This document shows, piece after piece, positions 1 through 64,000 of a stretch of DNA of 64,000 nucleotides; positions within the stretch are counted from its first letter, which is position 1, and every line of letters begins with the position of its first letter. The translations under genes and the position numbers were made by a program. The notes beneath the pieces are model-generated. The model made no database searches. It had not been told where the DNA came from and worked only from the letters and a program-made list of their open reading frames with translations. This DNA comes from Candidatus Gottesmanbacteria bacterium UBA6580 (GTDB lineage Bacteria > Patescibacteriota > Microgenomatia > UBA10105 > UBA927), in NCBI GenBank assembly GCA_002433895.1, contig DJJA01000003.1, forward strand, positions 175,788-239,787. The letters are read 5' to 3'.

Positions 1-254
1 TGCGATAGGACACTTGTGGGTCTTCTTGGTGAGAACCGTTGGGCAAAGGAGGTGTCATCCACCCGTTTGACGATGCTGTCTATCCACCCGTAAGCAAGCG
101 CTTCCAATACCGCGTCGTCATACGAAATGCGCGGTTTCCCTGAATCTTTTTTATAAAAAATAAGCCAGATGTCCGGCGCAGTAGCATGATTTTTTTCGAG
201 CCATTTGCGCCACACAGACCGTTTGGTGACATAAAGCGTGTTGCCGATTTTCAT
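1..254 (-). CDS. YdeI/OmpD-associated family protein (5' part; gene runs off window start)
   Basis: Minus-strand translation from ATG at 254-252 gives MKIGNTLYVTKRSVWRKWLEKNHATAPDIWLIFYKKDSGKPRISYDDAVLEALAYGWIDS... This matches the PF13376-like 'WL..NH...W..F.KK...isY.ea.eeAL.fGWID' pattern. No stop occurs before the window edge. Confidence 0.55.
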   Translation of the reverse strand, partial: MKIGNTLYVTKRSVWRKWLEKNHATAPDIWLIFYKKDSGKPRISYDDAVLEALAYGWIDSIVKRVDDTSFAQRFSPRRPTSVLS

Positions 255-345
255 GGAATATCACTATTGTAATACAACAGGAACAATAACCGCGGTGGGC
301 GACGGAGTTTCGCACAACTGCTATAAAAGCCGCTATAATAGATAT

Positions 346-855
346 ATGAAGAAAAAAATAAAAAAATCATCCGTACACCACCGCAAGCCGTTGTCACATA
401 AAATCGGGGCAGCACTTCTGACCTACGCAAAAACCCAGCTCGTACTCATGAGTGTCGTCACTGTCGTTACCTGGATTACTCTTTCGAAGCTCGGAGTGCA
501 GTTTGCCTTGTTACTCGCGCTTATTACCGGGTCAGTATCCGTTATTCCGATTGTCGGAATTACGACGGCTGCGATTATCGCCAGTGGAGTGGCGATATTT
601 GACACTATCCGTTTTCTACCCAACACCTCGGTGCTTCTGGAAGGTTTTGTAGTACTTACAATGTACGCACTTCTCAATATCGTGATCGACTATTTTCTAT
701 CACCGTATCTTGTCGGGAAGTCATCTGGGATCAATCCATACGCGCTGCTTTTTTTCGTACTCATCGGTACATGGTTTTTCGGAATATGGGGAGCCCTCCT
801 CACCATGCCGGCGGTACTTGTTGGTAGAGTAATAAGCGAACATTACAATAAGTAA
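346..855 (+). CDS. AI-2E family transporter (UPF0118/PerM-like), C-terminal half only; probably truncated remnant
   Basis: ORF 238..855; the likely start is the internal MKKK at 346. Multiple TM helices and the conserved AI-2E C-terminal region are present (VIPIVG...NIVIDYFLSPYLVGKSSGINPYALLFFVLIGTWFFGIWGALLTMPAVLV). The N-terminal roughly 180 aa of a normal AI-2E protein are absent, and the divergent YdeI gene abuts this ORF. Confidence 0.5.
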   Translation: MKKKIKKSSVHHRKPLSHKIGAALLTYAKTQLVLMSVVTVVTWITLSKLGVQFALLLALITGSVSVIPIVGITTAAIIASGVAIFDTIRFLPNTSVLLEGFVVLTMYALLNIVIDYFLSPYLVGKSSGINPYALLFFVLIGTWFFGIWGALLTMPAVLVGRVISEHYNK

Positions 856-881
856 ACCACCATGAGTGATATGATGGGAGA

Positions 882-2315
882 GTGATGGCGAAGATTTTTG
901 TCGCGATATTTACAGCAGGTATTGTGTCTCTTCTTTTGGAGCTCACACTGCTCCGTGAGTTTGTCTATGTCATAGGAGCGAGTGCGTTTTCAAATTCCCT
1001 GATTATTTCCGTCTTTTTGGCTGGGTTGGCTGCGGGTACATATGTAGGAATTTGGAAACGGTTTAAATCAAAAAACGAACGCGCTGCCCGGAAAAAGTTT
1101 GCATTTTTACAGGCTAACCTCATTGTAGGTGTATTTCTATTCTATTTTACGAAAGATTATTTCGTGTATATCAGCCCGAGCCAAGGGGCAGTGATTGCAT
1201 ATTTTATCGTTGCGACGTTTTTTCCCTCATTCATTGCCGGGGTGGCGTACACGACCGCCATAGAGCTGCTTTATCATAAAGGCGAGCGTTACATCATATA
1301 TATTTATGCCGTGAGTACTATCGGCAATGTTATCGGTGGACTATTGTATGGGTATGTTTTTGTTTACCTTTTTGGTCAACAAATGTCATATATCACCGCC
1401 ATTAGTTTTTCAGCGCTCGCGATATTTCTTATATACCCGTTTAAAAAAATTGCGCACGGCCTGTGGATTGTCGTGCTGATTTCATTTCTTGTCTGGTGTA
1501 TACAAAGCGGTATTGTGCATGACCGGCTGTACCGGTTTGATAATTTGCTGTACCGGAAATATAGCCCGTCCGGGCTGGTAGAAGTCTGGAAAACAGATGA
1601 CAACGAGGCGGTAGAAATGACGGTAAATAATGTGCATGAATATTACAGTTATGACTGGGACAGGAAAGTGCACGCAGAGTGGGCATACACGACGCTCGAA
1701 ATTGTTGGGGGAGCCGCGGACGTGCTGCTTTTGGGGTACGGCAGCGGGGTATCGTCAGCGGCATATCTTTCATCCCCAAAAGTGAATAGCGTGGATACAG
1801 TGGAAAACACCGCGCCTGTGCTAGAAGCAGGCGCAATTTATTTTCCAGAAGAATACCGGTCCGTTACGACCGATATACGGTCGCGGATAATTCTCCGGGA
1901 TTTTCGTAACTATATCCGCTTTACCGACAAAAAATATGATGTGGTGCTTTTGGATCACAGTATTATCGACCCGTATTACAGTGGTTTTTTTACATTGGAG
2001 TTTTATGCACAACTCAAAAAAATATTAAAGCCGGGTGGGGTGGTTGCCAGCTTGGGAGTGGGATTGTCTTACGATACGATGCGTACGGCGTTTCCTTATG
2101 TATATAGATACAGCGCGCCCGGTAGGGAGCTTATTAGTGACAGTGGATTTTTTCTGTCAGTATCCCCCTTCAGAGCGGAAGTCGTTACAGACTATACTGA
2201 AGCAGGGTTAGAGTTTTTTGGGGAGCCAATTTATTCTGACCGTAGGGTGACTGGTAATTCTCCCGGCACCGCGCTGAAGGCAATAAAGCCGAGGGTGTCG
2301 CGATCGCTGTTTTAA
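882..2315 (+). CDS. Membrane-anchored spermidine-synthase-like (polyamine aminopropyltransferase fold) protein
   Basis: The N-terminal roughly 200 aa is polytopic. The C-terminus is Rossmann-like with DVLLLGYGSGVSSAAYL ... KYDVVLLDHS ... LKPGGVVASLG, typical of SpeE-like proteins. Confidence 0.55.
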   Translation: MMAKIFVAIFTAGIVSLLLELTLLREFVYVIGASAFSNSLIISVFLAGLAAGTYVGIWKRFKSKNERAARKKFAFLQANLIVGVFLFYFTKDYFVYISPSQGAVIAYFIVATFFPSFIAGVAYTTAIELLYHKGERYIIYIYAVSTIGNVIGGLLYGYVFVYLFGQQMSYITAISFSALAIFLIYPFKKIAHGLWIVVLISFLVWCIQSGIVHDRLYRFDNLLYRKYSPSGLVEVWKTDDNEAVEMTVNNVHEYYSYDWDRKVHAEWAYTTLEIVGGAADVLLLGYGSGVSSAAYLSSPKVNSVDTVENTAPVLEAGAIYFPEEYRSVTTDIRSRIILRDFRNYIRFTDKKYDVVLLDHSIIDPYYSGFFTLEFYAQLKKILKPGGVVASLGVGLSYDTMRTAFPYVYRYSAPGRELISDSGFFLSVSPFRAEVVTDYTEAGLEFFGEPIYSDRRVTGNSPGTALKAIKPRVSRSLF

Positions 2316-2356
2316 CGTAACATACTTACATATACCGACAGATGGTATCTCTATAA

Positions 2357-3484
2357 ATGATGCAAAAGGCAAAACAACATAGGTGGCTAAACGGATGGGT
2401 TATTCTTTTATTGTCGGCAGTAACGCTTGCAGCGGTTGGCGTTGGTGTGCTCTGGCTTGTCCGTGCCATGCGGGAGCCAGACGTGTATAAGCCAACGGGC
2501 ATGATCAATCAAGTATTTCCGGTACAAAAAAATGAGGAAGAAAATATTCATGTAAAAGAACCGGGCACGAGCGCGTTGTTGCCGGGTGCTAAGTGGGTAC
2601 CTCAAACATTTAATAACTGTGGTCCCGCCACGACATCCATGATTTTGCAGTACTTTGGTTTTGACGTCGGCCAGAATGAAACAAAAGCCAAACTGCGGAC
2701 CAATCCAGATGACACAAATGTGTTTACCTATGAGATAGCCGAGTATCTCAGGGATGATTTTGGTATTGAGTCGAAATTATTTTATGGGGGAGACATAGCG
2801 TTACTAAAAAAGTTGGTTGCGAATGGATTTTATGTCGTGGTCGAGGATTGGTTGCACCCCAACGAAGATATTGGGCACGTCACGATTATCCGGGGGTATG
2901 ACGACGAGCAAGGGGTGTTTATCGCAGACGATTCGTATATCGGTGTGAATATTACCTATCCCTATGAACAGTTTGCCAAGACACAGTGGAAAGCATTTAA
3001 TTACGAATATTTGCCGGTATACCGGCCGGGAAGCGAAGCGCTACTCCGGGCAATTGTAGGAGATGTATGGGACGAGACGATAATGCGTGAGAAAGCAGTC
3101 CGTATCGCGAGAAACGAAATCGCGCAGAACGAAAATGACATGTACGCGTGGTTTAATTTGGGAACCAACCTTTACGCGCTTGGCGATTATGCTGGGGCAA
3201 AACAGGCATTTGAGCGGTCGCAGTCTATCGGCTGGCCGAGAAGGATGCTCTGGTATCAGATACAACCGATACAGACGTATAACGAACTTGGTGAATATGA
3301 CACCGCAATAAAATACGCCAATATCGCGTTGTTGAGCAACGATTCATTCGCTGAAGCGCATCTGGAAAAAGCAATTGCTTATAAAGGTCTGGGAAATAGA
3401 GAGAAGGCGCGCGAAGAAGCAAACAGGGCGGTTTTCTTTTATCCGGAATTTAGTAAAGCGAAAGATTTTTTGGCAGCTTTATAG
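2357..3484 (+). CDS. Peptidase C39-like domain protein with C-terminal TPR repeats, N-terminal TM anchor
   Basis: The motif NNCGPATTSMILQYFGF matches the C39_2-like catalytic Cys region. The C-terminus has TPR-like repeats (AWFNLGTNLYALGDYAGAKQAFERS..., AEAHLEKAIAYKGLGNREKA). Confidence 0.5.
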   Translation: MMQKAKQHRWLNGWVILLLSAVTLAAVGVGVLWLVRAMREPDVYKPTGMINQVFPVQKNEEENIHVKEPGTSALLPGAKWVPQTFNNCGPATTSMILQYFGFDVGQNETKAKLRTNPDDTNVFTYEIAEYLRDDFGIESKLFYGGDIALLKKLVANGFYVVVEDWLHPNEDIGHVTIIRGYDDEQGVFIADDSYIGVNITYPYEQFAKTQWKAFNYEYLPVYRPGSEALLRAIVGDVWDETIMREKAVRIARNEIAQNENDMYAWFNLGTNLYALGDYAGAKQAFERSQSIGWPRRMLWYQIQPIQTYNELGEYDTAIKYANIALLSNDSFAEAHLEKAIAYKGLGNREKAREEANRAVFFYPEFSKAKDFLAAL

Positions 3485-3534
3485 CGTATTTCCTGCAGCA
3501 CACGTAGATACATATATAGCGGCGTTATATTTCT

Positions 3535-5019
3535 ATGTCCAATATTTTTAAAGCTTCGGTTATTATCGGCGTTTCGTTCGGTATCAATAAACTGCTCGGT
3601 CTTGCTCGTCAATATTTTATTGCGGCGCAGTTCGGTTTTACTCCCGAAATAGACGCGTTTAATGTGGCAAATAATATGCCCGATCTTATATTTTCGTTGT
3701 TTTCCGGAGGGGCGCTCGCGATGGCATTTATTCCGGTATTTGCGGAGTATCTGGATGTAGAGGGGCGAGATCTTTCGTGGAAGTTGTTTTCGAAAGTAGC
3801 AACGCTGCTGTTTACCATCACCGCGGTGGCATCACTTGGTGTCGCGTGGTTCGCGCCGGTGCTCGTCAGTTCCCCAGTAGGAGTAGCGCCCGGATTTTCC
3901 CCGTCTCAGCAGGAACTGGTAGTGACATTGCTCCGCATTAACTTGATCGCGACTCTACTGTTTTCATTAAGCGGATTGGTGACGGCCTCGCTTCAGGCGC
4001 ACAAACATTTTTTGTTGCCGGCGATCGCGCCGGTATTTTATAACATTGGTATTGTTTTTGGGGCCGTAGTGCTTGCGCCTGCCATGGGGATATTCGGGCT
4101 TATGTATGGGGTAGTGCTGGGATCGCTCTTGCATTTAGTCGTGCAAATACCAGCTCTATTGCGTTATACATTCCGGTTTTCTTTTTCGCTTGATGTGAAG
4201 GACCCCGAGCTAGTAAAAATATTGCGCCTGATGGGTCCCAGAATTCTTACCGTCCTTTTTATACAAATGACTTTTTTGTTACGGGATAATTTTGCCTCAC
4301 GGTTAGAGCCTGGATCGGTGACTGCGTTAACCTACGGGTATTTCATCATGCAGGTACCGGAGACGCTTATCGGTACGTCTATCGCCATAGCATTGTTGCC
4401 TTCGCTTTCGGCATTTGTCAGCAAAAATATGCAGAAAGAGTTTGCGCAAGCGTTGTCCGCGTCTATCCGCGTGCTTATTGCCGCCTCGCTTATCGCGAGC
4501 GTGTTGGTGTTTGGTGTGCTGGCGACCTTAATTGAGTATGTATTTGATTTTTCAGCATCACACGCAGAGTTATTGGTGATGACGACATATGCATTTATGG
4601 GAGGATTATTGGCACATACTCTCATGGAGATATTGGTACGGGCTTTTTACGCACGGCAACAGGCGGTGATTCCGATGTACGCAACACTGATCCGCACCGT
4701 ACTGTTTATTGTTCTTGGAGTTATGCTGTATCAGCAAACGGGAGCAGTCGGAATAGCGGCAATTGATTCCGTCACGGTCGCTGTTGAAGCAGTAATATTG
4801 CTGGTGCTGCTTTGGCCGGCGCTCACGAACAAATTTGAGATTGCCAAGACGCTCTGGCGGTCTATCGCGGGGAGCATCGTGGGGATAGGCATTATATGGG
4901 GAGTATTTTCATATTTTCATGTACCGGTAGTTGTACAGATAACCACCGCAATAATCGCCGTTACGGCAGTCTACGTTGTTTTTGTCACAAAAGAGGTAAA
5001 GTTGCTTATCAAGCTCTAA
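3535..5019 (+). CDS. murJ: Lipid II flippase MurJ (MviN)
   Basis: The N-terminus KLLGLARQYFIAAQFGFTPEIDAFNVANNMPDLIFSLFSGGALAMAFIPVF is the canonical MurJ signature. The protein has about 14 predicted TM helices and is 494 aa. Confidence 0.85.
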   Translation: MSNIFKASVIIGVSFGINKLLGLARQYFIAAQFGFTPEIDAFNVANNMPDLIFSLFSGGALAMAFIPVFAEYLDVEGRDLSWKLFSKVATLLFTITAVASLGVAWFAPVLVSSPVGVAPGFSPSQQELVVTLLRINLIATLLFSLSGLVTASLQAHKHFLLPAIAPVFYNIGIVFGAVVLAPAMGIFGLMYGVVLGSLLHLVVQIPALLRYTFRFSFSLDVKDPELVKILRLMGPRILTVLFIQMTFLLRDNFASRLEPGSVTALTYGYFIMQVPETLIGTSIAIALLPSLSAFVSKNMQKEFAQALSASIRVLIAASLIASVLVFGVLATLIEYVFDFSASHAELLVMTTYAFMGGLLAHTLMEILVRAFYARQQAVIPMYATLIRTVLFIVLGVMLYQQTGAVGIAAIDSVTVAVEAVILLVLLWPALTNKFEIAKTLWRSIAGSIVGIGIIWGVFSYFHVPVVVQITTAIIAVTAVYVVFVTKEVKLLIKL

Positions 5020-5025
5020 ACGAAA

Positions 5026-5057
5026 CCAACCCTTTCGGGTCGGCTATCGTTTTTTTG
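5026..5057. terminator. Putative bidirectional intrinsic terminator between convergent murJ and ytxH-like genes
   Basis: Hairpin AACCCTTTCGGGTC followed by a T-run (cgtttttttgc). The same CCCTTTCGGGTC hairpin recurs at 14136. Confidence 0.35.
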
Positions 5058-5072
5058 CAGTGATTGTGTCAC

Positions 5073-5363
5073 TTATTGAGCAGCTTTGACGACGTCTTTG
5101 GATGCGTCCTTTACTGCGGTGATTACTTTTTCCACTTTTTCTTTTCCTTCTTCAATTTTTCCTTCAACATTCTCTTTTAGATCATCTATCTTGTCTTTCG
5201 CCGCATCGATAGCTTTTTCTGCTTTTTTGCGGCTATTTTTATTTGCTAACACCGCAACACCCGCAATTCCTACTGCGGCTGCTCCGACAACTGCACCGGC
5301 TACTGCTGCTACCGCCGGGTTAACGCCGCCTTTTTTGTCTTCCGGTTTATTTTGATCGTTCAT
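5073..5363 (-). CDS. YtxH-like (DUF948) small membrane-anchored coiled-coil protein
   Basis: 96 aa. The N-terminus is a hydrophobic Ala/Val/Gly-rich segment. The C-terminus is a charged helical KAIDAAKDKIDDLKENVEGKIEEGKEKVEKVITAVKDASKDV repeat typical of YtxH-family stress proteins. A strong RBS (ggaggtg) lies upstream. Confidence 0.5.
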   Translation of the reverse strand: MNDQNKPEDKKGGVNPAVAAVAGAVVGAAAVGIAGVAVLANKNSRKKAEKAIDAAKDKIDDLKENVEGKIEEGKEKVEKVITAVKDASKDVVKAAQ

Positions 5364-6005
5364 TTATTTTTTTCACCTCCTTTCATACGTATATCTATAA
5401 GGTATCATACCCGCGGCGGGAGTTTATTTGGGGGGAAAGTTATCCCCGGTAAGAAACGGTGCGTGTCGTGACATAAAGAGGATTTCGCGTTGTAGGAACA
5501 CCGTGGTGGTATAATACATGTGGATGTTTACAAGTTCTCCTAAGAAAGATTTTGTTCTCGTCAGGCATCTTTCCGATGTCTGACTTGCCGCGCCATCATT
5601 TCCAATGCTTCCATAGGAACGAAACACCGCAATCATTGCCCGCTTTGTTTGTGGTCGAAACACCTCGATCATGCTATTCCCGGAGATAGGAAGTCTTCCT
5701 GTAATGCGAGGATGAGGCCGGTAGGCTTAGTCTTTAAAGACGCCTCCTATAATGCCTATACCGATAGTATTATCGGGGAGCTGATGGTTGTCCATATATG
5801 CCTCGGTTGCGGCAAGATTTCCGGTAACAGGATTGCAGGAGATGATAATCCGTATAGCATCATAGGCTTATTGGAAACACCAAGTGCATTGCCGGGGGAG
5901 TTAACTGCCAGACTGAAATATCAGGGTATAGTGTTGTTGAGCCGAAACGACGAACAGACTGTCCGGAGAATTTTGTATGGCAATCCGGGATGCGCCGGCT
6001 AACAG

Positions 6006-6512
6006 TTATCGCCATGTTTTATCGCCAATATAACCAAGCGCGTCAATTTTGGGGTCATATAATTCTATCAAGTCTAAGTCAGGGCGGTTGAGTATTTTCA
6101 TACCTTTCATGAGGGGATTTTTCTGCACTAACTGTTTGAGCTGCGCATATTTTTCGGGCTCGAGGAAAAAATCAATATCACCGACTTGAGGTTTTAAAGC
6201 ATCGGGCTTGCGGATGTACAGATGCGTGTAGGTAGCCGCAGGGGCGGTGTCCGTTGCAGGGATAACACATGGCTCGTATAGCCTGAAATACTTTCCGTAG
6301 ACGCTGTCAGACAAGTCGGTGAGTTCAGCACGCAACCGGGTGAGGAATGTATATTCGTCATCGTAGTGACAGAAGATCCCTATGTTTCCGGCAACCGGTA
6401 GATGATGTCCCGTGAGTTGTTTGCAGAGCGCGTGGCACGCGGCGTGTATATGGTTTATTGCCGCAAGCAATTGTTCTTTGTTTGATATTGGGCTGAAGCG
6501 GAATGGTTTCAT
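6006..6512 (-). CDS. Hypothetical protein (168 aa)
   Basis: Within ORF 6006..6683; the likely start is the internal MKPF at 6512, which gives an ATGA stop/start overlap with the upstream YdeI-like gene. No recognisable domain. Confidence 0.4.
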   Translation of the reverse strand: MKPFRFSPISNKEQLLAAINHIHAACHALCKQLTGHHLPVAGNIGIFCHYDDEYTFLTRLRAELTDLSDSVYGKYFRLYEPCVIPATDTAPAATYTHLYIRKPDALKPQVGDIDFFLEPEKYAQLKQLVQKNPLMKGMKILNRPDLDLIELYDPKIDALGYIGDKTWR

Positions 6513-6808
6513 TTTTTGTTGAGTATTGCCCGAACCGAAGGGCTTATTTTTTTGTCTTTCCGGTGAATACAACCGATCCAGCAGCAGGGGCGCCGCATGC
6601 CTTCCTGAAGTTCGCTGATAACCCTTTTCACATGGTCTTTTCTTGTTTCGTCTTTTTTGACGAATGTGACCCAGCAAATCCACTCGTTGCGTGAGAGGGG
6701 AGTGAGACTTTCCCAGACCGCAAGCGCCTTTGGCGCGGCCAACAGTGCTTCACGTAAATCAGCGGGAACAGTGTGCACCACGCCATCTGAAATACTTTTT
6801 TTCGTCAT
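6509..6808 (-). CDS. YdeI/OmpD-associated family protein
   Basis: ALAVWESLTPLSRNEWICWVTFVKKDETRKDHVKRVISEL fits the C-terminal YdeI/OmdA pattern. It is a second paralog of the gene at 1..254. Confidence 0.55.
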   Translation of the reverse strand: MTKKSISDGVVHTVPADLREALLAAPKALAVWESLTPLSRNEWICWVTFVKKDETRKDHVKRVISELQEGMRRPCCWIGCIHRKDKKISPSVRAILNKK

Positions 6809-6942
6809 ACGGTAATTGTAACAAATGTGTTTATTGTCCTACATGTACAAAGAATTAGAGTCTAATAAGGGATGCTTAATTAGCAGATCTAAAACAACAA
6901 TCCCCACGATGACGGTGAGGATTGTTGTTTGTCTTTAGTAGC

Positions 6943-7656
6943 TTAATTTGCGAATAGTTTAAACAACCATCCAAACGCACTAAATGACTTTTCTTCAAGA
7001 GCTATTCTATCTTGTAAGGCCACATTCTGATCTACCATTGCCCGGATTGTTTCTTGCACCTGGTCAATTTCTTCTTGGTTAACGAGTTGACTCTGTAATT
7101 CTTCCAGCTGTTGTATGCGCAACTGGTTCTGTTCCATTTGCTTTTGCATATTTTTCAAAGCGCTAAAGTCGGGTCCAATAATGGCTTTAAGTATTCCACC
7201 CCGGCCATCAACTTTTTCCAGCGCAGTTTGTATTTGCACCTGAGCAGACTTCTGTTCTTGAGCGATCACTTTGACTTGCTGACCAATGCCACCCTGCATT
7301 GTTTTGGTAATGAGCAGCTCCTCGACTTTTTGAGCAGCTTTACTCACGCTTTGTGTGGCCGTCCCACTTCGAGGTGATGTTTCTTTTTGCGTGCCCTGGC
7401 CTTGTGTCTCCTGACTACCACTGACATTCTCCTGTTCCTGAGTGTTTGCATTTATTTGCGAGTCCCCACCCTCGTTTTGTGTTTCTACTTGAATTTGGTT
7501 TTGTATCTGATTGGCGGCCGGAGATAGAGTAACTTGTGCTTTCTGTTGCGTTTGTGATCCCGAGCCCTGCGCCATTATTTTGTTATTTGTGATAAAGACT
7601 GGAGATGCGGCGAACAACAAAGCAAAAACCGGTATGATCGAAACGATGTTAATCAT
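6943..7656 (-). CDS. Secreted Gln-rich coiled-coil protein, last gene of ECF sigma operon
   Basis: Signal/TM N-terminus, a long low-complexity Q/T/S-rich segment, and a C-terminal coiled coil (QLRIQQLEELQSQLVNQEEIDQVQETIRAMVDQNVALQDRIALEEK). Confidence 0.45.
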   Translation of the reverse strand: MINIVSIIPVFALLFAASPVFITNNKIMAQGSGSQTQQKAQVTLSPAANQIQNQIQVETQNEGGDSQINANTQEQENVSGSQETQGQGTQKETSPRSGTATQSVSKAAQKVEELLITKTMQGGIGQQVKVIAQEQKSAQVQIQTALEKVDGRGGILKAIIGPDFSALKNMQKQMEQNQLRIQQLEELQSQLVNQEEIDQVQETIRAMVDQNVALQDRIALEEKSFSAFGWLFKLFAN

Positions 7657-7706
7657 ATTTTATTCACCTCCTTTCATCTCATTTGTATAAATTAGCCATC
7701 GAATTG

Positions 7707-8240
7707 CTAATCGTCCTTCTGAGAAAATCTACCCTGCACTTGACCCCACTTTTTTACCGGTTTATAGGGAGTGATTTTATTTTGTTCTTCAATTTGTCGG
7801 TAGAAATGTCGCATTGGTCCCTGACGAAGCCGTGAGTTATTGAGGCCTAAGTAATCCAAAACAAAGCCGGCAAGCACGATGGAAACGATGAATCCGCCAC
7901 TGATGAGCCAGAAGTTTTCCTTGTAGGAAAAGTCATATTTTTTTAGTATCAGTATGCCTAACGTGATGCCGGTTACGGCAAGGAGCGGCACCCACAGGGG
8001 GAAGTTGTTGAGCATGGTTTGCAGGTGCCATTGCCCCATTGGTCCATGTTGACGGAGTAAAAATAAGGTGATATTAGTGAGAAAAACAGCTCCGATGGTG
8101 AAGCTCGTAAAACCCGCCATTATAAGGAGTGACCCCAATGCAAAGTACCAGCGCGGCTTCATTGAAATCTTGTTGGATTTCACTTTTGCCATGATGATTT
8201 TTTCGAAATTTACTGATGTTATTTGTGACTTCTGAGACAT
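7707..8240 (-). CDS. Membrane protein, putative anti-sigma factor
   Basis: 177 aa with 3-4 TM helices. It overlaps the 3' end of the ECF sigma gene by 22 nt, which suggests translational coupling and a sigma/anti-sigma arrangement. Confidence 0.4.
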   Translation of the reverse strand: MSQKSQITSVNFEKIIMAKVKSNKISMKPRWYFALGSLLIMAGFTSFTIGAVFLTNITLFLLRQHGPMGQWHLQTMLNNFPLWVPLLAVTGITLGILILKKYDFSYKENFWLISGGFIVSIVLAGFVLDYLGLNNSRLRQGPMRHFYRQIEEQNKITPYKPVKKWGQVQGRFSQKDD

Positions 8241-8767
8241 AGTTTTTTCATAATTCCGCGGGCCCGGCTGACTCGTGTGCCAACCGTGCTAACGGGAATA
8301 CGTAAGATATCGCTTATTTCTTCATACGATTTTTCTTCAAGATAAAAAAGTGATAATGGCTCTTTATATAGTAAAGGCATTTGATCGAGACAGTGATGGG
8401 TATGGTTGACGAGTTCGCTTTTTATGAACTCATTTTCCAGATTAACGCCGCTATCAAATCCTGCGTGATCGTATATCGATTGCTGTATGTTGCGCCTGCC
8501 CAGTGTATTTATAGCCTCGTTATGTGCGATGCGGTATATCCAGCTGGAAAATTTCTTTTTGACATCAAACCCATTGAGATTTATGTAGGCTTTGATAAGG
8601 CTTTCCTGTACAACATCTGCTCCTGTTTGTCCGTCTTTTATGATGGAGCGCGCATATCTCATAAGCTTATTTTGGTACCGTTTAATAATCTCTGCATATG
8701 CTTCCTTGTCTTTGCTACGGACAATATCAATTACTTCCTCGTCTGATAAGCCGGATATGTCACTCAT
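8219..8767 (-). CDS. RNA polymerase ECF-type sigma-70 factor
   Basis: Region 2 (FSSWIYRIAHNEAINTLGRR) and region 4 HTH (LSLFYLEEKSYEEISDILRIPVSTVGTRVSRARGIMKK) are present. Confidence 0.8.
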   Translation of the reverse strand: MSDISGLSDEEVIDIVRSKDKEAYAEIIKRYQNKLMRYARSIIKDGQTGADVVQESLIKAYINLNGFDVKKKFSSWIYRIAHNEAINTLGRRNIQQSIYDHAGFDSGVNLENEFIKSELVNHTHHCLDQMPLLYKEPLSLFYLEEKSYEEISDILRIPVSTVGTRVSRARGIMKKLCLRSHK

Positions 8768-8885
8768 GATAATTTAATTTAGTATACGCCGCCTTTGGAT
8801 AGCACATATGTGCGTTAGGTTACACACTGCTGAAACCTCACTCATAGGTATATAAGTGAGGCATCAGCGTTTCGTATAAAGATGG

Positions 8886-9272
8886 TTAACGGTTCATCCT
8901 GCCGCCTCCCATTCCCTGACCCGGGCAGGTTCCGTTGCGGAGTCCCAGTCCGAGTTCTACTTTTATTTTGTTGGCTTCATCAAGTTTTCCTTGCTCGGCA
9001 AGCTCGTGCGCTTCGGCAAACTTAGCAAAATTTTGAGCGTTTATTACCTGAGTTACTCTGCCTTTCCCCGTCATGAGCGTTTTCCAGGTATTGTAGTCTT
9101 TTGTTTCAAACGCTTTTTCCATGGCTGCATGGCGTTCTTCGGTGTAGTTCGGGCCTTTGACGGCCGGATTATCTCTGTAAGCAAGTGCTGTCCGTGGAGC
9201 AAGCATTGTTCCTCCGAGAGCGAGTGCGGTTAATCCGAGAAATATTGTTGCTTTGGTCATACTGTTTTTCAC
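8886..9272 (-). CDS. Secreted hypothetical protein
   Basis: Signal peptide MKNSMTKATIFLGLTALALGGTMLAPRTALA and a Gly-rich C-terminus. An RBS is present. Confidence 0.45.
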   Translation of the reverse strand: MKNSMTKATIFLGLTALALGGTMLAPRTALAYRDNPAVKGPNYTEERHAAMEKAFETKDYNTWKTLMTGKGRVTQVINAQNFAKFAEAHELAEQGKLDEANKIKVELGLGLRNGTCPGQGMGGGRMNR

Positions 9273-9460
9273 CTCCCTTCACAAATAGAGTTTTGTGTGT
9301 CTGCCAGTAATACAGACGAAAGGGGTGTTTTCTTTCAGGCAAATTATTTAAAGAAAAAAGTAACTTCCGGGGAAATTTCAGAAACGCTCTACTCTCTGTT
9401 TGCTGGGTTTGTGATGACCACCTTGGCCTAATATGCGGGGCGCTGGCTTAAAAAGCGGGG

Positions 9461-9748
9461 TTATTTTTCGGTAAATGATAATCCTTTTTTGTTTAATGCG
9501 TCTTTCAGCATTGTTAATGCCCTTGGTCCAAACCCGTGAAGAGACAATAACTCTTTTTCACTATAGTTTGTAATATCGTGAAGTGTTTTTATACCCGCGT
9601 TATCTATCGCGCGGAATGCGGGCGCACCTATGTTGGGGAATTCATCGCCAAATTTATTAGCCATTGCTTCGTTTGAACACTTTGGGCAGACGGGGCAGGA
9701 GCTGCTTTTCTCAAAAGAGTGACCGTTTTTGCAGATGTTAGTAGTCAT
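9461..9748 (-). CDS. Zinc-ribbon plus RpoA-CTD-like helix-hairpin-helix DNA-binding protein
   Basis: The N-terminus has CxxC...CxxC (CKNGHSFEKSSSCPVCPKC). The C-terminus (LHDITNYSEKELLSLHGFGPRALTMLKDAL) resembles the RNA polymerase alpha CTD HhH. Confidence 0.4.
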   Translation of the reverse strand: MTTNICKNGHSFEKSSSCPVCPKCSNEAMANKFGDEFPNIGAPAFRAIDNAGIKTLHDITNYSEKELLSLHGFGPRALTMLKDALNKKGLSFTEK

Positions 9749-9823
9749 AGATAGAAAATATCGGGAATTTAATGTTCCGGGCTGATAATTTCATCAAAAA
9801 AACGAAGATGTCTGTTTACGGCG

Positions 9824-10324
9824 TTATTCGCCAGCTTTCCGAATTGCTTCGAGGTCAAGCTTTTTCATCGGCATGAAAGCGGCGGTTACCGCCTCCGCTT
9901 TTTGCGGGTCGCGCATCATTTCATCTAATATTCTTGGGGTTACTTGCCATGTGACCCCGTATTTGTCGGTACACCATCCGCATTGCTCAGCTTCAGGAAC
10001 CGCGGAAAGTTTTTCCCAGAAAAAATCAATTTCTTCTTGTGTTTCACACTCAATAATAAATGAAGTTCCGCCATTTAACTTGAATTGGTCAACAGGGCCA
10101 CCATTAAGGAGCATAAAGCTTATCCCGTCTAGCTCGCATTCTACGGTTAAAATAGAACCCGCGGGTCTTCCTGAAACTTCTTCGCTTGCTTTGGGGGATT
10201 TCGTGATATCTCCCATTGATGCACTATGATTGCCGGGGGCGGCGTTGAATGTATCGATGTAGTATTTTGCGGCCTCTTCACCGTTGTTGTTCGCAAACCA
10301 GATGCAGGTAATGAGTTTACTCAT
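9824..10324 (-). CDS. VOC/PhnB-like (3-demethylubiquinone-9 3-methyltransferase-domain) protein
   Basis: MSKLITCIWFANNNGEEAAKYYIDTF... is typical of the PF06983 N-terminus. ORF 9824..10354; the probable start is MSKL at 10324. Confidence 0.6.
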   Translation of the reverse strand: MSKLITCIWFANNNGEEAAKYYIDTFNAAPGNHSASMGDITKSPKASEEVSGRPAGSILTVECELDGISFMLLNGGPVDQFKLNGGTSFIIECETQEEIDFFWEKLSAVPEAEQCGWCTDKYGVTWQVTPRILDEMMRDPQKAEAVTAAFMPMKKLDLEAIRKAGE

Positions 10325-10436
10325 TGTAATTATTCTAACAATTGTAAAAACCATTTTGCAACAGTGTTACTTTTCAGGTGCCAAAAGGGAAATCCGGTTC
10401 ACGGCGCTCTAATTCCCATTGTGGAGAAATATCTGC

Positions 10437-10832
10437 TTACCCTTTTGAAAATCCGAGATCGAGGAGCGTCCGGACCGCTTTTTCCGTGTGTTCAACTCTT
10501 ACCATAACGTAATCTTTTGAGTAGGTGGAAACTATAAGAATATTCATCCCTTCCTTTGCTATTGCCGAGCTGACTGCGGCGAGGAATCCGACAGAATAAA
10601 ACGGAACAGAAACTTTCAGTTCGATCAGGGAGTAGTCGTCTTTGTTTCTTTCAATGACGTCAAGACGGGTAAGATTTTCTTCTTTTGTAACGACGGTAAT
10701 TTCATCGGCATCCTTACTTACCAGAAAATGTTCATTAATCGGGGGTGCGGTACGCACCTTTGTATAAACGAACTTCCCCTCGTGAACAACAAAAGATGAA
10801 CTTTCGATAATCTTTTTTATGTCCTCATTCAT
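10437..10832 (-). CDS. ACT-domain (ACT_7-like) protein
   Basis: 131 aa with a beta-alpha-beta-beta-alpha-beta pattern (ELKVSVPFYSVGFLAAVSSAIAKEGMNILIVSTYSKDYVMV). Confidence 0.5.
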   Translation of the reverse strand: MNEDIKKIIESSSFVVHEGKFVYTKVRTAPPINEHFLVSKDADEITVVTKEENLTRLDVIERNKDDYSLIELKVSVPFYSVGFLAAVSSAIAKEGMNILIVSTYSKDYVMVRVEHTEKAVRTLLDLGFSKG

Positions 10833-10924
10833 GTGGTTATTGTATCAGAAAATTTGACCGTTACCTCCGTGAGTATCGAAAAATGAAGCTCGTTCGAACG
10901 GATCGCTTATTGGGACAATGCCTG

Positions 10925-11611
10925 TTATTTAACGGCATTAATGACCACGTGTGAAGCGATTTTTGCTTCATCGAGCCAATTATTGCCCGACACCAAAGGA
11001 AAGGACATTGAAACGGAAAATCCTATTTTTTCTAACACATTCCGATAGTCATCTTCCATCCAAAAATAATCGTCGATAACAAAGCTCTCTTTTCCTTTCT
11101 TAATTGTGCAAGGCATCTTATCTCCGCTTTTAAGATTGTCATTTTTCGGGTATCCGTAACTTATGTAGTTGCAGCCCATCGCTTGAGAATTGTTTGTGAT
11201 AATAACAAACGACCCGCCCGGCTTAAGAACTCTGTGTACTTCCTGGGAGATTTGCCTCATTTCCTCAATGCTGCCGACCTCTACAAACACATGGGCGGCA
11301 ATTGCTACGTCAAAGGTGTTATCGGGAAAAGGAATCATTTTTTCGATTTTGATAAATTCCAACTTTGGGTTCGAAAGTTTTTTTGCTTGATCAATCATGC
11401 TTTGATTGTGATCAACGCCAACCACCCGAGAAGCCCCCATAGAAAGAAGAAGTTGTGCCGTTCGTCCGGCACCGGATCCAAAATCCAACGCCGTTTTGCC
11501 GCTTAAATCACCAAATATTTTTCTTGCCTCATTGAAACCCGATTCGTAGGTTGTGCCGGTGATACCTAATTTGCTATATGTTTCGGCGTTTTGATCGGAG
11601 TAGGTGTACAT
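10925..11611 (-). CDS. Class I SAM-dependent methyltransferase
   Basis: Motif I ALDFGSGAGRTAQLL, motif post-I VVGVDHNQSM and LKPGGSFVI are present. Confidence 0.75.
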   Translation of the reverse strand: MYTYSDQNAETYSKLGITGTTYESGFNEARKIFGDLSGKTALDFGSGAGRTAQLLLSMGASRVVGVDHNQSMIDQAKKLSNPKLEFIKIEKMIPFPDNTFDVAIAAHVFVEVGSIEEMRQISQEVHRVLKPGGSFVIITNNSQAMGCNYISYGYPKNDNLKSGDKMPCTIKKGKESFVIDDYFWMEDDYRNVLEKIGFSVSMSFPLVSGNNWLDEAKIASHVVINAVK

Positions 11612-11711
11612 GGATGTATTTTAGCAAACGTTTGAGTTCTGTATAGGATGTGGGTTAGCAGGTATTAGCATTGCTCCGGACAATGAATGACCGGTAATTA
11701 GCACGAGCGCG

Positions 11712-12371
11712 CTAATACAGTTGCCTGAGTGTAATAATATCCGGCAAAATTTGCTTTACTCCCAGTTTTTCAGCTTCACGCCTATTGAGGTGCCCGGTAA
11801 GCACAACAATTGGTTCCACCAGCGCGTTTTGTGCCATTTTCGCGTCATTTTCCGCGTCGCCGATATAGATAGTTTCACTTGGAGTACATTGTTGTGTTTT
11901 CATAATCTGTTCGAGCATGTAGGGGTCGGGCTTTGTTTTTTCAGGCGGCACATCATAAGCGGTGACTATCTGCGCAAACACGTCGGGGATATTGAATCGC
12001 GGAAATATTTTCTTTTTGAGCATGTCGGGATGGTTTCCGGTTGCCACCGCAAGGGTATATTTGCTGCTGAGGTAGGTAAGTAACTCATTTGCTCCGGGGA
12101 CCTCACGCAGTTCCCGGACAAATACATCTCCCCAAAATTTTTCTTCAAACAATTTGTTTGCTTGATTGAGCAAATCAGGTCTTTCAAGAAGTAGCTCCCT
12201 TAACTCTTCTTGATACGGTTGACCCCATCGGCGTTGTATCCGTTTATGCAGTTCGTCTTCAGGCAAAACGATATTAAGTGCATTTAGCGTTTCTCTATAG
12301 CACGCGTAATAACCCTCTTTTGAGCCGAGCGTCACCACATCGTCCCAGTCAAAAACAACAAGCTTTTTCAT
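11712..12371 (-). CDS. HAD-family hydrolase
   Basis: The DxD motif (MKKLVVFDWDDVV) and the C-terminal IGDAENDAKMA motif are present. Confidence 0.75.
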   Translation of the reverse strand: MKKLVVFDWDDVVTLGSKEGYYACYRETLNALNIVLPEDELHKRIQRRWGQPYQEELRELLLERPDLLNQANKLFEEKFWGDVFVRELREVPGANELLTYLSSKYTLAVATGNHPDMLKKKIFPRFNIPDVFAQIVTAYDVPPEKTKPDPYMLEQIMKTQQCTPSETIYIGDAENDAKMAQNALVEPIVVLTGHLNRREAEKLGVKQILPDIITLRQLY

Positions 12372-12537
12372 GGAGAGAAGTATATCAGATTTGGATGTTT
12401 TACAAAGGTTACGCGAAATGAACGCTTCAATGTATTTGTCCTATGTAAAAAAGAAGTATTGTTATTTCATGGCCGGGTAGTTTGTCCGATATAAAGGCGA
12501 CTGTTAATTGCTTATTTTAAAATATCCGTATATATGA

Positions 12538-13224
12538 ATGGCGGTTATTAGGAGCTTTATCGGAGCACGTCAAATCCGTATAATGGTACGCATGTCTTTA
12601 CTGCAGGAGTTTGATAAACAAGTCCACAACTTAATTCAAAAGAGTTACCCCAAATTAGCCGGTATATCAGAAACTGAATTTATTAACCTTGTTGCGCCCC
12701 TAAAGACACACGTTGAAAAACTCGATGTACCAGATGGTGATTTTGAAATCGGGTATTTGCCTTTTGTCATTGTGATTAAAAGTGACGTGGTACCCACCGG
12801 TAAAGCAATGGCATTGGTGGAAAAGGATGGTAAAGCCGGAATAACAAAGCTTTTTCCCTACAAGCCAACCGATTTTCAGGTAATACCAGAAGTCGAGCTA
12901 CCCGGCGGCGGCGCTTATTTACTTATAGGAATTGATAGGGGTGGAGATACGATTAATGAGCCGCCCAGCGAAGCCATGAAAAAAATACGGGAAAAAGGCC
13001 GCACGCCCCTTACCATTGATGAGGGGGTAGCAATAATCACGCATTACCCTGAGTTTTTAATGAAGAATAACTGTTTTTCGCTTCTTGCCTCACGGCACGC
13101 AGGTGACCAAAGAGTCCCGGCGATCTGGATTAATGGGGCTAAACACCCTAATCTTGGCTGGTGCTGGAACGGGAATCCTCACACCTGGCTTGGGTCAGCG
13201 TCCTGCGGTAAGCGCACCGCCTGA
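12538..13224 (+). CDS. Hypothetical protein
   Basis: 228-aa ORF with no recognised domain. An alternative start is MSLL at 12592, preceded by TATAAT 7 nt upstream, so it may be leaderless. Confidence 0.4.
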   Translation: MAVIRSFIGARQIRIMVRMSLLQEFDKQVHNLIQKSYPKLAGISETEFINLVAPLKTHVEKLDVPDGDFEIGYLPFVIVIKSDVVPTGKAMALVEKDGKAGITKLFPYKPTDFQVIPEVELPGGGAYLLIGIDRGGDTINEPPSEAMKKIREKGRTPLTIDEGVAIITHYPEFLMKNNCFSLLASRHAGDQRVPAIWINGAKHPNLGWCWNGNPHTWLGSASCGKRTA

Positions 13225-13248
13225 TCAAATCCGGCAACCAAGTACCGG

Positions 13249-14055
13249 TTACCTGGCGACATAGTAGTATTCAAACGGCGTAAGCGAAACATAAAACCAT
13301 AAAGGAATAAATGTGATGGGGAAGCTGTTCACGTAGGAGTTTCTTTGCGATTCATACAAGTACACCGCTTTTATTTTATTGATAACACCACGAAGTCCGA
13401 CCCAAATTTTGATCGTCGGATACACCCTTTTGTTTTTGAAATTTACATCTAACGCCATTTCTTCAGGCAGACTGACCGAGTCTAAGATGCGCCGCGGATA
13501 AGACGCGTACCACAATTGTATTGAAGGAAATTTTTTGGTTATTTCAGTGACCACTTCGGAAGTAACCACGTGATCCGGATGACCGTACAATCCGGCCTGA
13601 TCGTACGTAATGATCAGGTCAGGATTACTGCTGACGATAATTTCCTCTACTTCTTCCGTTAGTTTTTCTCTGTGTGCCGCTACGTCACCATCAGGGTACT
13701 CACGAAGAGCAAGCTTGCTCACACCATACACATCGGCTGCTTTTCGCGCCTCCCCGGACCGTATCTGTTTTAGCTTCTCATCTGTTTTCCCTTCGGGATT
13801 ACCTTTTTCGCCTTGGGTTAAAACAATCCACTGTATTTGAGCCTTTTCTTTGGCGAGGCGGGAGATTAGTCCGCCCGAGGTGAGCGCTTCGTCATCGGCG
13901 TGGGGGAACATTATCAGCACCTTTTGTAGGGAAGATAATTTTTCGTCCGCATAGGTAGGTACCGAAAAATCATTGGCATATATAAAACTACCTATCCACA
14001 ACGCCGCGACTGCCAGGATGAAAGAACTGAAGATGATAATAATGCGTTTTTTCAT
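13249..14055 (-). CDS. PIG-L/LmbE-family N-acetylglucosaminyl deacetylase with N-terminal TM anchor
   Basis: IMFPHADDEALTSGG and ITYDQAGLYGHPDHVVTSE are the LmbE zinc-binding motifs. Confidence 0.75.
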   Translation of the reverse strand: MKKRIIIIFSSFILAVAALWIGSFIYANDFSVPTYADEKLSSLQKVLIMFPHADDEALTSGGLISRLAKEKAQIQWIVLTQGEKGNPEGKTDEKLKQIRSGEARKAADVYGVSKLALREYPDGDVAAHREKLTEEVEEIIVSSNPDLIITYDQAGLYGHPDHVVTSEVVTEITKKFPSIQLWYASYPRRILDSVSLPEEMALDVNFKNKRVYPTIKIWVGLRGVINKIKAVYLYESQRNSYVNSFPITFIPLWFYVSLTPFEYYYVAR

Positions 14056-14123
14056 ACCCTTCCCAGGTAGATTTTATCAGAAGTCCGCTGCGAATCACCG
14101 GGGTCTTGTCTCCAGAAGAATTA

Positions 14124-14163
14124 GAAAAAAACAACGACCCTTTCGGGTCATCACTTTTTGTTG
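14124..14163. terminator. Bidirectional hairpin/T-run at left edge of low-GC island
   Basis: Hairpin GACCCTTTCGGGTC flanked by aaaaaaa on the 5' side and ttttgttg on the 3' side. Confidence 0.4.
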
Positions 14164-14309
14164 CTCCGCTCATCTAGGCTCATTTTACCAGCTATTGTAA
14201 TTAATCCTTTTGAGAATATTGCCTACATGAGAGAGTTAGAACAACGATAGGAGGAAATAAAAAGACATAACAGCTCAATTGTTGCCTCAGTAGGAGTATA
14301 ATTTAGATA

Positions 14310-15155
14310 ATGGTAAATATTAACGCACCAGGAATTGAATTTTTTGAGAGTTTCGCAAACGAGATTGAAAGCAAATTCCAACGCATAAAGACCCTTGTGC
14401 CTCATCGAGTTGCCTCTGGCAATTATCATGAGGAAATAATTAGAACTATATTGAGAAATTTTCTAACCAAGAGATATTCGGTTAAAACGGGTTTTATCTA
14501 TAAATCTAACAGCGAAATCAGCAGACAACTTGATATTCTAATCATTGATGAAGATTCTCCTGCCGCATATCTTTTTCAGGAGGGAGATTTTGCGATAGTA
14601 ATACCTGAAGCAGTCATGGCCGTCCTTGAAGTAAAAACAACGCTAAATGCTCCAGATTTCGATGAGGCTTTAGAAAATATCGCTTCTGCGAAAAAACTGA
14701 TGAGGTTCCCAGCTGCAGCAACGGGAATTATTTTTGGCTACGGTGGCACCTCCCCAACAGATAATAATCTTGATAGATGGTACAAAAGGGCGACCCCATC
14801 ATCTTTTAGTGAGAGTGAGAAAAATTTACTTGGACCAAATGCCGTCATGTTTTTTACTGCCGGCTGCTTGCTTGCTCGATACACAGAAGAAGGCAAATGG
14901 GAAAGTGGGGGCAAGTACTATCACAAGCTATTTAGAGACGATTCAGTTAAAAAATCTCCCAGCGATGTGGCATGGCAACTATCTGTCATACTAGCGATGA
15001 CAATTGCTGCTTGTGAAAATGGAGAGATGAGCAGAACTCATATGTTTCCCGCAGGCTATGCGGACAGGCTTATCCAAAGTGAGGGTGGTATGATTAGCCA
15101 TTCAAGATTTGCATTTGGAGAGGGCCTTTCAAGGAGAGAATATGCCTCTCGCTAG
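14310..15155 (+). CDS. PD-(D/E)xK-like nuclease-fold protein resembling the DUF6602 family
   Basis: The N-terminal third reads GNYHEEIIRTILRNFLTKRYSVKTGFIYKSNSEISRQLDILIIDEDSPAAYLFQEGDFAIVIPEAVMAVLEVK. This gives D...(E/D)...EVK spacing typical of restriction-endonuclease-like folds, and matches the DUF6602 signature as I recall it. TATAAT lies 7 nt upstream of the ATG, suggesting a leaderless transcript. The gene is low GC, about 36%. Confidence 0.45.
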   Translation: MVNINAPGIEFFESFANEIESKFQRIKTLVPHRVASGNYHEEIIRTILRNFLTKRYSVKTGFIYKSNSEISRQLDILIIDEDSPAAYLFQEGDFAIVIPEAVMAVLEVKTTLNAPDFDEALENIASAKKLMRFPAAATGIIFGYGGTSPTDNNLDRWYKRATPSSFSESEKNLLGPNAVMFFTAGCLLARYTEEGKWESGGKYYHKLFRDDSVKKSPSDVAWQLSVILAMTIAACENGEMSRTHMFPAGYADRLIQSEGGMISHSRFAFGEGLSRREYASR

Positions 15156-15439
15156 TTACAGACATCCTTAATAACATTTATTAAGGAAATTATTGTTGCA
15201 ATAGTAGAGATTATTGTAAGCACTAATAACCATTTGTTGGTATTACTAGCTTGCCTTTCTAAACTTACTTGATGCATTGCTAATCGCTTAATCAAATGTT
15301 TAATAATATCCAGGTTCTGTTTTTCACCTGCCGGAGTTTTAGGTATAGTATTGGCCTCTCTAATAGCATCCTTTATAAGCTCATCTGATTTTTTGAATTT
15401 TTCTAGGTAGGCTTCTTTTTCGATGTCTTTTTCGTTCAT
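15152..15439 (-). CDS. Small tail-anchored membrane protein (95 aa)
   Basis: Probable start MNEKDIEKEAY at 15439, 5 nt after the stop of the upstream ORF, with AGGA 14 nt upstream. Helical N-terminus and a single C-terminal TM (WLLVLTIISTIATIISLINVI). Confidence 0.4.
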   Translation of the reverse strand: MNEKDIEKEAYLEKFKKSDELIKDAIREANTIPKTPAGEKQNLDIIKHLIKRLAMHQVSLERQASNTNKWLLVLTIISTIATIISLINVIKDVCN

Positions 15440-15443
15440 ATAA

Positions 15444-15908
15444 TTATTTAATCCTGCAAATGTTGCATAAATATGGAAAAATGTTATCAATAAGTGTTAT
15501 CAAATATATTACTATAAATATCCAAATTACTATAAAAGACGCAATTTTTGTATTAATAAAAGCCTCGTTTTTGATTTTATGTATTAAACCTTCAACAAAG
15601 GGATTAATCTGATTTTTATGCCCATGCTTATCTTCAATTGTTCTTGCTAAATCAGTCCAAAACTTAGTCCACATAAAGCCTCTCTTTGTCATTTGAAGCC
15701 ATAGTAAACACAAAATTATTCCTAAAGGGGGAAGAATTTGTTTAACGAGAATTGGAACATTTGAGTTAGGGTTAAGCGTAAGACCAATTAAGGTCATAAA
15801 TATTGTATTTACAACAAGCATTGCATTGTAGCGCTCCCACTGGATTTGTGACTCAGCAATACGCATATTTATATAAGCTTCGTATTCAGACTTAGAGCTA
15901 TTTTTCAT
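15444..15908 (-). CDS. Small 3-TM membrane protein (154 aa)
   Basis: Start MKNSSKSEYEAY at 15908. Three hydrophobic helices. About 30% GC. No homolog recognised. Confidence 0.4.
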   Translation of the reverse strand: MKNSSKSEYEAYINMRIAESQIQWERYNAMLVVNTIFMTLIGLTLNPNSNVPILVKQILPPLGIILCLLWLQMTKRGFMWTKFWTDLARTIEDKHGHKNQINPFVEGLIHKIKNEAFINTKIASFIVIWIFIVIYLITLIDNIFPYLCNICRIK

Positions 15909-15945
15909 ATCAAAAACCACAAAAAACCTGCATCGGGGCAGGTTA
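15909..15945 (-). terminator. Possible minus-strand intrinsic terminator
   Basis: Hairpin AACCTGC-atcggg-GCAGGTT (15925-15944), followed on the minus strand by the U-run ttttttgtggttttt. This would stop read-through from the hsd/CBASS operon, running antisense across the HTH gene. Confidence 0.3.
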
Positions 15946-16153
15946 TATTAAGGCCAGTTTGCTCCCTAGCCCTAAGACTATTATACTGCCTAATTTTAAA
16001 GCTATTTTAACAGCGATTACTAACTCCGCTTATATGGGTGAGATGCGTGCTAGGTGGAACGAAATTAAAAAGTTACGCCAAGAACCAAAATTAGCACTAC
16101 AAGCTAGTATTTGAGGCTAAAGTTGGACAGATTGGACACATATAAAAAAGGCT

Positions 16154-16573
16154 ATGGCAAAACGAAGTGAAATTAAGGAACAACAGGAAAAGTTTATAGC
16201 TGAATTTAAAAGCCTACGCTCGGCCGGTAACGTGTTGGTTGCCTGTCAAACCCTAGGTTATGCGCGTAGCACTGTGTATCATTGGCGAATAATTGATGAG
16301 GGGTTTGCCCACCTTTGGGATGAAACGGTGCTTGATGGATTTGACATACGTGCCGATGAAGCTGAAAACGCCCTACGGTTAGCAATTACCAAAGACCGTA
16401 ATATCACTGCCATTATTTTTACCCTTAAAAACTTACGGCCAGACAGATATAGGGAAAGGTTTGACGTTGAGTATAAAGGTAAGATTGCAAACGAACTAAA
16501 GCAGAACTTTTTAGCTACTTTAAGTAGATTGGGGAAAAATGCTGATGAACAATTACGAAGGAAAAAAATATAG
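16154..16573 (+). CDS. HTH-domain protein (terminase-small-subunit-like or transposase-like HTH)
   Basis: The N-terminus KEQQEKFIAEFKSLRSAGNVLVACQTLGYARSTVYHWR shows the pattern of phage TerS/HTH_Tnp-type helix-turn-helix. It is the only plus-strand gene in a run of minus-strand genes. AAGG is 4 nt upstream of the ATG. Confidence 0.35.
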   Translation: MAKRSEIKEQQEKFIAEFKSLRSAGNVLVACQTLGYARSTVYHWRIIDEGFAHLWDETVLDGFDIRADEAENALRLAITKDRNITAIIFTLKNLRPDRYRERFDVEYKGKIANELKQNFLATLSRLGKNADEQLRRKKI

Positions 16574-16590
16574 CAACGAATATAGGACCC

Positions 16591-17184
16591 CTATTTTTTA
16601 GTAAACACTAATTTACCCCTTGTTTTCCTGTTTTCATCATTGGAGTAATATCCCTCAAGTTTCTTGTTATTTATTACATCTAAATATGTAAAACCCTCGT
16701 GCATACCACCAGATACTGAGTTAAGTAAGGTTTTTGAGCGAGCCTTACTCCGATAAGCATAAACTAAAAACCATTTACCATTTTCCTTTTGTTTGAGCCT
16801 AGCAAAATAACTTTCAAAGTCTGAACTATTGCCAAAGTCACCTTCAATGTATAAGGTTGAGTAGCTTTGAGTTATTGTAGCGATACCTGAGCCCTTTTTG
16901 CCATTATTAAATGTACTTTCATATTTTATTTGCCAACTACCAGTTAATACTGGGTACTCATAAAAACCGACTAGTTTACACAACAAAAATGCCAACCATT
17001 GTTCTTTCCAAAGCCATTTATCCCAAGCGTAATATAACCCATAAATTATGAAGCTCACAGTTCCAACTGACGCAATGAATGAAGCAATGCCATTTCCTAA
17101 AATCCCCCCTATCCATTTAGCTATAACTTGGATTAACGCAACTAATATTACGATTGAGGTGATGTATTTTTGTTGATCTTTCAT
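16591..17184 (-). CDS. 2-TM plus C-terminal beta-rich domain protein, candidate Cap15-like CBASS effector
   Basis: 197 aa. It has two N-terminal TM helices (ITSIVILVALIQVIAKWIGGILG..., ASVGTVSFIIYGLYYAW) and a roughly 130-aa beta-rich C-terminal domain. It overlaps the upstream nucleotidyltransferase gene by 4 nt. Confidence 0.45.
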   Translation of the reverse strand: MKDQQKYITSIVILVALIQVIAKWIGGILGNGIASFIASVGTVSFIIYGLYYAWDKWLWKEQWLAFLLCKLVGFYEYPVLTGSWQIKYESTFNNGKKGSGIATITQSYSTLYIEGDFGNSSDFESYFARLKQKENGKWFLVYAYRSKARSKTLLNSVSGGMHEGFTYLDVINNKKLEGYYSNDENRKTRGKLVFTKK

Positions 17185-18020
17185 ATATTAAAAAATTGGC
17201 GAAAATAACTGTTTGCTAACGTTTCCGACGTTGCCCTTGCCGCGGCATTTAATTGTGGCAACTTATTGGCAATATGTTGCCTGAAGGCTATAAAACTTTG
17301 AGGAGACCATTCATTTTGTGAAATAACTATTTTATCCCCTGCAACAGTTGTGAATGTTGAAACGAAACTTTGACCAACCATATGGCTAAGTATGTTATTT
17401 AGCGAATACGCTAAGTCATTACCAAATGAATTGTCTGTATAGCTATAAACTAAACACTCAATATAAAAAGATGGGGCAATGTTTTTTAAGTTCCAATTAT
17501 TAACATAATTTTTCAACATTCTTACTAACTTTTTATAATTGTTGTTTGTACGCTGGTTTTTAGCTTGCCCGTTAGCAAGATGGGTCTTGGGATAGTTTCT
17601 TATGCTTTGAGCGATAATCAGTGGTTCCCTGTATTGATTAAGTTGAACAGCTGTGGACCTTATTGCAGGAACGATATCTGCTTGTTTGGTATTAAGGTTT
17701 ACTGTTAAACATTTATGACCAATTGTTACCATCCCCATATAGTTTTGATTTGCTTCCAGTTTATTTTTAATGTCATAAAAAAGGTTGCTCGGCTGACTTG
17801 AGCCTGTTAATAGGCTCATAAGTGGGTTATGAACGGCAACTATGTCAACATCGTTAATATCGGATATCGCTGTATCATTAGCGTAGCTTCCTTGCAAAAA
17901 AGTTTCGTAATTCGGTAAAAGTGCCCTAATGTTGTTGTGAAGGGAAGATATATCGGTCATTGTGGTTTGTGAAACCCCGCTTGAAACCTGACTAATTAAT
18001 CCTTGTGATACGTACGACAT
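17181..18020 (-). CDS. CD-NTase/SMODS-like nucleotidyltransferase (candidate cyclic-oligonucleotide synthase)
   Basis: GS...DxD Pol-beta NTase motif (LQGSYANDTAISDINDVDIVAV). A third acidic residue sits in hDhVPa context (KQADIVPA) about 55 aa later. There is a downstream helical region (YKKLVRMLKNYVNNW). 279 aa. The start lies 1 nt after the hsdS stop. Confidence 0.5.
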   Translation of the reverse strand: MSYVSQGLISQVSSGVSQTTMTDISSLHNNIRALLPNYETFLQGSYANDTAISDINDVDIVAVHNPLMSLLTGSSQPSNLFYDIKNKLEANQNYMGMVTIGHKCLTVNLNTKQADIVPAIRSTAVQLNQYREPLIIAQSIRNYPKTHLANGQAKNQRTNNNYKKLVRMLKNYVNNWNLKNIAPSFYIECLVYSYTDNSFGNDLAYSLNNILSHMVGQSFVSTFTTVAGDKIVISQNEWSPQSFIAFRQHIANKLPQLNAAARATSETLANSYFRQFFNI

Positions 18021-18021
18021 A

Positions 18022-19251
18022 TTAGTTATTAAATGTTTTAGCTAAAACTGCTTGGGTTAGTTTTGATACCTTTGCTTCCGCGGCCTCAATTTGCTTTTCA
18101 ACTTTATCTGCAAGCTCAAAATAGCTTTTTACCCTTTTTACTATTTCCTTCTGTTCTTCCAGAATTGGAATTTCAATGGGCAAGTTTCTCAAATCCTCCA
18201 AGTTTATCCCTGTATATGCAACTCCCTTCTGTACGTTTGCTAGCCAATATTGTGAAACAGTTGACCCAATATAATATGCGATAAAATCTGGGAAAACTTT
18301 GCTTTTATCTACTGGGACTACTGCTACCTCGCGGGAAACGTTCCATCCCTTCATTTCAGTTGGGACAGCCACGACACCACCTAGCGTTCCACGCACGTTA
18401 ACCAATACCTCACCGCCCATTAGTATCGTCCTTGAGTAACTTGACGATAAAGTAGGTGAAATTCGTTTTAGTCCATTTAATTCAAAATTCAACCATCGGA
18501 CATTACTTGTTCTAAGACACGGAGTCCCATCTTCAATATGTTCTCCCAACTTAATCACACCATAACTTATACCTTTACCTTTTTCGCATAATTCACCCAA
18601 TGCTTTATTTGCCCATACACTATTTAAGTCTTTTATCGTTGACAGCTGTTTCTTCCGCCAATCCTCGGTAAGTTTTCCGGTAATCGCCGCAGTTAAAATT
18701 GCTTGACGAAAATTATTGAGCTGATTTTTAGCACTAGTTAACTTACTAGCAGTTTTATGGATTGAAATAATTTGGTTATTCAGTAAATCGGCAATTTTAT
18801 TTTGAGTTGTTACATCTGGCAACTTTATTGGGATTGTTTTCATTGCAGATTGTGTTAGTTTCAATCTGGTTGTACCTGCAACATAGTCACTAAAATCAAA
18901 ATAATCCAAGTAGTATTTAATAAACCGATTATTTGAAATATCTTTTCTTGCCCTTAAAACGTGTGCGTGATTATTTACCCAACTTTTGCCGTTGATTATG
19001 TACGCGATTGGCTTGGATTTATCCAAAAAGGGGGCGCCATCTTCGCCCAGAAGCACCAATTCCTCATCAAAAATATAATCGTTAATCCAACCTACCTGAC
19101 CTGTTGCTCCATAATAGGGTACCTCACCAATTCTTTTACTTCTGTCATTTGAGTTAATTGGCACCCTTTGGCCATCTAAAATATCAACACAATCTTTAAG
19201 TTGGTATTCCTTCCAACCATTGTTATTTAGTACCGTCTGTGAATTCTGCAT
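18022..19251 (-). CDS. hsdS: Type I restriction-modification specificity subunit HsdS
   Basis: Two target-recognition domains are separated by the conserved central helix (NKIADLLNNQIISIHKTASKLTSAKNQLNNFRQAILTAAITGKL). The C-terminal conserved repeat is present (LEEQKEIVKRVKSYFELADKVEKQIEAAEAKVSKLTQAVLAKTF). Confidence 0.85.
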   Translation of the reverse strand: MQNSQTVLNNNGWKEYQLKDCVDILDGQRVPINSNDRSKRIGEVPYYGATGQVGWINDYIFDEELVLLGEDGAPFLDKSKPIAYIINGKSWVNNHAHVLRARKDISNNRFIKYYLDYFDFSDYVAGTTRLKLTQSAMKTIPIKLPDVTTQNKIADLLNNQIISIHKTASKLTSAKNQLNNFRQAILTAAITGKLTEDWRKKQLSTIKDLNSVWANKALGELCEKGKGISYGVIKLGEHIEDGTPCLRTSNVRWLNFELNGLKRISPTLSSSYSRTILMGGEVLVNVRGTLGGVVAVPTEMKGWNVSREVAVVPVDKSKVFPDFIAYYIGSTVSQYWLANVQKGVAYTGINLEDLRNLPIEIPILEEQKEIVKRVKSYFELADKVEKQIEAAEAKVSKLTQAVLAKTFNN

Positions 19252-20644
19252 ATATTTTTTCCAAGCTATGTGTAGCTTCCTTTAGTTCAGACAGTACGCT
19301 TTTAATAAGTTCTTCAGGTTTGCCAATATCATCACCATTTTCAATATCTTCGTCTTTAATCCACTTAAAACCATCCAACTTGTAATGCTTTTCTTTAACC
19401 TGAGCGATGGTAAACATTTTCCAACGATTTTCTTTGGAGTCAGCTTCTTTACGCGGTGATTGACCATTAGGATTGTCGCCGTAACACTTTTCAAACCCCT
19501 CAAAATGTTTGTGGGTTAGCGGCCTATCTTTAACCGTTATTCCCGGTACATTAGTGCGCGCATCATAAATCCACACGTTTTCCGTGGGTATTCCTTTGGT
19601 AAAAAACACTACGTTGGCTTTAACACCTTGGCTATAAGGGGTAAACGTACCGTTAGGTAAACGTAAAATTGTGTGCAGGTTGCAATCCTGCATCAAAATC
19701 TTAAACACTTCTGCCGCTTGGTCGCCGAAAAGCACGTTGTCGGGCAGTACAACCGCCGCACGGCCTCCCGGTTTAAGGATGGTAAGGATATGTTGCGCGA
19801 AGTTTAGCTGTTTATTGCTTGTTGCAACGGTAAAGTCCTGCCGCTCCGGTACTTGGTTAGCCCCCTTAGTGCCAAATGGCGGGTTTGTCAGTACCACATC
19901 GTACCTGTCACCGCGGTCAGGCTCATAAATGCTGTCGCCTAATCGTATGTTGGAAATAATACCGTGCAGGTATAGGTTCATTAACGCTAACCTGCGTGGC
20001 CTTGCTACTAGCTCCGTGCCATAATAAGTTTTTTCCCTTATACGCTTAATGTCTTCGCGGTTAATTGCACCTTTGCTTTGGTGCATTAACCACTCATAGG
20101 CGCTTAACAAAAATCCACCTGTACCTGCGGCTGGGTCACATATCGTAAAGTCTTTTATTTCCCTTGGGTCGGGTTTCATTACATTGACTATTGCTTGGAT
20201 TAGGACACGGGGAGTGAAGTATTGCCCTGCGCCCTTTTTACCCTCGGCGGCTGATTTTTCTAGTAAACCCTCGTAGGCTTGGGCTTTAACATCAATGTTT
20301 AACCCCGACCAATCAATTTCATCAATAAGGTCAATCAAACGTTTAAGGTTTACTGGTTTGGTGAACTTAGATAGCGCTTCAACAAAAATCGCCCCAAGTA
20401 AACCTTCTTGTCGTGCTAAACCACGCAATAGCTCACTATAAAAATCAATTAACTCAGTGCCAGATTTGGATTTAAGCACTTCCCACGAGTACTTCTTAGG
20501 TATGTCTGCACCCTTTTCCTCCGCCATTTTCAAAAAAAGCAAATAGGTAAGTTGTTCCACATAGTCACCATAATCCATACCGTCGTGCCGGAGTACGTGG
20601 CAGTAACCCCATAATTTGTTAACAATGTTTGTATTAGTTTGCAT
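19223..20644 (-). CDS. hsdM: Type I R-M N6-adenine DNA methyltransferase HsdM
   Basis: LTNPPFGTK (NPPF motif IV), the SAM-binding motif CDPAAGTGGFL, and the HsdM N-terminal domain are present. Confidence 0.9.
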   Translation of the reverse strand: MQTNTNIVNKLWGYCHVLRHDGMDYGDYVEQLTYLLFLKMAEEKGADIPKKYSWEVLKSKSGTELIDFYSELLRGLARQEGLLGAIFVEALSKFTKPVNLKRLIDLIDEIDWSGLNIDVKAQAYEGLLEKSAAEGKKGAGQYFTPRVLIQAIVNVMKPDPREIKDFTICDPAAGTGGFLLSAYEWLMHQSKGAINREDIKRIREKTYYGTELVARPRRLALMNLYLHGIISNIRLGDSIYEPDRGDRYDVVLTNPPFGTKGANQVPERQDFTVATSNKQLNFAQHILTILKPGGRAAVVLPDNVLFGDQAAEVFKILMQDCNLHTILRLPNGTFTPYSQGVKANVVFFTKGIPTENVWIYDARTNVPGITVKDRPLTHKHFEGFEKCYGDNPNGQSPRKEADSKENRWKMFTIAQVKEKHYKLDGFKWIKDEDIENGDDIGKPEELIKSVLSELKEATHSLEKIYAEFTDGTK

Positions 20645-23336
20645 AGGCGTATACCTGTGGCATCGTCGTATTTAATTGGGTAATAAATGGCAACAATCTG
20701 TCGTCAAAATCCGCGTTAATACGCTTAAAACTTCCACCTAAATCTGTAAATATCGGCATTTCATCAAAGTCCTCCTTATCAATGGTTAAGTTTTCAGCCA
20801 AATGTAGTTTTATAAGCTCAATCCATTGTTCCTGTTTTTCATTTAACTTTTGTTTTCCAATAACCTTTTCAACCGCAAGGTCAACCCGTTCTTTGGCTGA
20901 CAATAACGGCTCGTCTTTGGCGGCGTGTTTGACCATTGAAATAATGTCTGCCAAGGGGTATTTATAAGCACGGCGCAAGTTGTCTTCAGTAAATCGCTCA
21001 GGTTGTTTGGATAGTGAGGTGCGCAATTCTGTTAAGGCTTTGGTATTCCACCCTTGGGGCTTACTTAACACAATGCTTATCGCCTCAATATGCTCGGGGT
21101 TATCTTTTACAAACCGCTCAAACTGTTTTAGGTAATCCTCAGGCTTTAGTTCGCGCCCGTCGGTGGTCCTAAAGACAAACTCGGATGTAACTGTGTCTTC
21201 CTGCTCAATCGCCCTTATAAAGCGTTTAGGCGGCCTTGGGTAGTTTTTAAGTAGGTCAATAAAGTTCGGGTCTGTCAGCGTCTTTAATGTGCCAACCCTA
21301 TCCTCACTCAACATATCCGGCAACTTTTTGGCAAACGCGCTTACATCCCCATCGGGTATAAAGTTGGCAAACATTTCCCGCCCTTCAGCGGTGGTATTTT
21401 TAGCAATGCGTTGCAGTCGTTTTACCAAACAGCGTGTGTTGTACTCAACCTCAATGTTGTCGTTTATAGCTTTTATAATTTCTTCAATACTTCTTGTTGG
21501 GTTGGTTGGTGTTACTTGGGTTATACCAGTGCTATTCTTAAATGCCTCAAGCAATGTTCCATCAAAACAATCAAACACGGTAAAGTGTGTTTTTGGCGGT
21601 GTTCCTAAACCGTTAGGGAAGTTTGTGCAAAGACGTGTACCGCGCCCAAGCATTTGCTCAAATAAGATACGGGACTTAACCGGCCGTAAAAACACGATGT
21701 TTTCAATTGAGGGTACATCAATACCGGTTGATAACATATCAACGGTAACTGCAATATGCGGTTCAGGTCTATTCCTAAACTCCTTTATGCGGGTTAATGG
21801 CCTATCCACGGTTGGTGAACCGGTAATTTTCTGTACAAAGGCATCCCCTCGGCCAAATGTATCGCGGCAAATATCAACTAACTGGTCGGCGTGTGAAGTA
21901 TGAGCTAAATCGTTATCAGCAAATATAAGCGTTTTGGGAAACCGGCCAAACTCCTTTTCCTGTTCCAAGGCATACTTAGCAAACTCCTGTATGATTTTGC
22001 GGTTGCTGTCTGGTGCTGTAATATCCCGTTCAACGTCAGCCACATCAAAATGTCGTTCGTCCTCCAATAAATCAAGTTGTTGTGCGCCGGTTTGTGTATC
22101 AACCTGTTCAACTTCCTCGCCTTCTTTTAGGGTAATGCCTTGTATGCGTACACCTGATGCTATCTTTACCGCGTCATAATCAACCAAATATCCATCTTGC
22201 ACAGCCCGCTCATAAGTGTAGCGGTATGCAATTTCCTTAAAGTAACTGGTGGTGTGGGCGGCAGGTGTAGCAGTTAAGCCTATCTTTGTGGCGTCAAAGT
22301 GGTCCAATACTCCGCGCCATTTACTTACTTCGTGGCTTGTATAACCCCTGTGGCACTCATCAGCAATAATCGTGTCAAACGCGTTAATCGGCATTTCAAT
22401 TTTGTCTGCATCATCATCTGGGTCGTAGTCGCCGCTATAACTAAACATACCCTCACGGCCATACAGGTTTATTTGCATCCGTTGGATGGTTGAAATATAC
22501 ACAAACACTTGGTTACCGTCAGGGTCAGTTAAATAGCCTGTGGGAATGACATTAAAATCAACCTTTTCATTGGCCTCAAAATCGTCTACCTTAAAACGTT
22601 GGCTATACACTTGGTAAATCTGGTTAAACTTTAGGCCGTTTTCGGCTTCATACGCGGCAAACTCCATTACTGCTTGGGCGGCAAGGGCTTTTCTGTCAAC
22701 CAAAAACAAAACGCGCTTACTAACACCGGACTTTAGCAGGCGGTAAACTAACGAGGCAATTGTGTAGGTTTTACCCGTACCGGTTGCCATAGCAATCAGC
22801 ATTGACCGTTTATTTTCAGTAATGTTTTTTTCAATCGCTGTTATAGCCTCACGTTGGTAGTGGCGGAGCTTACTATTGTTCGGTGGATTGGCAGTAAACC
22901 AACGTGCGTTACTTTGCGTGTCGCTAGTTAGGTACTCAATTAACGCTTTAGGCGTATGGAACTCCTGTACTTGGCGTGAGCGGCTTGGGGTAATGCGCAA
23001 ATCCTCATACCAAATAACTTCACCATTAGTGGAGTAAATAAACGGGACTGTTAAACCTTGTTGTTGTGCACCTTTAACATAACGATGGGCTTGCTGTAAG
23101 ACGTTTTGCGGACCAAGGCTTATCTTTTTTGCCTCAACAAACGCAATTAACTTACCATTTGCAAATAAGGCATAATCCGCCGGTCCGGTAGTGGTCATAT
23201 ATTCGGTAACCGCTACCTTATGCAAGGTTGAAGTATCCATCCCCTCCTTATAGGGGATTATCTTATCCCAACCAGCCTTTTTTAATTTATCGTCAATCCA
23301 CTTTTTACGAGTGGCTTGCTCGTCAATAATATCCAT
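20634..23336 (-). CDS. hsdR: Type I R-M restriction endonuclease/helicase subunit HsdR
   Basis: 900 aa. The N-terminal nuclease domain is followed by SF2 helicase motifs (MATGTGKTYT Walker A, DECHRG DEAH box). Confidence 0.9.
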   Translation of the reverse strand: MDIIDEQATRKKWIDDKLKKAGWDKIIPYKEGMDTSTLHKVAVTEYMTTTGPADYALFANGKLIAFVEAKKISLGPQNVLQQAHRYVKGAQQQGLTVPFIYSTNGEVIWYEDLRITPSRSRQVQEFHTPKALIEYLTSDTQSNARWFTANPPNNSKLRHYQREAITAIEKNITENKRSMLIAMATGTGKTYTIASLVYRLLKSGVSKRVLFLVDRKALAAQAVMEFAAYEAENGLKFNQIYQVYSQRFKVDDFEANEKVDFNVIPTGYLTDPDGNQVFVYISTIQRMQINLYGREGMFSYSGDYDPDDDADKIEMPINAFDTIIADECHRGYTSHEVSKWRGVLDHFDATKIGLTATPAAHTTSYFKEIAYRYTYERAVQDGYLVDYDAVKIASGVRIQGITLKEGEEVEQVDTQTGAQQLDLLEDERHFDVADVERDITAPDSNRKIIQEFAKYALEQEKEFGRFPKTLIFADNDLAHTSHADQLVDICRDTFGRGDAFVQKITGSPTVDRPLTRIKEFRNRPEPHIAVTVDMLSTGIDVPSIENIVFLRPVKSRILFEQMLGRGTRLCTNFPNGLGTPPKTHFTVFDCFDGTLLEAFKNSTGITQVTPTNPTRSIEEIIKAINDNIEVEYNTRCLVKRLQRIAKNTTAEGREMFANFIPDGDVSAFAKKLPDMLSEDRVGTLKTLTDPNFIDLLKNYPRPPKRFIRAIEQEDTVTSEFVFRTTDGRELKPEDYLKQFERFVKDNPEHIEAISIVLSKPQGWNTKALTELRTSLSKQPERFTEDNLRRAYKYPLADIISMVKHAAKDEPLLSAKERVDLAVEKVIGKQKLNEKQEQWIELIKLHLAENLTIDKEDFDEMPIFTDLGGSFKRINADFDDRLLPFITQLNTTMPQVYAYAN

Positions 23337-23350
23337 ACTTATTTTTATCT

Positions 23351-23548
23351 TTACTTTTTATTCTTATTTTCCTCAATGTAACGCTCAATGTCTTCCAATT
23401 TATAGCGCCTATCACCGACACCCCTGCGTGAACCAATACGGATGGAGGGCAATCGTCCTTCATTATCCCAGCGCCTTAATGTTTCGGGGTTTACGCCTAA
23501 AATATCAGCGGCTTGTTTAATTCTTAGTAGTTTAACGACCGGTTTCAT
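23351..23548 (-). CDS. Excisionase/MerR-family HTH DNA-binding protein
   Basis: LRIKQAADILGVNPETLRRWDNEGRLPSIRIG is typical of Xis/HTH_17 proteins. It ends 14 nt before the hsdR start. Confidence 0.6.
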   Translation of the reverse strand: MKPVVKLLRIKQAADILGVNPETLRRWDNEGRLPSIRIGSRRGVGDRRYKLEDIERYIEENKNKK

Positions 23549-23629
23549 AACTTACACATAATTATACATCGTCAGGCTTGTTTTTGCTCCTCCAAAATTC
23601 ACTTTTACTCCAGTAGACTGTCCTTCACT

Positions 23630-23827
23630 ATGAACTACAGGGATTTGATGGCGGAAGCACGGGCGATACATTTTGCTATGCACCACGGTAGCATTACCTA
23701 TGAGGAAGCACAGGTAAAAGTTAAGCCGGTTTTGGAAATACTAAATAGGAAGAATGCCAAGATAGCGAAAAGACACGGAGTAACCCCACGGAAGTTTACA
23801 TTCCAAAGCCTAGGACGAACTTTTTAG
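23630..23827 (+). CDS. Small hypothetical protein (65 aa)
   Basis: ORF only; divergent from the excisionase-like gene. Confidence 0.3.
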   Translation: MNYRDLMAEARAIHFAMHHGSITYEEAQVKVKPVLEILNRKNAKIAKRHGVTPRKFTFQSLGRTF

Positions 23828-24036
23828 AAAAACGTACTTAGGGATGTTTTTAATGCTTTGGCAATTTTTTCCAGCACCTCAAGGGATGGTGTGTACCTGC
23901 CTTGCTCAATATACCCCATATAAACACGACTGACATTAACTTTATCGGCTAAATCATTTTGGGTTAATCCGCACACCTTCCGCCTTTTTTGGATTTTTTT
24001 ACCTAGCACTTTTGGCAATCTGGCATTTTTCCGCAT
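23824..24036 (-). CDS. XRE-family HTH transcriptional regulator
   Basis: LTQNDLADKVNVSRVYMGYIEQGRYTPSLEVLEKIAKAL is a classic Cro/C1 HTH. ORF 23824..24072; the likely start is MRKN at 24036. Confidence 0.65.
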   Translation of the reverse strand: MRKNARLPKVLGKKIQKRRKVCGLTQNDLADKVNVSRVYMGYIEQGRYTPSLEVLEKIAKALKTSLSTFF

Positions 24037-24162
24037 ATTGTAATTGTGGAAAACGCATCGTCCATAATCCACTAAGCCAGACTAAGCATTTAGCCTTAAA
24101 AAGGGCTTGTTTTTATGCTAAGCATCATTTAGCATTATCTTATTGAGGCAAGGAGGTGAAAT

Positions 24163-24450
24163 ATGGACGTATTACTTAAAACAAGGTGTACCAAAGGCCA
24201 CTTAATCGTTTACGCAGATAAGGTTGCAATTGAAGCGCTTAAGCTACTTGGTTATCAACAATCAAACGCACTCGCCTACAAACAGATTACGGGAGTGGAA
24301 GTAAAAATGACCCAACCGGACATACTCGGCTTAGGACAAGCTACGGTAACTATCCATAGCGCTGGTGGCCAAACACTTATAGCTGACAGGGTAAAACTTA
24401 AGGATGCTAAGGAAGTTGAAAAACTAATCCAGGAACGAATTGCCAAATAA
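24163..24450 (+). CDS. Hypothetical protein (95 aa)
   Basis: ORF with RBS ggaggtg. No recognised domain. Confidence 0.35.
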   Translation: MDVLLKTRCTKGHLIVYADKVAIEALKLLGYQQSNALAYKQITGVEVKMTQPDILGLGQATVTIHSAGGQTLIADRVKLKDAKEVEKLIQERIAK

Positions 24451-24525
24451 TAGTGCGTAAATAAGCTCCATTCAATCGTATTCTTCGTCCGTTTTTCTTA
24501 TAATTGTCTTAATAAGGATAAAAAT

Positions 24526-25317
24526 ATGGATAAAAATGACCCTATCATTAGGGCGGAACTTGAGGAAATAAAAAATTGGCTAATAAAAAGTAGCGAGGTT
24601 GAAGTGGATGAAAAACAGGAATTGGTTGTTTCCATCGTTGCTTTAATTACAAACAAGCGGTTTCAACAAAACATACGACAATTACGGAAAAAATACCAAA
24701 TACCAAAGACTTGGTATACGACTGAAAAACAAAATGATTTATATGCTGAATACTTAAAACACTGCAAGGCACACCCCGACGCACCTACGATGCCGTACGA
24801 TGAACCAATTGTGAACCTGTGTAAAAGAATAGGCGTAGACGTAAAAAAGTACTCCGATTTTGTATTGGGCTATTTATACTACGGCTACGTTTTACCGCTT
24901 AAACCCGACCAAGTTGATTGGTATCAGCCGCTTTTTACAAAGGACGAGCATCGTTACAAAGCAAATATTGAGTTAGATTATGGGGACAGCACTGAGGAAA
25001 AGGAAGAAATGGAAATTAAAAAAGGCTATATACGATTTTACGGCGACACTACCCCCAATCAACTTACCCGCTTCATTAAGGATAATTGGCGGGGCATACA
25101 AGCTATCCAGTCACAACTTAAACCTTATCAGCACACGAAAAAACATAGTCAATTTAGGCGTGACATACTTATATATTTATTTCATTTGTTTGGGAATAAA
25201 TCGCCTGAAATAATGGATAAGATAGTCACAGACGAATTGAATTATCCCCTAGATTATGTTGAGGTACGGCAAATAATAAGTGATTTGAAAAATCGGATAA
25301 ACAAAATCCTTCCATAG
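24526..25317 (+). CDS. Hypothetical protein (263 aa)
   Basis: Long ORF in the island regulatory/replication module. No recognised domain. Confidence 0.4.
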   Translation: MDKNDPIIRAELEEIKNWLIKSSEVEVDEKQELVVSIVALITNKRFQQNIRQLRKKYQIPKTWYTTEKQNDLYAEYLKHCKAHPDAPTMPYDEPIVNLCKRIGVDVKKYSDFVLGYLYYGYVLPLKPDQVDWYQPLFTKDEHRYKANIELDYGDSTEEKEEMEIKKGYIRFYGDTTPNQLTRFIKDNWRGIQAIQSQLKPYQHTKKHSQFRRDILIYLFHLFGNKSPEIMDKIVTDELNYPLDYVEVRQIISDLKNRINKILP

Positions 25318-25536
25318 CTTCAGGTGTGAGTAAAACTCGTTAGGTTTTTCTTTATATTTTCCCCTCCATAAATCCGATACTGATGGTGTAAATCAGTATG
25401 GATAAACAGATAAACATCACCAATAAAGATAACAACATAACGCAAGCCGCAGAACAGTGGTTTAACCTTGCCCTAATGTTGATAAAGATTAAACGCCAAC
25501 AAAAGATGGCGCAATTAAAGATAAAGAATAACGACT

Positions 25537-25776
25537 ATGAGCACAGATAAAACTTTTCAAACTGATAACTTCTTATTAGCTACTTTCCTACTTAGTCAGT
25601 CGTGCAACCTCATTTCCATTGACCGCAGTAATGTTCGCCGTATGGTGTTTGCGTTTGAAAATAACTCCCGCCGAAAAACTTTAACTGAAGATTTTATGGC
25701 TTATAAAAGCGCCATTGAGCCACATAGGTTCTTTAGTGCACAGAAGGATTTACGCGCACTAATCCACCAAAGATAG
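25537..25776 (+). CDS. DUF5659-family small protein (common in phages/integrative elements)
   Basis: FQTDNFLLATFLLSQSCNLISIDRSNVRRMVFAFENN matches the DUF5659 N-terminal pattern (F.t.d..LA.fL...g..L..IDr.dp.r.vF.Fe). Confidence 0.45.
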   Translation: MSTDKTFQTDNFLLATFLLSQSCNLISIDRSNVRRMVFAFENNSRRKTLTEDFMAYKSAIEPHRFFSAQKDLRALIHQR

Positions 25777-25810
25777 GTTCAATCCAGTTGAATTAAAGAT
25801 AAAGATAAAA

Positions 25811-26242
25811 ATGAAAAATTACACGAAGATACCAAATGAAATATTAACTCAATCGCAACTTACCATACCAGCTAGGTACTTATACTGCGCATTGCTAAAG
25901 TATTGTGGCAATGACGATAAGTGTTTTCCAAGTCAGCAGACTTTAGGAAAAGACCTTGGAAGGACACCGCGATACGTTAGGGAATTACTAGGGGAACTTA
26001 TAAGCGCCGGTTTGGTTTATAAAAAAAGGCTGGGTTACAACAGGGCAAATACTTATACGGTATCCAAAGACTTAAAGACATACTGGAACCACGGTTCCTA
26101 TCATATCGGTACAGTATTTCCCCTCCATCAAGGAAATACAGTGCCAGATAAAAGTACTTATATAAAAGGAAAAGGTAAAAGGAGTATTAAGGGTTTGGAA
26201 AAAATGCGAAAAGCGTTAATTGAACAAAGGATTATTAAATAG
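25811..26242 (+). CDS. HTH_36-type winged-helix protein (replication-initiator/phage-regulator-like)
   Basis: IPARYLYCALLKYCGNDDKCFPSQQTLGKDLGRTPRYVRELLGELISAGLV is typical of PF13730. Confidence 0.5.
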   Translation: MKNYTKIPNEILTQSQLTIPARYLYCALLKYCGNDDKCFPSQQTLGKDLGRTPRYVRELLGELISAGLVYKKRLGYNRANTYTVSKDLKTYWNHGSYHIGTVFPLHQGNTVPDKSTYIKGKGKRSIKGLEKMRKALIEQRIIK

Positions 26243-26349
26243 GAGTTTACTTTTTATAAACGACTATTTACTATTGAATAATTAAGTATAATTAAATGTA
26301 ATACTATGAGGCAAGATATAAATTATAAATTATCCAACAAGGAGGAAAT

Positions 26350-27852
26350 ATGAAGGACGAAGTATATGTTTATATAAGGGTTTCAACGTCGGAGCAGGCA
26401 GACGAGGGGTTTTCTATTGATAACCAAAAACGAGCCTGTAAGGAGTTTTGCGAGGCACGAGGTTACCACATAAAGCGGATGTTTGTTGAGGATGGGCGAA
26501 GCGCTAGGACTACCGAAAGACCCGCTTTACAGGAAATGCTCAAGGCCTTGGTAGATACGCCAGTTGGCGCAATTGTTATTTATAAGATTGATAGATTTGC
26601 CCGTAACGTAACCGACTTTTCAAGGCTTTATAACGAGTTTAAGACAAAGGGAATACAGCTCATATCAGTAAGCGAGGGCAACTTAAGCGAGGGGACAAGT
26701 TTAGTGCCAAACATTTTTGCCAGTGTTGCGCAATGGGAGAGCGAAGTTAATAGTCAACGAACACGCGATGCGTTAATGCAAAAGTTTAGGGAAGGCTGGC
26801 AACCAACCCCACCCCCTATTGGGTATAGGAGTGTTGGCGCTGACAGGGAACGAAAAACTTGTGAACCAGACCCATACACTGCACCGATAATACGGGAGCT
26901 ATTTGAGCTATATTCAACCGGCAACTACTCAATTTATGAGTTACAAAATTGGTTAGCCGAACGGGATATTGTTAGTAAAACTGGCACACCCATAGGTCAC
27001 AGTGTAATTGGAACAATACTTAATAATCGGTTTTATTATGGTTGGATTAGCTGGCACGGTGAGGGGAAAACGGGCAAACATATGCCAATTATTAGTAAGG
27101 ACTTATTTGATACGTGCCAATATGTATTAGCAAAACACCGTAACTTCCTAACACGTAATCGCATTCACCAGTTTTTACTCCGCGGGTTCGTACACTGTGC
27201 TGAGTGTGGCCAACGATATACCGCGGAGTGGCATTTTAAGCCTAGATTTACTAAACGAAACGGCAAGATTGCTTATTACCATTGCCCCAAGATGAACCGC
27301 AATGGTTGCCCTGCGCCATACGTGGAGGTGGGTGATCTTGAAAAGTTGGTATTCGACACTGTAAAAGGTGTGCAATTTAGCCAAGATTTTATTGATGCTG
27401 TGGTTGATAAAGCGCGTAGATTTGTTGATGACAGTAGGAAGCGTGCAGGTGGCGATATGCAAGCGTGTATTAACCAGCGCACTGCACTTGAGTTTAAGCG
27501 CAACAAACTTGAAGACGCCTTACTAGATAACACGATTGACCGTACTGTTTTTAAGCGCAAGCACGATGAAATTGAAGCGCAGATTAGGTTAATTGACGAC
27601 CGAACACGCGAGATTGAAGCACAAAGTCACGTTGACATTAAACTTGTTGAGGACGTGCTTAACTTTACCCGCGATGTAGGCAGAACATACGACGAAGCGC
27701 CTGACTTTTTGAAACGACATTTTTTACGCTTCTTTTTTGAAAAGATAATGGTAAAAGATAAGAAGATAGCGGAAGTTATTTACACACCAATAATAGCGCC
27801 GTTAGTGGCAAACCACTCGGTTATAATAAAAAACCTTATGCTCCCCCGGTAG
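26350..27852 (+). CDS. Large serine recombinase (integrase)
   Basis: Resolvase catalytic domain (VYVYIRVSTSEQADEGFSIDNQ...IYKIDRFARN), recombinase domain, and a Zn-ribbon (CAECGQRYTAEWH...YYHCPKMNRNGC). 500 aa. The last 12 nt overlap the tRNA-Asn 3' end on the opposite strand. Confidence 0.9.
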   Translation: MKDEVYVYIRVSTSEQADEGFSIDNQKRACKEFCEARGYHIKRMFVEDGRSARTTERPALQEMLKALVDTPVGAIVIYKIDRFARNVTDFSRLYNEFKTKGIQLISVSEGNLSEGTSLVPNIFASVAQWESEVNSQRTRDALMQKFREGWQPTPPPIGYRSVGADRERKTCEPDPYTAPIIRELFELYSTGNYSIYELQNWLAERDIVSKTGTPIGHSVIGTILNNRFYYGWISWHGEGKTGKHMPIISKDLFDTCQYVLAKHRNFLTRNRIHQFLLRGFVHCAECGQRYTAEWHFKPRFTKRNGKIAYYHCPKMNRNGCPAPYVEVGDLEKLVFDTVKGVQFSQDFIDAVVDKARRFVDDSRKRAGGDMQACINQRTALEFKRNKLEDALLDNTIDRTVFKRKHDEIEAQIRLIDDRTREIEAQSHVDIKLVEDVLNFTRDVGRTYDEAPDFLKRHFLRFFFEKIMVKDKKIAEVIYTPIIAPLVANHSVIIKNLMLPR

Positions 27853-27912
27853 GATTCGAACCTACAACCGTCTTCTTAACAGGAAGCTGCGCTACCGTTG
27901 CGCCACAGGGGA
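27841..27912 (-). tRNA. tRNA-Asn (anticodon GTT)
   Basis: Folded by eye. Acceptor TCCCCTG/CGGGGGA (one G-U), D-arm GCGC-AACGGTA-GCGC, anticodon loop CTGTTAA (GTT), T-arm GTAGG-TTCGAAT-CCTAC, discriminator G. CCA is not encoded. Confidence 0.75.
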
Positions 27913-27930
27913 ATGTGTTTCCTCTAAGTG

Positions 27931-27968
27931 CTACCTCCACCAGTTGGCGGAGCGCTCAGGGGAACGAT
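27931..27968. repeat. Hairpin repeat R1 (imperfect palindrome plus diverged tRNA-Asn 5'-end-like tail)
   Basis: R1 is ctacctccaccagttggcggagcgctcaggggaacgat; compare R2 at 28233-28270. It encodes the C-terminal RSPERSANWWR* of the GIY-YIG protein. Confidence 0.55.
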
Positions 27969-28212
27969 ATATTAATTTTTTAATATGCTCTCTTCCTCGA
28001 TAACTTTTAAGTTGTTTTTCTCTTTTGAGCGTCTCTTGTCTCGTGTTCACTTTTTCTTTATATATGAGTTTCCAGTCACCAGAAAACCTTGATGTATATG
28101 ATCCTTTAAACGTTTTAGAGTTGTGTAAACTTATCCGTTCCTCAATGTCTTCTGTTTGCCCGATATATATTTTATTATTCTCCCTATTATAGACAGCATA
28201 GACATAATACAT
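27931..28212 (-). CDS. GIY-YIG nuclease family protein (small UPF0213-like)
   Basis: MYYVYAVYNRENNKIYIGQTEDIEERISLHNSK...TRQETLKREKQLKSYRGREHIKKLI is the canonical short GIY-YIG protein. ORF 27931..28260; the true start is the ATG at 28212. The upstream extension is translation of the hairpin repeat. Confidence 0.75.
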   Translation of the reverse strand: MYYVYAVYNRENNKIYIGQTEDIEERISLHNSKTFKGSYTSRFSGDWKLIYKEKVNTRQETLKREKQLKSYRGREHIKKLIYRSPERSANWWR

Positions 28213-28232
28213 GGCTATATTATATCGCTGCG

Positions 28233-28270
28233 CTACCTCCGCCAGCTGGCGGAGCGCCACAGGGGAATGT
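28233..28270. repeat. Hairpin repeat R2 (perfect palindrome ctccgccAGCTggcggag) fused to an exact copy of the first 14 nt of tRNA-Asn plus 4 nt of 5' flank
   Basis: R2 is ctacctccgccagctggcggagcgccacaggggaatgt. The tail gcgccacaggggaatgt is identical to 27900-27916. Confidence 0.6.
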
Positions 28271-28319
28271 TAAGAACAAGGGCTATTATATCACGAAATT
28301 TGTTGTATACTGATGCTAT

Positions 28320-28625
28320 ATGTCAAAGAACCCATTTTTAAACGCGTTGGCAGCAAGCGCGTATATTACGTTTATTAGTGTCTTTATGACATGGGGTACC
28401 CATTTTGCACCCAAAGAAGACACGGTGGTTGCGCCAATTGCGATAATTTCTCTCTTTACACTTTCGGCGGCAGTGATGGGATATGTATTTTGCTATACAC
28501 CACTCATGCTCTATATGGACGGCAAGAAAAAAGCGGCAGCCAATTTGTTCCTGCAGACGGTTGGCGTATTTGCCGTACTTACCGGGGTGGCCATAACATT
28601 GATGTTTACGGGAGTTATCGGATAA
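28320..28625 (+). CDS. Small membrane protein (3 TM)
   Basis: 101-aa hydrophobic ORF, followed by a terminator. Confidence 0.4.
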   Translation: MSKNPFLNALAASAYITFISVFMTWGTHFAPKEDTVVAPIAIISLFTLSAAVMGYVFCYTPLMLYMDGKKKAAANLFLQTVGVFAVLTGVAITLMFTGVIG

Positions 28626-28723
28626 CTATGGTTTATCCTGTTACACAGGTAGCGTGTTGTTGTACCTCACTTATGGACGGGGAGGGCATGTCGTAGTGGC
28701 GTAAAAACATATACCGACATATC

Positions 28724-28750
28724 GAACCCCGCCAAAGCGGGGTTTTTTTG
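28724..28750 (+). terminator. Rho-independent terminator
   Basis: AACCCCGC-caaa-GCGGGGTT followed by TTTTTTT. Confidence 0.6.
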
Positions 28751-28786
28751 TGGCAAAAATTATGAATGAAAGGAGGTGGGTGATAT

Positions 28787-29023
28787 ATGGCACTGCAGGA
28801 TGAAATTGAGCGGTTAGTAAATCAGTACGGTGGTGTTGGGAAAGCGAACCAGCACGATCAGGAAAAGGTGCGGCAAATATTGGAACCGGTAGTCAGGGGC
28901 AGATCGAAAACACGTATCCGCGCGTGGCGAGACGGATTGTGGGCACGGAGTAGAGAGCACAATGACCGGTATGCCGATTTAGCGGAAGCGCTGGACAAAA
29001 TGGTTATACCGAGGCGGAAATAA
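28787..29023 (+). CDS. Hypothetical protein (78 aa)
   Basis: Strong RBS aaaggaggtgggtgatatATG. Charged helical protein. Confidence 0.45.
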   Translation: MALQDEIERLVNQYGGVGKANQHDQEKVRQILEPVVRGRSKTRIRAWRDGLWARSREHNDRYADLAEALDKMVIPRRK

Positions 29024-29032
29024 ATGGGGAGT

Positions 29033-29509
29033 TTATACCCATCTGCGGATGTGTTTGGTATAGGACTTATATGATTTACCAAACACTTTTGTCAGCATAT
29101 CTTCTTCAAACGGAATGATCAGAAGGCTGGTAAACGCAAAAAATATTACCGGCCCCACAAATGCCAATACGTTGGCAAATAGGAGCGCAGTACCTATGGA
29201 GATAAGCAGAAATCCGAGATAAATAGGGTTTCTGCTCCAGCTGTAGGGGCCGGTGGAAACCAGTTTGGATGGTTTGCCCCGGGGGTGTGTGGTGGTTTTG
29301 TTGCGCGTAAGTGTGCTGCCAGACCAGAGTACAAGAACTATTCCCGCGGGAACGAGGGCAAGCCCAAGGATATTAAAAGACGCATCGTTAAATGCAAGCC
29401 CGGGAAACATGCTGCTTACGAGATACGATATGGCTATGGCGACAAGAAGGAGAAGTGGTGGTGGTATGAACATGTATCTATCATGACACAGAAGAAGCCT
29501 TGCTCTCAA
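29033..29509 (-). CDS. Isoprenylcysteine carboxyl methyltransferase (ICMT)/phospholipid methyltransferase family membrane protein
   Basis: LVSTGPYSWSRNPIYLGFLLISIGTALLF ... EEDMLTKVFGKSYKSY is the ICMT signature. Confidence 0.7.
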   Translation of the reverse strand: MRARLLLCHDRYMFIPPPLLLLVAIAISYLVSSMFPGLAFNDASFNILGLALVPAGIVLVLWSGSTLTRNKTTTHPRGKPSKLVSTGPYSWSRNPIYLGFLLISIGTALLFANVLAFVGPVIFFAFTSLLIIPFEEDMLTKVFGKSYKSYTKHIRRWV

Positions 29510-29544
29510 GACACAAAAACGCCAATATAATAAGAGGTGAGCTC

Positions 29545-30708
29545 ATGAAAAAGAAACGTACTTCGAAATTTGACCCCGTCCATGTTGTGTGGGGTTTTGT
29601 GATTGTTGGTCTTGCCTGTTTTGCTATCGCCGCGGTGTGGCGGCTTGTGCAGGTGATGCCAAAAGAAAACGCGGCAGAACGGTTGCAGGGGAGTCTTGTG
29701 CGTCAAGGTAAGTGGTTTGTCAGAAACCAGACGGAGGAGGGGGACTTCGTGTACGAACGGATCTCTGCTACCGGTGAGGTGAAAGAAGGAAATAATATTG
29801 TCCGTCAGGCCGGCGCGCTGTATGGGTTAGGTCAGTTGTATGCACACACGAAAGATCCTGAAATTGCACGGACGCTGGAAAAAGGGCTCGCGTATTTCCG
29901 TGGACTTACCGCAACTATTAGCGCGGAGGCAAGCGCCATCACCCACAACGACGCAACCCAAACCAATACGACCGCGCTTCTGGTACTTGGTCTCGTTGAA
30001 TACATGGAGGCCGATGAAGCGTTGCAGACGACAGACAATTTAGAATATCTTGCGCGGTTATCTAATTATCTCGTATCCACCCAAACTTCAAGCGGTGCGT
30101 ATATCAACACGTATGTGCCGACACCAACTGAATCCGACTACAACAACGGTGAAACGATGTACGCCCTGATACGGAGCTACCGGTTGACGCGAAAACAGTC
30201 TTATTTGTTATCCGTTAAACGGATGGCAAATTACGCGATGTTCCATTACGGCAAGCTCGACTTTAACTCATCATTTTTTAGTTGGGGCATGGCGGGATTT
30301 GCGCATCTGTACCGGGTGGAACCGAATGAAAAATATTGGCAGTTTATGCAGGCGTACGCAGGGAAATATATGACAAGCAGGGGAAACGCGTATGACCAAT
30401 ATTTGTCAGGGAAAACCAAGGAGGCAATCGCCCCCCATGCTGCAGTATTTTTGGAAGGTGTGAGTCATATTGCCTGGATAGCAAAGGAAAAGGACGCGTC
30501 ACTCAGTCATACGCTCACCCGGCACACGCAGCGCGTGCTCCAGTTTCTCCTTACGTATGAGATTGGTGGCCCGTACGGGGCATTTTTGTCGGAAAATGAC
30601 GATGTCATCGGGGCGGTGTGCGCTACAATTGCGTGCGGGACAACACGCATAGATTTTTTGCAGCACAATATGTCTGCAATCATCCTCTATTTTAGATTTT
30701 TGCAGTAG
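29545..30708 (+). CDS. Membrane-anchored hypothetical protein (possible alpha/alpha-toroid fold)
   Basis: ORF 29500..30708; the likely start is MKKKRTSKF at 29545, preceded by RBS aagaggtga. One N-terminal TM. Repeated helical hairpin-like segments. No firm family. Confidence 0.4.
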   Translation: MKKKRTSKFDPVHVVWGFVIVGLACFAIAAVWRLVQVMPKENAAERLQGSLVRQGKWFVRNQTEEGDFVYERISATGEVKEGNNIVRQAGALYGLGQLYAHTKDPEIARTLEKGLAYFRGLTATISAEASAITHNDATQTNTTALLVLGLVEYMEADEALQTTDNLEYLARLSNYLVSTQTSSGAYINTYVPTPTESDYNNGETMYALIRSYRLTRKQSYLLSVKRMANYAMFHYGKLDFNSSFFSWGMAGFAHLYRVEPNEKYWQFMQAYAGKYMTSRGNAYDQYLSGKTKEAIAPHAAVFLEGVSHIAWIAKEKDASLSHTLTRHTQRVLQFLLTYEIGGPYGAFLSENDDVIGAVCATIACGTTRIDFLQHNMSAIILYFRFLQ

Positions 30709-31223
30709 TCGAGTGCTTCTTGACTTGCGGGATCAACAAGTAGTGTTGTTGCCTGCTCATATGATTTCCATCCGAATTGGGAAAATTCAATGGTGAGAAG
30801 TGTTGGGTTAGGAAGGAATACGTGTTCGTCAACCGGTATAAAGTGCCATAAGTCATAATGCCATTCACACGTTTGCCGCTCGGGGTGTTCGATTTCTGTG
30901 AGAGTAGCAAATTGTGGTGGGGCGACCGTGTCCGGGTCTAGCGTTATACCCCATTCTTCTTTCGCTTCGCGGATTACTGTCACCATTGGTGATTCGCCGG
31001 GGTCCATGTGTCCGCCATTGAAAAGCCAGAGTCCTGATTTTTTATGAAGGCCGATGAATACTTTGCGTGCTGCCGGGTCGTAGGCTGCAAAATACACACA
31101 GAGGTGAGATGTGGGATTTTCGCTTCGGGTCAGGTGTCCTTCCTCCAGGCGATTGAGGAACTTGAGCTTCACCACATCCTTGCCCGCAGCTTGTTGGACT
31201 AAGGTGATGAGATAGTCATTCAT
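30687..31223 (-). CDS. NUDIX hydrolase
   Basis: Nudix box GGHMDPGESPMVTVIREAKEEWGI. Confidence 0.75.
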   Translation of the reverse strand: MNDYLITLVQQAAGKDVVKLKFLNRLEEGHLTRSENPTSHLCVYFAAYDPAARKVFIGLHKKSGLWLFNGGHMDPGESPMVTVIREAKEEWGITLDPDTVAPPQFATLTEIEHPERQTCEWHYDLWHFIPVDEHVFLPNPTLLTIEFSQFGWKSYEQATTLLVDPASQEALDYCKNLK

Positions 31224-32152
31224 GTGATGGCAGTGAGTATGATTTGTTGTACTTTTTGACGTTTAATTGCCGGAGTGAAGTGACCATAAGGGAATGCTTT
31301 GAAGGAAACGCCTTTTTGGTTCCAAAACTTGCTCGCGTCGGAATACGGTACAATGTTGTCGTATATCCCTAGCACCGGGGTAATGCGTTTGGCGAGCGAT
31401 GGTTTGAGCGCCCTCGGTAGGTCAAAGCTCCGTAAATATGACGCGCGGGTTCGCAGCGTCCGCCAATTGCTAATGCCGTATTTATATGAGCTTCCCAAAA
31501 AAATTTTACCGACATTGGGGTACGCCGCCAGCGGCACATAGTAATCAGCAGAGCCAAAAAAGTATGCATGCATAGTGGTGATGATGCCGCCCATAGAAGC
31601 ACCGCTTATTACTATTTTTGTTTTGGAGTGCGCGCGATGATAATTAACGATCTCCTGTGCGGCAAGGGTAGAGCCCGCGAAAGTAAGCTGGTGGTGAAGA
31701 AATGTATCAACACACTCGCGTAAAAATTCATTTGTGGAGTTGTGTTTTTGTGCTTTAATGAGAAACACATTGCAGCGTGAAGCTATCCTGTCGCCCAGGA
31801 TTACATTAAAGGCAAATGCATGATTTGTTTCCCCTGAGGGATGATGGAAAACAACCGATGGCTTTGTGGGATCGAATGGGTGACGCAGATATATATGTGT
31901 ATGTCGTATTTCATTGGTATACGTGCAGGCAAGCTCCCAGTGAAGGGGTGTTTTTCGAATACGTTTTGTTTTTACATTGCGTAAAATTGTAGAGAACGCT
32001 GCCGGTGTGTATCCGGGTGGATCGTTGCGATAGTATTTGAGGGGGGTAACAAGTAGCGCAATTGCACGGAACGATCGGAATATCGATTCTAGGCTGTTAA
32101 GTAAAACCACCATAGCCCTACCGCTGTATAAGTTTTCCGTTTGCGTCGACAC
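31220..32152 (-). CDS. Alpha/beta-hydrolase-fold protein
   Basis: Nucleophile elbow ISGASMGG (GxSxG). It has a 4-nt overlap with the downstream NUDIX gene. Confidence 0.5.
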   Translation of the reverse strand: MSTQTENLYSGRAMVVLLNSLESIFRSFRAIALLVTPLKYYRNDPPGYTPAAFSTILRNVKTKRIRKTPLHWELACTYTNEIRHTHIYLRHPFDPTKPSVVFHHPSGETNHAFAFNVILGDRIASRCNVFLIKAQKHNSTNEFLRECVDTFLHHQLTFAGSTLAAQEIVNYHRAHSKTKIVISGASMGGIITTMHAYFFGSADYYVPLAAYPNVGKIFLGSSYKYGISNWRTLRTRASYLRSFDLPRALKPSLAKRITPVLGIYDNIVPYSDASKFWNQKGVSFKAFPYGHFTPAIKRQKVQQIILTAIT

Positions 32153-32582
32153 ACGCTTCGACCATGGATACGGGGAAATTGTACGGCGCTATTTTTTCAC
32201 AGGAGATAGTGCCGTTGCCGTCATCGACGATAATCCAACCGCCGGACTCTTTGTATGCCAGGAACCATCCACCACCCATTTCACCTTTGAATTTGGTTAC
32301 GCCCCAGGCATGCATTGCGGTTTTTTGGCTTACTTCGAGTTCTACATCCGAGGGCTGCTTTCCGTATTTGAGCGCCATGGCTTTACGGATGCTTTCGGTG
32401 TCATTAATGGCGGGAGGAGTGGTGGGTGAAGCGGTTGTGATTGTTTCCGGAGATATTTCCGGTGTTATCGCTGCCGTAGGCGTGGGCGTTGGCGATGTCG
32501 TCGGGAAGAATGTTTTTGCCTGACTACCGGCAATAAAAAGCGCAACACCGAGAAGAACAAAAAATCCGATTTTATAGAACAT
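32118..32582 (-). CDS. Secreted hypothetical protein
   Basis: Signal peptide and a Thr/Pro-rich linker (TTSPTPTPTAAITPEISPETITTASPTTPP). Confidence 0.4.
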   Translation of the reverse strand: MFYKIGFFVLLGVALFIAGSQAKTFFPTTSPTPTPTAAITPEISPETITTASPTTPPAINDTESIRKAMALKYGKQPSDVELEVSQKTAMHAWGVTKFKGEMGGGWFLAYKESGGWIIVDDGNGTISCEKIAPYNFPVSMVEACVDANGKLIQR

Positions 32583-32663
32583 AGACGATTATTTCTATCA
32601 TACTGCCAGCATGTTGCCTGTGTCTATATAACCGTCGATGAATGAGCGAAGAAAGGGGTGAAA

Positions 32664-33080
32664 TTATATTTTTATCCGGTAGCGCTTGATATTTGTTTTG
32701 CCGGATTTTAATTGCGTTTCTATAATAAGCGTGGCTTTCTGGATACCTCGATGCGGTGTGCACACTCCATGACTACAGGTGCCAAAGTAGAGGTCGCGGG
32801 AGTCAGTGACTCCTGATGGAACGAGAGAACCCATCGCTCCCTGTTCGATGCCGTTTGCGGTGTAGGAAAGCGTATAGGTGATACGCGATACATTCGTAAG
32901 ATTTACGAACGTGACCACAACACTATTGGTATTCCTGGAGAGCTTTGCTTTTGAATAACCACTCGTTACTGCCGAAGTGCTTTTGCTGCTCGTCGCGCGC
33001 ACCCGTGGCTTTGCGGCTTCAGCGTGGGGGGCAATTATTGTAAGCGATAGGGATACCAAGAAGAGTACAATAAACTTCAT
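32664..33080 (-). CDS. Secreted hypothetical protein
   Basis: Signal peptide MKFIVLFLVSLSLTIIAPHAEA. Beta-rich. Confidence 0.4.
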   Translation of the reverse strand: MKFIVLFLVSLSLTIIAPHAEAAKPRVRATSSKSTSAVTSGYSKAKLSRNTNSVVVTFVNLTNVSRITYTLSYTANGIEQGAMGSLVPSGVTDSRDLYFGTCSHGVCTPHRGIQKATLIIETQLKSGKTNIKRYRIKI

Positions 33081-33129
33081 AAAACGATTATAGCAAGAAA
33101 TATTGTTGCGTGATACACTTTGAGGTGAA

Positions 33130-33765
33130 ATGAAGCGGCCGATTGTTATTATAATTTTCGCAGGTCTACTGTTGGGACTTACTGGAGCGGGAGTGTATCT
33201 CTATTTTTCCCGAAACACATCAGATTCGCTTATCAGTCCTGGCGGTGAGCCGACGCCCACTATAGCGCCTACCTTAGCGTCGTGGGATGATGCCGCGGGA
33301 TTTACTATGCAATACCCCGAAGGGCTAACGGTAAATAAACACGACGAAGACAAAGTAAATTACGCACGTGTGGATTTAACGGACGCGGCACATCCCGGTG
33401 GGTTAACGGTGTGGGTCACCGATTTACCCAAGGGCGTGACGGATACCGTTTCCTGGGGTAAAAAAGCGGCAACGCCATCATCAGCGATTTCTTTTGATAC
33501 CACGTTGGGGGATCAGCCAGCGCAAAAAGTTTTAATCGCAGATACGCCAAAAAAGGTGTTAGTCGGAACAGTGTGGGATGGGGTGTTGTGGTATATCGAA
33601 GCAAATCTTGCTGATGAAACGTACTGGCAGCAGGTGTTTGATACGGTCACGAATTCATTTGCGTTTGTGCCATTGGCAGAGACGCCCGCGGGAAGTGATG
33701 CCGGTTCTGGTGCAGGGAGCGTCACCACAGAGCAGGCGTTTGATGAAGAAGAAGTCCTCGAGTAA
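33130..33765 (+). CDS. Membrane-anchored extracellular hypothetical protein
   Basis: N-terminal TM, RBS tgaggtgaa, acidic C-terminus. Confidence 0.4.
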   Translation: MKRPIVIIIFAGLLLGLTGAGVYLYFSRNTSDSLISPGGEPTPTIAPTLASWDDAAGFTMQYPEGLTVNKHDEDKVNYARVDLTDAAHPGGLTVWVTDLPKGVTDTVSWGKKAATPSSAISFDTTLGDQPAQKVLIADTPKKVLVGTVWDGVLWYIEANLADETYWQQVFDTVTNSFAFVPLAETPAGSDAGSGAGSVTTEQAFDEEEVLE

Positions 33766-33964
33766 CCCCGGTAAACAACAGGGAATAACTTCATTAACGG
33801 AGCCTAGTGAAGGCATAAAAGTGGAAACCACGCGATGCAGTATGGTATACTCACGTAGTCCTGGGAACAAAGTGGTGACAACGTCCAGTTCTGGAGAGTC
33901 TTCTTGTACGATTTCTCTTAGGCAGGGTGTCTCCTTCAAGACCTAAGGGGAAAGGAATTCTACT

Positions 33965-34231
33965 ATGGCAATCAATCTATTCGTAGGCAATTTGCCCTAC
34001 AACATGACGAACGATGATTTGGCGCAAACTTTTGCCCAAGCCGGAACCGTCGTGTCTGCAAAAGTCATTTCTGACAAATATTCCGGCCGCTCACGCGGTT
34101 TTGGATTTGTGGAAATGTCTTCCGATGAAGAGAGCAAGAAAGCGATCGAGATGTTCAACGGCAAGGATGTCAATGGACGCCCATTAGTCGTAAACGAAGC
34201 TCGACCACGTGAAGAAAGACCAAGAGAGTAA
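33965..34231 (+). CDS. RRM-type RNA-binding protein
   Basis: RNP-2 (LFVGNLPY) and RNP-1 (RGFGFVEM) motifs. 88 aa. A roughly 110-nt 5' UTR follows a TGgTATACT extended -10. Confidence 0.85.
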   Translation: MAINLFVGNLPYNMTNDDLAQTFAQAGTVVSAKVISDKYSGRSRGFGFVEMSSDEESKKAIEMFNGKDVNGRPLVVNEARPREERPRE

Positions 34232-34425
34232 CTTTTGATACGGATATTAACAATAATCCAGCCTCGAAAGAGGCTGGATTTTTTGGTGGATGGAGTGCTC
34301 CATTTGTCTCAAATACGGGTTTTTGTTACCATGTCGCTATAAATAGCATACATTCAGCACAAAGCGGTTTGCGAGTGCATAGCAAATAGTAACGAGATAA
34401 TTGTCCAAAAGGAGGTGAGACAAGC

Positions 34426-34902
34426 ATGAATAAAGTAGTCATTGGAGTTGCAGTAGTCGTAGTTGGTGGTGTTATCGGATGGTATTTTTTCCGTAATCAA
34501 CCGAAATTACCAGGAATGAAAATCGGTACCGAAAATATTACACCAGCGCCATCGGGAGCGTCCGGCGGCGATGTTGTTATCACCGAAGAACAAATAGGCG
34601 CGGGCAACCAAAAAGGCGGCGCTATAGGGGAAGTCGTTGTGGTTTACACCGATAGTGGCTACCAACCAAAAGAAATTACGGTAAAAAAAGGAACGAAAGT
34701 GACCTTTACCAACGAAAGCAGCGCCGGTATGTGGACAGCGTCAGGTCAGCACCCAACACACCAGCTGCTGCCCGGGTTTGATCAGCTCAAGAGTGTCAAT
34801 AAAGGCGGTTCATATGTATATACGTTTGAAAAAGTCGGAACGTGGAAATATCACAATCACGTTTCCCCTGAGGTTACTGGGACTGTAATCGTAAAAGAAT
34901 AA
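34426..34902 (+). CDS. Cupredoxin-like domain protein (membrane anchored)
   Basis: EITVKKGTKVTFTNES...WKYHNHVSPEVTGTVIV matches the plastocyanin/EfeO-like beta-sandwich pattern. Confidence 0.5.
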   Translation: MNKVVIGVAVVVVGGVIGWYFFRNQPKLPGMKIGTENITPAPSGASGGDVVITEEQIGAGNQKGGAIGEVVVVYTDSGYQPKEITVKKGTKVTFTNESSAGMWTASGQHPTHQLLPGFDQLKSVNKGGSYVYTFEKVGTWKYHNHVSPEVTGTVIVKE

Positions 34903-34926
34903 GAATGGATACAGTTGATGAATAAA

Positions 34927-34957
34927 AAGCCCTTGGATTCCAGGGGCTTTTTCGTTA
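34927..34957. terminator. Bidirectional terminator
   Basis: AAAAAGCCCTTGG-attc-CAGGGGCTTTTT. Confidence 0.55.
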
Positions 34958-37423
34958 CGGTGTTGGCGTGGGGGTTTGTGTCGGTATAGTGGCGCATCTG
35001 CCGCCGGCTGGCTCTGTCCCGCTTATAAAATATTCTACTTTGCCGAAGTAGCACGGTAGCGATACGATCGTACCGGGTTTTGGATTTGTTTCATCCGGTT
35101 TTCCTTTGAGAATTTCAACCATAATATCGTGCCATATAGGAGCCGCGCCGGTAATTCCGGAGGTGAGGTATGGGTTCATCGGTGAGTTGTCGTTGTTTCC
35201 TACCCACACTACCGCGGCATACGACGGAGTATATCCCGCGGTCCAGTTATCGCGTTTGTCGTTGGTGGTACCTGTTTTTACTGAAACGGTGTAGCCAGGA
35301 ATAACGAGTGCAGAATTGAGACCGAATGCCTGACTCCTGGCAGTATTGTCTGCGAGGATGTGAGAGATAATCCAGGCGACTTCCGGTTTGACGGCTTCAA
35401 CGGATTTGCTTGGTACCTGATCTTCGAGTACTTTCCCCGTATAATCAGTGACTTGGAGAATTGGCCGAAGTTCCTGGCGTTTACCCATATTTGCAAGCGA
35501 CCCATACACGCTTGCCATTTCCAGCATGGTGACCTCTCCACCTCCCAACGTTAACGACAGTCCGTACCGTGATGGGTCTCTGCTCCATGAATTGATACCC
35601 ATGGCTTTTGCCTTATCCATCATTGCCGGAAGCCCTATGGCAGCAAGTGTTTTGACGGCGGGAATATTATAGGAATTTGCGAGCGCGTTCCGGAGTGGCA
35701 CGGGGCCGTGGAATTTGCCGTCATAGTTGACGGGCGCGTAGGGTTCGCTTCCGGTATTCTGATACACAATGGGAGCATCATTTATGATAGTCGCGGCACT
35801 CATGCCATTTTCCAGGGCCGCTGTATAGGTCACCACTTTTATAGATGAACCTGGTTGCCGTAATGCCGTTGTCACATTTACATTCCCATCCCTGGAGTCA
35901 TCAAAGTAATCCCGGCTACCGACCATAGCGAGTATGTCGCCGCTTCGGGGATTGGTGACAACCGCAGCCCCGTTTCCGACTTGGAGGCGGGCGAGGGAGT
36001 CCACATGTGTCTTGACGATTTCTTCGACTTTTTCCTGTAGCGTCAGATCAAGGGAAGTCACGACCCGTAATCCTCCCCGTTCCAAAAGCCGCGGACCGTA
36101 TTTTTTTTCGAGTAATGCTTTTATATACATGACGAAATGAGGTGCCCGTATGCCAACTCTTGGTTTTGCAAATTGGAGTGGGTACGCTATCGCCTGCTGT
36201 TTTTGTTCCGGGGTTATGTAGCCGTCGATTTCCATGCGTTCCAGCACTTCCCGTTGCCTGACAACTGCTTTTTCCGGGTGACTTCCAAATGGTGAATATT
36301 CGCTGGGAGCCGCAGGGAGGCCGGCAAGTAACGCTGCTTCTGCGAGTGTTAGCGAGGTAACTGGTTTATTAAAGTATGTCTGGCTGGCGGACTCGATACC
36401 CCACGCGGTGCCGCCGTATGGCACCTGATTTAAATACATTTCAAATATTTGATCTTTGGAAAATAACCATTCTGCCCAAAACGCGAGAATAATTTCTTTG
36501 GTTTTCCGTACGATGGTCACCTCGGGAGTGAGTAGGGCAGACTTGATGAGCTGCTGCGTGATGGTCGACCCTCCACCAAGAACTTCCCTATGTACTATCA
36601 AATTTGAAGTTGCCCGTAATATCCCACGGATAGAAAATCCCGGATGATGATAAAAGTCGTTGTCTTCTATGGCAAGCGTTGCTTGTTTTACGATAAGCGG
36701 AATGTCTTCGAGTTTTACCGGAGTTCTATTTTGGTCAACATAAATTTCATACAGAAGCTGCCCGTTTCTGTCCATGATTTTTGTACTTACCTCAAGATCC
36801 CGTTGGGTAAGTAATTGCGGGTTTGGTAATGATTGCAGAAAAAGCCATGCGTTGTACGGAATAAATATGAAAAGGAGTGTGAGTAGTACGCCGATAACAA
36901 ATGGTTTGATTTGGGAAAGCGGTGCCAGCTGGGATTGTTGGGGATCGCGGGATGCTTTGCGGGGTAACGGGGGAACGCGGATTGCCGGCAAACGGAACGC
37001 CAATGTTGGTATACGTATTTTGGGTAATGTGACGGGAGGGAGGCGTACCCGCGGCATCCTGAGCGTGGGCAAACGAACCGCGCGCAAGTTTTTCCCAAAT
37101 GATGAAGCTATTTTTTTAATTCTTACATCGAACCACGGGAAAAAAAGCTTCGCGGACTGTCTGATACGCTTGGGTCTCCCTGGTTTGTTTGTTTTTTGTT
37201 TTACCGCTGTTTTTTCATGGAACCAGCTTACAGATCCTTTATACGTTTCATAAAAGAGGACGCGGAGAGCAGTAAATAATTTTACCGGAAGAACAAAAGC
37301 CAAGCGGAACACAGACCGTAATGCGTTGCCGATAGAAATAAGTGAAAGGATAATAAAAAGTACTGCCTGTGTAATGGGGGAAAGGACGGGTTCTTTCGAT
37401 GGTGATTGTCTGCGGCGCGCCAT
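34955..37423 (-). CDS. Class A penicillin-binding protein (PBP1A; GT51 transglycosylase plus transpeptidase) with long basic N-terminal extension
   Basis: GT51 motifs ([30 protein letters not shown]), transpeptidase motifs (SxxK-like STIK... [12 protein letters not shown]). The N-terminus has a run of R-h-P pentapeptide-like repeats (RLPTLRMPRVRLPPVTLPKIRIPTLAFRLPAIRVPPLPRK). Confidence 0.85.
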   Translation of the reverse strand: MARRRQSPSKEPVLSPITQAVLFIILSLISIGNALRSVFRLAFVLPVKLFTALRVLFYETYKGSVSWFHEKTAVKQKTNKPGRPKRIRQSAKLFFPWFDVRIKKIASSFGKNLRAVRLPTLRMPRVRLPPVTLPKIRIPTLAFRLPAIRVPPLPRKASRDPQQSQLAPLSQIKPFVIGVLLTLLFIFIPYNAWLFLQSLPNPQLLTQRDLEVSTKIMDRNGQLLYEIYVDQNRTPVKLEDIPLIVKQATLAIEDNDFYHHPGFSIRGILRATSNLIVHREVLGGGSTITQQLIKSALLTPEVTIVRKTKEIILAFWAEWLFSKDQIFEMYLNQVPYGGTAWGIESASQTYFNKPVTSLTLAEAALLAGLPAAPSEYSPFGSHPEKAVVRQREVLERMEIDGYITPEQKQQAIAYPLQFAKPRVGIRAPHFVMYIKALLEKKYGPRLLERGGLRVVTSLDLTLQEKVEEIVKTHVDSLARLQVGNGAAVVTNPRSGDILAMVGSRDYFDDSRDGNVNVTTALRQPGSSIKVVTYTAALENGMSAATIINDAPIVYQNTGSEPYAPVNYDGKFHGPVPLRNALANSYNIPAVKTLAAIGLPAMMDKAKAMGINSWSRDPSRYGLSLTLGGGEVTMLEMASVYGSLANMGKRQELRPILQVTDYTGKVLEDQVPSKSVEAVKPEVAWIISHILADNTARSQAFGLNSALVIPGYTVSVKTGTTNDKRDNWTAGYTPSYAAVVWVGNNDNSPMNPYLTSGITGAAPIWHDIMVEILKGKPDETNPKPGTIVSLPCYFGKVEYFISGTEPAGGRCATIPTQTPTPTP

Positions 37424-37523
37424 AGCGCCATTTTTTATATCATGTCTATAGGCTCTACGACAAGAGGGGATTTGTTATTTTTTAAAATATACCGTGCCCG
37501 GAGTGAAAATGATGAGCGCGGTA

Positions 37524-39734
37524 TTATTTGACCAGCACCGCTTTTCCTTCGGGGTGCGCGCAGTCCAAACACCACCGTGTTATTCCGTCCCACGCGATTT
37601 CATGTTCCTGCATTTCTATATTATCTGTTTGACCCGGCGCTGCCAGATCGCCAGTCGCTTTGTCAATCGCGACCAATTGCCGTGAACTGGAGCTGTGGGC
37701 AGATGTGCCTTTTATGATGTATTCAAATCGGGTTTGGCAGCCGGCGGGTTGGCCTTCAGCGGGCTGACTCGGAGGGAGCTGTCCGGTGGTCGTGCATACC
37801 TGTGCACCGACTATACCGTCGGGCTGTTTTGGCCAAATGTCGGGTTTTCCTTCCAGCACCCGCCGCATAATTTTATTCCAGATGGGGGCGGCACCCGTGA
37901 CACCCGAGACGAGTGAATTATTCATGGGGGAATTGTCATTGTTTCCTACCCATGTGGCGACAAGATACTGCGGGGTATATCCGATCGTCCAGTTGTCCCG
38001 CAAGTCATTGGTGGTTCCGGTTTTTACCGACACTGCGTGCCCTGGTACCACCAGTGCGGAACTTGGCCCGAATGCTTCCATACGGGCATTGTTGTCAAGC
38101 AGTATGTGGGAAATAAGAAACGCGGTTTCCTGCGATACAACGCGTTCCCCGGTGAGCAACAATTGCGAAGGAATTTCTTTGCCTAAATTAGGGTCTTTGT
38201 ATTCTTCCAGCACTTTGTTATTTTTATCGACTACTTTGAGTATGGAAACTAAGTCGTGCCGTATGCCCGCGTTGGCAAATACCGAAAATGCTTCCGCCAT
38301 ATCCGTCATCCGTACCTCTCCGCCTCCCAAGGTAAGGGCTAATCCGTATTTACTGGGGTCCTGCAGTGTATCGAGCCCAAAAGCAGAGGCGGATGCCACC
38401 ATGTCTTTTACGGTATTGAGGTAAAGCATTTTGACTGCTGGTATGTTGAGTGAGTTGCCAAGCGCAAACCGTAGCTGTACTGGGCCCCGGAATTTACCAT
38501 CATAGTTTCTCGGGCAGTAGGTAGGTTGTCCCGGAACGCTCGTAAAACAAGTGGGTATATCCAAAAACATCGTGGCCGGTGTGACGATTTTATTTTCTAT
38601 ACCGATGGCATAATTAATCGGTTTAATCGATGAGCCTGGTTGCCGGAGCGCGGTCGTCACGTTAAATGATCCCGATGGCGTAGCAAAATAATCAACGGAT
38701 CCCACCATGGCGAGTATTTCGCCGGTGGATGGCTTGGTCACCAGTGCCGAGCCATTTCCTACCCGCATGTTTTTGAGTTTAGCGACTTCCGCAGCAACGG
38801 TAGCCTGCACATAATTTTGTAAATCGAGATCCAGGCTGGTAGTTACTTTAAGCCCGCCGCGCTCCACGAGTACTTCCCCGTATTTTTCTACGAGCTGTTC
38901 TTTGACGTACATGACAAAGTGCGGAGCCTGTATACCCGTTTCTTGTTTATACTCAATCGGCGTATTTGCCGCTTCCTGTTCCTGTTCGCGGGTGATATAG
39001 CCGTCCTCAGCCATGCGGCGCAATACTTCTTTTTGGCGTTGCTGTGCGAGTTCGGGGTGAGCTCCAAACGGTGAGTACAGTGTAGGAGCCTGCGGTAGTC
39101 CCGCAAGGATTGCCGCTTCAGCGAGTGTCACGTCTTTAATGGGTTTGCCAAAATATTTTTCCGCGGCGGTTTCAATGCCCCAGGCAGTGCCGCCATATGG
39201 CACGGTGTTTAAGTACATTTCTAGTATTTTGTCTTTTGAGTACAGTAATTCAACGGTCGGTGCTAACAAGAATTCTTTGAGTTTCCGGGTAATCGTGCGT
39301 TCCGGGGTGAGCAATGCTGATTTTACAAGCTGCTGGGTGATGGTAGAGCCGCCCTGAATTTCTTTGTTGAGTATGGACGCATACAACGCGCGCACCAGAC
39401 CACCGATCGGATTAATGCCGGAGTGCTGATAAAATGTTTTGTCTTCGATAGCGATCGTAGCGTCCCTTACCACTTTGGGAATGTCGGAAAGCGGTACGGG
39501 TGACCGGTTTTGTCCGACAAAAATATCAAAAAGCAAGACGCCCTTGCGGTCGTAGACCTTGGTCGCGAGCGGGACGTCATATCGTCCAAGTTTTGTTGGA
39601 GACGGAAGGTCCCGGAGTATGAGCCAATAAAATGCACCGATGAGTACCGCAGGGAACACCCAGAACAATAATTTGCGGCGCTTGGTCACCCACTGTTTTA
39701 TTTTTGAAAGCTTTTGTAGCCTAGGAAAGACCAT
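37524..39734 (-). CDS. Class A penicillin-binding protein (second PBP1A paralog)
   Basis: The same GT51 ([31 protein letters not shown]) and transpeptidase (SVKTGTTND) motifs. It is in tandem with the 822-aa paralog. Confidence 0.85.
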
Positions 39735-39772
39735 GCAGACATTATATAATAATATGGAAGGAGGTACTAACT

Positions 39773-40384
39773 ATGTTTACCCTCGGAGATTTACCTTACG
39801 CCTATAATGCCCTTGAGCCGTTTATCGATGAGCGCACGATGCAGATACACCATGATAAGCATCACGCGGCATACGTGAAAAATTTAAACGACGCGCTCGC
39901 AGGTCATGACGACCTCCTGGCGCTTCCTGTTGAAACTCTTATTGGTGATCTTACCCGGGTGCCGGAAGCGGTACGCACCAAAGTGCGGAATAATGGCGGA
40001 GGACACGCAAATCATACGATGTTTTGGTCAGTAATGGCTGCTCCCGCCGCAGGAAGCCAGAGCCCTTCAGGGAAACTAGCGGAAGCTATAGAAAAAACAT
40101 TTGGTGACCTCAGCACATTTCAGGAAAAATTTTCGCAGGCAGGTATTGGGCGGTTTGGAAGTGGTTGGGTGTGGCTGGTCGCTGACAAAGGCAGTCTGAC
40201 CATCATGGATACGCCAAATCAGGATAGTCCTCTCATGGATGGTCGCGTTCCCGTTTTAGGACTGGATGTATGGGAACACGCGTATTACCTGAAGTATCAA
40301 AATCTCCGCGCCGATTACATAAAAGCGTGGTGGAATGTGGTGAATTGGAAAGAGATTGAGCGGCGCTTCAACGCAGTGATCTAA
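39773..40384 (+). CDS. sodA: Fe/Mn superoxide dismutase
   Basis: [29 protein letters not shown] ... DVWEHAYYL. Confidence 0.9.
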
Positions 40385-40392
40385 AATCCAGT

Positions 40393-41133
40393 ATGCAATT
40401 TCCTAATCCTTACGCACTCCGCAAGGAGGTAACCCCGCGTGAGCTCGTGGTGTTTGCCGCAGGTCAACGACAAGGCGACGAAAACGCGCAGGAAGACTAT
40501 TTCCTGAATTTTAATGATGAATGTTTCGCGATAGCCGACGGATTATCAGTGTTGCCGAACGGGTATGCCGCGGCAAAACTTGCCTGCGAGACCGCAATTT
40601 GGGGATATAAACATATCCGTCAGCATAAATATTATTGGCTGGATAAAAAATTATTTATGAAGCGGATTTTCCGCTCCACTAATCTTGCGGTGTGGCAGAA
40701 ACGCCGGGAACAGGGATTTGAAGCCGGGCTCGCGACAAATCTTTTGGTGTGTATGATTGGCGCAAAAACTTACTGGATCGGGTATGCCGGTGAAATGTGC
40801 GCCTGGCTACAAAGCGGGAGTAGTATACGGAAACTTACCCGTGATGTTTCTCCTTATGAGACTGAAAAAACGAACGCCCTCGGATTCCGCAGGTTAGGGC
40901 TGGTTCCCTTTTATATAACCGAACCGATGAAGGTGGGGGATGTGTTGCTGCTGACTACCGCAGGGTGTGGAAATTATCTCACACCATCAGATGTGCAGGT
41001 CGGTATGGGGCGTATGGGGAATACGACAGAGGAAGCCCGCGCAGCAGTTGATTCAGTACTCACCAGCGCCGCGACAAATGGTTCAGCCGCAAATGAAACG
41101 GCGATCATTATTAAACGTGTTGCTACATCATGA
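40393..41133 (+). CDS. PP2C/SpoIIE-like phosphatase-domain protein (tentative)
   Basis: FAIADGLS... and later acidic clusters resemble the PPM fold. Weak. Confidence 0.35.
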   Translation: MQFPNPYALRKEVTPRELVVFAAGQRQGDENAQEDYFLNFNDECFAIADGLSVLPNGYAAAKLACETAIWGYKHIRQHKYYWLDKKLFMKRIFRSTNLAVWQKRREQGFEAGLATNLLVCMIGAKTYWIGYAGEMCAWLQSGSSIRKLTRDVSPYETEKTNALGFRRLGLVPFYITEPMKVGDVLLLTTAGCGNYLTPSDVQVGMGRMGNTTEEARAAVDSVLTSAATNGSAANETAIIIKRVATS

Positions 41134-41154
41134 GGTACTCTTTATACTGGGTGT

Positions 41155-42639
41155 ATGCCCGCTGAATTTTTTGCTGACATTAGTGATCAACAAACCCCGC
41201 CGCACTATTTTTACTTTGACGGCAACACGTGGAAACCAAGCACAAGCGGTACTACGGTAGAGGTAATTTCGCCGATTGACGGGAGTGTCGTCGGTACGAT
41301 TCCGGTGCTTTCCACAACAGAGATGGACGCAGTCCTTGCGAGCGCCGCCGCGGCACAGACCGCTTGGGAGGCGACGCCCATGAATAAACGCGTGGGGATG
41401 GTGCATCTTGCCGCGGATTGGATCCGGCATTTTCAGGATTATCTTATCGCACTTCTTATCCGCGAGGTTGGCAAATCAAAAGATGAAGCAAAAGGTGAAA
41501 TAGCACGGACGGCTGATCTTATTGATTATTTTGCTGACGAAGTGCAATCTATGCGGGGTGAAACCCTCGACAGTGATAATTTTCCCGGATTTGAAAAAGG
41601 AAGAATTGCCATGATCGAACGTGTCGCGCACGGTACGGTACTTGCTATCGCCCCGTTCAATTACCCGGTGAATTTAACCGCGAGTAAGATTGCCCCCGCG
41701 TTGCTTATGGGAAATAGTGTCGTGGTGAAGCCACCGACACAGGGCGGAATATCCGCATTACATCTTGTGCGTATATTTGAAAAATCAGGAGTACCGCCCG
41801 GAGTTATCAGCGCGGTGACCGGCACGGGGGAGGTTGTCGGAGAACACCTGGTGCCCCACCCGATGGTTTCTATGGTGGCATTTACCGGAAATTCCGATAC
41901 CGGGGTCGCGATAGCAGGGAAAGCAGCGATGAAACCGTTACTATTTGAATGCGGCGGTAATAATCCCGTGGTCGTGATGCCGGATGCGGATATGAATGTG
42001 GCGGCACGGGAGATTATAAAAGGCGCGTTTGCTTACAGCGGTCAGCGATGTACGGGGATCAAATATGTGTTGACCACTCCCGCGATACGGGAGCAACTGG
42101 TTTCGCTCGTATTAAAAATAATGCCGGAGATGGTCAAGATGGGCGACCCGCGGAGTTCGGAAACAAAATTGGTCGGTCCGGTCATTTCTGAGTCGGCAGC
42201 AATAAAAATTGAACAGGCGATACAGACCTCGGTCAAAAACGGTGCGAAATGTGTGATAGGTGGAAAAAGAGATAAAGCGATGATAGAGCCAACGGTGCTT
42301 ACCAATGTCATTCCCGCAATGCCGATAATTGCGAAAGAAACGTTCGGACCGGTGGTATCGTTTGTTGATGTGCAGTCGTTTGATGAGGCGGTTGCCATCA
42401 TTAACCGATCGACCTACGGGTTGCAGGCGAGTGTGTTTACGAAAGACGAAGGATCAGGGTTGGTATTTGCCAAAAAGCTTAATGTCGGTTCAGTGCAGAT
42501 AAACGGTAGTCCCCAGCGCGGGCCTGACCATTTTCCATTTTTGGGGGTGAAACGGTCTGGAGTTGGCGTGCAGGGGGTGCGGTATAGCCTGGAGGCGATG
42601 AGCAGACTTCGTCCTGTTGTCCTCAATAAACCTCAATAA
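41155..42639 (+). CDS. Aldehyde dehydrogenase family protein (GapN-like NAD(P)-dependent)
   Basis: Catalytic Cys region FAYSGQRCTGIKYV, Glu region FECGGNNPVVVMPDAD, Rossmann motif GNSVVVKPP. Confidence 0.85.
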   Translation: MPAEFFADISDQQTPPHYFYFDGNTWKPSTSGTTVEVISPIDGSVVGTIPVLSTTEMDAVLASAAAAQTAWEATPMNKRVGMVHLAADWIRHFQDYLIALLIREVGKSKDEAKGEIARTADLIDYFADEVQSMRGETLDSDNFPGFEKGRIAMIERVAHGTVLAIAPFNYPVNLTASKIAPALLMGNSVVVKPPTQGGISALHLVRIFEKSGVPPGVISAVTGTGEVVGEHLVPHPMVSMVAFTGNSDTGVAIAGKAAMKPLLFECGGNNPVVVMPDADMNVAAREIIKGAFAYSGQRCTGIKYVLTTPAIREQLVSLVLKIMPEMVKMGDPRSSETKLVGPVISESAAIKIEQAIQTSVKNGAKCVIGGKRDKAMIEPTVLTNVIPAMPIIAKETFGPVVSFVDVQSFDEAVAIINRSTYGLQASVFTKDEGSGLVFAKKLNVGSVQINGSPQRGPDHFPFLGVKRSGVGVQGVRYSLEAMSRLRPVVLNKPQ

Positions 42640-42703
42640 TATTTATTGACACCACACCGGAAACCTTGTTTACTGGATAAAGGAGTAAAGGAGAAATTTT
42701 TGT

Positions 42704-44140
42704 ATGGCAAAAAAACCATCTGCAGCAAGGCTGAATTTATTATCCGTTGTTTCATTTGTTACGCTCCTTTTGATATTAGTTTCTGTGTTTGTGTTGAGTG
42801 GTAGTTTTTCTGACATAGTTACTACCATTGCGAAATCGAAAGCGTCGCGGGCAAACCCGAAGATAACGGAATCCTTCGCCGACGCGTTTAAAGATGGGGT
42901 GATCAACGAAGATAAATGGATAATCTCCAAAACAGAAGGTGCAAATATCACAGAAACGACCGCTGACAATCTACGGTTTGCGGTAGGCGATGGCAATACC
43001 GGCGGGAAAGTAAAGGCTGGCACATTGATACTGAAAGAGCTACTGAAAAATAACGGGGATTTCCGGGCAACTGCCGTGGTGTATAAGCCGGTGGTGACCG
43101 GAGAGGGGACGGGTATTACGGCTCTCCGGTTTTCGTCAAAGGGAACAGACGATGATGAAGCCGCAGTGGTACGATGGCAGGTCAGCGGCACCTCGAGTAA
43201 GGTTGTCTTTGTAGTAAACGGTGCAGATGGCAATCGCATGGAAACACAGGCTGTTGATATACAAAGTAATATTGCGATTTTGCGTTTGGATCGTATAAAC
43301 AAAAAATACCGCGCGTTTTATAAGGTCGGCCGGGATACGTCAGCCGATACAAATTGGATACCGTTAGGCGCTGAAGCAGACGCATCGCTTGGTAATGAAG
43401 GACATATATCGATAACTACCCATAACGCCGGAGTAAGCAATAAGTACCCGAAAGTTATCGGGCGGGTGGATCAGTTTAATTTCGCGTGGGAAGGTGATCC
43501 TGCAACAAAAACAGGATTTTCCGATGCTTTTGCAAATGGCGCGTTGGGTAAAAACTGGAAAATAGTTTCGAGTCAGGGTGCTCAAGTGTACGAAAACGAA
43601 AACGATAACTTGATTATGTCGCTCACATCGGGAGGGCTAAATGGTAAGCCCCGGTCTGCCCGTATCGTGCGGACTGTTCCCGTTATACCGGAACATAAAG
43701 ACTTTGTCGTTAATACGACATTGTATAAGCCGACCGTCGTGGGCGCAGGGCAGGGATTGTCAGGATTAGGTTTCGTTTCGACCGGAAATGTAGATGATGA
43801 GGCCGCGATGGTGAGATGGGTCGTATCGGGTAACACGATGAGTAAATTGGTATTTGTTGCCCGTGCCCCAGACGGGACGACTGCAGAAATCTCCAGTGTG
43901 CCGCTTGATGTATCGGTAAAGCGGATAACGCTTCATCTCGCGAGAACGGGAGATAAATACGCAGCTTTTTATAGGACAGGGGACAGTGACACCAACTTTA
44001 TCCCGATTGGGCATGAAGTAAGCAGTAATTTTGGCGCTGCAGGGCATGTAATGCTTATGGTCAATAATATCGGGGCAAACGGAGCGTATCCCCGTGTGGT
44101 TGGGCGGTTTGACGGGGTGACAGGAAGTGTGAGTAAGTAG
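42704..44140 (+). CDS. Secreted protein with two tandem homologous roughly 200-aa domains
   Basis: Internal repeat: VVYKPVVTGEGTGITALRFSSKGTDDDEAAVVRWQVSGTSSKVVFVVNG... versus TLYKPTVVGAGQGLSGLGFVSTGNVDDEAAMVRWVVSGNTMSKLVFVARA... N-terminal TM/signal. Confidence 0.45.
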   Translation: MAKKPSAARLNLLSVVSFVTLLLILVSVFVLSGSFSDIVTTIAKSKASRANPKITESFADAFKDGVINEDKWIISKTEGANITETTADNLRFAVGDGNTGGKVKAGTLILKELLKNNGDFRATAVVYKPVVTGEGTGITALRFSSKGTDDDEAAVVRWQVSGTSSKVVFVVNGADGNRMETQAVDIQSNIAILRLDRINKKYRAFYKVGRDTSADTNWIPLGAEADASLGNEGHISITTHNAGVSNKYPKVIGRVDQFNFAWEGDPATKTGFSDAFANGALGKNWKIVSSQGAQVYENENDNLIMSLTSGGLNGKPRSARIVRTVPVIPEHKDFVVNTTLYKPTVVGAGQGLSGLGFVSTGNVDDEAAMVRWVVSGNTMSKLVFVARAPDGTTAEISSVPLDVSVKRITLHLARTGDKYAAFYRTGDSDTNFIPIGHEVSSNFGAAGHVMLMVNNIGANGAYPRVVGRFDGVTGSVSK

Positions 44141-44161
44141 GAGAGCAATATAACTCCCGTA

Positions 44162-44743
44162 TTAGGTGGCGAAATGGCGGCGGACAAACGCTATCTGTTC
44201 ATCTGTATAACCCAATCCGCGTAGAAACGATTGTATATCTTTTTTCGTGGCGCTCTCTTTTTTCATTTTGTTGCTAAATGTCGTAATCCACTCGGTCACC
44301 TCAAACGGCTGCAGTATCCAAAGATCTGTTTGTTTCGCGTAATAATCCGGGCGGATCGCTGAGTGGGGCTTATAAAACAATGTTGCGGTGGTGATACTTT
44401 GCGGGCGGAAACGCCGCAAATAACTGGTCGCCCGTTTGAGGGTGGCTCCGGAGTCCGCGATGTCGTCAACCAGCAGCACCCGTTTCCCGCCGATGCGCGA
44501 GGAGAGGCCCTCGGTAATTTTTACTTCCCCCTGTTTTTTGATATCCGTATAACTTTGGATAGTGATAGAGCAGATGGGGATACGTAAAAAATCAGAGAGC
44601 AGGTGGCCAAAAGTAAGACCGCCGCGCCCTATGGCGATAATAGTGGCAAATGGCGCTTCGTGGGAGAGGATTTGATCAGCAATCGATTGGGTTAGTGCCT
44701 GATATTCCTGCCAGGTAACTGATAAATATTGGTGATCGGTCAT
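44162..44743 (-). CDS. Phosphoribosyltransferase (purine PRTase-like)
   Basis: PRPP-binding motif KRVLLVDDIADSGATL. Confidence 0.7.
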   Translation of the reverse strand: MTDHQYLSVTWQEYQALTQSIADQILSHEAPFATIIAIGRGGLTFGHLLSDFLRIPICSITIQSYTDIKKQGEVKITEGLSSRIGGKRVLLVDDIADSGATLKRATSYLRRFRPQSITTATLFYKPHSAIRPDYYAKQTDLWILQPFEVTEWITTFSNKMKKESATKKDIQSFLRGLGYTDEQIAFVRRHFAT

Positions 44744-44821
44744 TACATAGTAGTACGGGACGTAGAGGATTTTGTCAATTGTTTCACTTGACTAACAAGG
44801 GTGTAAATCTATAATAGCTGT

Positions 44822-45433
44822 ATGGGTGAGAGCAAATCGACGCCGCGCTTAAATTATTCCAGTGTCGCAATTTCAGGGCGGCCTGGAGCAGGGAGAAGTA
44901 CGCTGCTTAAAAATCTCCGGCCACAACTCGAACCTTTTGGATGGGAGTTTTTTTCAGGAGGGGAGTGGAGCCGATCAATTTCAATAAAACAGGGAAAGCA
45001 TGATCCGAATGACCCCAAGCATCATTTGGCTACCGATTACGGCGACGATGTTGATTATCAGATCGATCAGGCACTCCGGGACAAAATCGCCAAGCCGGAA
45101 ACCCACATGGCGGTCGAAAGTTGGATAGCCGGGTGGAACGCGCGCGGTTTTAAACATGTACTTAAAGTGCTCCTTATGTGTGATGATTCGCTGCGTATTG
45201 ACCGTATTGTCAACCGGGATAACGCGACGGTCGAAGAAGCAAAAGAGCACCTGCGGCAACGGGAAGAAGCAAATATCGGCAAATGGAAGCGGCTGTACGG
45301 AGTGGATGATTTTTGGGATCCCAAATATTATGACCTTGTCATCAATACCTATTCGCACGGACCAGGTCAAACGCTTGAACTTGTGCTTCAAGCGCTCGGG
45401 TATTATAAGGTAAACGGCCAACCCAAGGCATAA
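44822..45433 (+). CDS. P-loop NTPase, cytidylate-kinase-like
   Basis: Walker A ISGRPGAGRSTL. Small kinase-like size. Confidence 0.5.
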   Translation: MGESKSTPRLNYSSVAISGRPGAGRSTLLKNLRPQLEPFGWEFFSGGEWSRSISIKQGKHDPNDPKHHLATDYGDDVDYQIDQALRDKIAKPETHMAVESWIAGWNARGFKHVLKVLLMCDDSLRIDRIVNRDNATVEEAKEHLRQREEANIGKWKRLYGVDDFWDPKYYDLVINTYSHGPGQTLELVLQALGYYKVNGQPKA

Positions 45434-45515
45434 GGTACGAGAGTATATTTTGTATCCGAAGTAATTTGTTTAGATCGATAATTATTGATCTTGCCTGCTA
45501 TCAATTTTTCTTTAT

Positions 45516-46091
45516 ATGATCCCCAATCAACAACAAATCCAGGAGCTTTGGGATACACACAATCTTCCGCCAGAAAAACGGGTACATTGTGCCAGGGTCG
45601 CACAGCTTGCAGTATGGTTAGCCAAAAAATATCAAGAATCGCGTCCGGAAACACGCATAGACATATCCCTTCTTGAAGTGGCCGCGTTGCTCCACGACAT
45701 TGACAAAAAAGCCGTTAAAAAAGAGGGCGAGCATCATCCTGATGCTGGGGTACGCATCCTTACTGATGCGGGTATGCAGGAGGTAGCGGATATAGTCAGA
45801 ACCCATCCTCTCCATGCCATACTTGATCAAAATATTGCACCCCGGTCAATTGAGGAAAAACTATTATATCTGTCAGACAAGATGGTGAAATATGAAATTA
45901 TCACGGTTGATGCGCGTTTTGATCTGTGGCGAAGTGAGGATTTGCCGCCCCAGGCCAGGGTAACGCTTGAAGCAGCATACCCAAGGGTGAAAGCATTGGA
46001 GCAGGAGATATTTACCACGATACAAAGGGAGCCACATCAGGCGGGTATGCTTGCCAACGGTGAGGAAACGAGTACAATGAAGCTAACCTAA
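45516..46091 (+). CDS. HD-domain phosphohydrolase
   Basis: H...HD motif (LLHDIDK) plus a downstream D. Confidence 0.7.
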   Translation: MIPNQQQIQELWDTHNLPPEKRVHCARVAQLAVWLAKKYQESRPETRIDISLLEVAALLHDIDKKAVKKEGEHHPDAGVRILTDAGMQEVADIVRTHPLHAILDQNIAPRSIEEKLLYLSDKMVKYEIITVDARFDLWRSEDLPPQARVTLEAAYPRVKALEQEIFTTIQREPHQAGMLANGEETSTMKLT

Positions 46092-46102
46092 AGGAGGGTA
46101 GT

Positions 46103-46651
46103 ATGAAAAAAATGTATACACATATATTTGGCGTGGTGGGTTTGATTATGTTTGCTTTTATTGTACCTTCTGTGTCCGCGGCAACCCCGGCGCCATCGGT
46201 AAAAATGACAACAACGCCCGTTGCAACGCCGACACCCATCGTCTATGTATTGCCGTATCCGGGGATTTTACCGACCCATCCATTATATGTATTTAAATCC
46301 CTTCGGGATAAAATTATAGAACTACTCATCGCAGATGCAGTGCATAAGGCTGATTTTTATATCCTGCAAGCGGATAAAAAGCTTAATATGGGGGCAACGC
46401 TGTGGGATCTCAAAAAAACTACAGAAGCCCGCGCCGTGTGGGCAGAGGCAATTGCGTCACGTACCCGGGCGGTAACAGTCCTTAAGGATTACACGAAGTC
46501 AGGTGGCTCTCTGCAAGGGCACCTGGTGGAAAAACTGATGCTCTCATTGGGAAAGCATAAAGAAGTGCTGGAAGCCGCGGGAGAAAAGGTGGACGGGGTT
46601 GCGGCACTTGAGGCAGACGTCTCACAAAATTTGGGGTCGGTTACCCAATAA
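46103..46651 (+). CDS. Secreted DUF5667-like protein
   Basis: Signal peptide, then LPYPGILPTHPLYVFKSLRD, the LPGSPLY..K motif of DUF5667. Confidence 0.45.
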   Translation: MKKMYTHIFGVVGLIMFAFIVPSVSAATPAPSVKMTTTPVATPTPIVYVLPYPGILPTHPLYVFKSLRDKIIELLIADAVHKADFYILQADKKLNMGATLWDLKKTTEARAVWAEAIASRTRAVTVLKDYTKSGGSLQGHLVEKLMLSLGKHKEVLEAAGEKVDGVAALEADVSQNLGSVTQ

Positions 46652-46885
46652 GAGTATACGATAACCCAAGTATAGATTGTTCTATTGGACTGTTCTAAAG
46701 ATCGTCCTCATACACATTATCTGTTCAGGGAGCGCTGCTCTGTGCAAAAAGTGAGTGGGACGCGCGGTTTTTCACCGTACTTTTCCCTCAAAAAAATTTC
46801 ACGAGGCTAGCAAATTTGACTGATGTAATTTGATCGGGAAGTTGCCAGTTGACTGCCCACTGTTAGTGTTTTAGGATTTCTGAGT

Positions 46886-46901
46886 ACACCATACATAGTG
46901 T
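46886..46901. promoter_or_regulatory. Candidate NrdR box upstream of nrdR-nrdJ
   Basis: ACACCATACATAGTGT fits the NrdR-box palindrome ACAC.ATA.AT.GTGT. It lies 44 nt upstream of the nrdR ATG. Confidence 0.4.
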
Positions 46902-46944
46902 TTCAGGGTTTCACGGGATACATGCCTACGTTGAAGAGTTTACG

Positions 46945-47400
46945 ATGAAATGCCCATATTGCTCACACAACGACACCGACGTTATCGAAACAAGGGATAG
47001 TGAAGACCTTGCTGTAACACGACGAAGAAGAGGGTGCGGCAAATGCGGAAAACGGTTTACGACATACGAACGGATAGAGACGGTGCCGCTTACAGTTATA
47101 AAGAAAGATAACCGGAGAGAGCCATTTGACAGGGAAAAATTGGAACGCGGCATTTGGCGGGCAAGCGGAAAAACAACACTGAAGGCAGGGGACGTGCGGC
47201 GGGTTGTAGACGAGGTCGAGCGGGAGCTTATTGGAGGAAATACGACGGAAGTGGCGAGTAAGAAAATTGGAGAGTTGGTAGCAAAAAGACTCAAAAAACT
47301 CGATAAAATCGCCTTTATCAGATTTGCGAGCGTATTTAAACAATTTGTAGACCTCGAAGAGTTCGAGGGAGAATTAAAAAAATTAATTAAAAAGAAATAA
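46945..47400 (+). CDS. nrdR: Transcriptional repressor NrdR
   Basis: MKCPYCSHNDTDVIETRDSEDLAVTRRRRGCGKCGKRFTTYERIE, a zinc ribbon plus ATP-cone. Confidence 0.9.
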   Translation: MKCPYCSHNDTDVIETRDSEDLAVTRRRRGCGKCGKRFTTYERIETVPLTVIKKDNRREPFDREKLERGIWRASGKTTLKAGDVRRVVDEVERELIGGNTTEVASKKIGELVAKRLKKLDKIAFIRFASVFKQFVDLEEFEGELKKLIKKK

Positions 47401-47403
47401 CTT

Positions 47404-49875
47404 ATGGACACAAACTTCACCGGCATCCGGAAAACAGTATTCACCGACCGCTACGCGTTAAAAGATGAAAAGGGCGTGGCGATAGAGCAGTCCCCAGAAG
47501 AAATGTGGCGCCGCGTCGCGGGAGCCGTTGCTCTGATGGAAAAAAAGGACGACCGGAAGCTTTGGGAAGATAAGTTTTATGACGCGATGAAAGACTTTGT
47601 ACTGGTCCCTGGCGGCCGGATACTTTCCGGGGCGGGCACCGGATATAAAGTAACATTTTATAATTGTTTTGTTATCCCCAGCCCCCACGATTCACGGGGA
47701 GGCATCCTTACAACGCTGTCTCAGATGGTAGAAATTATGTCCCGTGGAGGAGGCGTTGGAATAAACTTGTCCAGTCTGCGGCCCCGCGGCTCGCGGGTGC
47801 AGAAAGTAAACGGATTTTCCTCGGGACCATGTAACTGGGCGGAGCTGTTTTCTGTCGCGACGAAAGATATTATCCAGCAAGGCGGGAGCCGCCGGGGTGC
47901 TTTGATGCTTATGTTGTGGGACTGGCATCCTGATATCGAAGAATTCATCACCGTGAAGCAGGATTTGGCGCGCATAAATGGTGCAAACCTTTCTGTGTGT
48001 GTATCAGATTCTTTCATGGCTGCCGTGAAGAACGATGAAGATTGGGAGTTAAAATTTCCTGATCCGAAAGATCCTGACTACGACACAAAGTGGGATGGCT
48101 ATATGCCAAACTGGATCGCGTTAGGGAAAAAACCGGTTGTGCACAAAACGATAAAAGCACGGGCGTTGTGGGATCTGGTTGCAACCGCAGCCTGGAAGAG
48201 TGCTGAGCCGGGAGTCGTGTTCATGGAACGGTACAACAAGCAATTTAACAACTCATACTACGAGTACATAAATTGTGTAAATCCCTGCGGAGAAGAAGGG
48301 TTGCCGAATTGGGGAGTATGTAATCTGACATCAATCAATTTATCCGCGTTGGTTTCTGAGAGCGGTGAAATGGATTATGAGCGGCTTGCGGAGGTTGCCA
48401 AAATCGGCGTCCGGTTCCAAGACGATATTATCGATGCTGACTACTATGTATTTGATCAGATCAAAGAAGTGCAGCTGCGGGGCGAGCGCAGGATCGGCTT
48501 AGGAACCATGGGGCTTGGCGACGCGCTCATTAAAATGAAGCTCCGATATGGATCTGAAGAAAGTCTCGCGGTCATTGATAAAATTTACCGGACGATCCGT
48601 GACGCAGCATACGAATCTTCGGTAGACCTTGCCCGCGAAAAGGGAGCGTTTCCGAAAATTAATAAAACCAAACACCTCGAAGCCTATTTTATAAAAAAGC
48701 TTCCGGAAACGATACGTAAAAAAATGAAGCGGTACGGGGTGCGGAATTCTATGATTTTGCAACAGGCTCCCACCGGCTCCACCTCGCTTATGGTAGGAGT
48801 ATCGAGCGGTATTGAGCCTGTGTATGAATTTGAGTTCATACGGCGTGACCGTTTGGGAGAGCATATCCTGCGGCACCCGTTGTATGAAGCGTGGCTTCAG
48901 GAATTTAAAGCCGCAAACGGAAGAGATCCCAATAAAGATGAGCGGCCGGACTATTTTGTGTCCGCAAACGACCTGACACCGGAAGATCATGTGCGGGTGC
49001 AGGCGGCAATACAGCAATACGTCGATGCGTCTATCAGTAAAACGGTGAACGCGCCAAAAACTCACACGATAGAAGACGTAAAACGCCTTTACACGTTAGC
49101 GTATGAATTGGGATGTAAAGGAATTGCGTATATGCGTGAAGGGAGCCGTGAGGGGGTGTTAACGCGTAAAGAAGAAGAAACGAAAAAAGAAGAAATTAAA
49201 CAAGTAGCTGCTCCCGCGATGATGGCCGCGGAGGTAAAGCCCCGGCCAGCGGTGGTACACGGTTCGACCTATCAGATAGAAACCCCGATGGGCCAGGCGT
49301 ATATCACTATTAATACCAATGGCGGCGAACAGCCACTTGAGGTGTTTGTGAATGTCGGAAAAGCAGGGAGCGATGTAACTGCTATGGCAGAAGCGATGGG
49401 GCGGCTTATCTCCCTCGTCTTGCGGGTCGCGTCCCCGATTTCCCCGATGGAGCGTGCGCACCGCGTCGCAAGCGAGCTTATCGGTATCGGTGGAGCACGG
49501 AGTCTCGGATTTGGAGAAAACAGGGTGCGGAGTCTTCCCGATGCGGTAGCCAAAGCGATTGACCGGCATTTTGGATTCTTTGCGAAACACCGGGTGGATG
49601 CGCCGATAGCAGCTCCTGTCGCAAACGGTAATGCAATAAATGGCAATGGTCATGCCGCAGAGCAAGCGAACGGTCATGCGCCGGCTACAGTTGTGGCAAG
49701 CGCTGGACCCCATGTGGAACCCGCGGAGAACCCGATGACAGTTCCCGCCACCCACATGATGCTTACCGAACGGCGGATGGTAACCGTTGATCTATGCCCG
49801 AGTTGTGGAGAGGGAAGCCTTGTGTTTGAGGAATCGTGCAAAAAATGCTACTCGTGCGGGTATTCTGAGTGTTAA
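47404..49875 (+). CDS. nrdJ: Adenosylcobalamin-dependent (class II) ribonucleotide reductase
   Basis: 823 aa. Class II RNR core (NPCGEEGLPNWGVCNL, SKTVNAPKT) and a C-terminal Cys-rich tail (CPSCGEGSLVFEESCKKCYSCGYSEC). Confidence 0.85.
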   Translation: MDTNFTGIRKTVFTDRYALKDEKGVAIEQSPEEMWRRVAGAVALMEKKDDRKLWEDKFYDAMKDFVLVPGGRILSGAGTGYKVTFYNCFVIPSPHDSRGGILTTLSQMVEIMSRGGGVGINLSSLRPRGSRVQKVNGFSSGPCNWAELFSVATKDIIQQGGSRRGALMLMLWDWHPDIEEFITVKQDLARINGANLSVCVSDSFMAAVKNDEDWELKFPDPKDPDYDTKWDGYMPNWIALGKKPVVHKTIKARALWDLVATAAWKSAEPGVVFMERYNKQFNNSYYEYINCVNPCGEEGLPNWGVCNLTSINLSALVSESGEMDYERLAEVAKIGVRFQDDIIDADYYVFDQIKEVQLRGERRIGLGTMGLGDALIKMKLRYGSEESLAVIDKIYRTIRDAAYESSVDLAREKGAFPKINKTKHLEAYFIKKLPETIRKKMKRYGVRNSMILQQAPTGSTSLMVGVSSGIEPVYEFEFIRRDRLGEHILRHPLYEAWLQEFKAANGRDPNKDERPDYFVSANDLTPEDHVRVQAAIQQYVDASISKTVNAPKTHTIEDVKRLYTLAYELGCKGIAYMREGSREGVLTRKEEETKKEEIKQVAAPAMMAAEVKPRPAVVHGSTYQIETPMGQAYITINTNGGEQPLEVFVNVGKAGSDVTAMAEAMGRLISLVLRVASPISPMERAHRVASELIGIGGARSLGFGENRVRSLPDAVAKAIDRHFGFFAKHRVDAPIAAPVANGNAINGNGHAAEQANGHAPATVVASAGPHVEPAENPMTVPATHMMLTERRMVTVDLCPSCGEGSLVFEESCKKCYSCGYSEC

Positions 49876-49969
49876 TGTCATTCCCGCCTCCGGGCCGGAA
49901 TCTAAGTACTTGGGATTACGAGATAGATCCTGAATCAAGCTTGCCTCGCTGAGTCGAAGAGGGCTCAGG

Positions 49970-50536
49970 ATGACAAAAAAACATATGCCTATCTATACCA
50001 AAACCGGTGACACCGGTTCTACATCACTCTTTGGCGGGAAGCGCGTACTAAAATGCGAAGAGTTAGTTGATGTATACGGATCCATAGACGAACTTAATTC
50101 CTGGGTCGGAAAAGTCGGGAGTGATATAGATTCCCCCGATGTGCAAACATTTCTATCCAGCGTCCAATCGGATTTGTTTACCATAGGAAGTCATCTTGCG
50201 GGATGGAAGGCTGATCTCAAGGATTTGCCGCGCCGGGTAAAAGAAATGGAAGAACGCATCGATGTATTGGATGACAAATTGCCGAAACTTACAAATTTTA
50301 TATTACCTGGTGGCAATAGACTTGCGTCAGATATACACCTCGCGCGCGCGGTTTGTAGAAGAGTGGAGCGGCAAACGGTTGCCCTGGGACAAAAAGAGAA
50401 GGTGGATCCGAAGATATTTATTTATTTAAACCGTCTTTCAGATTTGTTTTTTATGCTGGCAAGGTTTATTAACCACGAAGCAGGAATTGTAGAAATCACG
50501 TGGCAAGGTATTGACCGAAGCCCGGAAAAACAGTAA
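49970..50536 (+). CDS. PduO-type ATP:cob(I)alamin adenosyltransferase
   Basis: MPIYTKTGDTGSTSLFGGKRV... is the canonical PduO/MMAB N-terminus. Confidence 0.8.
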   Translation: MTKKHMPIYTKTGDTGSTSLFGGKRVLKCEELVDVYGSIDELNSWVGKVGSDIDSPDVQTFLSSVQSDLFTIGSHLAGWKADLKDLPRRVKEMEERIDVLDDKLPKLTNFILPGGNRLASDIHLARAVCRRVERQTVALGQKEKVDPKIFIYLNRLSDLFFMLARFINHEAGIVEITWQGIDRSPEKQ

Positions 50537-50814
50537 AAAGAGTAGTCAGTAAGGATAAGAGGAACGCTGTGACCATCTCCGGTTCGTATTGTTGATGCGA
50601 TGCGGGAAAGGAATTCAGCGACTGTGCCGCAACGGTGATCCGCCTGCAGAGGTGGAAAGTCCGGAACTCCCCCTTACGTTGTATCCCGAGCAGGAGTGTT
50701 ATGAAAAAAATATACAGCGCCCCTTTTATTGCCGTGTTTTTCCCCGTGGATACTATTGGTTATTTTTTTTACGGTCATTTTCCGCAGACCGTATTACCGC
50801 GTAGGTAACCATAT

Positions 50815-52809
50815 ATGGAAAAAATTTTCATGCCGCATCAGTACGCAAAAAAATACGCTTCCGACCATGAGGGCAAAGACGCGGTTATCAACCGGATGAG
50901 AAGAGCACGTAAAGTCGACGAAATTATCGAAGATGCCAGGGCGGCGCAAAAACCGGAATGGCGGGGAGATCATAGCTTCAGTTCTGACGCAGCGCGATAT
51001 TCACTTACGCATTTCGTTGAGCCGGAAGTTGCCCGCGAGCACCCAGACTGGACGACATCACAGATTAAAGAACACGCCAAAGAGCGTTTTGAGAAGCGCC
51101 TGGCGCAGGATTTATCGTATGAACACCGGGAAACAGTACACGAGGAGTCACAAGTGCATTGGCGTCCGGTGCAAACAGAGAACGGGTGGGAACTGGCAAC
51201 GGAGTACGGTGACAAACTGGTGACGCTTAATGAACTGTGGGATCACACAAAAGAATACGCAGCATTCGTGGGAAATGTCGCAGCATACAATCCCGAAGAA
51301 CACCGTGCACAGTTGGCAATGCAGGACGCGCTTATCAATGATGGATCACGGGGTTTTGTCAGTGTGTTGTCGCATCCTGATGCGGTGAGGTACGTACAGA
51401 TTTGGCAAAAGTCAGAAAATGGCGATATCCAATCCCGTCATGTGGATTTATTCGCGACAACGGGTAGGGACTTTTCGCCCCAGGAAGCGGCAGAACTTAT
51501 ATCTCATCTTGCTGATTATCACGGTGAAACAGACCGTATACCGCAGGGAACAAGCGAAGGTTCATACGCGCACTTTTTTGTAAGTCACGGTTATATTGAG
51601 GAAGGGGACGTGAGGACATTTGCGATTGCACAGACTATTCGTGTTGATGCCGCAGAATTTACGGGCGATGATGGCCGGAATATTCGCTCCTCCCATCTCA
51701 TCGGTGCGGTAGCGCGGGATACAAAAGATGCGGTGTTGTCGTTCGGCGCGTATATCCACGAACAGATACAGGAAAAAATACAATCCATGAGGCTCGGTAT
51801 AACGGAGCGTCCGGAAAAGAATGTGCCTCATCAAAGCGCTAAAGCGCGGAAAAAATATATACAGAGAAAACATACAGAGACTGCCTTTACGGCGGGGATA
51901 GCCCCCGAAATGAACGTATCCATAAACAAAGCGGCCGAATTTACCGGCATGAAATCGGTTCTTTCCGAGTGGTGGATATCCCGTACTATCGTGGCGTTTG
52001 TTCCACATGTGCCGGTGGCAGCACCGGCTGCCGTGTACTGGTTTGCGGAATTTTCCGGCGCACATGAAATTAAAAAACATGCTGATGGAGCGCCCACGGC
52101 TGAAAACGGAGTACAACGTGATGTGGCCAAGCGGGGAGCGCCAGCACGGGATATATTAACAGTGTGGAAAGCCTTGGTATCAAAAATATATACATTTCGT
52201 ATAACACCGGAGAAGAGGAAGAAGGATATTGTCTCTCAAACAAATAAACAGGAAAAGGTTGCTGAACAAAAATTACGTCCGCGTGAACGTCGTATTGAAG
52301 TGCCGCATGTGGATGATAAGACAGATCAACGGTTCGCGTTGGTGTACGAGGTAGCGCGTGTATGTTCCCAACTTTTCGGTAATGATGATGGAAGAAGGAA
52401 GCGCAAAGATATTGCGGTGGCGGTGCGCCGAGGGCAACCGCGGCAGAGTGAAGCATTGAGGAGCAGTGAAGCAGCAATAGCGTCGTTGGTTGGCCGATTT
52501 TTGTTTGCTGCCAGTATATGGGAACTATGCCGTATTCCGTTTCACGCAATAACCGGCGCGCATCGCCCTGATGAAAAAAGTAATGTGCCGCTTGCCCAAA
52601 GAGAACAGCACGACGCGAAAATCGTTGAAGACGAGACTACTTCGTTTCCGTGGATTCTCCTCTCTATTATTTGGCATCTTACTCTCATGCGCGAGGCCGC
52701 GCTTACTGCTCCTACGCAACAACAGCGCCAGCGGACACAAGTGAAAGGAAAAAATACGCCGTTACCTCAGCAAGGCGTAATATTTACGTATCACTTCGTG
52801 ATAGAATAA
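50815..52809 (+). CDS. Large hypothetical protein (664 aa), no recognised domains
   Basis: Long ORF with many overlapping antisense ORFs, which is typical of a real gene. It lies immediately upstream of the T4CP-like ATPase with 5-nt and 16-nt gaps. Confidence 0.4.
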   Translation: MEKIFMPHQYAKKYASDHEGKDAVINRMRRARKVDEIIEDARAAQKPEWRGDHSFSSDAARYSLTHFVEPEVAREHPDWTTSQIKEHAKERFEKRLAQDLSYEHRETVHEESQVHWRPVQTENGWELATEYGDKLVTLNELWDHTKEYAAFVGNVAAYNPEEHRAQLAMQDALINDGSRGFVSVLSHPDAVRYVQIWQKSENGDIQSRHVDLFATTGRDFSPQEAAELISHLADYHGETDRIPQGTSEGSYAHFFVSHGYIEEGDVRTFAIAQTIRVDAAEFTGDDGRNIRSSHLIGAVARDTKDAVLSFGAYIHEQIQEKIQSMRLGITERPEKNVPHQSAKARKKYIQRKHTETAFTAGIAPEMNVSINKAAEFTGMKSVLSEWWISRTIVAFVPHVPVAAPAAVYWFAEFSGAHEIKKHADGAPTAENGVQRDVAKRGAPARDILTVWKALVSKIYTFRITPEKRKKDIVSQTNKQEKVAEQKLRPRERRIEVPHVDDKTDQRFALVYEVARVCSQLFGNDDGRRKRKDIAVAVRRGQPRQSEALRSSEAAIASLVGRFLFAASIWELCRIPFHAITGAHRPDEKSNVPLAQREQHDAKIVEDETTSFPWILLSIIWHLTLMREAALTAPTQQQRQRTQVKGKNTPLPQQGVIFTYHFVIE

Positions 52810-52813
52810 TTAT

Positions 52814-53263
52814 ATGGATAACCTGCCTACTACAGCGCCATCTCCAATAACTCCTCCGTCCGCCGCGGCTGCGCCTTTGCAGCAGGCAGCTACGGGTAGT
52901 ATGGCAAAAGAAGCAGCACCCATAGTAACAACGCCGGAAGCCCCGGTGGTTACTGAAATCGGTAAGGAAGTAACGCTTCCTCCCGAAGTGGCAAGTGCCG
53001 GTGTCAGGATGCAATCCGATACAGTAGTGCTTCCGAAACCTTTGCAGGATTTGGGGGTGACTGCTGTCGGACCGGCCGCAAAAGCGCCCGCACACACTCC
53101 AACGGTGGTGTTACCGCTTAATGACGATCAGATTGCGATGGGTCTACATCAAAGCCTGTTAACTTCTTGGCGGTGGCTTGCGGAGTGGTGTAATAGACAG
53201 TTGCGGTCGGTTCATCTGACACTAAAAACGGTGCACGGTAAAATAGTCCGGGCGGAAGCCTGA
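52814..53263 (+). CDS. Pro/Ala/Thr-rich hypothetical protein (149 aa)
   Basis: Low-complexity N-terminus (PSPITPPSAAAAPLQQAATG... TTPEAPVVTE). Confidence 0.35.
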   Translation: MDNLPTTAPSPITPPSAAAAPLQQAATGSMAKEAAPIVTTPEAPVVTEIGKEVTLPPEVASAGVRMQSDTVVLPKPLQDLGVTAVGPAAKAPAHTPTVVLPLNDDQIAMGLHQSLLTSWRWLAEWCNRQLRSVHLTLKTVHGKIVRAEA

Positions 53264-53278
53264 TGCATTTATATACGT

Positions 53279-55627
53279 ATGCCTGTAGAAACAGCAGATA
53301 TTCTTTACCAATTACAAGTCTTGGGTGTTGCCCTGCTTATCCTGACATTTTGTCTTTTGGGGTTTGCTGTTTTGGGATATGCCCTGTTTATCCTGTGGAA
53401 GTACAGGGACCGGGAAAAGCACTCCATGGAATATGTGCTGCTTCAGGTGGCAACCCCCCGGGACAATGAAATAAAAATTGACGCGGCAGAACAGGTGTTC
53501 GCTAGTTTGCATGCGATGTATCACGGGGGATTTTGGTCATTCTTGAAACCACAGGAGCATATTTCATTTGAAATAGTCGCGAAGCTCGAGGATATACGTT
53601 TTTATATTGCCGCACCGAAACACGCGGTTGATTCGGTTGAAAAACAAATTCACGGGTCATACCCGGGGGCGGATATAAAAATTGTTGATGAATACAATAT
53701 TTTTAATGAAAACGGCAAAGTGGCATTTGCCGCGCTTGCACCCAAGAATTCGGATTATTTACCTATCCGAATATACCGGGATCTTCCGATTGATCCATTG
53801 TCATCGTTAACATCCGTACTCGCGAAAATGTCCGAAGGTGAGGGTGCCGCGGTGCAAATACTCGTGCAGCCAACTGGTGGTAAGTGGGCAGGATTGGGTC
53901 GCTCATACATATCAAAAACTAAGAAAAACGAGGCTAATCCAGAAAAAGCGAGCTTTAAAGTTGATCAAAAAACACTCGAAGCTATTGAGCAAAAAGTAAG
54001 TAAACCTGGGTTTAATACCGTTATCCGTATTGTGGTAAGTGCGAAGACCAAAGAAGCTGCTGATGCTCATTTGGAAAATATAATAACGGCATTCCACCAA
54101 TTTTCTTCGGATCACAACCATTTTTCAAAAGTGAAACATCCGATGCGGAAGTTTTTTATGATTGATTTTATTTACCGGTATTTCCCGATGGTAAATTTGC
54201 CGTTTTTTAAACAGTATGGAGTATTAAATAGTGATGAACTCGCGACGTTATTCCATTTGCCCAATAAATCCATAGAAACACCGCATATCTATTGGCTCAA
54301 CGCAAAGCGGGCGCCCGCACCGATGCAGATTGCAACGAGCGGCCTTTATATCGGAGTATCGCGGTACAGAGGCGTGGATAGATCCATATTTATTGGCGAC
54401 GACGATAGGCGCCGGCATCTTTACATCATCGGAAAAACCGGTACCGGTAAATCACAATTGCTGGAAGAGCTTGTCATTCAGGATGTGAAAGCGGGGAAGG
54501 GTTTAGCAGTTATCGATCCGCACGGAGATTTAATTGACGGAATTCTCGCGCGTATTCCGGCAGAGCGGGCAGAAGACGTGATTTATTTTGATCCCTCGGA
54601 CGGTGAGCGCCCTATGGGGCTGAACATGTTGGAGGCACAAACCGAAGAGCAAAAACATTTTGTGGTTACCTCCATCGTGGGGCTTATGTATAAGCTGTAT
54701 GATCCACAGAAAACGGGTATTATCGGCCCCCGGTTTGAACACGCGGTCAGAAACGCAATGTTGACGGTGATGAGTGAACCGGGTAGCACGTTTATCGAGG
54801 TGGTGCGTATCCTGACTGACGCAAATTTTGTGCAGGAGTTACTACCCAAAGTGCAGGATCCGATTATCCGTCGGTATTGGACTGATCAGATCGCGCAGAC
54901 CGCCGACTTTCATAAATCAGAAGTGTTGGATTATATCGTTTCCAAATTCGGCAGGTTCGTTACCAACAAACTGATGCGAAATATCATAGGGCAGTCCGAA
55001 TCGAGTTTTAATTTCCGCAAGGTAATGGACGAAGGGAAAATATTACTTGTGAACTTATCAAAAGGGAAACTCGGTGAGGAAAACAGTAATTTCCTTGGTT
55101 TGATTTTGGTACCCCGTATCCTGATCGCGGCAATGAGCAGGCAGGATATTCCGGAGTCCCAGCGGCGGGATTTTTATCTCTATGTCGACGAGTTCCAAAA
55201 TTTTGCTACCCCAGATTTCGCACAAATACTTTCTGAGGCGCGGAAATACCGCCTGAGCTTAACAGTCGCAAACCAATTTATCGGTCAAATGGAAGAAGAA
55301 GTGAAAAACGCAGTGTTCGGAAATGTCGGAACACTTATTACTTTCCGTGTGGGAGTAACCGACGCAAATTATTTGCAGCATGAATATAGTCCGACGTTTA
55401 ATGAAATCGACCTTATCAATATAGATAAATATAACGCTTACGTAAAAACGATTGTGCATAACGAGCCAGTGAAGCCATTTTCGGTAGATATGGCAAAAGA
55501 TATGAGTGTGGTTATGGCAGAACGTAACGCTGAAGTAGCGAAAGCAATTATACAGTTATCCCGCCTCAAATACGGACAGGCGCGTGAGTTAATCGAAGCG
55601 GAAATTCAGCAGCGCGCGAGATTATAA
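53279..55627 (+). CDS. VirD4/TraG/TraD-like type IV coupling protein family ATPase (DUF87/TraM-recognition-domain-like) with N-terminal TM helices
   Basis: Two N-terminal TMs. Walker A YIIGKTGTGKSQLL followed by AVIDPHGDL (the DPKG-like motif of T4CP/VirB4/HerA ATPases). Walker B LYVDEFQNF. 782 aa. Confidence 0.6.
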   Translation: MPVETADILYQLQVLGVALLILTFCLLGFAVLGYALFILWKYRDREKHSMEYVLLQVATPRDNEIKIDAAEQVFASLHAMYHGGFWSFLKPQEHISFEIVAKLEDIRFYIAAPKHAVDSVEKQIHGSYPGADIKIVDEYNIFNENGKVAFAALAPKNSDYLPIRIYRDLPIDPLSSLTSVLAKMSEGEGAAVQILVQPTGGKWAGLGRSYISKTKKNEANPEKASFKVDQKTLEAIEQKVSKPGFNTVIRIVVSAKTKEAADAHLENIITAFHQFSSDHNHFSKVKHPMRKFFMIDFIYRYFPMVNLPFFKQYGVLNSDELATLFHLPNKSIETPHIYWLNAKRAPAPMQIATSGLYIGVSRYRGVDRSIFIGDDDRRRHLYIIGKTGTGKSQLLEELVIQDVKAGKGLAVIDPHGDLIDGILARIPAERAEDVIYFDPSDGERPMGLNMLEAQTEEQKHFVVTSIVGLMYKLYDPQKTGIIGPRFEHAVRNAMLTVMSEPGSTFIEVVRILTDANFVQELLPKVQDPIIRRYWTDQIAQTADFHKSEVLDYIVSKFGRFVTNKLMRNIIGQSESSFNFRKVMDEGKILLVNLSKGKLGEENSNFLGLILVPRILIAAMSRQDIPESQRRDFYLYVDEFQNFATPDFAQILSEARKYRLSLTVANQFIGQMEEEVKNAVFGNVGTLITFRVGVTDANYLQHEYSPTFNEIDLINIDKYNAYVKTIVHNEPVKPFSVDMAKDMSVVMAERNAEVAKAIIQLSRLKYGQARELIEAEIQQRARL

Positions 55628-55800
55628 AATATCCCGGGAGGACGCCCTATATTTTTTTTCGGTACTGCTTTCCGCATGTCGGAATAAAAGCCGCTATTGA
55701 TTTTTTTCCTGTTAATTTTGCATTCGTCTCTTTACAACATAAAACAAACATGTAATGCTCTGTAAATATTCTATAAATATTTTGTAGATATATTTTTTTC

Positions 55801-57201
55801 ATGAATGGATTAGCGAGTGAGTTGGCGTCCGAAAAAAAACATAATGTATTGGTCTACATCTTTAATATGTCGGAAGATGTATGGCCGTTTATTTGCGCCA
55901 TGTCAGACGCAAATGCAAAAAGCGCGGAGATAGTCGAGAATGGCTACCTGGGAGACTCACGGATGTTTCAGTTTGCTGGAGAAAAAGACGAAGTCCTCTA
56001 TATCACTCCTCAGGCAGTAAGTGCGCAATTTTTGGATTATTTCCATACGCTGTTTCCCGATACGCATCTTACGGTTGTTACCACAGGGCAACACAGCGGA
56101 GTAATATGTGAAGACATTCAGCATGATCCGTCCATAATGAATGTGCTCATTGAAGCGGCAAATTCCACAAAAAAATTGACGATGACGAGTTATAGCGCCA
56201 GTCAGCCGTTTTTACACCTTGTTCGCGCGTTGCGGGACCGAGGACTGACGATCGCAACCCCGGAGGCGCCGGACGAAGAAGACGCGTGGACGGTGAATTT
56301 TTTCGGGAGTAAATCCGGTATCCGGCAACTGGCGCAGCAAAGCGGACACGAAGAACCGGATTTTAAAATGGCAGATGGCGTGATTTGTTTCGGTATAGAA
56401 GACGCATCAAAAATAGCGGCAATTAGATACGTGAAAGAACAAGGAGTAGTTATCAAAACAAACAAGGGTCACTCCGGAATGGGAGTTGAGATTTTTAGAC
56501 CCGGCGATTTGCCAACGGAGTTTAACGAGTGCCAGAAGAAAATTTTTGACATGCTGAACAAAGACGCGTATTGGCAGCAGTTTCCGATCATTATAGAGAA
56601 ACTTATTCCGGTCAGTATGAGTGTAGCAGGAGGAAATCCGAATGTGGAATTTAAAATTTCCCGTAATGGTCATATAGATTTTTTGTATCAATGTGGAGTG
56701 TTGGTCGATAAAGACGGCGCGTTTCATGGTATAGAGGTGGGGCACGATATTATGCCGGAACGGGTAGCAGCACAAATCAAAGATACAGGGTTTTATATAG
56801 CAGAACGGTTTGCTGCCGCGGGATATCGAGGATATTTTGACGTGGATTGTGTGGCAGGAAGAAACGGCGAAGTATATGTTGCTGAGAGTAACGTGCGGAG
56901 CACGGGCGGAACGTTTGTCTACATGACCGCCGTCGCGTTGTTTGGTGAAAATTTTATGTTTGACACATATCTTTTTTCAAACAACGGATACATGATACCG
57001 CATCTCAAGCATATGACATTCCCTAAATTGCTGGAGCGTCTGTCACCCATACTGTTTAGTAAAGAAACCAAAGAAGGACTAGTACTCACATCGGAAAATC
57101 TGTTGCGTATGCAGAAATTCTCTTTTATTATTTTTGCCAAGACCAAAAAGCGCTCCATGGAAATTGAAGCCCGCATGATAGAGCTCCTCAACAGACAGTA
57201 A
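55801..57201 (+). CDS. ATP-grasp domain protein
   Basis: Glycine-rich loop VVIKTNKGHSGMGV. C-terminal E.N catalytic region (VAESNVRSTGG). Confidence 0.5.
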   Translation: MNGLASELASEKKHNVLVYIFNMSEDVWPFICAMSDANAKSAEIVENGYLGDSRMFQFAGEKDEVLYITPQAVSAQFLDYFHTLFPDTHLTVVTTGQHSGVICEDIQHDPSIMNVLIEAANSTKKLTMTSYSASQPFLHLVRALRDRGLTIATPEAPDEEDAWTVNFFGSKSGIRQLAQQSGHEEPDFKMADGVICFGIEDASKIAAIRYVKEQGVVIKTNKGHSGMGVEIFRPGDLPTEFNECQKKIFDMLNKDAYWQQFPIIIEKLIPVSMSVAGGNPNVEFKISRNGHIDFLYQCGVLVDKDGAFHGIEVGHDIMPERVAAQIKDTGFYIAERFAAAGYRGYFDVDCVAGRNGEVYVAESNVRSTGGTFVYMTAVALFGENFMFDTYLFSNNGYMIPHLKHMTFPKLLERLSPILFSKETKEGLVLTSENLLRMQKFSFIIFAKTKKRSMEIEARMIELLNRQ

Positions 57202-57242
57202 GTTCCATATTCATCATAATTGCAGTAAAATAAGCCTATCTC

Positions 57243-57327
57243 GGGTGTGTAGCTCAGTGGTACCTGCCCGCCATCGCAAGCATGAGCTTTTGCTCAGGCG
57301 TTGCAGGCGGGGAGCGCTATCCTTAAG
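57243..57327 (+). pseudogene. tRNA-Ile(TAT)-like 5' fragment with 49-nt insertion in the D-loop
   Basis: GGGTGTGTAGCTCAGTGGTA, then the insert cctgcccgcc...gcaggcggg, then GAGCGCTATCCTTAAG. No 3' half. Confidence 0.45.
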
Positions 57328-57337
57328 TTATGAATAC

Positions 57338-57373
57338 GGGTGTGTAGCTCAGTGGTAGAGCGCTATCCTTATA
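57338..57373 (+). other. 5' half of split tRNA-Ile(TAT) copy A (acceptor GGGTGTG) ending in the anticodon loop at position 37
   Basis: GGGTGTGTAGCTCAGTGGTAGAGCGCTATCCTTATA. It pairs with the 3' half at 57538-57576 (acceptor CACACCC-A-CCA). Confidence 0.55.
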
Positions 57374-57440
57374 GCGAAAACTAATATTATATTGTTGTTT
57401 TCGATATATCGGGTACGAACATTGATAAGTGGGCACAAAG

Positions 57441-57512
57441 GGGCCAGTAGCTCAGTGGCAGAGCGCTATCCTTATAAGATAGATGTCCTTGGTCCGATCC
57501 CAAGCTGGCCCA
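57441..57512 (+). tRNA. tRNA-Ile (anticodon TAT; AUA-decoding), intact copy B nested between the halves of copy A
   Basis: Acceptor GGGCCAG/CTGGCCC, D-arm GCTC-AGTGGCA-GAGC, anticodon stem CTATC/GATAG with loop CTTATAA, T-arm CTTGG-TCCGATC-CCAAG, discriminator A. It is flanked by a 10-bp inverted repeat: cgggtacgaa at 57411-57419 and ttcgtacccg at 57523-57532. Confidence 0.7.
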
Positions 57513-57537
57513 CTAGCATAATTTCGTACCCGCTATA

Positions 57538-57576
57538 AGATAGATGTCCTTGGTCCGATCCCAAGCACACCCACCA
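57538..57576 (+). other. 3' half of split tRNA-Ile(TAT) copy A, with encoded CCA
   Basis: AGATAGATGTCCTTGGTCCGATCCCAAGCACACCCACCA. CACACCC complements GGGTGTG of 57338-57344. Confidence 0.55.
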
Positions 57577-57595
57577 AAAATTACAACGTGACTGT

Positions 57596-57626
57596 TCTAA
57601 GGCAGATGTCTCTGGTCTGACCTAAA
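57596..57626 (+). pseudogene. Degenerate tRNA 3'-half-like fragment
   Basis: ctaaggcagatgtctctggtctgacctaaag compared with taagatagatgtccttggtccgatcccaag. Confidence 0.35.
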
Positions 57627-57637
57627 GTGTACTTACT

Positions 57638-58129
57638 ATGAAAACCGTATCAATAGAAGAAATTGAAACGATCGCAACAAAGTTAGCGCAGGAAAAAAAA
57701 CACTGGCATTATCATCTTTTGACTCCGACGTGCCAATTTAATGAAACAAATCGTCACGCCTTCGTTCTGGAGAATAATTCCGATCAAGAATATTACGTCT
57801 ATTATTCCGAAGAACCGGCGATGGCTTTAGGAAAGCGGTTACTGAGTGTTTTGCATGGGGAAGATATCCTTACCACAGCTGCTGATGTGGTGTCACCCGC
57901 CGTCGCAAAGATATTACGTAAAGCCCAACAGCTAAACACTGCCGGAAAATTCTGGCACCATCATGTCTTTTTTCCAACATGCAGATATAACCGTCATCCC
58001 GGAAAGTGGAATATCATTTTTGAAGATCAGCAGGAAAAGGGAGTGTTGGAAAGCTTGAGTGATAGTAATCCAAAACAAGATCAGAAGGAAATCGAACGGC
58101 TTTATTATCAGCAGAAAACGCTTACATAA
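57638..58129 (+). CDS. Hypothetical protein with internally duplicated HWHxH...PTC motif
   Basis: KKHWHYHLLTPTCQFNETNRHAFVLEN and GKFWHHHVFFPTCRYNRHPGKWNIIFED are two homologous half-domains, possibly metal-binding. Confidence 0.4.
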   Translation: MKTVSIEEIETIATKLAQEKKHWHYHLLTPTCQFNETNRHAFVLENNSDQEYYVYYSEEPAMALGKRLLSVLHGEDILTTAADVVSPAVAKILRKAQQLNTAGKFWHHHVFFPTCRYNRHPGKWNIIFEDQQEKGVLESLSDSNPKQDQKEIERLYYQQKTLT

Positions 58130-58134
58130 TTTTT

Positions 58135-58671
58135 TTGAAACATATGCAAGAACAGGTTGTCCTGGTTGATGAGCAAAATAATCCGATAGGAACAGCGGAT
58201 AAAGATACGGTGCACACGACTGCTACACCGCTCCATCGGGCGTTTTCTCTTTTTTTGTTTAATTCCAGGGGGCAGGTGCTGTTGACCAAGCGTGCGGCAA
58301 CAAAAAAAACTTTTCCCGGCGTGTGGACAAATACCGTATGCGGACACTTGTCTCCCGATGAAGACACCGTGAGCGCGGCAACGCGAAGGCTTTCAGAAGA
58401 ACTTGGCATTACAGGGGTCACGGTAAAAGAAGTAGCTCCCTATCGTTACCGGTTTGCCGACCGAAACGGTATCGTGGAAAATGAAATTTGTCCGATCACC
58501 GTAGCGACCTATGACGGTGACCCGCTTCCTCATAAAGATGAAGTAGATGAATGGAAGTGGGTGGATTGGAAAGTTTTTTTACAAGATATCCGCGATAACC
58601 CAGAGCCTTACTCACCATGGAGCAGGGAAGAGGCAGCAATTCTTACGACGAAACTTCCACTGAAAGGTTAG
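58135..58671 (+). CDS. idi: Isopentenyl-diphosphate delta-isomerase, type 1 (Nudix fold)
   Basis: LHRAFSLFLFNSRGQVLLTKRAATKKTFPGVWTNTVCGHLSPDE matches the IDI-1 WTNTCCSHP region, and a Nudix-like E-rich segment is present. Confidence 0.7.
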   Translation: MKHMQEQVVLVDEQNNPIGTADKDTVHTTATPLHRAFSLFLFNSRGQVLLTKRAATKKTFPGVWTNTVCGHLSPDEDTVSAATRRLSEELGITGVTVKEVAPYRYRFADRNGIVENEICPITVATYDGDPLPHKDEVDEWKWVDWKVFLQDIRDNPEPYSPWSREEAAILTTKLPLKG

Positions 58672-59710
58672 GTGAGGCAATAATGCTGCCCCAGTGTTCC
58701 GGAGTTCCCTGGAAATACGCGTACGCCCCAATATAGACTGCATTATCCGTGCACAGCGAAACCGGTGGCACGTGAAGTGAGATGTGTTCGTTTGTGAGTG
58801 CTTCCTGAAATTTTTCGCGAAGCCTTAGGTTAGCAGATACACCTCCGGAAAGAAGTATGGATTGTGCGTTGTGTTTTTGTGCCGCATGAAGTGTTTTTTT
58901 GACCAGTACATCAGTGATCGTTTCCTGTACTTCATGTGACATATAGCGGATCGTTTCCTCGGTAAGCCGGTTGTTTGTTTTACATGTATTTACTTCACGG
59001 AGAATGGCAGTTTTTAGTCCGCTGAAAGAAAAATTAAATTCATTGTCATGATCAAGCATGGGCCGGGGTAGCCGTATAGGATCGGCAAGCGCATCTGCCT
59101 GTTGGAATTTTTTGGCTGCTTCCTGAATACTGACGCCACCACCGTGACCAAATCCTAATAACCGCGCGGTTTTATCAAAACATTCGCCTGCGGCATCGTC
59201 CAGTGTGCCACCTAACCAGGTGAGGGTGTTGGGCGACTGCATGAGATAGAGCTCTGTGTGACCGCCGGAAACGACCAGTGAAATCGCCGGGAATTGTATT
59301 TCGTTACTTTGTTTCGTAACAACGAAGTTGGCATACATATGTGCCAGCACGTGGTTTACCGGGATGATCGGTTTACCTGTAACCATGGCAATTGTTTTTG
59401 CGGTTTCTACCCCTACCAGCAGGCTGCCGATAAGTCCCGGGCCAACGGCGATGGCAATGGTATCAATGTTGTCATTAATCATGCGCAGCAGCGAAGGTTT
59501 TTCTCCGCCATAAAATGGCGCGAGCGCTTCGGTAATAACCGGGATAATGTAGTCTAGCTGCATCCGGGCGGCTACCTCAGGGACGATGCCGCCGTATTTT
59601 TCGTGCATTTCTTTTGATGTTGAGACAACATTTGAAATTATTGTCGTGCCGTTTTCTATGACCGCCGCGGCGGTTTCATCACAAGATGATTCAATAGCGA
59701 GAGTTCTCAT
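58643..59710 (-). CDS. tsaD: tRNA N6-adenosine threonylcarbamoyltransferase TsaD (Kae1/Gcp)
   Basis: MRTLAIESSCDETAAAVIENG... and metal-binding HxxxH (NHVLAHMYANF). 355 aa. Confidence 0.9.
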   Translation of the reverse strand: MRTLAIESSCDETAAAVIENGTTIISNVVSTSKEMHEKYGGIVPEVAARMQLDYIIPVITEALAPFYGGEKPSLLRMINDNIDTIAIAVGPGLIGSLLVGVETAKTIAMVTGKPIIPVNHVLAHMYANFVVTKQSNEIQFPAISLVVSGGHTELYLMQSPNTLTWLGGTLDDAAGECFDKTARLLGFGHGGGVSIQEAAKKFQQADALADPIRLPRPMLDHDNEFNFSFSGLKTAILREVNTCKTNNRLTEETIRYMSHEVQETITDVLVKKTLHAAQKHNAQSILLSGGVSANLRLREKFQEALTNEHISLHVPPVSLCTDNAVYIGAYAYFQGTPEHWGSIIASPNLSVEVSS

Positions 59711-59777
59711 GCGTCCATTTTACTACAATCGGTTTACACGGCTGTAGTAAACGACAAGAGGTTAAGGCGATTGCAGA

Positions 59778-60194
59778 TTATTCGAGGCCGAGAAGTTTGG
59801 TAAGTTGCGTGGTAGATGGCGTATGGATTTTCGGGATAACAATGACGACCGCTCCGACAAGCGCTGCGTGATTGCGCTTTTTATTTTCCATAGCATCGCC
59901 CTCGGTGATGGCGATAATCGCGGGGCTGACTGTTTTAACCAGCGCGCCGTATTCAGCATCTGTTTTTAGTGGGGGGAGTGAAATCACCTCATCGACAACT
60001 CTGAGGGATTCGAGCATTGCCCTGCGTTGCTTTTGTGAGTGAATTGGCCTTGTTTCACCTTTCATGCGCTTCACGTTTTCATCTGACTCCAGGGCAACAA
60101 CGAGGTAGTCACCTAGTTTTTTGGATTCCTCCAAAAATATAATGTGCCCAAAGTGAAGCAAATCAAAGCAGCCGCCCACCAATACTTTTTTCAT
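59778..60194 (-). CDS. Cytidylyltransferase-like nucleotidyltransferase (TagD/RibL-like)
   Basis: The motif MKKVLVGGCFDLLHFGHIIFLEESKKLGDYLVVALESDE is the (H/T)xGH signature. Confidence 0.65.
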   Translation of the reverse strand: MKKVLVGGCFDLLHFGHIIFLEESKKLGDYLVVALESDENVKRMKGETRPIHSQKQRRAMLESLRVVDEVISLPPLKTDAEYGALVKTVSPAIIAITEGDAMENKKRNHAALVGAVVIVIPKIHTPSTTQLTKLLGLE

Positions 60195-60195
60195 A

Positions 60196-61623
60196 TTATT
60201 GCGTCGCTACTCCCCGCAGATACACTGCCTGCCAGGGACGGAAGTTAGAGGTAAATTTGGTGTCCTGCAGCACTTCATTACCGCGGGTTACCCGGTAACC
60301 AAATGAAGCTTTTGCCCCTGCTGCCGCCCAGTCAACCTGTTTGACAACACCAGCGGGAAGCGTGGGATCGTCCTGGTATAGAGGGGCAGGTGCGGCTGTC
60401 TGTCCCCACACAATATGGTCGTAAATCTCACTGCTTCTGCCATCATGGGTGCCGTAGAGCTCAAACGTAAGTGTGAGGTTTTTGGTATCGGTGGTTGTCT
60501 GGATAAGGATATGTGCCGGCGTGTCATTTTTAATTTTAAGATCAACACTTGGGGAAAATACCGTCGCGTCCAGTCCGGGTTTGAATCCGCCTTCTTCGTA
60601 GTAATGGACTCGGTACGCGTGTGCTTGACGTTCGACGATGGGGAGGCCTGCATGTAATGCGGCGCGGAACATTGTGGAGCTTACCTGGCAGACACCGCCG
60701 CCATCTCCCAAAACGGTACGCCCATCCTTAATAATATATGCGGATTGGTAGCCGGTGGCTGCGGATATATCACCTATCGCATCATTAAATGAAAATGTTT
60801 CCCCTGGGGGTATAAGTACGCCATTGATACGGGACGCGGCAAGCGCCACATTGTGGATTCGCCCTGGTATCGAGCCCTGGAATTCCGAATACCCGCGGCC
60901 GATAAGTTCTTTTATGCCGAATGAGTTTACTTTTCCTGTGGTCGCTTCCGGTTCTATGACATAGACGGGGAGACTGATGACGATGTGATAGAGCGGCGCG
61001 TGGGGAAGCGCTTTAACCGCGGCTTCAAACCTGGTGAATGCTTCCTGCTGGTTGACTTGTAATCCATTTTTGGACGCCCTGAACGCGGTGACGCGGCCGT
61101 TTGTGAATTTGAACAATGCTTCTTGTACGGGGATATCGATGCGTGATGCAAGATGTGTTACAGCTTCGGTGACGAGGTCGGTTTTCCACCGGAAGTAGGG
61201 GGTGAGCGTGACGGTTCCACGGAAAAATTTCGTCATTAGGTCACCCAGAAAATCCCCTGACCTTCCTACCGCATATGCCTGGGCAGCCGACAGCGTTGCG
61301 TCGTAGCCTAAATCAAGCGCTTTTCCGGAAACACTCGCCGATTCCCCTTCGTATTTGAATTCAAAAACAGCATTGGCAAATGGTATGTTTTGGCGGCTCC
61401 AGTATGCTTCGACATCCGCGGGCGTTTTCCCGCCGAATGGAATTCCGTCTATGGTGACGTTGGGATACACTTTTCCTTCATAGTACGCATCATACGCAGA
61501 AAGTCCGATGGCTCCGGATATGAGTAATAGCACGAAACCTACCGCGATGTTGCGGAGGGTGGAAAATGACGGTTTTGGTGCCGATGGACTTACCGAGGGA
61601 TTATCTCTCATGTTATGATACAT
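60196..61623 (-). CDS. VanW-family protein with N-terminal TM
   Basis: The VanW domain signature GGGVCQVSSTMFRAALHAGLPIVER is present. 475 aa. Confidence 0.7.
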   Translation of the reverse strand: MYHNMRDNPSVSPSAPKPSFSTLRNIAVGFVLLLISGAIGLSAYDAYYEGKVYPNVTIDGIPFGGKTPADVEAYWSRQNIPFANAVFEFKYEGESASVSGKALDLGYDATLSAAQAYAVGRSGDFLGDLMTKFFRGTVTLTPYFRWKTDLVTEAVTHLASRIDIPVQEALFKFTNGRVTAFRASKNGLQVNQQEAFTRFEAAVKALPHAPLYHIVISLPVYVIEPEATTGKVNSFGIKELIGRGYSEFQGSIPGRIHNVALAASRINGVLIPPGETFSFNDAIGDISAATGYQSAYIIKDGRTVLGDGGGVCQVSSTMFRAALHAGLPIVERQAHAYRVHYYEEGGFKPGLDATVFSPSVDLKIKNDTPAHILIQTTTDTKNLTLTFELYGTHDGRSSEIYDHIVWGQTAAPAPLYQDDPTLPAGVVKQVDWAAAGAKASFGYRVTRGNEVLQDTKFTSNFRPWQAVYLRGVATQ

Positions 61624-61639
61624 TGTACCCTACATTACT

Positions 61640-63196
61640 ATGGTTTCCCAAGACCCATCACCACCTGAAACACCAAGTGCTCCGTCTACTGGAGGCATAG
61701 GCATGGCAGAGCCCATATATCAGGCGCCGGTGACACCACCAGATACAATTGTCGTTCCGCCGGTAGATAAAGCAGGACCCGCGGAGACAAATCCCGAAGC
61801 GTCATTTCAAAATCCGTTTATCCCCAACGTGCAGGTGCCCACTACTGACGGAGCGCCACCATCCGGATCATCAAAGAAACCGTTATTGCGGATATTCTTT
61901 CTTATAGCAGGCTTGTTTATCCTTGGGATATTGGGATGGTTTATATGGGGGCGGGTGAGTGGAGGCGGTGTTACCCCTACCAAAGAAGTGACGCTGAATT
62001 ACTGGGGTTTATGGGAAAACGATGCGGTAACGCGCCAGTTCATTACCGAATATGAAAGTACGCATCCCGGGGTCAAGATACAATACACCCAACAATCACC
62101 GAAGCAGTACCGTGAGCGGTTGCAGTCAGCTATAAACCGCGGGGAGGGGCCGGATATATTCCGTTTCCATAATACGTGGATTCCGATGCTGCGCAGCCAG
62201 CTGGCATTAGTTCCTCCCGCCATAATGGCGCCGGCAGAATTTACCACGGCGTTTTTCCCGGTGGCGAGTAACGATCTGGTGGCGGGTACATCTATATTTG
62301 GATTACCGCTTATGATGGACGGTTTGGGTTTGTATATAAATGATGCGCTGTTTGCAACCGCGGGTGTGACAGAGCCAACAACCTGGACCGACGTCATTAA
62401 TCTCATTCCCAAGCTGACGGTGAAAAACGGCACAGCAATTGTGACCTCGGCGATCGCGTTGGGAACTACCAACAATGTGGAACACTTCAGCGACATCTTG
62501 GCGCTTATGTTTTTGCAAAACGGTGCGTCTATCGCAAATCCGGTAGGCAAAGAAGCAGAAGGAACACTTATCTTCTACCGGAAATTTTCGGATACATCCG
62601 ATCCGCTTTATACCTGGAGCGACGGGATGGATAATTCTATTTCCGCGTTTGCAAACGGTAGAGTCGCGATGATATTGGCTCCTTCCTGGCGGGCGCATGA
62701 AATTACACAGCTTAATCCGCAACTCCGGTTTCATATTGTGCCGGCACCGCAGTTGCAGGGCAACGCGGTAGCGTGGGCATCGTATTGGGTGGAAGGAGTA
62801 TCTTCACGGAGCCCCAATCAGGAAGCGGCATGGGAATTCGTAAAATACATGACGAGCGCGGAGGGTGCCACGAAGCTCTATACCGAAGCATCGAAGACCC
62901 GGCTATTTGGTGAGCCATACGCGCGGGTAGAGTTGGCAAACACCATCGCAGAAGATCCGTATTTGGGGGCGTTTGTGAAGCAGGCGGTATACGCGCGGTC
63001 GTTTCCCATGGCATCACGCACTTACGATAACGGCCTTAACGATAAACTTATCCAGTATGCTACCGATGCGGTAAACGGTATGGTGACCGGCGGATCCCCG
63101 ACGCAGGTATTAACAACTATGGCCGCCGGGTTCCGGCAAGTGTTGTCTTCGTATGGATTAACGAGTGGTGAACCGGAAATCAGTCCTGCCCCGTAA
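61640..63196 (+). CDS. ABC transporter extracellular solute-binding protein (family 1), with Pro-rich N-terminal region and TM anchor
   Basis: SBP_bac_1-like sequence (LNYWGLWENDAV..., GRVAMILAPSWRAHEI). Confidence 0.7.
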   Translation: MVSQDPSPPETPSAPSTGGIGMAEPIYQAPVTPPDTIVVPPVDKAGPAETNPEASFQNPFIPNVQVPTTDGAPPSGSSKKPLLRIFFLIAGLFILGILGWFIWGRVSGGGVTPTKEVTLNYWGLWENDAVTRQFITEYESTHPGVKIQYTQQSPKQYRERLQSAINRGEGPDIFRFHNTWIPMLRSQLALVPPAIMAPAEFTTAFFPVASNDLVAGTSIFGLPLMMDGLGLYINDALFATAGVTEPTTWTDVINLIPKLTVKNGTAIVTSAIALGTTNNVEHFSDILALMFLQNGASIANPVGKEAEGTLIFYRKFSDTSDPLYTWSDGMDNSISAFANGRVAMILAPSWRAHEITQLNPQLRFHIVPAPQLQGNAVAWASYWVEGVSSRSPNQEAAWEFVKYMTSAEGATKLYTEASKTRLFGEPYARVELANTIAEDPYLGAFVKQAVYARSFPMASRTYDNGLNDKLIQYATDAVNGMVTGGSPTQVLTTMAAGFRQVLSSYGLTSGEPEISPAP

Positions 63197-63208
63197 ACAC
63201 ACATAGGC

Positions 63209-64000
63209 ATGAAATTCACGCGCCTTCAAAAAGTTATCGCTACTGTGGCGTACGCGGATATTTTTGATTTTCCGTTGACGCGGGATGAAATAAAACGCTG
63301 GGCGGCCGGCGGCATTGATTACGTGCCTGCGGCACTTCCCGGTTTCGGTACCCCGAGTAAATCTATGGGGGAGTATGTATATTTACCCGGAAGAAAGCAG
63401 CTGGTGGCTTCCCGGCGTAGCCGCCAAAAAAGCGCGGTGGGCAAGTGGCAAAGGATACGTACCGCTGCCAGGTTTTTCCGGCTGGTGCCGACGGTGCTCC
63501 TTGTTGGGGTGACGGGGGGGCTTGCTATGGATAACGCCAAGGAAGGCGATGATATTGATTTGTTTTTTATCTCTCGGAAAAACACACTCTGGCTGACCAG
63601 GAGTCTGGTGACCTTGGTTGCAGAGGTTCTGGGGATACGCAGGCGGCCGGGTGACCGGCGGGTGAAAGACAAAATATGCCTCAATATGTTTATGGCAGAA
63701 GACGCGTTGTCGTTGCCTTTGGGTGAGCAGGATTTCTTTGCTGCGCACGAGGTGTTGCAGATGGTGCCGCTCTGGGAGCAGGAGGGGATTTATCAGCGCT
63801 TCCTGTTGGCGAACCGTTGGGTGCGTTATTTTCTTCCCAACGCGTGGAACGAAAAAACACATGGGCGTGCTGCCGGTAAGAAAACCAGGAAGAGGAGTAT
63901 ATTTTCGTGGATGAACTTGATGGCTGGCTTGCTGGAACCTATAGCATTTTTCATGCAGCAGGCATACATGCGTAAGCGGCGGACAAGTGAGGTAATAGTA
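63209..64000 (+). CDS. Pol-beta-superfamily nucleotidyltransferase-domain protein (partial; runs off window end)
   Basis: My own translation from the ATG at 63209 is open to the window end: MKFTRLQKVIATVAYADIFDFPLTRDEIKRW...VGVTGGLAMDNAKEGDDIDLFFISRK... It contains the G[SG]x9-13DxD NTase motif. It is not in the supplied ORF track because no stop falls within the window. Confidence 0.45.
   Translation, partial: MKFTRLQKVIATVAYADIFDFPLTRDEIKRWAAGGIDYVPAALPGFGTPSKSMGEYVYLPGRKQLVASRRSRQKSAVGKWQRIRTAARFFRLVPTVLLVGVTGGLAMDNAKEGDDIDLFFISRKNTLWLTRSLVTLVAEVLGIRRRPGDRRVKDKICLNMFMAEDALSLPLGEQDFFAAHEVLQMVPLWEQEGIYQRFLLANRWVRYFLPNAWNEKTHGRAAGKKTRKRSIFSWMNLMAGLLEPIAFFMQQAYMRKRRTSEVIV

Follow-up and report, generated by a model that had tools for sequence, protein, structure and literature searches.

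Classical genomic islands at tRNA genes are integrated by tyrosine integrases, and the 3′ end of the tRNA is present at their borders as long direct repeats (15-50 bp). In Streptococcus, ICEs of the ICESt3 type are known to accrete in tandem with cis-mobilisable elements (CIMEs), and in the mycobacteriophage BPs system the removed tail of the repressor is a degradation tag. In BPs, Brujita, and Charlie, which have integration-dependent immunity, attP lies within the 3′ part of a regulatory gene, and the integrated and free forms differ in their C-termini and properties (PMC4557955). The SSV-type integrases are tyrosine recombinases that are reportedly restricted to archaea, and the split of their genes leaves two inactive pseudogenes (PMC7253208). 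For serine integrases, tRNA targeting was not known at the time of a 2020 survey (PMC7192596). In the literature, I found no paper describing a tRNA-targeting large serine recombinase (LSR) with attP inside its own ORF.

The 64-kb stretch of DNA analysed here (the window) comes from a Microgenomates (CPR/Patescibacteria) bacterium. It was found that inserted foreign DNA of 13,677 bp lies beside a tRNA-Asn(GTT) gene, from position 14168 to position 27844 and not from 14124 to 27852, as had been proposed in a preliminary description. With a probability of roughly 0.8, this DNA consists of two site-specific integrative elements that lie in a tandem array at tRNA-Asn(GTT) and are moved by an LSR whose gene spans attP (Table 1). 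The preliminary description had seen one low-GC integrative island with defence genes and an LSR at its tRNA-Asn edge. The core of that reading is supported by a nearly empty site in the related locus L021, by an element with another LSR in L020, and by homologues at tRNA-Asn, while the single island has to be replaced by two tandem elements, A and B, with an internal attP-like junction between them. All of the domains named there (DUF6602, hsdRMS, CBASS, HTH, XRE, DUF5659, HTH_36, and recombinase) were found again by Pfam and PADLOC.

The GC content is 39.7% for the whole island (36.7% in the CBASS block, 42.1% in hsdSMR, and 39.6% in the backbone), 44.8% in the left flank, and 48.2% in the right flank. 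The tetranucleotide distance to the flank background, in 3-kb windows, is 0.33-0.47 inside the island and 0.186 ± 0.021 (maximum 0.246) outside. Thus, both profiles confirm the proposed discontinuity of a low-GC block between flanks of higher GC, but the flank value of about 50% was an overestimate, especially for the left flank. The sharp compositional contrast with the flanks was counted as support for insertion.

Table 1. Features of the array and its borders (positions in the window).
Feature	Position	Strand	Details
Hairpin terminator in flank DNA	14126..14159	-	15-pair stem, T-run on minus strand; kept in near-empty L021
attL of element A (B arm, core, P′ arm)	14140..14189	+	core TGCTCC 14162-14167; P′ motif TCATTTTACC 14180-14189
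Decayed LSR tail exon of element A (..AYMRELEQR*)	14164..14250	+	conserved Trp codon TGG mutated to TAG
Element A, att-flanked, without recombinase, 1.8 kb	14168..15965		GC 36.6%; both att half-sites kept
DUF6602 protein; N-terminal half a NucC-like PD-(D/E)xK nuclease	14310..15155	+	Pfam DUF6602 8.6e-25; PADLOC PD_DExK 1.8e-29, NucC 3.7e-20
95-aa ORF, no family match	15152..15439	-	none in searches
8xMP family membrane protein, 154 aa as called	15444..15908	-	Pfam PF24838 1.1e-13
Internal attP-like A/B junction	15941..15987	+	P-arm remnant GGTTATATTAA 15941-15951; core GCTCC 15961-15965; P′ motif CTATTATACT 15978-15987
Detached 3′ exon of element B LSR	15962..16114	+	49 codons after core, LSR frame at core, end ..AYMGEMRARWNEIKKLRQEPKLALQASI*
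Element B, LSR-mobilised integrative element, 11.9 kb	15966..27844		GC 40.2%
139-aa ORF, weakly similar to small terminase subunits	16154..16573	+	PHROG 4044 3.9e-13, PHROG 309 1.1e-07
CBASS effector, Cap15-type 2-TM protein	16591..17184	-	Pfam Cap15_CD_rec 7.1e-14; PADLOC 2TM effector 2.8e-25
CBASS CD-NTase (SMODS cyclase)	17181..18020	-	Pfam SMODS 6.4e-09; PADLOC cyclase 3.3e-32
HsdS, type I R-M specificity subunit	18022..19251	-	Pfam, PADLOC
HsdM, type I R-M methyltransferase	19223..20644	-	Pfam; PADLOC MTase_I 2e-170
HsdR, type I R-M restriction subunit	20634..23336	-	Pfam; PADLOC REase_I 2.5e-100
HTH_17/MerR-type small DNA-binding protein, excisionase-like, conserved backbone	23351..23548	-	same gene, same place in circle L040
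XRE/Cro-CI type repressor	23824..24072	-	profile searches
Two backbone ORFs, 95 aa and 263 aa, no family match	24163..25317	+	Pfam, PADLOC, PHROG searched
DUF5659 protein, conserved backbone gene	25537..25776	+	also in L039, L040, L046
HTH_36 winged-helix protein, like replication-initiator N-terminal domain	25811..26242	+	Pfam HTH_36 2.5e-09; PHROG 270 replication initiation 3.5e-11
LSR, integrated C-terminally truncated form, 500 aa	26350..27852	+	Pfam Resolvase, Recombinase, Zn_ribbon_recom; RVSTSEQ nucleophile motif
attR (P arm, core, B′ arm)	27819..27870	+	P motif GGTTATAATAA 27819-27829; core GCTCC 27840-27844
tRNA-Asn(GTT), integration target, intact	27840..27912	-	ARAGORN; Rfam tRNA 61.9 bits

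The stop codon of the LSR gene (TAG at 27850-27852) does lie inside the 3′ acceptor arm of tRNA-Asn, as had been noticed before, 11-13 nt from the tRNA 3′ end, and the last two codons and the stop (..ML-PR*) come from the tRNA sequence. This overlap is not incidental but marks an LSR gene with attP inside it that was truncated by integration. The split anatomy of the gene, its conservation throughout the family, full-length forms in a circle and at tandem junctions, and a coding constraint on the tail could all be documented. When attR is joined to attL (P to P′ at GCTCC), the ORF is extended in frame by 39-60 codons in five independent elements, and all five tails terminate in one and the same conserved helix motif, Y.GELRQRW.EIKK. 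In L032, both sides of the join are shifted by one frame and compensate for each other. The pN/pS ratio of the tail is 0.33 in the LSR frame, whereas it is about 1.0 in the other two frames, which contain 13-14 stops. A contiguous full-length LSR (P0044) is encoded in a 9,646-bp circle (L040). Three SRA runs yielded this circle in versions that are exact rotations of one another and overlap by 30 nt at their ends, although it could in principle have been assembled from a tandem duplication and not from an episome. Two more full-length LSRs (P0008 and P0028) lie at tandem junctions.

The 3′ end of the LSR ORF therefore contains attP, and the product of the circular form is about 538-548 residues in length, with a C-terminus composed of a linker and the conserved helix, which is probably amphipathic. 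Integration moves the last 49 codons or so to the far end of the element (15962-16114), leaving an LSR that ends with two residues and a stop supplied by the tRNA (..MLPR*). The exchange of tails may modulate the activity or directionality of the LSR. AlphaFold models the tail with low confidence (pLDDT 43-64). The homologue P0044 has a fold that matches those of serine integrase-att complexes. Homologues with 57-80% identity were found in 14 Microgenomates genomes; 12 of the 14 adjoin the tRNA-Asn 3′ end in the same way, and a group I intron interrupts the tRNA in five of these 12. Among 99 anchored database homologues, there are at least 74 whose reading frames terminate in the T-arm sequence of a tRNA or run into it.

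The LSR appears to recombine short sites whose two half-sites are imperfect inverted copies of each other (GGTTATAATAA ... GCTCC ... TTATTATAVC), and their symmetry is probably centred on TC/CC of the GCTCC core. The crossover dinucleotide was provisionally assigned from this symmetry and the shared 6-nt core. The elements are inserted into the tRNA-Asn(GTT) gene 3-5 nt from its 3′ end. The B′ arm of attR is the acceptor and T arm of the tRNA, and the P′ motif TCATTTTACC of attL starts 12 nt after GCTCC (14163-14167). The P motif is conserved at all loci. P′ sites are present at window 14163 and 15961, L037:1371, L036:3066, L030:108, L032:3686, and L032:11475, and the P′ ends align with one another. 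The pattern of core and P′ motif occurs twice in the window, against 0.4 expected occurrences. At the A/B junction, whose architecture matches the attP of circle L040 and the junction in L032, the P-arm remnant GGTTATATTAA is the last 25 nt or so of a lost LSR gene.

An att remnant had been proposed at 14052-14070, outside this attL and its P′ half-site. The sequence cccaggtagatt has its match at 14062-14073, directly upstream of the PIG-L start codon and in a flank block shared with L021, and a match of equal quality is expected by chance about 1.2 times per 64 kb per strand; it is thus a chance similarity of the flank. The hairpin that had been placed on the left border (14136) is real, but it belongs to the flank DNA shared with L021, 3 nt outside the attL core. 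In the unoccupied site, this hairpin probably serves as the native tRNA-Asn terminator.

L021 is the sole unoccupied relative. In this locus, the counterpart of window 13855-14159 (96.7% identity) is joined to that of 27840-31997 (99.7%) via a 149-bp filler in place of the whole island, and the filler is bordered by a 22-nt repeat of the tRNA 3′ end. It is not a clean attB, since an LSR would not generate such a repeat-flanked filler. The search for an empty tRNA-Asn site suggested in the preliminary description thus led to a nearly empty one only. The site in L020 is taken by another element, whose LSR (24% identity) stops at the same position in the tRNA.

Element B is a complete member of a widespread family of elements of roughly 8-12 kb, whose conserved backbone consists of HTH_17, XRE, two unknown ORFs, DUF5659, the HTH_36 replication-initiator-like protein (whose homologue in L039 also matches DnaB_2), and the LSR. 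The cargo slot differs among the members; in element B, it holds a type I CBASS (CD-NTase and Cap15), a type I R-M system, and the TerS-like ORF. The cargo may protect the host from phages. That of the whole array had been described as entirely defensive, which fits DUF6602, hsdRMS, and CBASS but not the 8xMP, 95-aa, and 139-aa ORFs, which have no PADLOC match. Relatives carry type I and type III R-M systems, an OLD/Gabija-like ATPase, a Mokosh-like protein, HerA, Qat, and a KAP NTPase. Since three related elements have no recognisable defence cargo and L046 has metabolic-looking genes, the family is not exclusively a defence carrier. Element A is a remnant or a cis-mobilisable element; it may have arisen from a full element by deletion, or it may ride on the LSR of element B.

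Is the array really two elements? It is decidedly unlikely that 14168-27844 is one composite 13.7-kb island, the only mobile unit if there is any, in which the internal P-core-P′ sequence is a meaningless relic. The 8xMP gene adjoins element B in all eight contigs that carry it, so that A and B always occur together, the near-empty strain lacks both at once, and the GC content is low throughout. However, the internal junction has the full attP architecture with correct spacings, followed by an intact and conserved tail exon, and L032, L039, and L046 also contain tandem arrays joined in this way. Moreover, the P′ motif of the outer attL (14163) is decayed and its tail exon contains a stop, so joint excision of A and B would give the LSR a defective tail. 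An even less plausible view, and a highly improbable one, is that the conserved P′-end sequence is a small gene of its own or acts as a regulatory site at the DNA level and that its continuity with the LSR in circles is incidental. The LSR frame is continuous in five of the five reconstructed attP sites, one of them with the compensating shifts described above, the gene callers predict a single ORF with the LSR both in the circle and at the tandem junctions, and purifying selection acts in exactly that frame. A separate gene would agree with the low confidence that AlphaFold gives the tail when it is modelled with the LSR and with a free-standing 51-codon ORF in the integrated state, but the TTG start of this ORF falls within the recombination core, and no ribosome-binding site is evident for it.

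Doubtful, too, is the idea that the array of two elements is a fixed and immobile relic, now a host defence locus, because integration removed a tail that the LSR needs, as in the archaeal 'suicidal' integrases. The truncated LSR retains the catalytic, recombinase, zinc-ribbon, and coiled-coil domains and a folded region of about 50 residues (about 442-492, P0044 model), and with all folded domains kept the 500-aa form may still be catalytically competent. In element B, every ORF is intact, the detached tail exon among them. Other strains in this population have a different element or almost nothing at the site, which indicates turnover, and a sister element exists as a circle. In favour of a relic, element A is clearly decayed, the array sequence is 100% identical across many samples, and integration inactivates SSV-type integrases in just such a manner (PMC7253208). 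In JGI metagenome contigs and IMG/VR, neither an excised-circle (attP) junction nor a clean empty attB of the array's own element was found, and thus the present-day mobility of the copy in the window is unproven. It is unlikely that element B is a PICI-type phage satellite with helper-induced excision, replication from its own initiator, TerS-like packaging, and defence genes as the typical cargo. Its size of about 12 kb, the integrase, the Xis-like HTH_17 protein, the XRE repressor, the replication-initiator-like HTH_36 protein, the small-terminase PHROG matches of the 139-aa ORF, and the absence of structural genes would agree with this. On the other hand, the 139-aa ORF has no Pfam or PADLOC match and is not conserved in related elements, as no TerS-like protein was found among ten P′-proximal and cargo ORFs tested in five of them. 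No gene for capsid remodelling, a primase, or packaging interference was found, no helper phage is known, and the junction has no match in IMG/VR.

Like the phiC31, Bxb1, A118, and TP901-1 prophages, SCCmec ccr, and skin/SPbeta, the present LSR has a resolvase catalytic domain with the RVSTxxQ serine, a recombinase domain, and a zinc ribbon with a long coiled coil, and its att sites are likewise short, with imperfect inverted half-sites and few bases common to attL and attR. Unlike these systems, it targets a tRNA gene, has attP in the 3′ end of its ORF so that integration alters its C-terminus, resides in a CPR bacterium, and is not accompanied by a recognisable recombination directionality factor (RDF). 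The array also resembles tRNA-linked genomic and defence islands in its low GC content, its position beside the 3′ end of a tRNA gene, the integrase on the edge that faces the tRNA, and the defence cargo, but only 6 nt are shared here. As in ICE/CIME accretion, a recombinase-less att-flanked element (A) stands in tandem with a complete one (B); in contrast to ICEs, conjugation genes are absent. The type I CBASS (CD-NTase and Cap15) and type I R-M (hsdRMS) gene sets fit the PADLOC and Pfam models, and these systems are ordinary except for their carrier and host.

The SSV-type ('suicidal', type I) tyrosine integrases of SSV1, pTN3, and pT26-2 share with the present LSR an attP inside the integrase ORF with a translated att sequence, a tRNA gene target, the placement of the two parts of the gene at the two ends of the integrated element, and the restoration of an intact gene by tandem integration (PMC7253208 for SSV-type). 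The present enzyme, however, is a serine recombinase in bacteria, and only its last 45-50 residues or so are detached, every folded domain being intact. As in BPs, Brujita, and Charlie, the C-terminus of the encoded protein differs between the integrated and the free form; those phages, however, split the repressor gene and use a tyrosine integrase, whereas here the split gene is that of the recombinase itself.

It was found that the 500-aa protein whose gene ends within the 3′ end of the tRNA-Asn(GTT) gene, as had been noted from the sequence, is a bona fide large serine recombinase (LSR). Its N-terminal part matches the Pfam Resolvase domain (1.1e-34, residues 5-149) with the nucleophilic-serine motif YIRVSTSEQ at residues 8-16, and its C-terminal part matches the Recombinase (3.2e-15) and Zn_ribbon_recom (9e-12) domains. 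P0044, a database homologue, matches the catalytic domain of the TP901-1 integrase (phmmer, 1.8e-17). The AF2 model of P0044 has long helices at residues 344-391 and 397-440, and its top Foldseek hits are the full-length serine integrase-att complexes of Bxb1, PhiC31, and A118.

Do other members of the family use the tRNA-Asn gene? A scan of GTDB species representatives revealed 14 Microgenomates/Patescibacteria genomes (Daviesbacteria, Roizmanbacteria, Levyibacteriota, and Paceibacterota) with LSRs of 57-80% identity, and the LSR 3′ end overlaps the tRNA-Asn 3′ end in 12 of the 14 loci. Five of these 12 tRNA-Asn genes were missed by ARAGORN because a group I intron (RF00028, 56-85 bits) splits the anticodon loop. 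The family thus occurs in at least 14 Microgenomates species representatives, and at E <= 1e-30 the LSR has matches to 362 database proteins. At least 74 of the 99 anchored homologues stop at most a few residues from ..L(P/R)(R/D/G)* or run into the peptide DSN.EP, which is the translated T-arm sequence GGATTCGAACC. All loci have the motif GGTTATAATAA, separated by 9-10 nt from a downstream GCTCC, which on the plus strand corresponds to the 3′ end of the tRNA. In the island and its borders, Rfam matched the tRNA alone.

Directly upstream of the tRNA-Asn gene (window 27913-28275), a GIY-YIG nuclease gene (Pfam, 2.4e-15) is bracketed by two direct repeats, each of which resembles the 5′ part of the tRNA (TTCCCCTGTGGCGC...GTAGCGCAGC) except that a perfect palindrome, TCCGCCAGCTGGCGGA, replaces the D-loop. 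The region may represent a homing-endonuclease cassette that is mobile, or what such a cassette has left behind. Elsewhere in the window there is a tRNA-Ile gene with the anticodon TAT (UAU). Bacteria usually read AUA with a lysidine-modified CAU tRNA, and the UAU anticodon is uncommon.

The inserted block is a compositional trough at the place where the preliminary description had put it. GC content in 2-kb windows is 39.6 +/- 2.8% inside the island versus 47.3 +/- 2.4% outside, and in tetranucleotide composition the distance from the flank background is 0.33-0.47 inside versus 0.186 +/- 0.021 (maximum 0.246) outside. The drop is thus real, while the flank value of about 50% was too high: the left flank has 44.8% and the right flank 48.2%. 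The block had been taken for one island. It is indeed bounded by the LSR and the tRNA; however, it was revealed to consist of two tandem elements, A and B, with GC contents of 36.6% and 40.2% (final borders, within 2 nt). Within element B, the CBASS block has 36.7%, hsdSMR 42.1%, and the backbone 39.6%.

This division follows from the att sites. The left border was searched for long direct repeats of the tRNA 3′ end in the window and in 13 related loci, with up to 7 mismatches allowed in 24 nt; none was found, which fits an LSR and speaks against a tyrosine-integrase island. The earlier attL candidate is a chance-level match (14062-14073) within flank DNA, and the two array ends have only TGCTCC in common. 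A pattern was built for the P′ arm, which mirrors the P motif in inverted orientation: GCTCC and, after a gap of 10-14 nt, TTATTATAVC, in which at most 3 mismatches were allowed. It has exactly two matches in the 64-kb window, at 14163 and 15961, versus 0.4 expected; in four related loci (L037, L036, L030, and L032), it also occurs upstream of the LSR at the distance that would be expected. Site 15961 fits the family better than site 14163. It is preceded by GGTTATATTAA and 9 nt, that is, the last ~25 nt of an LSR gene. Thus, the sequence around site 15961 is an attP-like junction of P, core, and P′, and the window holds two elements in tandem. In L032, this type of junction comes immediately after the LSR, and similar tandem arrays were also found in L039 and L046, the latter with two elements. 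Across eight natural or reconstructed attP sites, GGTTATAATAA and TTATTATAVC are symmetric about GCTCC; since the symmetry centre is TC/CC, the crossover would lie there. The coordinates are summarized in the table.

Features of the tandem array, its surroundings, and related loci (window positions unless a contig is named)
Feature	Coordinates	Remark
attL	14140-14189	
attR	27819-27870	
LSR (int)	26350-27852	stop codon TAG at 27850-27852
tRNA-Asn(GTT)	27840-27912 (-)	
Shared TGCTCC	14162-14167, 27839-27844	ends of the array
Element A	14168-15965	DUF6602, 95-aa ORF, 8xMP; without recombinase
Genes of element A	14310-15920	28-37% GC
Element B	15966-27844	complete element with LSR
P-core-P′ junction	15941-15987	attP-like
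Tail exon, element A	14164-14250	decayed
Tail exon, element B	15962-16114	intact
Left-border hairpin	14126-14159	T-run on minus strand
Internal hairpin	15925-15944	minus strand, terminator-like
CBASS genes	16591-18020	overlapping
HsdR/M/S	18022-23336	contiguous
GIY-YIG nuclease gene	27931-28260 (-)	
Direct repeats around GIY-YIG gene	27927-27960, 28228-28270	
tRNA-Ile	57441-57513	anticodon TAT
tRNA-Asn with group I intron	L025:11535-11794, L027:11528-11729, L030:11522-11741, L031:11522-11757, L036:11522-11713	RF00028
Filler at tRNA-Asn site	L021:305-453	149 bp
Second LSR lineage	L020:3-1520	
attP-like site after LSR	L032:11450-11500	in place of tRNA
Core + P′ site	L032:3661-3712	attL candidate

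The hairpin reported at the left border is present, with only 3 nt between it and the core; it is probably the native tRNA-Asn terminator of the unoccupied chromosome. Another terminator-like hairpin (AACCTGCcccgatGCAGGTT followed by a T-run) overlaps the first bases of element A's P-arm remnant and marks the point at which the lost LSR gene of element A was deleted. In L032, a 512-kb Daviesbacteria contig, the LSR is followed by the attP-like site, a second core with P′ lies 7.8 kb upstream, and no tRNA was found within 10 kb. This locus may be a longer tandem array or may use a different target.

A conserved block of ~45 nt is common to the P′ ends of the elements. When the P side of attR was joined to the P′ side of attL at GCTCC, the LSR ORF was extended in frame by 39-60 codons in all of the five elements for which both ends were available, and every extension ends with (F)xN..Y.GELRQRW.EIKK(L). 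The P arm spacer of L032 is one base shorter, and its P′ side is in a correspondingly shifted frame, a compensating change. The pN/pS ratio of the tail is 0.33 in the LSR frame (22 codons, 8 sequences) versus about 1.0 in the other two frames, which have 13-14 stops. The tail Arg codon is CGT in the window and AGG or AGA elsewhere. The tail exon of element B is intact, while that of element A has decayed, with a TGG codon changed to TAG.

The reconstructed 547-aa enzyme was searched against 5.8 billion proteins, and contiguous full-length forms were found in P0044, P0008, and P0028. P0008 and P0028 are the upstream LSRs of tandem arrays. Three contigs of 9,676 nt, recovered from three SRA runs, carry the gene for P0044 (538 aa). 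Each contig is an exact rotation of the other two, with terminal overlaps of 30 nt, and they thus represent a 9,646-bp circle. The circle has the backbone of element B (HTH_17, XRE, two ORFs, DUF5659, HTH_36, and LSR), a KAP-NTPase cargo, and an attP inside the LSR ORF. The AlphaFold model of P0044 is confident to about residue 492, and the tail is a low-confidence linker with a terminal helix (521-537). Thus, integration removes a C-terminal appendage rather than a folded domain: the integrated LSR gene keeps all domains and loses only ~49 codons. Judging from this model, the 500-aa enzyme would still be catalytically competent, and the tail may tune directionality, stability, or synapsis. 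Other conserved C-terminal tails occur among the LSR homologues P0019, P0051, P0052, and P0053 and P0014, P0037, and P0107, with motifs such as ..L(A)(K/R)WDDYRKADW....P.......Q.LL and ..LPL.D.F.N..IEFG. They may be attP-spanning tail exons of sister subfamilies.

All genes named in the preliminary description were borne out by Pfam and PADLOC, including those for the HTH_17, XRE, DUF5659, and HTH_36 proteins, and an 8xMP membrane protein is among the island genes; a literature search for "8xMP" returned unrelated PDB codes only. The N-terminal half of the DUF6602 protein is a NucC-like PD-(D/E)xK nuclease. The CBASS is of type I, with a SMODS CD-NTase (cyclase, 3.3e-32) and a single 2-TM effector of the Cap15 type (2.8e-25); no further accessory match (Cap2/Cap3, HORMA/TRIP13) was found among the island proteins with Pfam and PADLOC. 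The restriction-modification (R-M) system is also of type I (REase_I 2.5e-100, MTase_I 2e-170, Specificity_I 1.3e-65). The window cargo therefore comprises a type I CBASS, a type I R-M, a NucC-like nuclease, and three proteins without an assigned role, and presumably serves in defence. The three genes of element A form a compact, very AT-rich module to which PADLOC assigned no system; it could be an uncharacterised defence or toxin module.

Related elements carry other cargo: type I R-M in L024 and L029, an OLD/Gabija-like ATPase with type III R-M in L025, a Mokosh MkoA-like protein in L030, HerA with a methyltransferase in L037, and a KAP NTPase in L040. In L039, a type III R-M-like element (ResIII helicase and N6_N4 methyltransferase) is followed by an element with a Qat-like set (KAP NTPase, QatB, QueC-like, and TatD). 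PADLOC gave zero matches in three relatives (L031, L035, and L036), and the cargo of L046 is metabolic-looking and mostly non-defence.

What kind of elements are these? Pfam and PHROG searches of the ORFs of 14168-27844 gave no gene for capsid, tail, large terminase, lysis, or conjugation; the array thus lacks the genes that would define a prophage. A phage satellite (PICI-like) would have an integrase, a repressor, a replication module, and genes that hijack packaging (TerS or capsid remodelling). The window has the integrase, the XRE protein, an HTH_36 protein resembling replication initiators, and a TerS-like 139-aa ORF; however, this ORF is without Pfam support, and related elements do not share it. 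The family may nevertheless have a phage-satellite lifestyle. From the gene content, with an initiator-like HTH_36 protein and neither structural nor conjugation genes, I call the family small integrative elements, possibly replicative ones.

A relative without the 13.7 kb was found. In the Logan contig L021, window 13855-14159 (96.7% identity) is joined to 27840-31997 (99.7%) via only 149 bp. This is an unoccupied site with a filler in place of a clean attB. L021 was rejected as a clean attB, since its filler repeats 22 nt from the 3′ end of the tRNA and contains a terminator of its own. The filler has neither an Rfam match nor a P′ motif, is bounded by the 22-nt imperfect direct repeat (TCCTAGCTTCCCCGGTAGGATC / TTCTAGCTCCCCCGGTAGGATTC), and resembles the scar of a different kind of element, which may have been a tyrosine-integrase element. 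In a further contig, L020, the right flank is 99.6% identical, and to the left of the tRNA lies an LSR that is only 24% identical to the window LSR and ends with ..MLPR* at the same tRNA position. This second lineage lacks the GGTTATAATAA P motif; it reflects either convergent target use or exchange of the att-proximal end. Since the three arrangements differ, the tRNA-Asn site has at least three states in the population.

Exact-protein look-up retrieved the identical sequence from many public assemblies, and an identical copy is present in the UBA assembly GCA_002343365.1. Contig ends at ~15045-15120 and 26304 were considered as strain variants and rejected, since the unmatched ends are Nextera adapter sequence; the adapter (CTGTCTCTTATACACATCT) occurs at the ends of the public metagenome contigs L003, L005, L006, and L012 and can mimic strain-variant breakpoints. 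The contig breaks at 27868 and 27893 would be the expected product of k-mer assemblers at a true branch point, 27839/27840, given k = 31 and an assumed k = 55. Exact-pattern scans found no clean empty attB in the JGI metagenome contigs, and no attP junction of the window element (B alone or A+B) in these contigs and IMG/VR.

I infer the activity and directionality of the window LSR. The predicted catalysis, integration by attP x attB and excision aided by a recombination directionality factor (RDF), receives indirect support from the sister circle and the alternative site occupants. A more speculative idea, to which I would give about three chances in ten, is that the serine integrase carries its own switch for directionality or regulation in the form of the C-terminal swap. 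The full-length LSR would be produced solely from the circle or a tandem junction, and its GELRQRW.EIKK helix would favour or license attP x attB integration. The tail-less LSR of the integrated copy would have other properties, perhaps attL x attR excision without a separate RDF. Alternatively, the tail-less LSR might stay silent until tandem integration of a second element. If the switch is real, the archaeal "suicidal integrase" logic would have its first counterpart among bacterial serine recombinases, and this LSR family of CPR bacteria would be one that targets tRNA genes and is naturally independent of an RDF. As a candidate control of LSR directionality, the tail swap is relevant to genome engineering with serine integrases; the ~50-bp att sites and the universally conserved tRNA half-site could be useful themselves.

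The host of the window array is a CPR bacterium. The mobile elements and immune repertoire of these ultra-small bacteria are poorly known, and this family carries genes of CBASS, R-M, Qat, Mokosh-like, and Gabija/OLD-like systems from one of them to another. An integrative genetic element is defined by attL, attR, and a contained integrase (PMC7192596). The inserted block fits this definition, with L021 and its 149-bp filler as a relative whose site is unoccupied, and its cargo systems are standard. Defence islands at tRNA genes are well known; what is unusual here is the vehicle. Serine integrases were "not known for targeting tRNA genes" in a 2020 survey (PMC7192596), and an attP inside the integrase gene was restricted to archaeal tyrosine integrases according to a 2020 paper (PMC7253208). 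The LSR family combines both traits. No description of CPR LSR/tRNA elements or of serine integrases with attP inside their own ORF was found in the literature. In integration-dependent immunity of mycobacteriophages, an analogous system, attP lies in the repressor gene (PMC4557955). As in SSV-type "suicidal" integrases, the window LSR has attP inside its ORF, and the gene is partitioned on integration. However, the SSV-type enzymes have the tyrosine fold and both halves are inactive pseudogenes, whereas the window enzyme is a serine recombinase that keeps all domains. It is thus an analogue of the SSV-type integrases and not a member, and it differs from known LSRs in its tRNA target and in the attP within its own ORF.

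Follow-up and report, generated by a model that had tools for sequence, protein, structure and literature searches.

A solitary NucC-fold nuclease and a chromosomal membrane-protein pair beside a tRNA-Asn integrated element in Candidatus Gottesmanbacteria

Introduction

Do three tightly packed genes next to a defense island constitute a defense system, or are they neighbors of separate origin? This question is raised by a locus in Candidatus Gottesmanbacteria bacterium UBA6580 (contig DJJA01000003.1), analyzed here within a stretch of 64,000 nucleotides (hereafter the window), in which the gene of a nuclease faces two tandem genes encoding small membrane proteins. The first-pass annotation had proposed a candidate three-gene anti-phage or toxin module. 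From the protein families, the predicted structures and the distribution of these genes among genomes, we consider it likely that the trio are neighbors and not a system, namely a stand-alone nuclease effector of the NucC family, a membrane pair belonging to the chromosomal backbone, and an island inserted alongside.

Three genuine genes in a convergent arrangement

The three ORFs are all present with the positions and lengths first described. The nuclease (281 aa) is encoded on the forward strand (14310..15155), and the genes for a 95-aa C-tail-anchored small membrane protein (15152..15439) and a 154-aa three-helix membrane protein (15444..15908) lie on the reverse strand, both with an ATG start; a longer ORF with a TTG start extends the 95-aa gene to 15490, and an alternative GTG start for the 154-aa gene is found at 15920. 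The ORF map bears out the convergence of the nuclease on the two tandem genes, with stop codons overlapping by 4 nt (15152-15155). The close stop/start packing noted within the pair is also real: a 4-nt spacer separates the stop codon of the 154-aa gene (15446-15444) from the ATG of the 95-aa gene (15439), the same spacing is kept in the related loci L001 and L033, and the two genes are probably co-transcribed. The nuclease, being on the opposite strand, is outside their operon. All three genes are under purifying selection (pN 0.08-0.25 versus pS 0.61-0.79) and are thus real genes, not chance ORFs. Their GC contents (0.415 for the nuclease, 0.319 for the 95-aa gene and 0.303 for the 154-aa gene) agree with the AT-rich character attributed to the region. 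A promoter scan returned sites no more frequently than in shuffled sequence, and an NCBIfam search with the three proteins matched no family.

A PD-(D/E)xK endonuclease with the fold of NucC

The nuclease contains QLDILIIDE...AVLEVK, and the D...EVK core and DUF6602 identity read from this motif are confirmed by Pfam (PF20247; 87.1 bits, cut-off 27, residues 30-130). Residues D75, D80, E81, E107 and K109 show no variation across 45 homologs. In the sequence alignment the active-site residues D75 (14532-14534), E107 (14628-14630) and K109 (14634-14636, all on the forward strand) correspond to D73, E104 and K106 of Ec NucC, and they are also invariant in the joint alignment; the motif reads ID-x30-E[AV]K in NucC and LD75...E107-V-K109 in the nuclease. 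The trio had been said to match no named defense system, a statement that does not hold for the nuclease, which is matched by the PADLOC models of NucC (2.5e-22 and 3.7e-20) and by the CRISPR-associated PD_DExK model (1.8e-29).

The structural comparisons point in the same direction. A PDB sequence search with the nuclease retrieved NucC chains alone (residues 10-146), while in PHROGs its N-terminal half matches one family of unknown function and nothing else. The AF2 model (pLDDT 86.7, pTM 0.88) has the overall fold of NucC and also shows the embellishments that extend the restriction-enzyme core. In a Foldseek search with this model, the best 14 matches are all NucC (E 4e-12 to 1e-9), and the match ranked after these chains is BbvCI (E 0.016). 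The type II restriction endonucleases NgoMIV, SgrAI, Kpn2I and BbvCI show far weaker similarity to the nuclease than NucC does; unlike this group, it has the NucC-type embellishments and no nearby cognate methyltransferase. Taken together, these data show that the nuclease is a divergent PD-(D/E)xK endonuclease of the NucC/DUF6602 branch with its metal-binding/catalytic triad intact. It belongs to a subfamily of about 270-290 aa found mainly in CPR/Patescibacteria.

A solitary and mobile nuclease

Full-length homologs of the nuclease occupy 22 distinct loci including the window, mostly in CPR bacteria; at 50% clustering, 88 clusters were obtained at E <= 1e-30, with about 20 full-length clusters, again mostly from CPR. 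Annotated plasmids and phages yielded no full-length close relatives, the matches being confined to the N-terminal domain. The nearest relatives in Vibrio and Shewanella (L026 and L027) match residues 5-122 only, at 50-53%; their interpretation as integron cassettes was rejected, attC-like repeats being absent.

Apart from the window and L001, the nuclease is solitary, and its neighbors include recombinases, type I RM (HsdR), an OLD/Gabija (GajA)-like ATPase-nuclease, a PifA-like NTPase and PDC-S39. An all-against-all BLASTP of neighboring ORFs for a conserved partner gave antisense artefacts and scattered recombinases only, and a tblastn search of window genes against the nuclease loci for a conserved backbone neighborhood recovered only island-type genes. 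The nuclease subfamily moves around as a lone gene, both on integrative elements and within defense islands. The presence of its homologs among defense and mobile genes makes an anti-phage role for the nuclease plausible, and this is the part of the proposed anti-phage or toxin function that survives.

The nuclease might instead have no part in immunity: it could be an orphan nuclease of restriction type or of selfish nature, or else an enzyme of DNA repair or recombination that is carried along by mobile elements. It does often adjoin recombinases or integrases, and it has no identified trigger or partner. However, no DNA methyltransferase adjoins it in the window or recurs among the neighbors of its homologs, NucC is clearly a nearer match to its fold than any restriction enzyme is, defense genes are frequent around it, and NucC and Damona, the two DUF6602 proteins known as tested, are both anti-phage; we thus regard a non-immune function as rather unlikely.

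Damona is a DUF6602 protein of the Vibrio cholerae chromosomal integron that was tested as a single-gene anti-phage system (bioRxiv 10.1101/2024.07.02.601686). Like the nuclease, it stands alone, and it also matches the CRISPR-associated PD_DExK model, together with small CBASS endonuclease models. The comparison covers the shared domain and the architecture; the hosts differ, Damona being found in Vibrio and in Acinetobacter prophages and the nuclease in CPR bacteria.

The membrane pair without the nuclease

The predicted topologies of the membrane proteins are confirmed by their hydrophobic segments, of which the 95-aa protein has one at its C-terminus (72-90) and the 154-aa protein three (27-45, 53-71 and 122-140). 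The 95-aa protein has 26 homologs, with dN/dS of 0.04-0.1, and no significant match in Pfam, NCBIfam or PHROGs. The 154-aa protein matches the Pfam family 8xMP (PF24838; 1e-13, 51.7 bits against a cut-off of 30) over residues 7-140, corresponding to positions 2-132 of a 136-position model and hence to almost its entire length; all of its 22 homologs carry this domain. Pfam describes 8xMP as an "octameric membrane protein family", and a literature search with "8xMP" and "octameric membrane protein" returned nothing relevant to the family. The AF2 model of the 8xMP protein has a pLDDT of 87.7; a PDB sequence search was empty, and Foldseek gave no match at E <= 1e-3.

Could the nuclease, the 95-aa protein and the 8xMP protein nevertheless form one anti-phage or toxin-immunity module, in which the membrane proteins would serve the nuclease as sensors, effectors or immunity partners? 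The trio is kept as a collinear block in L001 (74% nucleotide identity), the genes are packed tightly by the convergent stop overlap and the short spacer, and in L063 an unrelated 91-aa tail-anchored ORF converges on the nuclease homolog, which leaves room for a loose, non-homologous pairing of the nuclease with small membrane proteins. Against this, the co-occurrence of the nuclease with the small membrane genes, proposed at the outset as a check of the module, is not conserved. The pair is present at two of the 22 full-length nuclease loci, the window and L001; among the homologs whose flanks are readable, the two closest, L063 (88%) and L002 (86%), lack it, and so do 18 further loci. Conversely, the 8xMP or 95-aa gene occurs in about 24 contexts besides these two, and a DUF6602 gene is found in none of them. 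The pair itself is not fixed, the partner gene of 8xMP being swapped between close relatives, and 8xMP is anchored to a tRNA gene in genomes lacking the island (see below), while the nuclease is encoded on the other strand. The three-gene module is largely refuted by this distribution, and we rate it as highly improbable.

The extent of the block shared by the window and L001 is exact (14269-15967, comprising the nuclease and the pair), with flanks that differ on both sides. Such a block could also reflect a mobile three-gene unit; the adjacency is best explained if the two genomes, which are related, inherited it from a common ancestor next to a hot spot of integration.

An element inserted between tRNA-Asn and 8xMP

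The nature of this hot spot was revealed by the alignment with an empty site. In four other genomes (L033, L034, L042 and L053), a tRNA-Asn gene lies immediately upstream of 8xMP, and beyond this tRNA gene L053 and the window share synteny. In the window the two are separated by an integrated element of 11.9 kb (15961..27839), delimited by the empty-site alignment with L053, the junctions and tblastn synteny. The sequence GGGAGCA occurs twice, at 15961-15967 and at the 3' end of the tRNA (27840-27846), and the integration site is the tRNA-Asn (GTT) gene itself, which was located by ARAGORN on the reverse strand (27840..27912). A large serine recombinase (26350..27852, forward strand; Pfam Resolvase, Recombinase and Zn_ribbon_recom) ends at this gene. 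According to Pfam and PHROGs, the cargo further comprises a TerS-like HTH protein, a type I CBASS, a type I RM system and a replication-initiator-like HTH protein. The CBASS (16591..18020, reverse strand) consists of a CD-NTase (17181-18020) and a Cap15 2TM effector (16591-17184), identified by Pfam SMODS and Cap15_CD_rec and by the PADLOC cyclase and 2TM effector models; the NCBIfam CBASS cyclase models match the CD-NTase below their cut-offs.

With the boundary at 15961, all three genes lie outside the island in which they had been placed, and the insertion of the element between tRNA-Asn and 8xMP explains why they looked like its left end. Just upstream of 8xMP, a scan and the L053 alignment identified a terminator-like hairpin (15925..15944, reverse strand), which is probably the original terminator of the tRNA-Asn gene because it matches the sequence following this gene in the island-free L053. 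The membrane pair is thus chromosomal backbone downstream of tRNA-Asn; what counts against this reading is the GC content of the pair, 0.30-0.32, far under that of the backbone (0.45-0.48).

Divergence from the cA3-controlled NucC

NucC (PDB 6P7O, 6P7P, 6Q1H, 6UXF and 7ZGV) is the cA3-activated endonuclease of type III CBASS and of type III CRISPR-Cas. Does the nuclease share its mode of control? The two proteins have in common the DUF6602 N-terminal half, and genuine NucC genes are named either "NucC" or "DUF6602 domain-containing protein" by PGAP. The nuclease is about 35-40 residues longer and its C-terminal half cannot be profile-aligned to that of NucC: the hhalign profile-profile alignment ends at residue 135 of the nuclease and 132 of NucC, and an alignment restricted to the C-terminal halves is non-significant (prob 1.3%), its path leaving LPIPHAGGTYPAKPL unmatched.

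Three features of NucC are each individually essential for activation by cA3: the gate-loop residues H136/Y141, Y81 and T226. The gate loop, a stretch of 14 residues (P133-L146) latched by H136/Y141, closes over cA3. Under our preferred alignment about 2 residues of the nuclease occupy its position, and at this region the AF2 model places a helix (114-128) followed by a strand (138-146). The nuclease appears to be devoid of a gate loop; our confidence in this assignment is moderate because it relies on predicted secondary structure, the C-terminal alignment is non-significant, and MAFFT offers an alternative in which GYGGTSP of the nuclease is paired with HAGGTYP of NucC. The adenine-stacking Y81 corresponds to S83 in the nuclease and the stacking residue is thus not retained, the nearly invariant Y87 close by being able to replace it only with a shifted loop. 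Finally, the C-terminal GTVPxID motif, which contributes the T226 side chain and the V227 carbonyl, is invariant in five NucC proteins; nothing similar occurs in any of the 150 best representatives, and the motif is absent from the query family alignments. What is retained from the cA3 pocket is the phosphate-binding R53 (R55 in the nuclease). This arginine is invariant in every DUF6602 protein compared, and it is therefore not discriminating for cA3 binders.

The conservation of R55 and the presence of a type I CBASS 1.4 kb away make some nucleotide control of the nuclease possible. It could act as an effector of the NucC type under the control in trans of a cyclic oligonucleotide, and hence as a second CBASS effector beside Cap15, the messenger being supplied by the neighboring CD-NTase, about 2 kb from the nuclease, or by a cyclase elsewhere in the genome. 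Its fold is nearest to that of NucC, which itself serves two signaling systems, CBASS and type III CRISPR. The nuclease differs from NucC, however, in that its gene shows no linkage to a cyclase among the homologs (no CD-NTase or Cas10 is found among the top 25 recurrent neighbor families listed for 18 homolog loci) and in its occurrence mainly in CPR bacteria, whereas the five genuine NucC genes compared all adjoin CBASS genes or annotated likely counterparts. Moreover, the CBASS was brought in by an element that integrated separately and does not include the nuclease, nothing conserved corresponds to H136/Y141, Y81 or T226, and the remaining arginine is common to all DUF6602 proteins compared. 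Such control in trans seems to us improbable.

Discussion

The proposed three-gene defense system should leave the lists of candidates, its apparent unity being an artefact of the insertion of an island beside conserved backbone genes. The remaining interest lies in a compact, well-conserved nuclease with the NucC fold, apparently without the signaling features of NucC, which moves alone through the defense islands of CPR bacteria. NucC passes from a homotrimer to a hexamer upon binding of cA3. By analogy, the nuclease may be a self-contained DNA endonuclease effector with an architecture like that of single-gene Damona, its activity probably restrained by its oligomeric state; a phage-dependent cue other than NucC-style capture of cA3 would release it, and the released enzyme would then cut DNA non-specifically. 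A more specific proposal, which we put forward only tentatively and would not yet favor, is that the whole lineage consists of gate-less, cyclase-independent relatives of NucC acting as autonomous single-protein anti-phage nucleases, in which the diverged C-terminal half may be another sensor or self-inhibition device replacing the cA3 pocket. Such a lineage, if real, would be a natural comparison for the gain or loss of second-messenger control in the NucC fold.

If the nuclease protects on its own, a single-gene effector would join the very small defense repertoire known in CPR bacteria, the precedent of Damona would reach beyond Vibrio, and the structures of messenger-controlled and messenger-free forms of one fold could be compared directly. 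The cleanly mapped tRNA-Asn element is for its part a useful example of mobile defense cargo in reduced genomes. Its serine recombinase is 63% identical to that of a related tRNA-Asn island in L002, and it is within this island that one of the homologs of the nuclease resides.

Gene content and layout

The three ORFs considered here, a 281-aa nuclease gene on the + strand (14310-15155) and two membrane-protein genes on the - strand encoding, counted from ATG, 95 aa (15152-15439) and 154 aa (15444-15908), lie where the first-pass annotation had placed them. The nuclease gene is convergent with the membrane pair, the stop codons overlapping by 4 nt, and the two membrane genes are in tandem as described, with a measured spacer of 4 nt that recurs in homologous loci of two other genomes (L001 and L033). 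A hydropathy scan agrees with the proposed topologies (one C-terminal hydrophobic segment in the tail-anchored 95-aa protein, three segments in the 154-aa protein), and the AT-richness of the region is likewise borne out, with GC contents of 0.415, 0.319 and 0.303 for the nuclease, 95-aa and 154-aa genes. Since orthologs of all three show non-synonymous divergence (pN 0.08-0.25) well below synonymous divergence (pS 0.61-0.79), these are real, selected genes. A strong, bidirectional, terminator-like hairpin of 15 pairs (14126-14159) is located between a PIG-L deacetylase gene and the divergent nuclease gene; a terminator is unexpected there, and the hairpin may be the trace of an old insertion boundary.

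A NucC-like nuclease

The assignment of the 281-aa protein to the DUF6602 PD-(D/E)xK proteins is confirmed by Pfam (8.6e-25), and its first ~135 residues match the PADLOC models of CBASS NucC effectors (2.5e-22 and 3.7e-20) and a CRISPR-associated PD_DExK model (1.8e-29). NucC, the cA3-activated endonuclease of CBASS and type III CRISPR-Cas, was the only solved structure retrieved by sequence, both in a single-sequence search and with a 45-sequence profile. The AlphaFold2 model built on this 45-sequence alignment is confident (pLDDT 86.7, pTM 0.88), and a Foldseek search of the PDB with it gave NucC chains in the first 14 places (E 4e-12 to 1e-9), ahead of a match at E 0.016. The invariant residues D75, E107 and K109 align with D73, E104 and K106 of NucC. 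As judged from sequence and model, the protein has an intact PD-(D/E)xK active site within a predicted NucC fold.

The cA3 pocket of NucC consists of R53, Y81, T226 and V227, complemented by a gate loop and the latch residues H136 and Y141; mutation of any one of R53, Y81, T226, H136 or Y141 abolishes activation by cA3 (bioRxiv 10.1101/694703). Profile-profile alignment with the nuclease is confined to query residues 11-135 and NucC residues 9-132 (probability 98%). R53 is kept as R55, an arginine invariant across all DUF6602 proteins compared, and Y81 is replaced by S83. The GTVPxID motif, invariant in the five NucC compared, was found neither in the nuclease nor in any of the 150 best representatives. 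The gate loop comprises 14 residues in NucC, against about 2 in the nuclease between the end of the alignment and the next core strand. A profile alignment of the C-terminal part alone leaves this loop unmatched, but is itself not significant, and MAFFT gives a different pairing over the region; we therefore consider the gate loop to be missing with moderate confidence. The five NucC-type comparison genes, all from plasmids and 38-100% identical to E. coli NucC (two annotated as NucC, three merely as DUF6602 proteins), all adjoin genes annotated as CBASS cyclase, Cap6/Cap7, AAA ATPase, nucleotidyltransferase or ThiF-family protein. Among the recurrent neighbour families of the present nuclease (127 proteins from 18 loci, Pfam and PADLOC), neither a cyclase nor Cas10 was found. 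Activation in trans by a cyclic oligonucleotide is quite improbable for this nuclease.

Neighbourhoods of the nuclease homologs

The nuclease has some 120 homologs, of which nearly all span the full length; most come from CPR bacteria (Curtissbacteria, Levyibacteria, Portnoybacteria, Saccharimonadia). Among 1.84 billion representatives searched with a profile, 4944 matched at E <= 1e-3, 1770 at <= 1e-10 and 88 at <= 1e-30; some 20 clusters match full length, and a related subfamily of ~255 aa is also present. No close relative occurs in the annotated plasmid and phage collections searched. HMM searches of the 22 distinct loci with a full-length homolog, the window included, place the 95-aa gene and the 154-aa gene (Pfam 8xMP) beside the nuclease in the window and L001 only, L001 being collinear with the window across 14269-15967 at 74% nucleotide identity. 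The pair is absent from L063 (88%) and L002 (86%), which hold the nearest nuclease homologs with readable flanks, and an all-against-all comparison of neighbours found no conserved partner. Conversely, about 24 other contexts with the 8xMP or 95-aa protein all lack a DUF6602 gene. Both results argue against the single anti-phage or toxin module for which the first-pass annotation had put the three genes forward as a candidate: such a system is very unlikely to be real, and what remains of note is the nuclease alone.

The immediate neighbours of the nuclease differ between loci and include type I restriction subunits (L003, L016, L024), an OLD/GajA-like ATPase-TOPRIM protein (L010), PDC-S39 (L017), a PifA-like KAP NTPase (L025), a mad8-like protein (L021), serine recombinases (L002, L015, L017, L020, L028) and tyrosine integrases (L011, L063). 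The nuclease is inherited singly and is associated with mobile and defence genes; that it has no role in defence is unlikely. In L063, a 91-aa tail-anchored ORF (2899-3174) not homologous to the 95-aa protein converges on the 88%-identical nuclease homolog, which may be coincidence or a loosely recurring arrangement.

The membrane pair and the tRNA-Asn insertion site

The 8xMP protein is modelled as a helical bundle, and sequence and model (Foldseek) searches of the PDB found no solved relative. A tRNA-Asn gene lies directly upstream of 8xMP in L033, L034, L042 and L053; in L053, tRNA-Asn and, behind it, 8xMP come after homologs of window genes 33130-33765, 32664-33080, 30687-31223, 29500-30708 and 29033-29509. 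The L053 sequence past the tRNA 3' end (GGGGGAGCA|AAATAACCTTAATATAA...hairpin...ATG) corresponds to window 15960 down to 15901, whereas unrelated sequence follows the window tRNA-Asn (27840-27912). This identifies window 15961-27839 as an insertion of 11.9 kb, with the heptamer GGGAGCA repeated at both junctions; the three genes lie outside this island, not within it as had been proposed, and the pair belongs to the chromosome, as the conserved flank of the tRNA-Asn insertion site. 8xMP does not always have the same partner: in some close relatives an unrelated 122-134-aa membrane protein takes the place of the 95-aa protein, and the latter has homologs at sites that lack 8xMP. The position downstream of 8xMP (L053:7470-7652, L065:681-1085, L057:7486-7854; window 15152-15439) holds either a 91-98-aa tail-anchored protein or the unrelated 122-134-aa one, which suggests a small variable slot beside a conserved gene. 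Although synteny marks the pair as backbone, its GC content is 0.30-0.32, against 0.45-0.48 in the surrounding backbone.

The insertion encodes a large serine recombinase, a TerS-like HTH protein (16154-16573), a type I CBASS (CD-NTase and Cap15), a type I RM system (Pfam), an unannotated 263-aa gene (24526-25317) and a replication-initiator-like HTH protein (25811-26242), a layout resembling that of a phage satellite with defence cargo. In L001 (1773-2734) the same GGGAGCA junction is found upstream of 8xMP, but the DNA beyond differs and includes a gene with a homing-endonuclease-associated repeat; different genomes thus appear to hold different insertions at this site.

A related element in L002 (2380-10433) shares with the window island its tRNA-Asn end and its recombinase (63% identity); CBASS and RM are replaced there by the DUF6602 nuclease and an 882-aa protein that matches nothing in Pfam or PADLOC. 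Directly upstream of the L002 nuclease come the distal-end sequence also seen in the window (TGCTCCC core) and a small ORF like window 15959-16114, both ORFs containing ..Y[MI]GEMR.RW.EIKKLR... Within this element the nuclease comes first among the cargo genes, an arrangement in favour of a stand-alone gene that is mobile and probably defensive.

A candidate stand-alone effector

In the most likely mechanism, the nuclease would be a self-contained DNA endonuclease effector. Its oligomeric state or its diverged C-terminal half would keep it inactive until an infection cue, different from NucC-style capture of cA3, releases it. A precedent, likened by its domain and its description, is Damona, a DUF6602 anti-phage system from a V. 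cholerae integron for which no partner is described, in a study where most systems are single-gene (bioRxiv 10.1101/2024.07.02.601686). The literature searched contained no stand-alone NucC relative besides Damona.

Elsewhere in the window, ARAGORN predicts a tRNA-Ile with anticodon TAT (57441-57513), an anticodon uncommon in bacteria.

Follow-up and report, generated by a model that had tools for sequence, protein, structure and literature searches.

The question raised by this locus is whether a type I restriction-modification (R-M) system and a CBASS-type cyclase and effector, placed end to end in one run of minus-strand genes, form a dedicated composite system or are separate defences that happen to share an operon. 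The genes lie at 23548–16591 of the window, the 64,000 nucleotide stretch of DNA from Candidatus Gottesmanbacteria bacterium UBA6580 that was analysed here. The reading favoured, at a probability of about 0.75, is of a defence cargo operon borne on a mobile element, probably expressed as one transcript, in which R-M and a minimal CBASS are independent layers brought together by modular assembly. The features referred to are given below, with the six genes in operon order.

23351..23548, minus strand: HTH gene, 65 aa; excisionase/MerR-type HTH (HTH_17), opening the cargo operon
20634..23336, minus strand: hsdR, 900 aa; type I restriction subunit, EcoAI/EcoEI-like
19223..20644, minus strand: hsdM, 473 aa; N6-adenine methyltransferase subunit
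18022..19251, minus strand: hsdS, 409 aa; specificity subunit with two target-recognition domains
17181..18020, minus strand: cdnE, 279 aa; predicted CD-NTase, CBASS cyclase
16591..17184, minus strand: cap15, 197 aa; predicted CBASS effector, two TM helices and a beta-barrel
23561..23570, minus strand: -10-like element GATGTATAAT, an identical 10-mer kept in sister elements; putative promoter
26350..27852, plus strand: large serine recombinase with Resolvase, Recombinase and Zn_ribbon_recom domains; CcrB-like (4e-46)
27840..27912, minus strand: tRNA-Asn(GTT), from ARAGORN and Rfam (tRNA, 61.9 bits), abutting or overlapping the end of the recombinase gene

The tight packing of the six genes that was put forward in the original prediction is confirmed by the coordinates. 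The largest gap, between the HTH gene and hsdR, is 14 nt and the largest overlap, between hsdM and hsdS, is 29 nt; hsdR and hsdM overlap by 11 nt. The cdnE initiation codon is 1 nt past the hsdS stop codon (...AAC TAA T ATG) and cap15 overlaps cdnE by 4 nt (ATGA), as can be read directly in the sequence. All six ORFs match families above curated thresholds, and the cdnE product carries a GS...DVD...D motif; they are therefore not chance reading frames.

Judged by their domains, hsdR, hsdM and hsdS together encode what a type I R-M system should have, a nuclease, an SF2 helicase, an N6-methyltransferase and two target-recognition domains. HsdR has the Pfam domains HSDR_N, ResIII (1e-37), Helicase_C and EcoEI_R_C (1.2e-34), and matches REase_I in PADLOC (2.5e-100). 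A DECH motif is visible in the R-M gene translations. The HsdR match to NCBIfam PRK11448 (608 bits) is below the equivalog cut-off, and that to the NCBIfam EcoAI family, at 289 bits, is short of its cut-off of 550; assignment to the EcoAI/EcoEI ('type IB') subfamily is therefore only approximate. HsdM matches N6_Mtase (6e-62) and HsdM_N in Pfam and MTase_I in PADLOC (2e-170), with an NPPF motif in the translation (...VVLTNPPFG...). HsdS matches Methylase_S over two stretches (2e-34) and Specificity_I in PADLOC (1.3e-65). A reading of the HTH gene, hsdM and hsdS as MADS, with its mad1 to mad8 set, was rejected, as the mad1-, mad2- and mad5-like matches are partial and far weaker than those to the type I R-M models; MADS2 scores 90 bits against an NCBIfam cut-off of 720 and MADS5 scores 50 against 400. 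No equivalents of mad3, mad4, mad6 or mad7 were found at the locus with PADLOC or NCBIfam.

The gene following hsdS had been proposed to encode a CD-NTase/SMODS-like enzyme, and this identity is borne out. The protein scores 36.7 bits with Pfam SMODS (gathering threshold 26.5), is a PADLOC cyclase (3.3e-32) and has a match to PF26305 CD_NTase_C in precomputed annotation, while NTP_transf_2, at 18.4 bits, is under threshold. Its scores are below the NCBIfam CBASS-cyclase equivalog cut-offs (78 bits against 200 for CBASS_cyclase_b). Sequence matches in the PDB are to RmCdnE (8e-19) and LpCdnE (5e-13). In a Foldseek search of the PDB with the AF2 model (pLDDT 90.8), the top 13 matches are all CdnE structures and the top 50 are all CD-NTases. 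The best matches (6e0k, 7x4f, 6e0m, 7x4c, and 7x4a) suggest clade E for the predicted cyclase. The motif is QGSY...DVD...ADIV, with G44, S45, D57, D59, and D115 invariant in 36 homologues. MNT/HEPN, aminoglycoside-NTase and CCA-adding readings of the gene were rejected in the light of the HMM and fold evidence.

LpCdnE, ClCdnE, EfCdnE and RmCdnE (7x4f, 7x4a, 7x4c, and 6e0k), together with the Cap15 structure 7n34, are the best matches of the pair in sequence and fold, although identity to these reference structures is low, at 20–26% for the cyclase and approximately 21% for Cap15. The window CdnE shares the catalytic GS/DxD/D residues with all four, and has the lid-1 Asn (Asn142) and lid-2 His (His147) that are present in ClCdnE and EfCdnE. 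LpCdnE, ClCdnE and EfCdnE occur with Cap15 (PMC10442399). Prediction of the product nucleotide from the (R/Q)xW donor-pyrimidine motif was attempted and set aside; W238 is invariant but the position two residues before it is T, G or N, so the motif is not conserved in this cyclase.

The last gene had been predicted to encode a Cap15-like partner with two TM segments, and both the beta-barrel and the two helices were found. The match to Pfam Cap15_CD_rec (52.6 bits, gathering threshold 31.2) covers profile positions 2–122 of 122, and PADLOC identifies a 2TM effector (2.8e-25). The AF2 model (pLDDT 83.5) has helices at residues 4–29 and 40–56 and an eight-strand barrel at residues 82–196. Two Kyte-Doolittle peaks above 1.6 are centred at 15–22 and 37–42. 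The best Foldseek matches are to Yersinia aleksiciae Cap15, 7n34 and 7n35 (E 1e-6, target TM-score 0.83–0.86, rmsd 2.3–2.5 Å). The HMM searches, structure prediction, Foldseek comparison and PADLOC run that had been proposed as checks thus agree on a CD-NTase with Cap15. The original prediction had named a Pol-beta enzyme of another kind and a partner lacking the barrel as findings that would count against it; since the two identities hold, the genes escape these objections of sequence and fold.

E1/E2/JAB, Cap2/Cap3 and HORMA/TRIP13 proteins were not found among the 10 neighbouring proteins with Pfam and PADLOC, nor among the locus tables. Type I CBASS consists of a cyclase and an effector only. 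On sequence and modelled structure, cdnE and cap15 are a standard minimal type I CBASS. Characterised Cap15 proteins are described as oligomerising upon ligand binding and disrupting the membrane (PMC12657230; PMC10686824).

The six genes are, on sequence evidence, defence cargo of an integrative element of ~14 kb, which has a serine recombinase and lies beside the tRNA-Asn. This tRNA is likely to be the integration site. Homologues of the recombinase with 58–62% identity flank two of the sister loci, L168 and L170. GC content falls from 46–52% to 34–44% across about 14–28 kb, and the element also contains an XRE repressor, a replication-initiator-like HTH_36 protein and a TerS-like ORF. No convincing attachment-site direct repeats came to light across 12–29.5 kb, and no convincing duplicate of the 3' end of tRNA-Asn; the left end is therefore placed by the GC drop alone, near 14.1 kb. 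An Rfam scan of 12–30 kb found the tRNA only. With regard to carriage by phages, there is one distant match (27% identity) in IMG/VR and none in the GenBank phage collection; plasmid matches are all at or below 32% identity. As to the host, the ribonucleotide reductase encoded in the window groups with a protein from Patescibacteria.

A set of 17 related CdnE-Cap15 loci was available for comparison. Their layouts include the following.

L007 and L169: six-gene order as in the window
L175: hsdS-TAATATG-cdnE junction kept
L168: HTH then cdnE with a 35 nt gap, without R-M
L170: type III-like mod-res, then cdnE
L090: hsdM-hsdS-cdnE-cap15-hsdR, prr-like; truly embedded
L172: hsdM-YhcG-hsdS-SduA-cdnE-cap15-hsdR; truly embedded
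L174 and L167: own upstream regions, L174 with a TTGACT-17-TATAAT promoter, as judged by motif

The module directly follows hsdS in 7 of the 17 loci, Shedu inside an hsdM...hsdR operon in one and a type III-like res gene in another. The remaining eight have no adjoining R-M gene, and in one of these the HTH gene directly precedes cdnE. R-M linkage is therefore found in 9 of the 17, in at least three architectures; across the wider family it is found in about 2–3 of 80 loci. An obligate embedding in type I R-M, as for PrrC, is rejected by the eight loci that lack it. The R-M systems beside the module are type IB-like, of another type I family (HsdM ~25% identical), or type III-like. Loci without R-M include L168, L171, L167, L173, and L174, in which divergence of the module is similar. 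From these comparisons, CdnE-Cap15 is a portable two-gene module and its pairing with R-M is a modular juxtaposition. The original prediction spoke of a fusion of the two; as a dedicated composite system this does not stand, as sister modules follow an HTH gene without R-M, follow a type III-like R-M, or stand alone.

The arrangement itself is old. Four-fold sites are saturated in comparisons of the operon genes between the window and sister loci (JC 0.6–2.0), yet L007 and L169 retain the order of all six genes, and L175 retains the junction. HsdR shares 84% identity with its counterparts in L007 and L169. Identity to the sister operons is 83–86% for hsdR and hsdM but only 28–31% for HsdS, which indicates specificity swapping. 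A recent exchange of the R-M cassette, which might be read from the identities of 84–86% for hsdR and hsdM against 54–66% for the HTH gene and cdnE, was rejected; saturation extends to all six genes and the difference therefore reflects constraint rather than age. The operons of L007 and L169 are mosaics, indicating recombination breakpoints between their genes.

The HTH protein matches Pfam HTH_17 (2e-13) and MerR (1e-9), the excisionase domain TIGR01764 of NCBIfam (32.5 bits, cut-off 28.8), PHROG 66 'excisionase and transcriptional regulator' and PADLOC mad1 (2.8e-14). An R-M controller (C) protein was considered and rejected, since the family is HTH_17/MerR/excisionase and not the XRE-type HTH_3. 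The suggestion that this gene might be a controller adjacent to hsdR loses its force, as the gene is not R-M-specific: its excisionase match is above cut-off and, while homologues start the R-M-containing operons of L007 and L169, another precedes cdnE in L168, where the operon has no R-M genes.

In the window, as in L007, L169, and L168, the same 10-mer, GATGTATAAT, precedes the HTH gene, in flanks that are not alignable; the HTH proteins of these four elements are 54–69% identical. There is one exact copy in the 64 kb window, and its TATAAT ends 12 nt 5' of the HTH start codon. A promoter role is inferred from this position and conservation, and an element conserved at this place supports expression of the cargo as a single transcript. 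An inverted repeat (AATTATAC...GTATAATT) lies over the -10 in L007, L169, and L168, with the 10-mer as its right arm; in the window this operator was looked for and not found.

Co-transcription of the six genes, as originally predicted, is plausible from their spacing and this one conserved motif. The junctions have no room for a separate promoter, which suggests that the abortive infection layer rides on R-M transcription. A consensus scan found no terminator-like sites at the operon junctions and no promoter-like sites within 200 nt 5' of cdnE. It is possible, though unlikely, that CdnE-Cap15 is instead transcriptionally autonomous, driven by a promoter within the 3' part of hsdS and sharing only its location with the R-M genes. 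GC3 falls from 42–43% in hsdR and hsdM to 31–33% in hsdS, cdnE, and cap15, a step after hsdM that would fit separate acquisition of the 3' block, within which an internal promoter could lie, and the breakpoints in the mosaic sister operons would agree with this. The stand-alone module of L174 clearly has a promoter of its own, and promoter-like sites are present inside hsdS at 18822–18794 (10/12 matches) and 18741–18712. However, such sites are no commoner than in shuffled sequence; the promoter and terminator scan as a whole returned 32 sites against 27.8 expected, in a list that does not include the conserved -10 element. The promoter-like site nearest to cdnE is ~770 nt 5' of it. The -10-like motif shared by the sister elements occurs nowhere but in front of the HTH gene. 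In 12 of the 17 loci cdnE lies 1–35 nt from whatever gene precedes it, as read-through or translational coupling predicts; where that gene is hsdS in the R-M-linked loci, the gap is 1–8 nt.

The recurrence of R-M beside this CPR-associated lineage of the module, including the prr-like order of L090, compared with its rarity in the wider family, might also suggest that CBASS monitors R-M, firing when restriction is blocked by an anti-restriction protein or using R-M activity or restriction products as its sensor. Guarding of R-M is an established idea from PrrC and PARIS (PMC12657230), and, if true here, this CBASS would be the first for which guarding of a restriction enzyme, or licensing by one, is shown. 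This is nonetheless very improbable. Similarly diverged modules occur without R-M and beside unrelated types of R-M, the 279 aa CdnE is a minimal cyclase without an additional docking domain, and Ssc-CBASS of Staphylococcus schleiferi is functional in a clone that leaves out the flanking R-M (PMC10686824). Least credible of all is inverse signalling of the Panoptes kind, in which a constitutively made nucleotide would hold the 2TM barrel off until released by a phage sponge or nuclease. The Panoptes effector does share this architecture, being a Cap15-like 2TM-beta protein (PMC12657230), and an activating ligand cannot be separated from an inhibiting one by sequence alone. The Panoptes cyclase, however, is mCpol, a minimal Cas10 Palm, whereas that of the window is a CD-NTase in Pfam, PDB sequence and fold comparisons, and its effector matches Cap15_CD_rec and the Yersinia Cap15 structure. 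The characterised CdnE-Cap15 pairs found are all activating, as shown for Ssc-CBASS (PMC10686824) and stated for the LpCdnE, ClCdnE, and EfCdnE operons (PMC10442399).

Under the favoured reading, of two independent layers on one element-borne operon, a promoter just 5' of the HTH gene would drive a single transcript of HTH, hsdR, hsdM, hsdS, cdnE and cap15. The type I R-M system would methylate host DNA and cut unmodified incoming DNA. The minimal type I CBASS would act as a back-up, mechanistically independent of R-M, with the CD-NTase switched on by an infection cue, perhaps a structured RNA derived from the phage by analogy with Ssc-CdnE03. Based on its homologues, the activated CdnE would make a cyclic dinucleotide, and the Cap15 barrel would bind this, oligomerise and breach the inner membrane, so that the cell dies ahead of phage release. 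R-M cassettes of various kinds would have been put before CdnE-Cap15, or the module put inside them.

The novelty claimed for a CBASS on an hsdRMS operon was overstated. Ssc-CBASS is a type I-B CBASS with CdnE03 and Cap15 that is flanked by type I R-M (Banh et al. 2023, PMC10686824). Compared by its description, it likewise pairs a CD-NTase, there of clade E as is suggested for the window cyclase, with a Cap15 of two TM helices and a beta-barrel, in an operon of two genes that has no ancillary genes; its host is a Firmicute, rather than a CPR bacterium, and it is treated as a separate operon (PMC10686824), whereas cdnE in the window begins 1 nt after the hsdS stop codon. The cabRNA activator and cGAMP product have been shown for that system (PMC10686824). 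In EPEC, the RptR-regulated RRDM island has rptR followed by type I R-M with an embedded DarTG2 (PMC12255303), and thus also begins with an ORF for a very small DNA-binding protein, followed by co-oriented type I R-M and an Abi/toxin module. Its repeat operator overlaps the -10 (PMC12255303), comparable to the inverted repeat over the -10 of L007, L169, and L168. RptR belongs to a different fold family from the HTH_17/excisionase protein of the window, DarTG2 is placed between hsdS and hsdR (order M-S-x-R rather than R-M-S-x), and regulation has been shown for the island (PMC12255303) but is inferred for the window.

Systems embedded in type I R-M have been the subject of a 'guilt-by-embedding' survey, with co-orientation in 96.7% of cases and possible co-regulation noted (Payne et al. 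2024, bioRxiv 10.1101/2024.01.29.577857); CBASS is not among the embedded systems named in its text or the supplements consulted. Embedding and co-regulation are therefore already published (bioRxiv 10.1101/2024.01.29.577857, PMC12255303). The prr locus (EcoprrI hsdM-hsdS-prrC-hsdR) similarly has a co-oriented Abi-type module in a type I R-M operon, but nests prrC between hsd genes, where the window has its module appended 3' of hsdS. The R-M complex exerts physical control over PrrC; the likeness of the window CBASS is one of co-oriented placement. The literature search returned no paper describing CBASS within a type I R-M operon, the nearest being a figure legend on Ssc-CBASS (PMC10686824), and almost nothing on CBASS in Patescibacteria/CPR, the two terms coinciding in four papers that have a single mention of Patescibacteria each. 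All of the parts are of known kinds and similar pairings are on record; this is not a new mechanism or class of system.

The locus is of value as a natural two-layer immunity, restriction and then abortive infection, on a mobile element in a CPR host and probably on one transcript. Together with its relatives it provides a natural series of controls: HTH-CBASS, HTH-type I R-M-CBASS, type III R-M-CBASS, and CBASS nested in hsdM...hsdR. This series could address whether co-transcription with R-M alters the dosage, timing or toxicity of CBASS, and whether defence cassettes favour the 3' end of hsdS as a docking site.

Six minus-strand open reading frames, which fall exactly where originally predicted, make up the string:

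23351-23548, minus strand, HTH gene (65 aa)
20634-23336, minus strand, hsdR (900 aa)
19223-20644, minus strand, hsdM (473 aa)
18022-19251, minus strand, hsdS (409 aa)
17181-18020, minus strand, NTase gene, cdnE (279 aa)
16591-17184, minus strand, 2-TM protein gene, cap15 (197 aa)

The HTH gene and hsdR are 14 nt apart, hsdR and hsdM overlap by 11 nt, and hsdM and hsdS by 29 nt. Read directly from the sequence, the hsdS/cdnE junction (...AAC TAA T ATG...) has a 1 nt gap and cdnE overlaps cap15 by 4 nt (ATGA). Only 17 nt lie between the end of cap15 and the stop of the convergent gene at 16154-16573. All six reading frames score above threshold for curated families, therefore this is a real, highly compact gene string.

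The type I restriction-modification (R-M) identities are correct. HsdR contains HSDR_N, ResIII, Helicase_C and EcoEI_R_C, HsdM contains N6_Mtase and HsdM_N, and HsdS has Methylase_S in two stretches (Pfam); PADLOC assigns all three to type I. In NCBIfam the nearest family to HsdR is EcoAI, with a score below the equivalog cut-off. The HTH protein (HTH_17/MerR) had been proposed as a controller. This was overstated, as it passes the cut-off of the excisionase-domain model TIGR01764.

The NTase is borne out as a CD-NTase. It matches Pfam SMODS at 36.7 bits (threshold 26.5), has a CD_NTase_C domain, and its best PDB sequence matches are the clade-E enzymes RmCdnE (8e-19) and LpCdnE (5e-13). Its AlphaFold model is confident (pLDDT 90.8), and the top 50 of 50 Foldseek matches are CD-NTases, the first 13 being CdnE. 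Across 36 homologues, G44, S45, D57, D59 and D115 do not vary. Lid-1 Asn142 and lid-2 His147 are as in ClCdnE and EfCdnE, but conservation does not extend to the (R/Q)xW motif. The 2-TM protein likewise proves Cap15-like, matching the whole length of Pfam Cap15_CD_rec (52.6 bits, threshold 31.2) and passing the PADLOC CBASS 2TM effector models. Its two hydrophobic segments are consistent with a pair of TM helices. The model (pLDDT 83.5) shows helices at the N-terminus and a barrel of eight strands, with Yersinia aleksiciae Cap15 as the top structural matches (target TM-score 0.83-0.86). Neither a non-CD-NTase fold nor a barrel-less partner was found by profile or structure. Neighbouring genes contained no Cap2/Cap3 or HORMA/TRIP13 genes by Pfam, PADLOC and the locus tables. 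By profile and model, the pair is therefore a predicted minimal type I CBASS of the CdnE-Cap15 kind.

In 17 loci, including the window, with CdnE at least 42% identical to that of the window, the gap between cdnE and the preceding gene on its strand was measured. hsdS is directly upstream with a gap of 1 nt in the window and the related locus L175, which share the TAATATG junction, 8 nt in L007, L169 and L177, and 4 nt in L090 and L092. The pair is nested in a type I operon in L090 (hsdM-hsdS-cdnE-cap15-hsdR) and L172 (hsdM-YhcG-hsdS-SduA(Shedu)-cdnE-cap15-hsdR). Two loci have the element backbone of the window: L170, with type III-like mod-res 32 nt upstream, and L168, with an HTH gene 35 nt upstream of cdnE-cap15 and no R-M. 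There is also no adjoining R-M gene in L167, L171, L173, L174, L176, L088 and L089. R-M-linked and R-M-free contexts are interleaved in a neighbour-joining tree of the cyclases. In the wider family, hsd genes occur just upstream only in L007 and L038 (2 of 80 GTDB loci). These varied contexts indicate that CdnE-Cap15 is a portable two-gene module, of a lineage joined repeatedly to R-M operons in at least three architectures. Given the R-M-free relatives and other R-M types, "fusion" of R-M with CBASS was too strong a term.

The single type I operon of L172 (2628-12651) carries three embedded defence modules, all oriented alike (DUF1016/YhcG nuclease, Shedu SduA and CdnE-Cap15). In L174 (2684-5140) a TIR-domain protein follows CdnE-Cap15. 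L175 (4090-4563) and L169 (9384-9899) have a 157-171-aa ORF directly after cap15 (1-nt gap or overlap) with a D...E-x-K-like motif (VDIKV...LIEVKGD). This ORF, which the window lacks, may be a third gene in some versions of the module.

Comparison of the window with L007 or L169 shows saturation at four-fold degenerate sites in all six genes (JC 0.6-2.0), so the six-gene arrangement is old. Protein identity in these comparisons is 84-86% for HsdR and HsdM, 54% for HTH, 66% for CdnE and 69% for Cap15. Recent transfer was rejected as the cause of the higher HsdR/HsdM identity because of this saturation, and the difference reflects constraint. hsdS is only 28-31% identical among the three operons, which indicates specificity swapping. 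Between L007 and L169, four-fold-site distances are 0.2 for HTH and hsdR, 0.38 for cdnE, 0.48 for hsdM, 1.0 for hsdS and 1.33 for cap15. This mosaic indicates that recombination shuffles parts within the operon, the effector gene, like hsdS, being swapped between otherwise close operons. GC3 is 42-43% in hsdR and hsdM, and 31-33% in hsdS, cdnE and cap15.

From about 14 to 28 kb of the window GC is 34-44%, down from 46-52%, and this stretch contains the following:

16154-16573, plus strand, TerS-like ORF (PHROG 4044, 4e-13)
23824-24072, minus strand, XRE repressor
25811-26242, plus strand, replication-initiator-like HTH_36 protein
26350-27852, plus strand, large serine recombinase, its end overlapping tRNA-Asn
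27840-27912, tRNA-Asn

The operon is therefore cargo of an integrative element, possibly a satellite-like one. Looking for direct repeats over 12-29.5 kb, and for another tRNA-Asn 3' end, gave no convincing attachment site, and the left end of the element is placed only by the GC drop, near 14.1 kb. The TerS-like ORF, repressor, HTH_36 protein and recombinase together form a phage-satellite/PICI-like gene set, and in the CPR loci L019, L021-L023, L129, L133, L134 and L154 a TerS-like ORF is again found close to serine recombinases and CdnE-Cap15. The ribonucleotide reductase encoded in the window groups with a Patescibacteria protein, and only one genome context, from bioreactor sludge, contains the exact CdnE and Cap15 sequences.

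On the opposite strand, 1.4 kb from cap15, is a 281-aa DUF6602 protein (14310-15155, plus) whose N-terminal 120 residues match NucC-type PD-DExK CBASS/CRISPR effector models (PADLOC; NucC 3.7e-20, PD_DExK 1.8e-29). It may represent an additional nuclease defence gene or effector, encoded separately; a homologue in L097 (555-911) is directly upstream of a CdnE relative. The low-GC island also encodes a 158-aa Pfam 8xMP protein (octameric membrane protein family, 1e-13), its gene overlapping a 112-aa ORF with a hydrophobic C-terminal tail (15152-15920, minus). Within 27891-28270, the tRNA-Asn 5' end is partly repeated at 28245-28270 (85%), and this copy, together with a 26-nt direct repeat (27930-27955/28232-28257, 92%), brackets about 300 bp holding a small GIY-YIG ORF. 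The arrangement resembles an independent small insertion next to the tRNA gene. ARAGORN identifies a tRNA-Ile with anticodon TAT (UAU) at 57441-57513 (plus). This tRNA is uncommon in bacteria, AUA usually being read by a lysidine-modified CAU tRNA.

The claim of novelty was overstated. According to a figure legend, type I R-M genes flank the Ssc-CBASS operon (PMC10686824). A survey by Payne et al. of genes embedded within type I R-M, BREX and DISARM found 96.7% co-oriented and suggested co-regulation (bioRxiv 10.1101/2024.01.29.577857). In the EPEC island rptR-hsdM-hsdS-darTG2-hsdR, a tiny first-ORF repressor was shown to control type I R-M and an embedded abortive infection-type module (PMC12255303). 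The window arrangement is therefore of a known kind. CBASS named as co-operonic with hsdRMS was not found in the literature searched. What is distinctive is the unusually tight hsdS/cdnE junction and the unusual host.

The junctions of the string are too short for a promoter. A consensus scan, which overall did no better than on shuffled sequence, found no terminator-like sites at any junction and no promoter-like sites in the 200 nt ahead of cdnE. The 10-mer GATGTATAAT upstream of the HTH gene (23570-23561), which occurs once in the window, is identical in L007, L169 and L168, where the flanks are otherwise unalignable. It is one arm of an operator-like inverted repeat in these three loci; no such repeat was found around it in the window. 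One promoter probably drives HTH through cap15. Of the original interpretation, the gene identities stand and the operon is plausible, a single transcript being consistent with the spacing and conserved 10-mer. An internal promoter in hsdS driving cdnE-cap15 is unlikely, although in L174 the pair has a clear promoter of its own (TTGACT-17-TATAAT).

The CBASS steps can be modelled on the characterised homologues Ssc-CdnE03 and Cap15. Ssc-CdnE03 is activated by phage-derived structured RNA, generating cGAMP that activates Cap15 (PMC10686824). Cap15 takes up the dinucleotide in its barrel, forms multimers and breaks the integrity of the inner membrane (summary in PMC12657230); it is also the partner of LpCdnE, ClCdnE and EfCdnE (PMC10442399). 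That the pair guards R-M in the manner of PrrC is improbable, since relatives exist without R-M or with other R-M types and the cyclase is minimal. Panoptes-like inverse signalling is scarcely credible, the cyclase being a CD-NTase, not mCpol. It is most likely that R-M and CBASS would be independent layers of defence acting in series.
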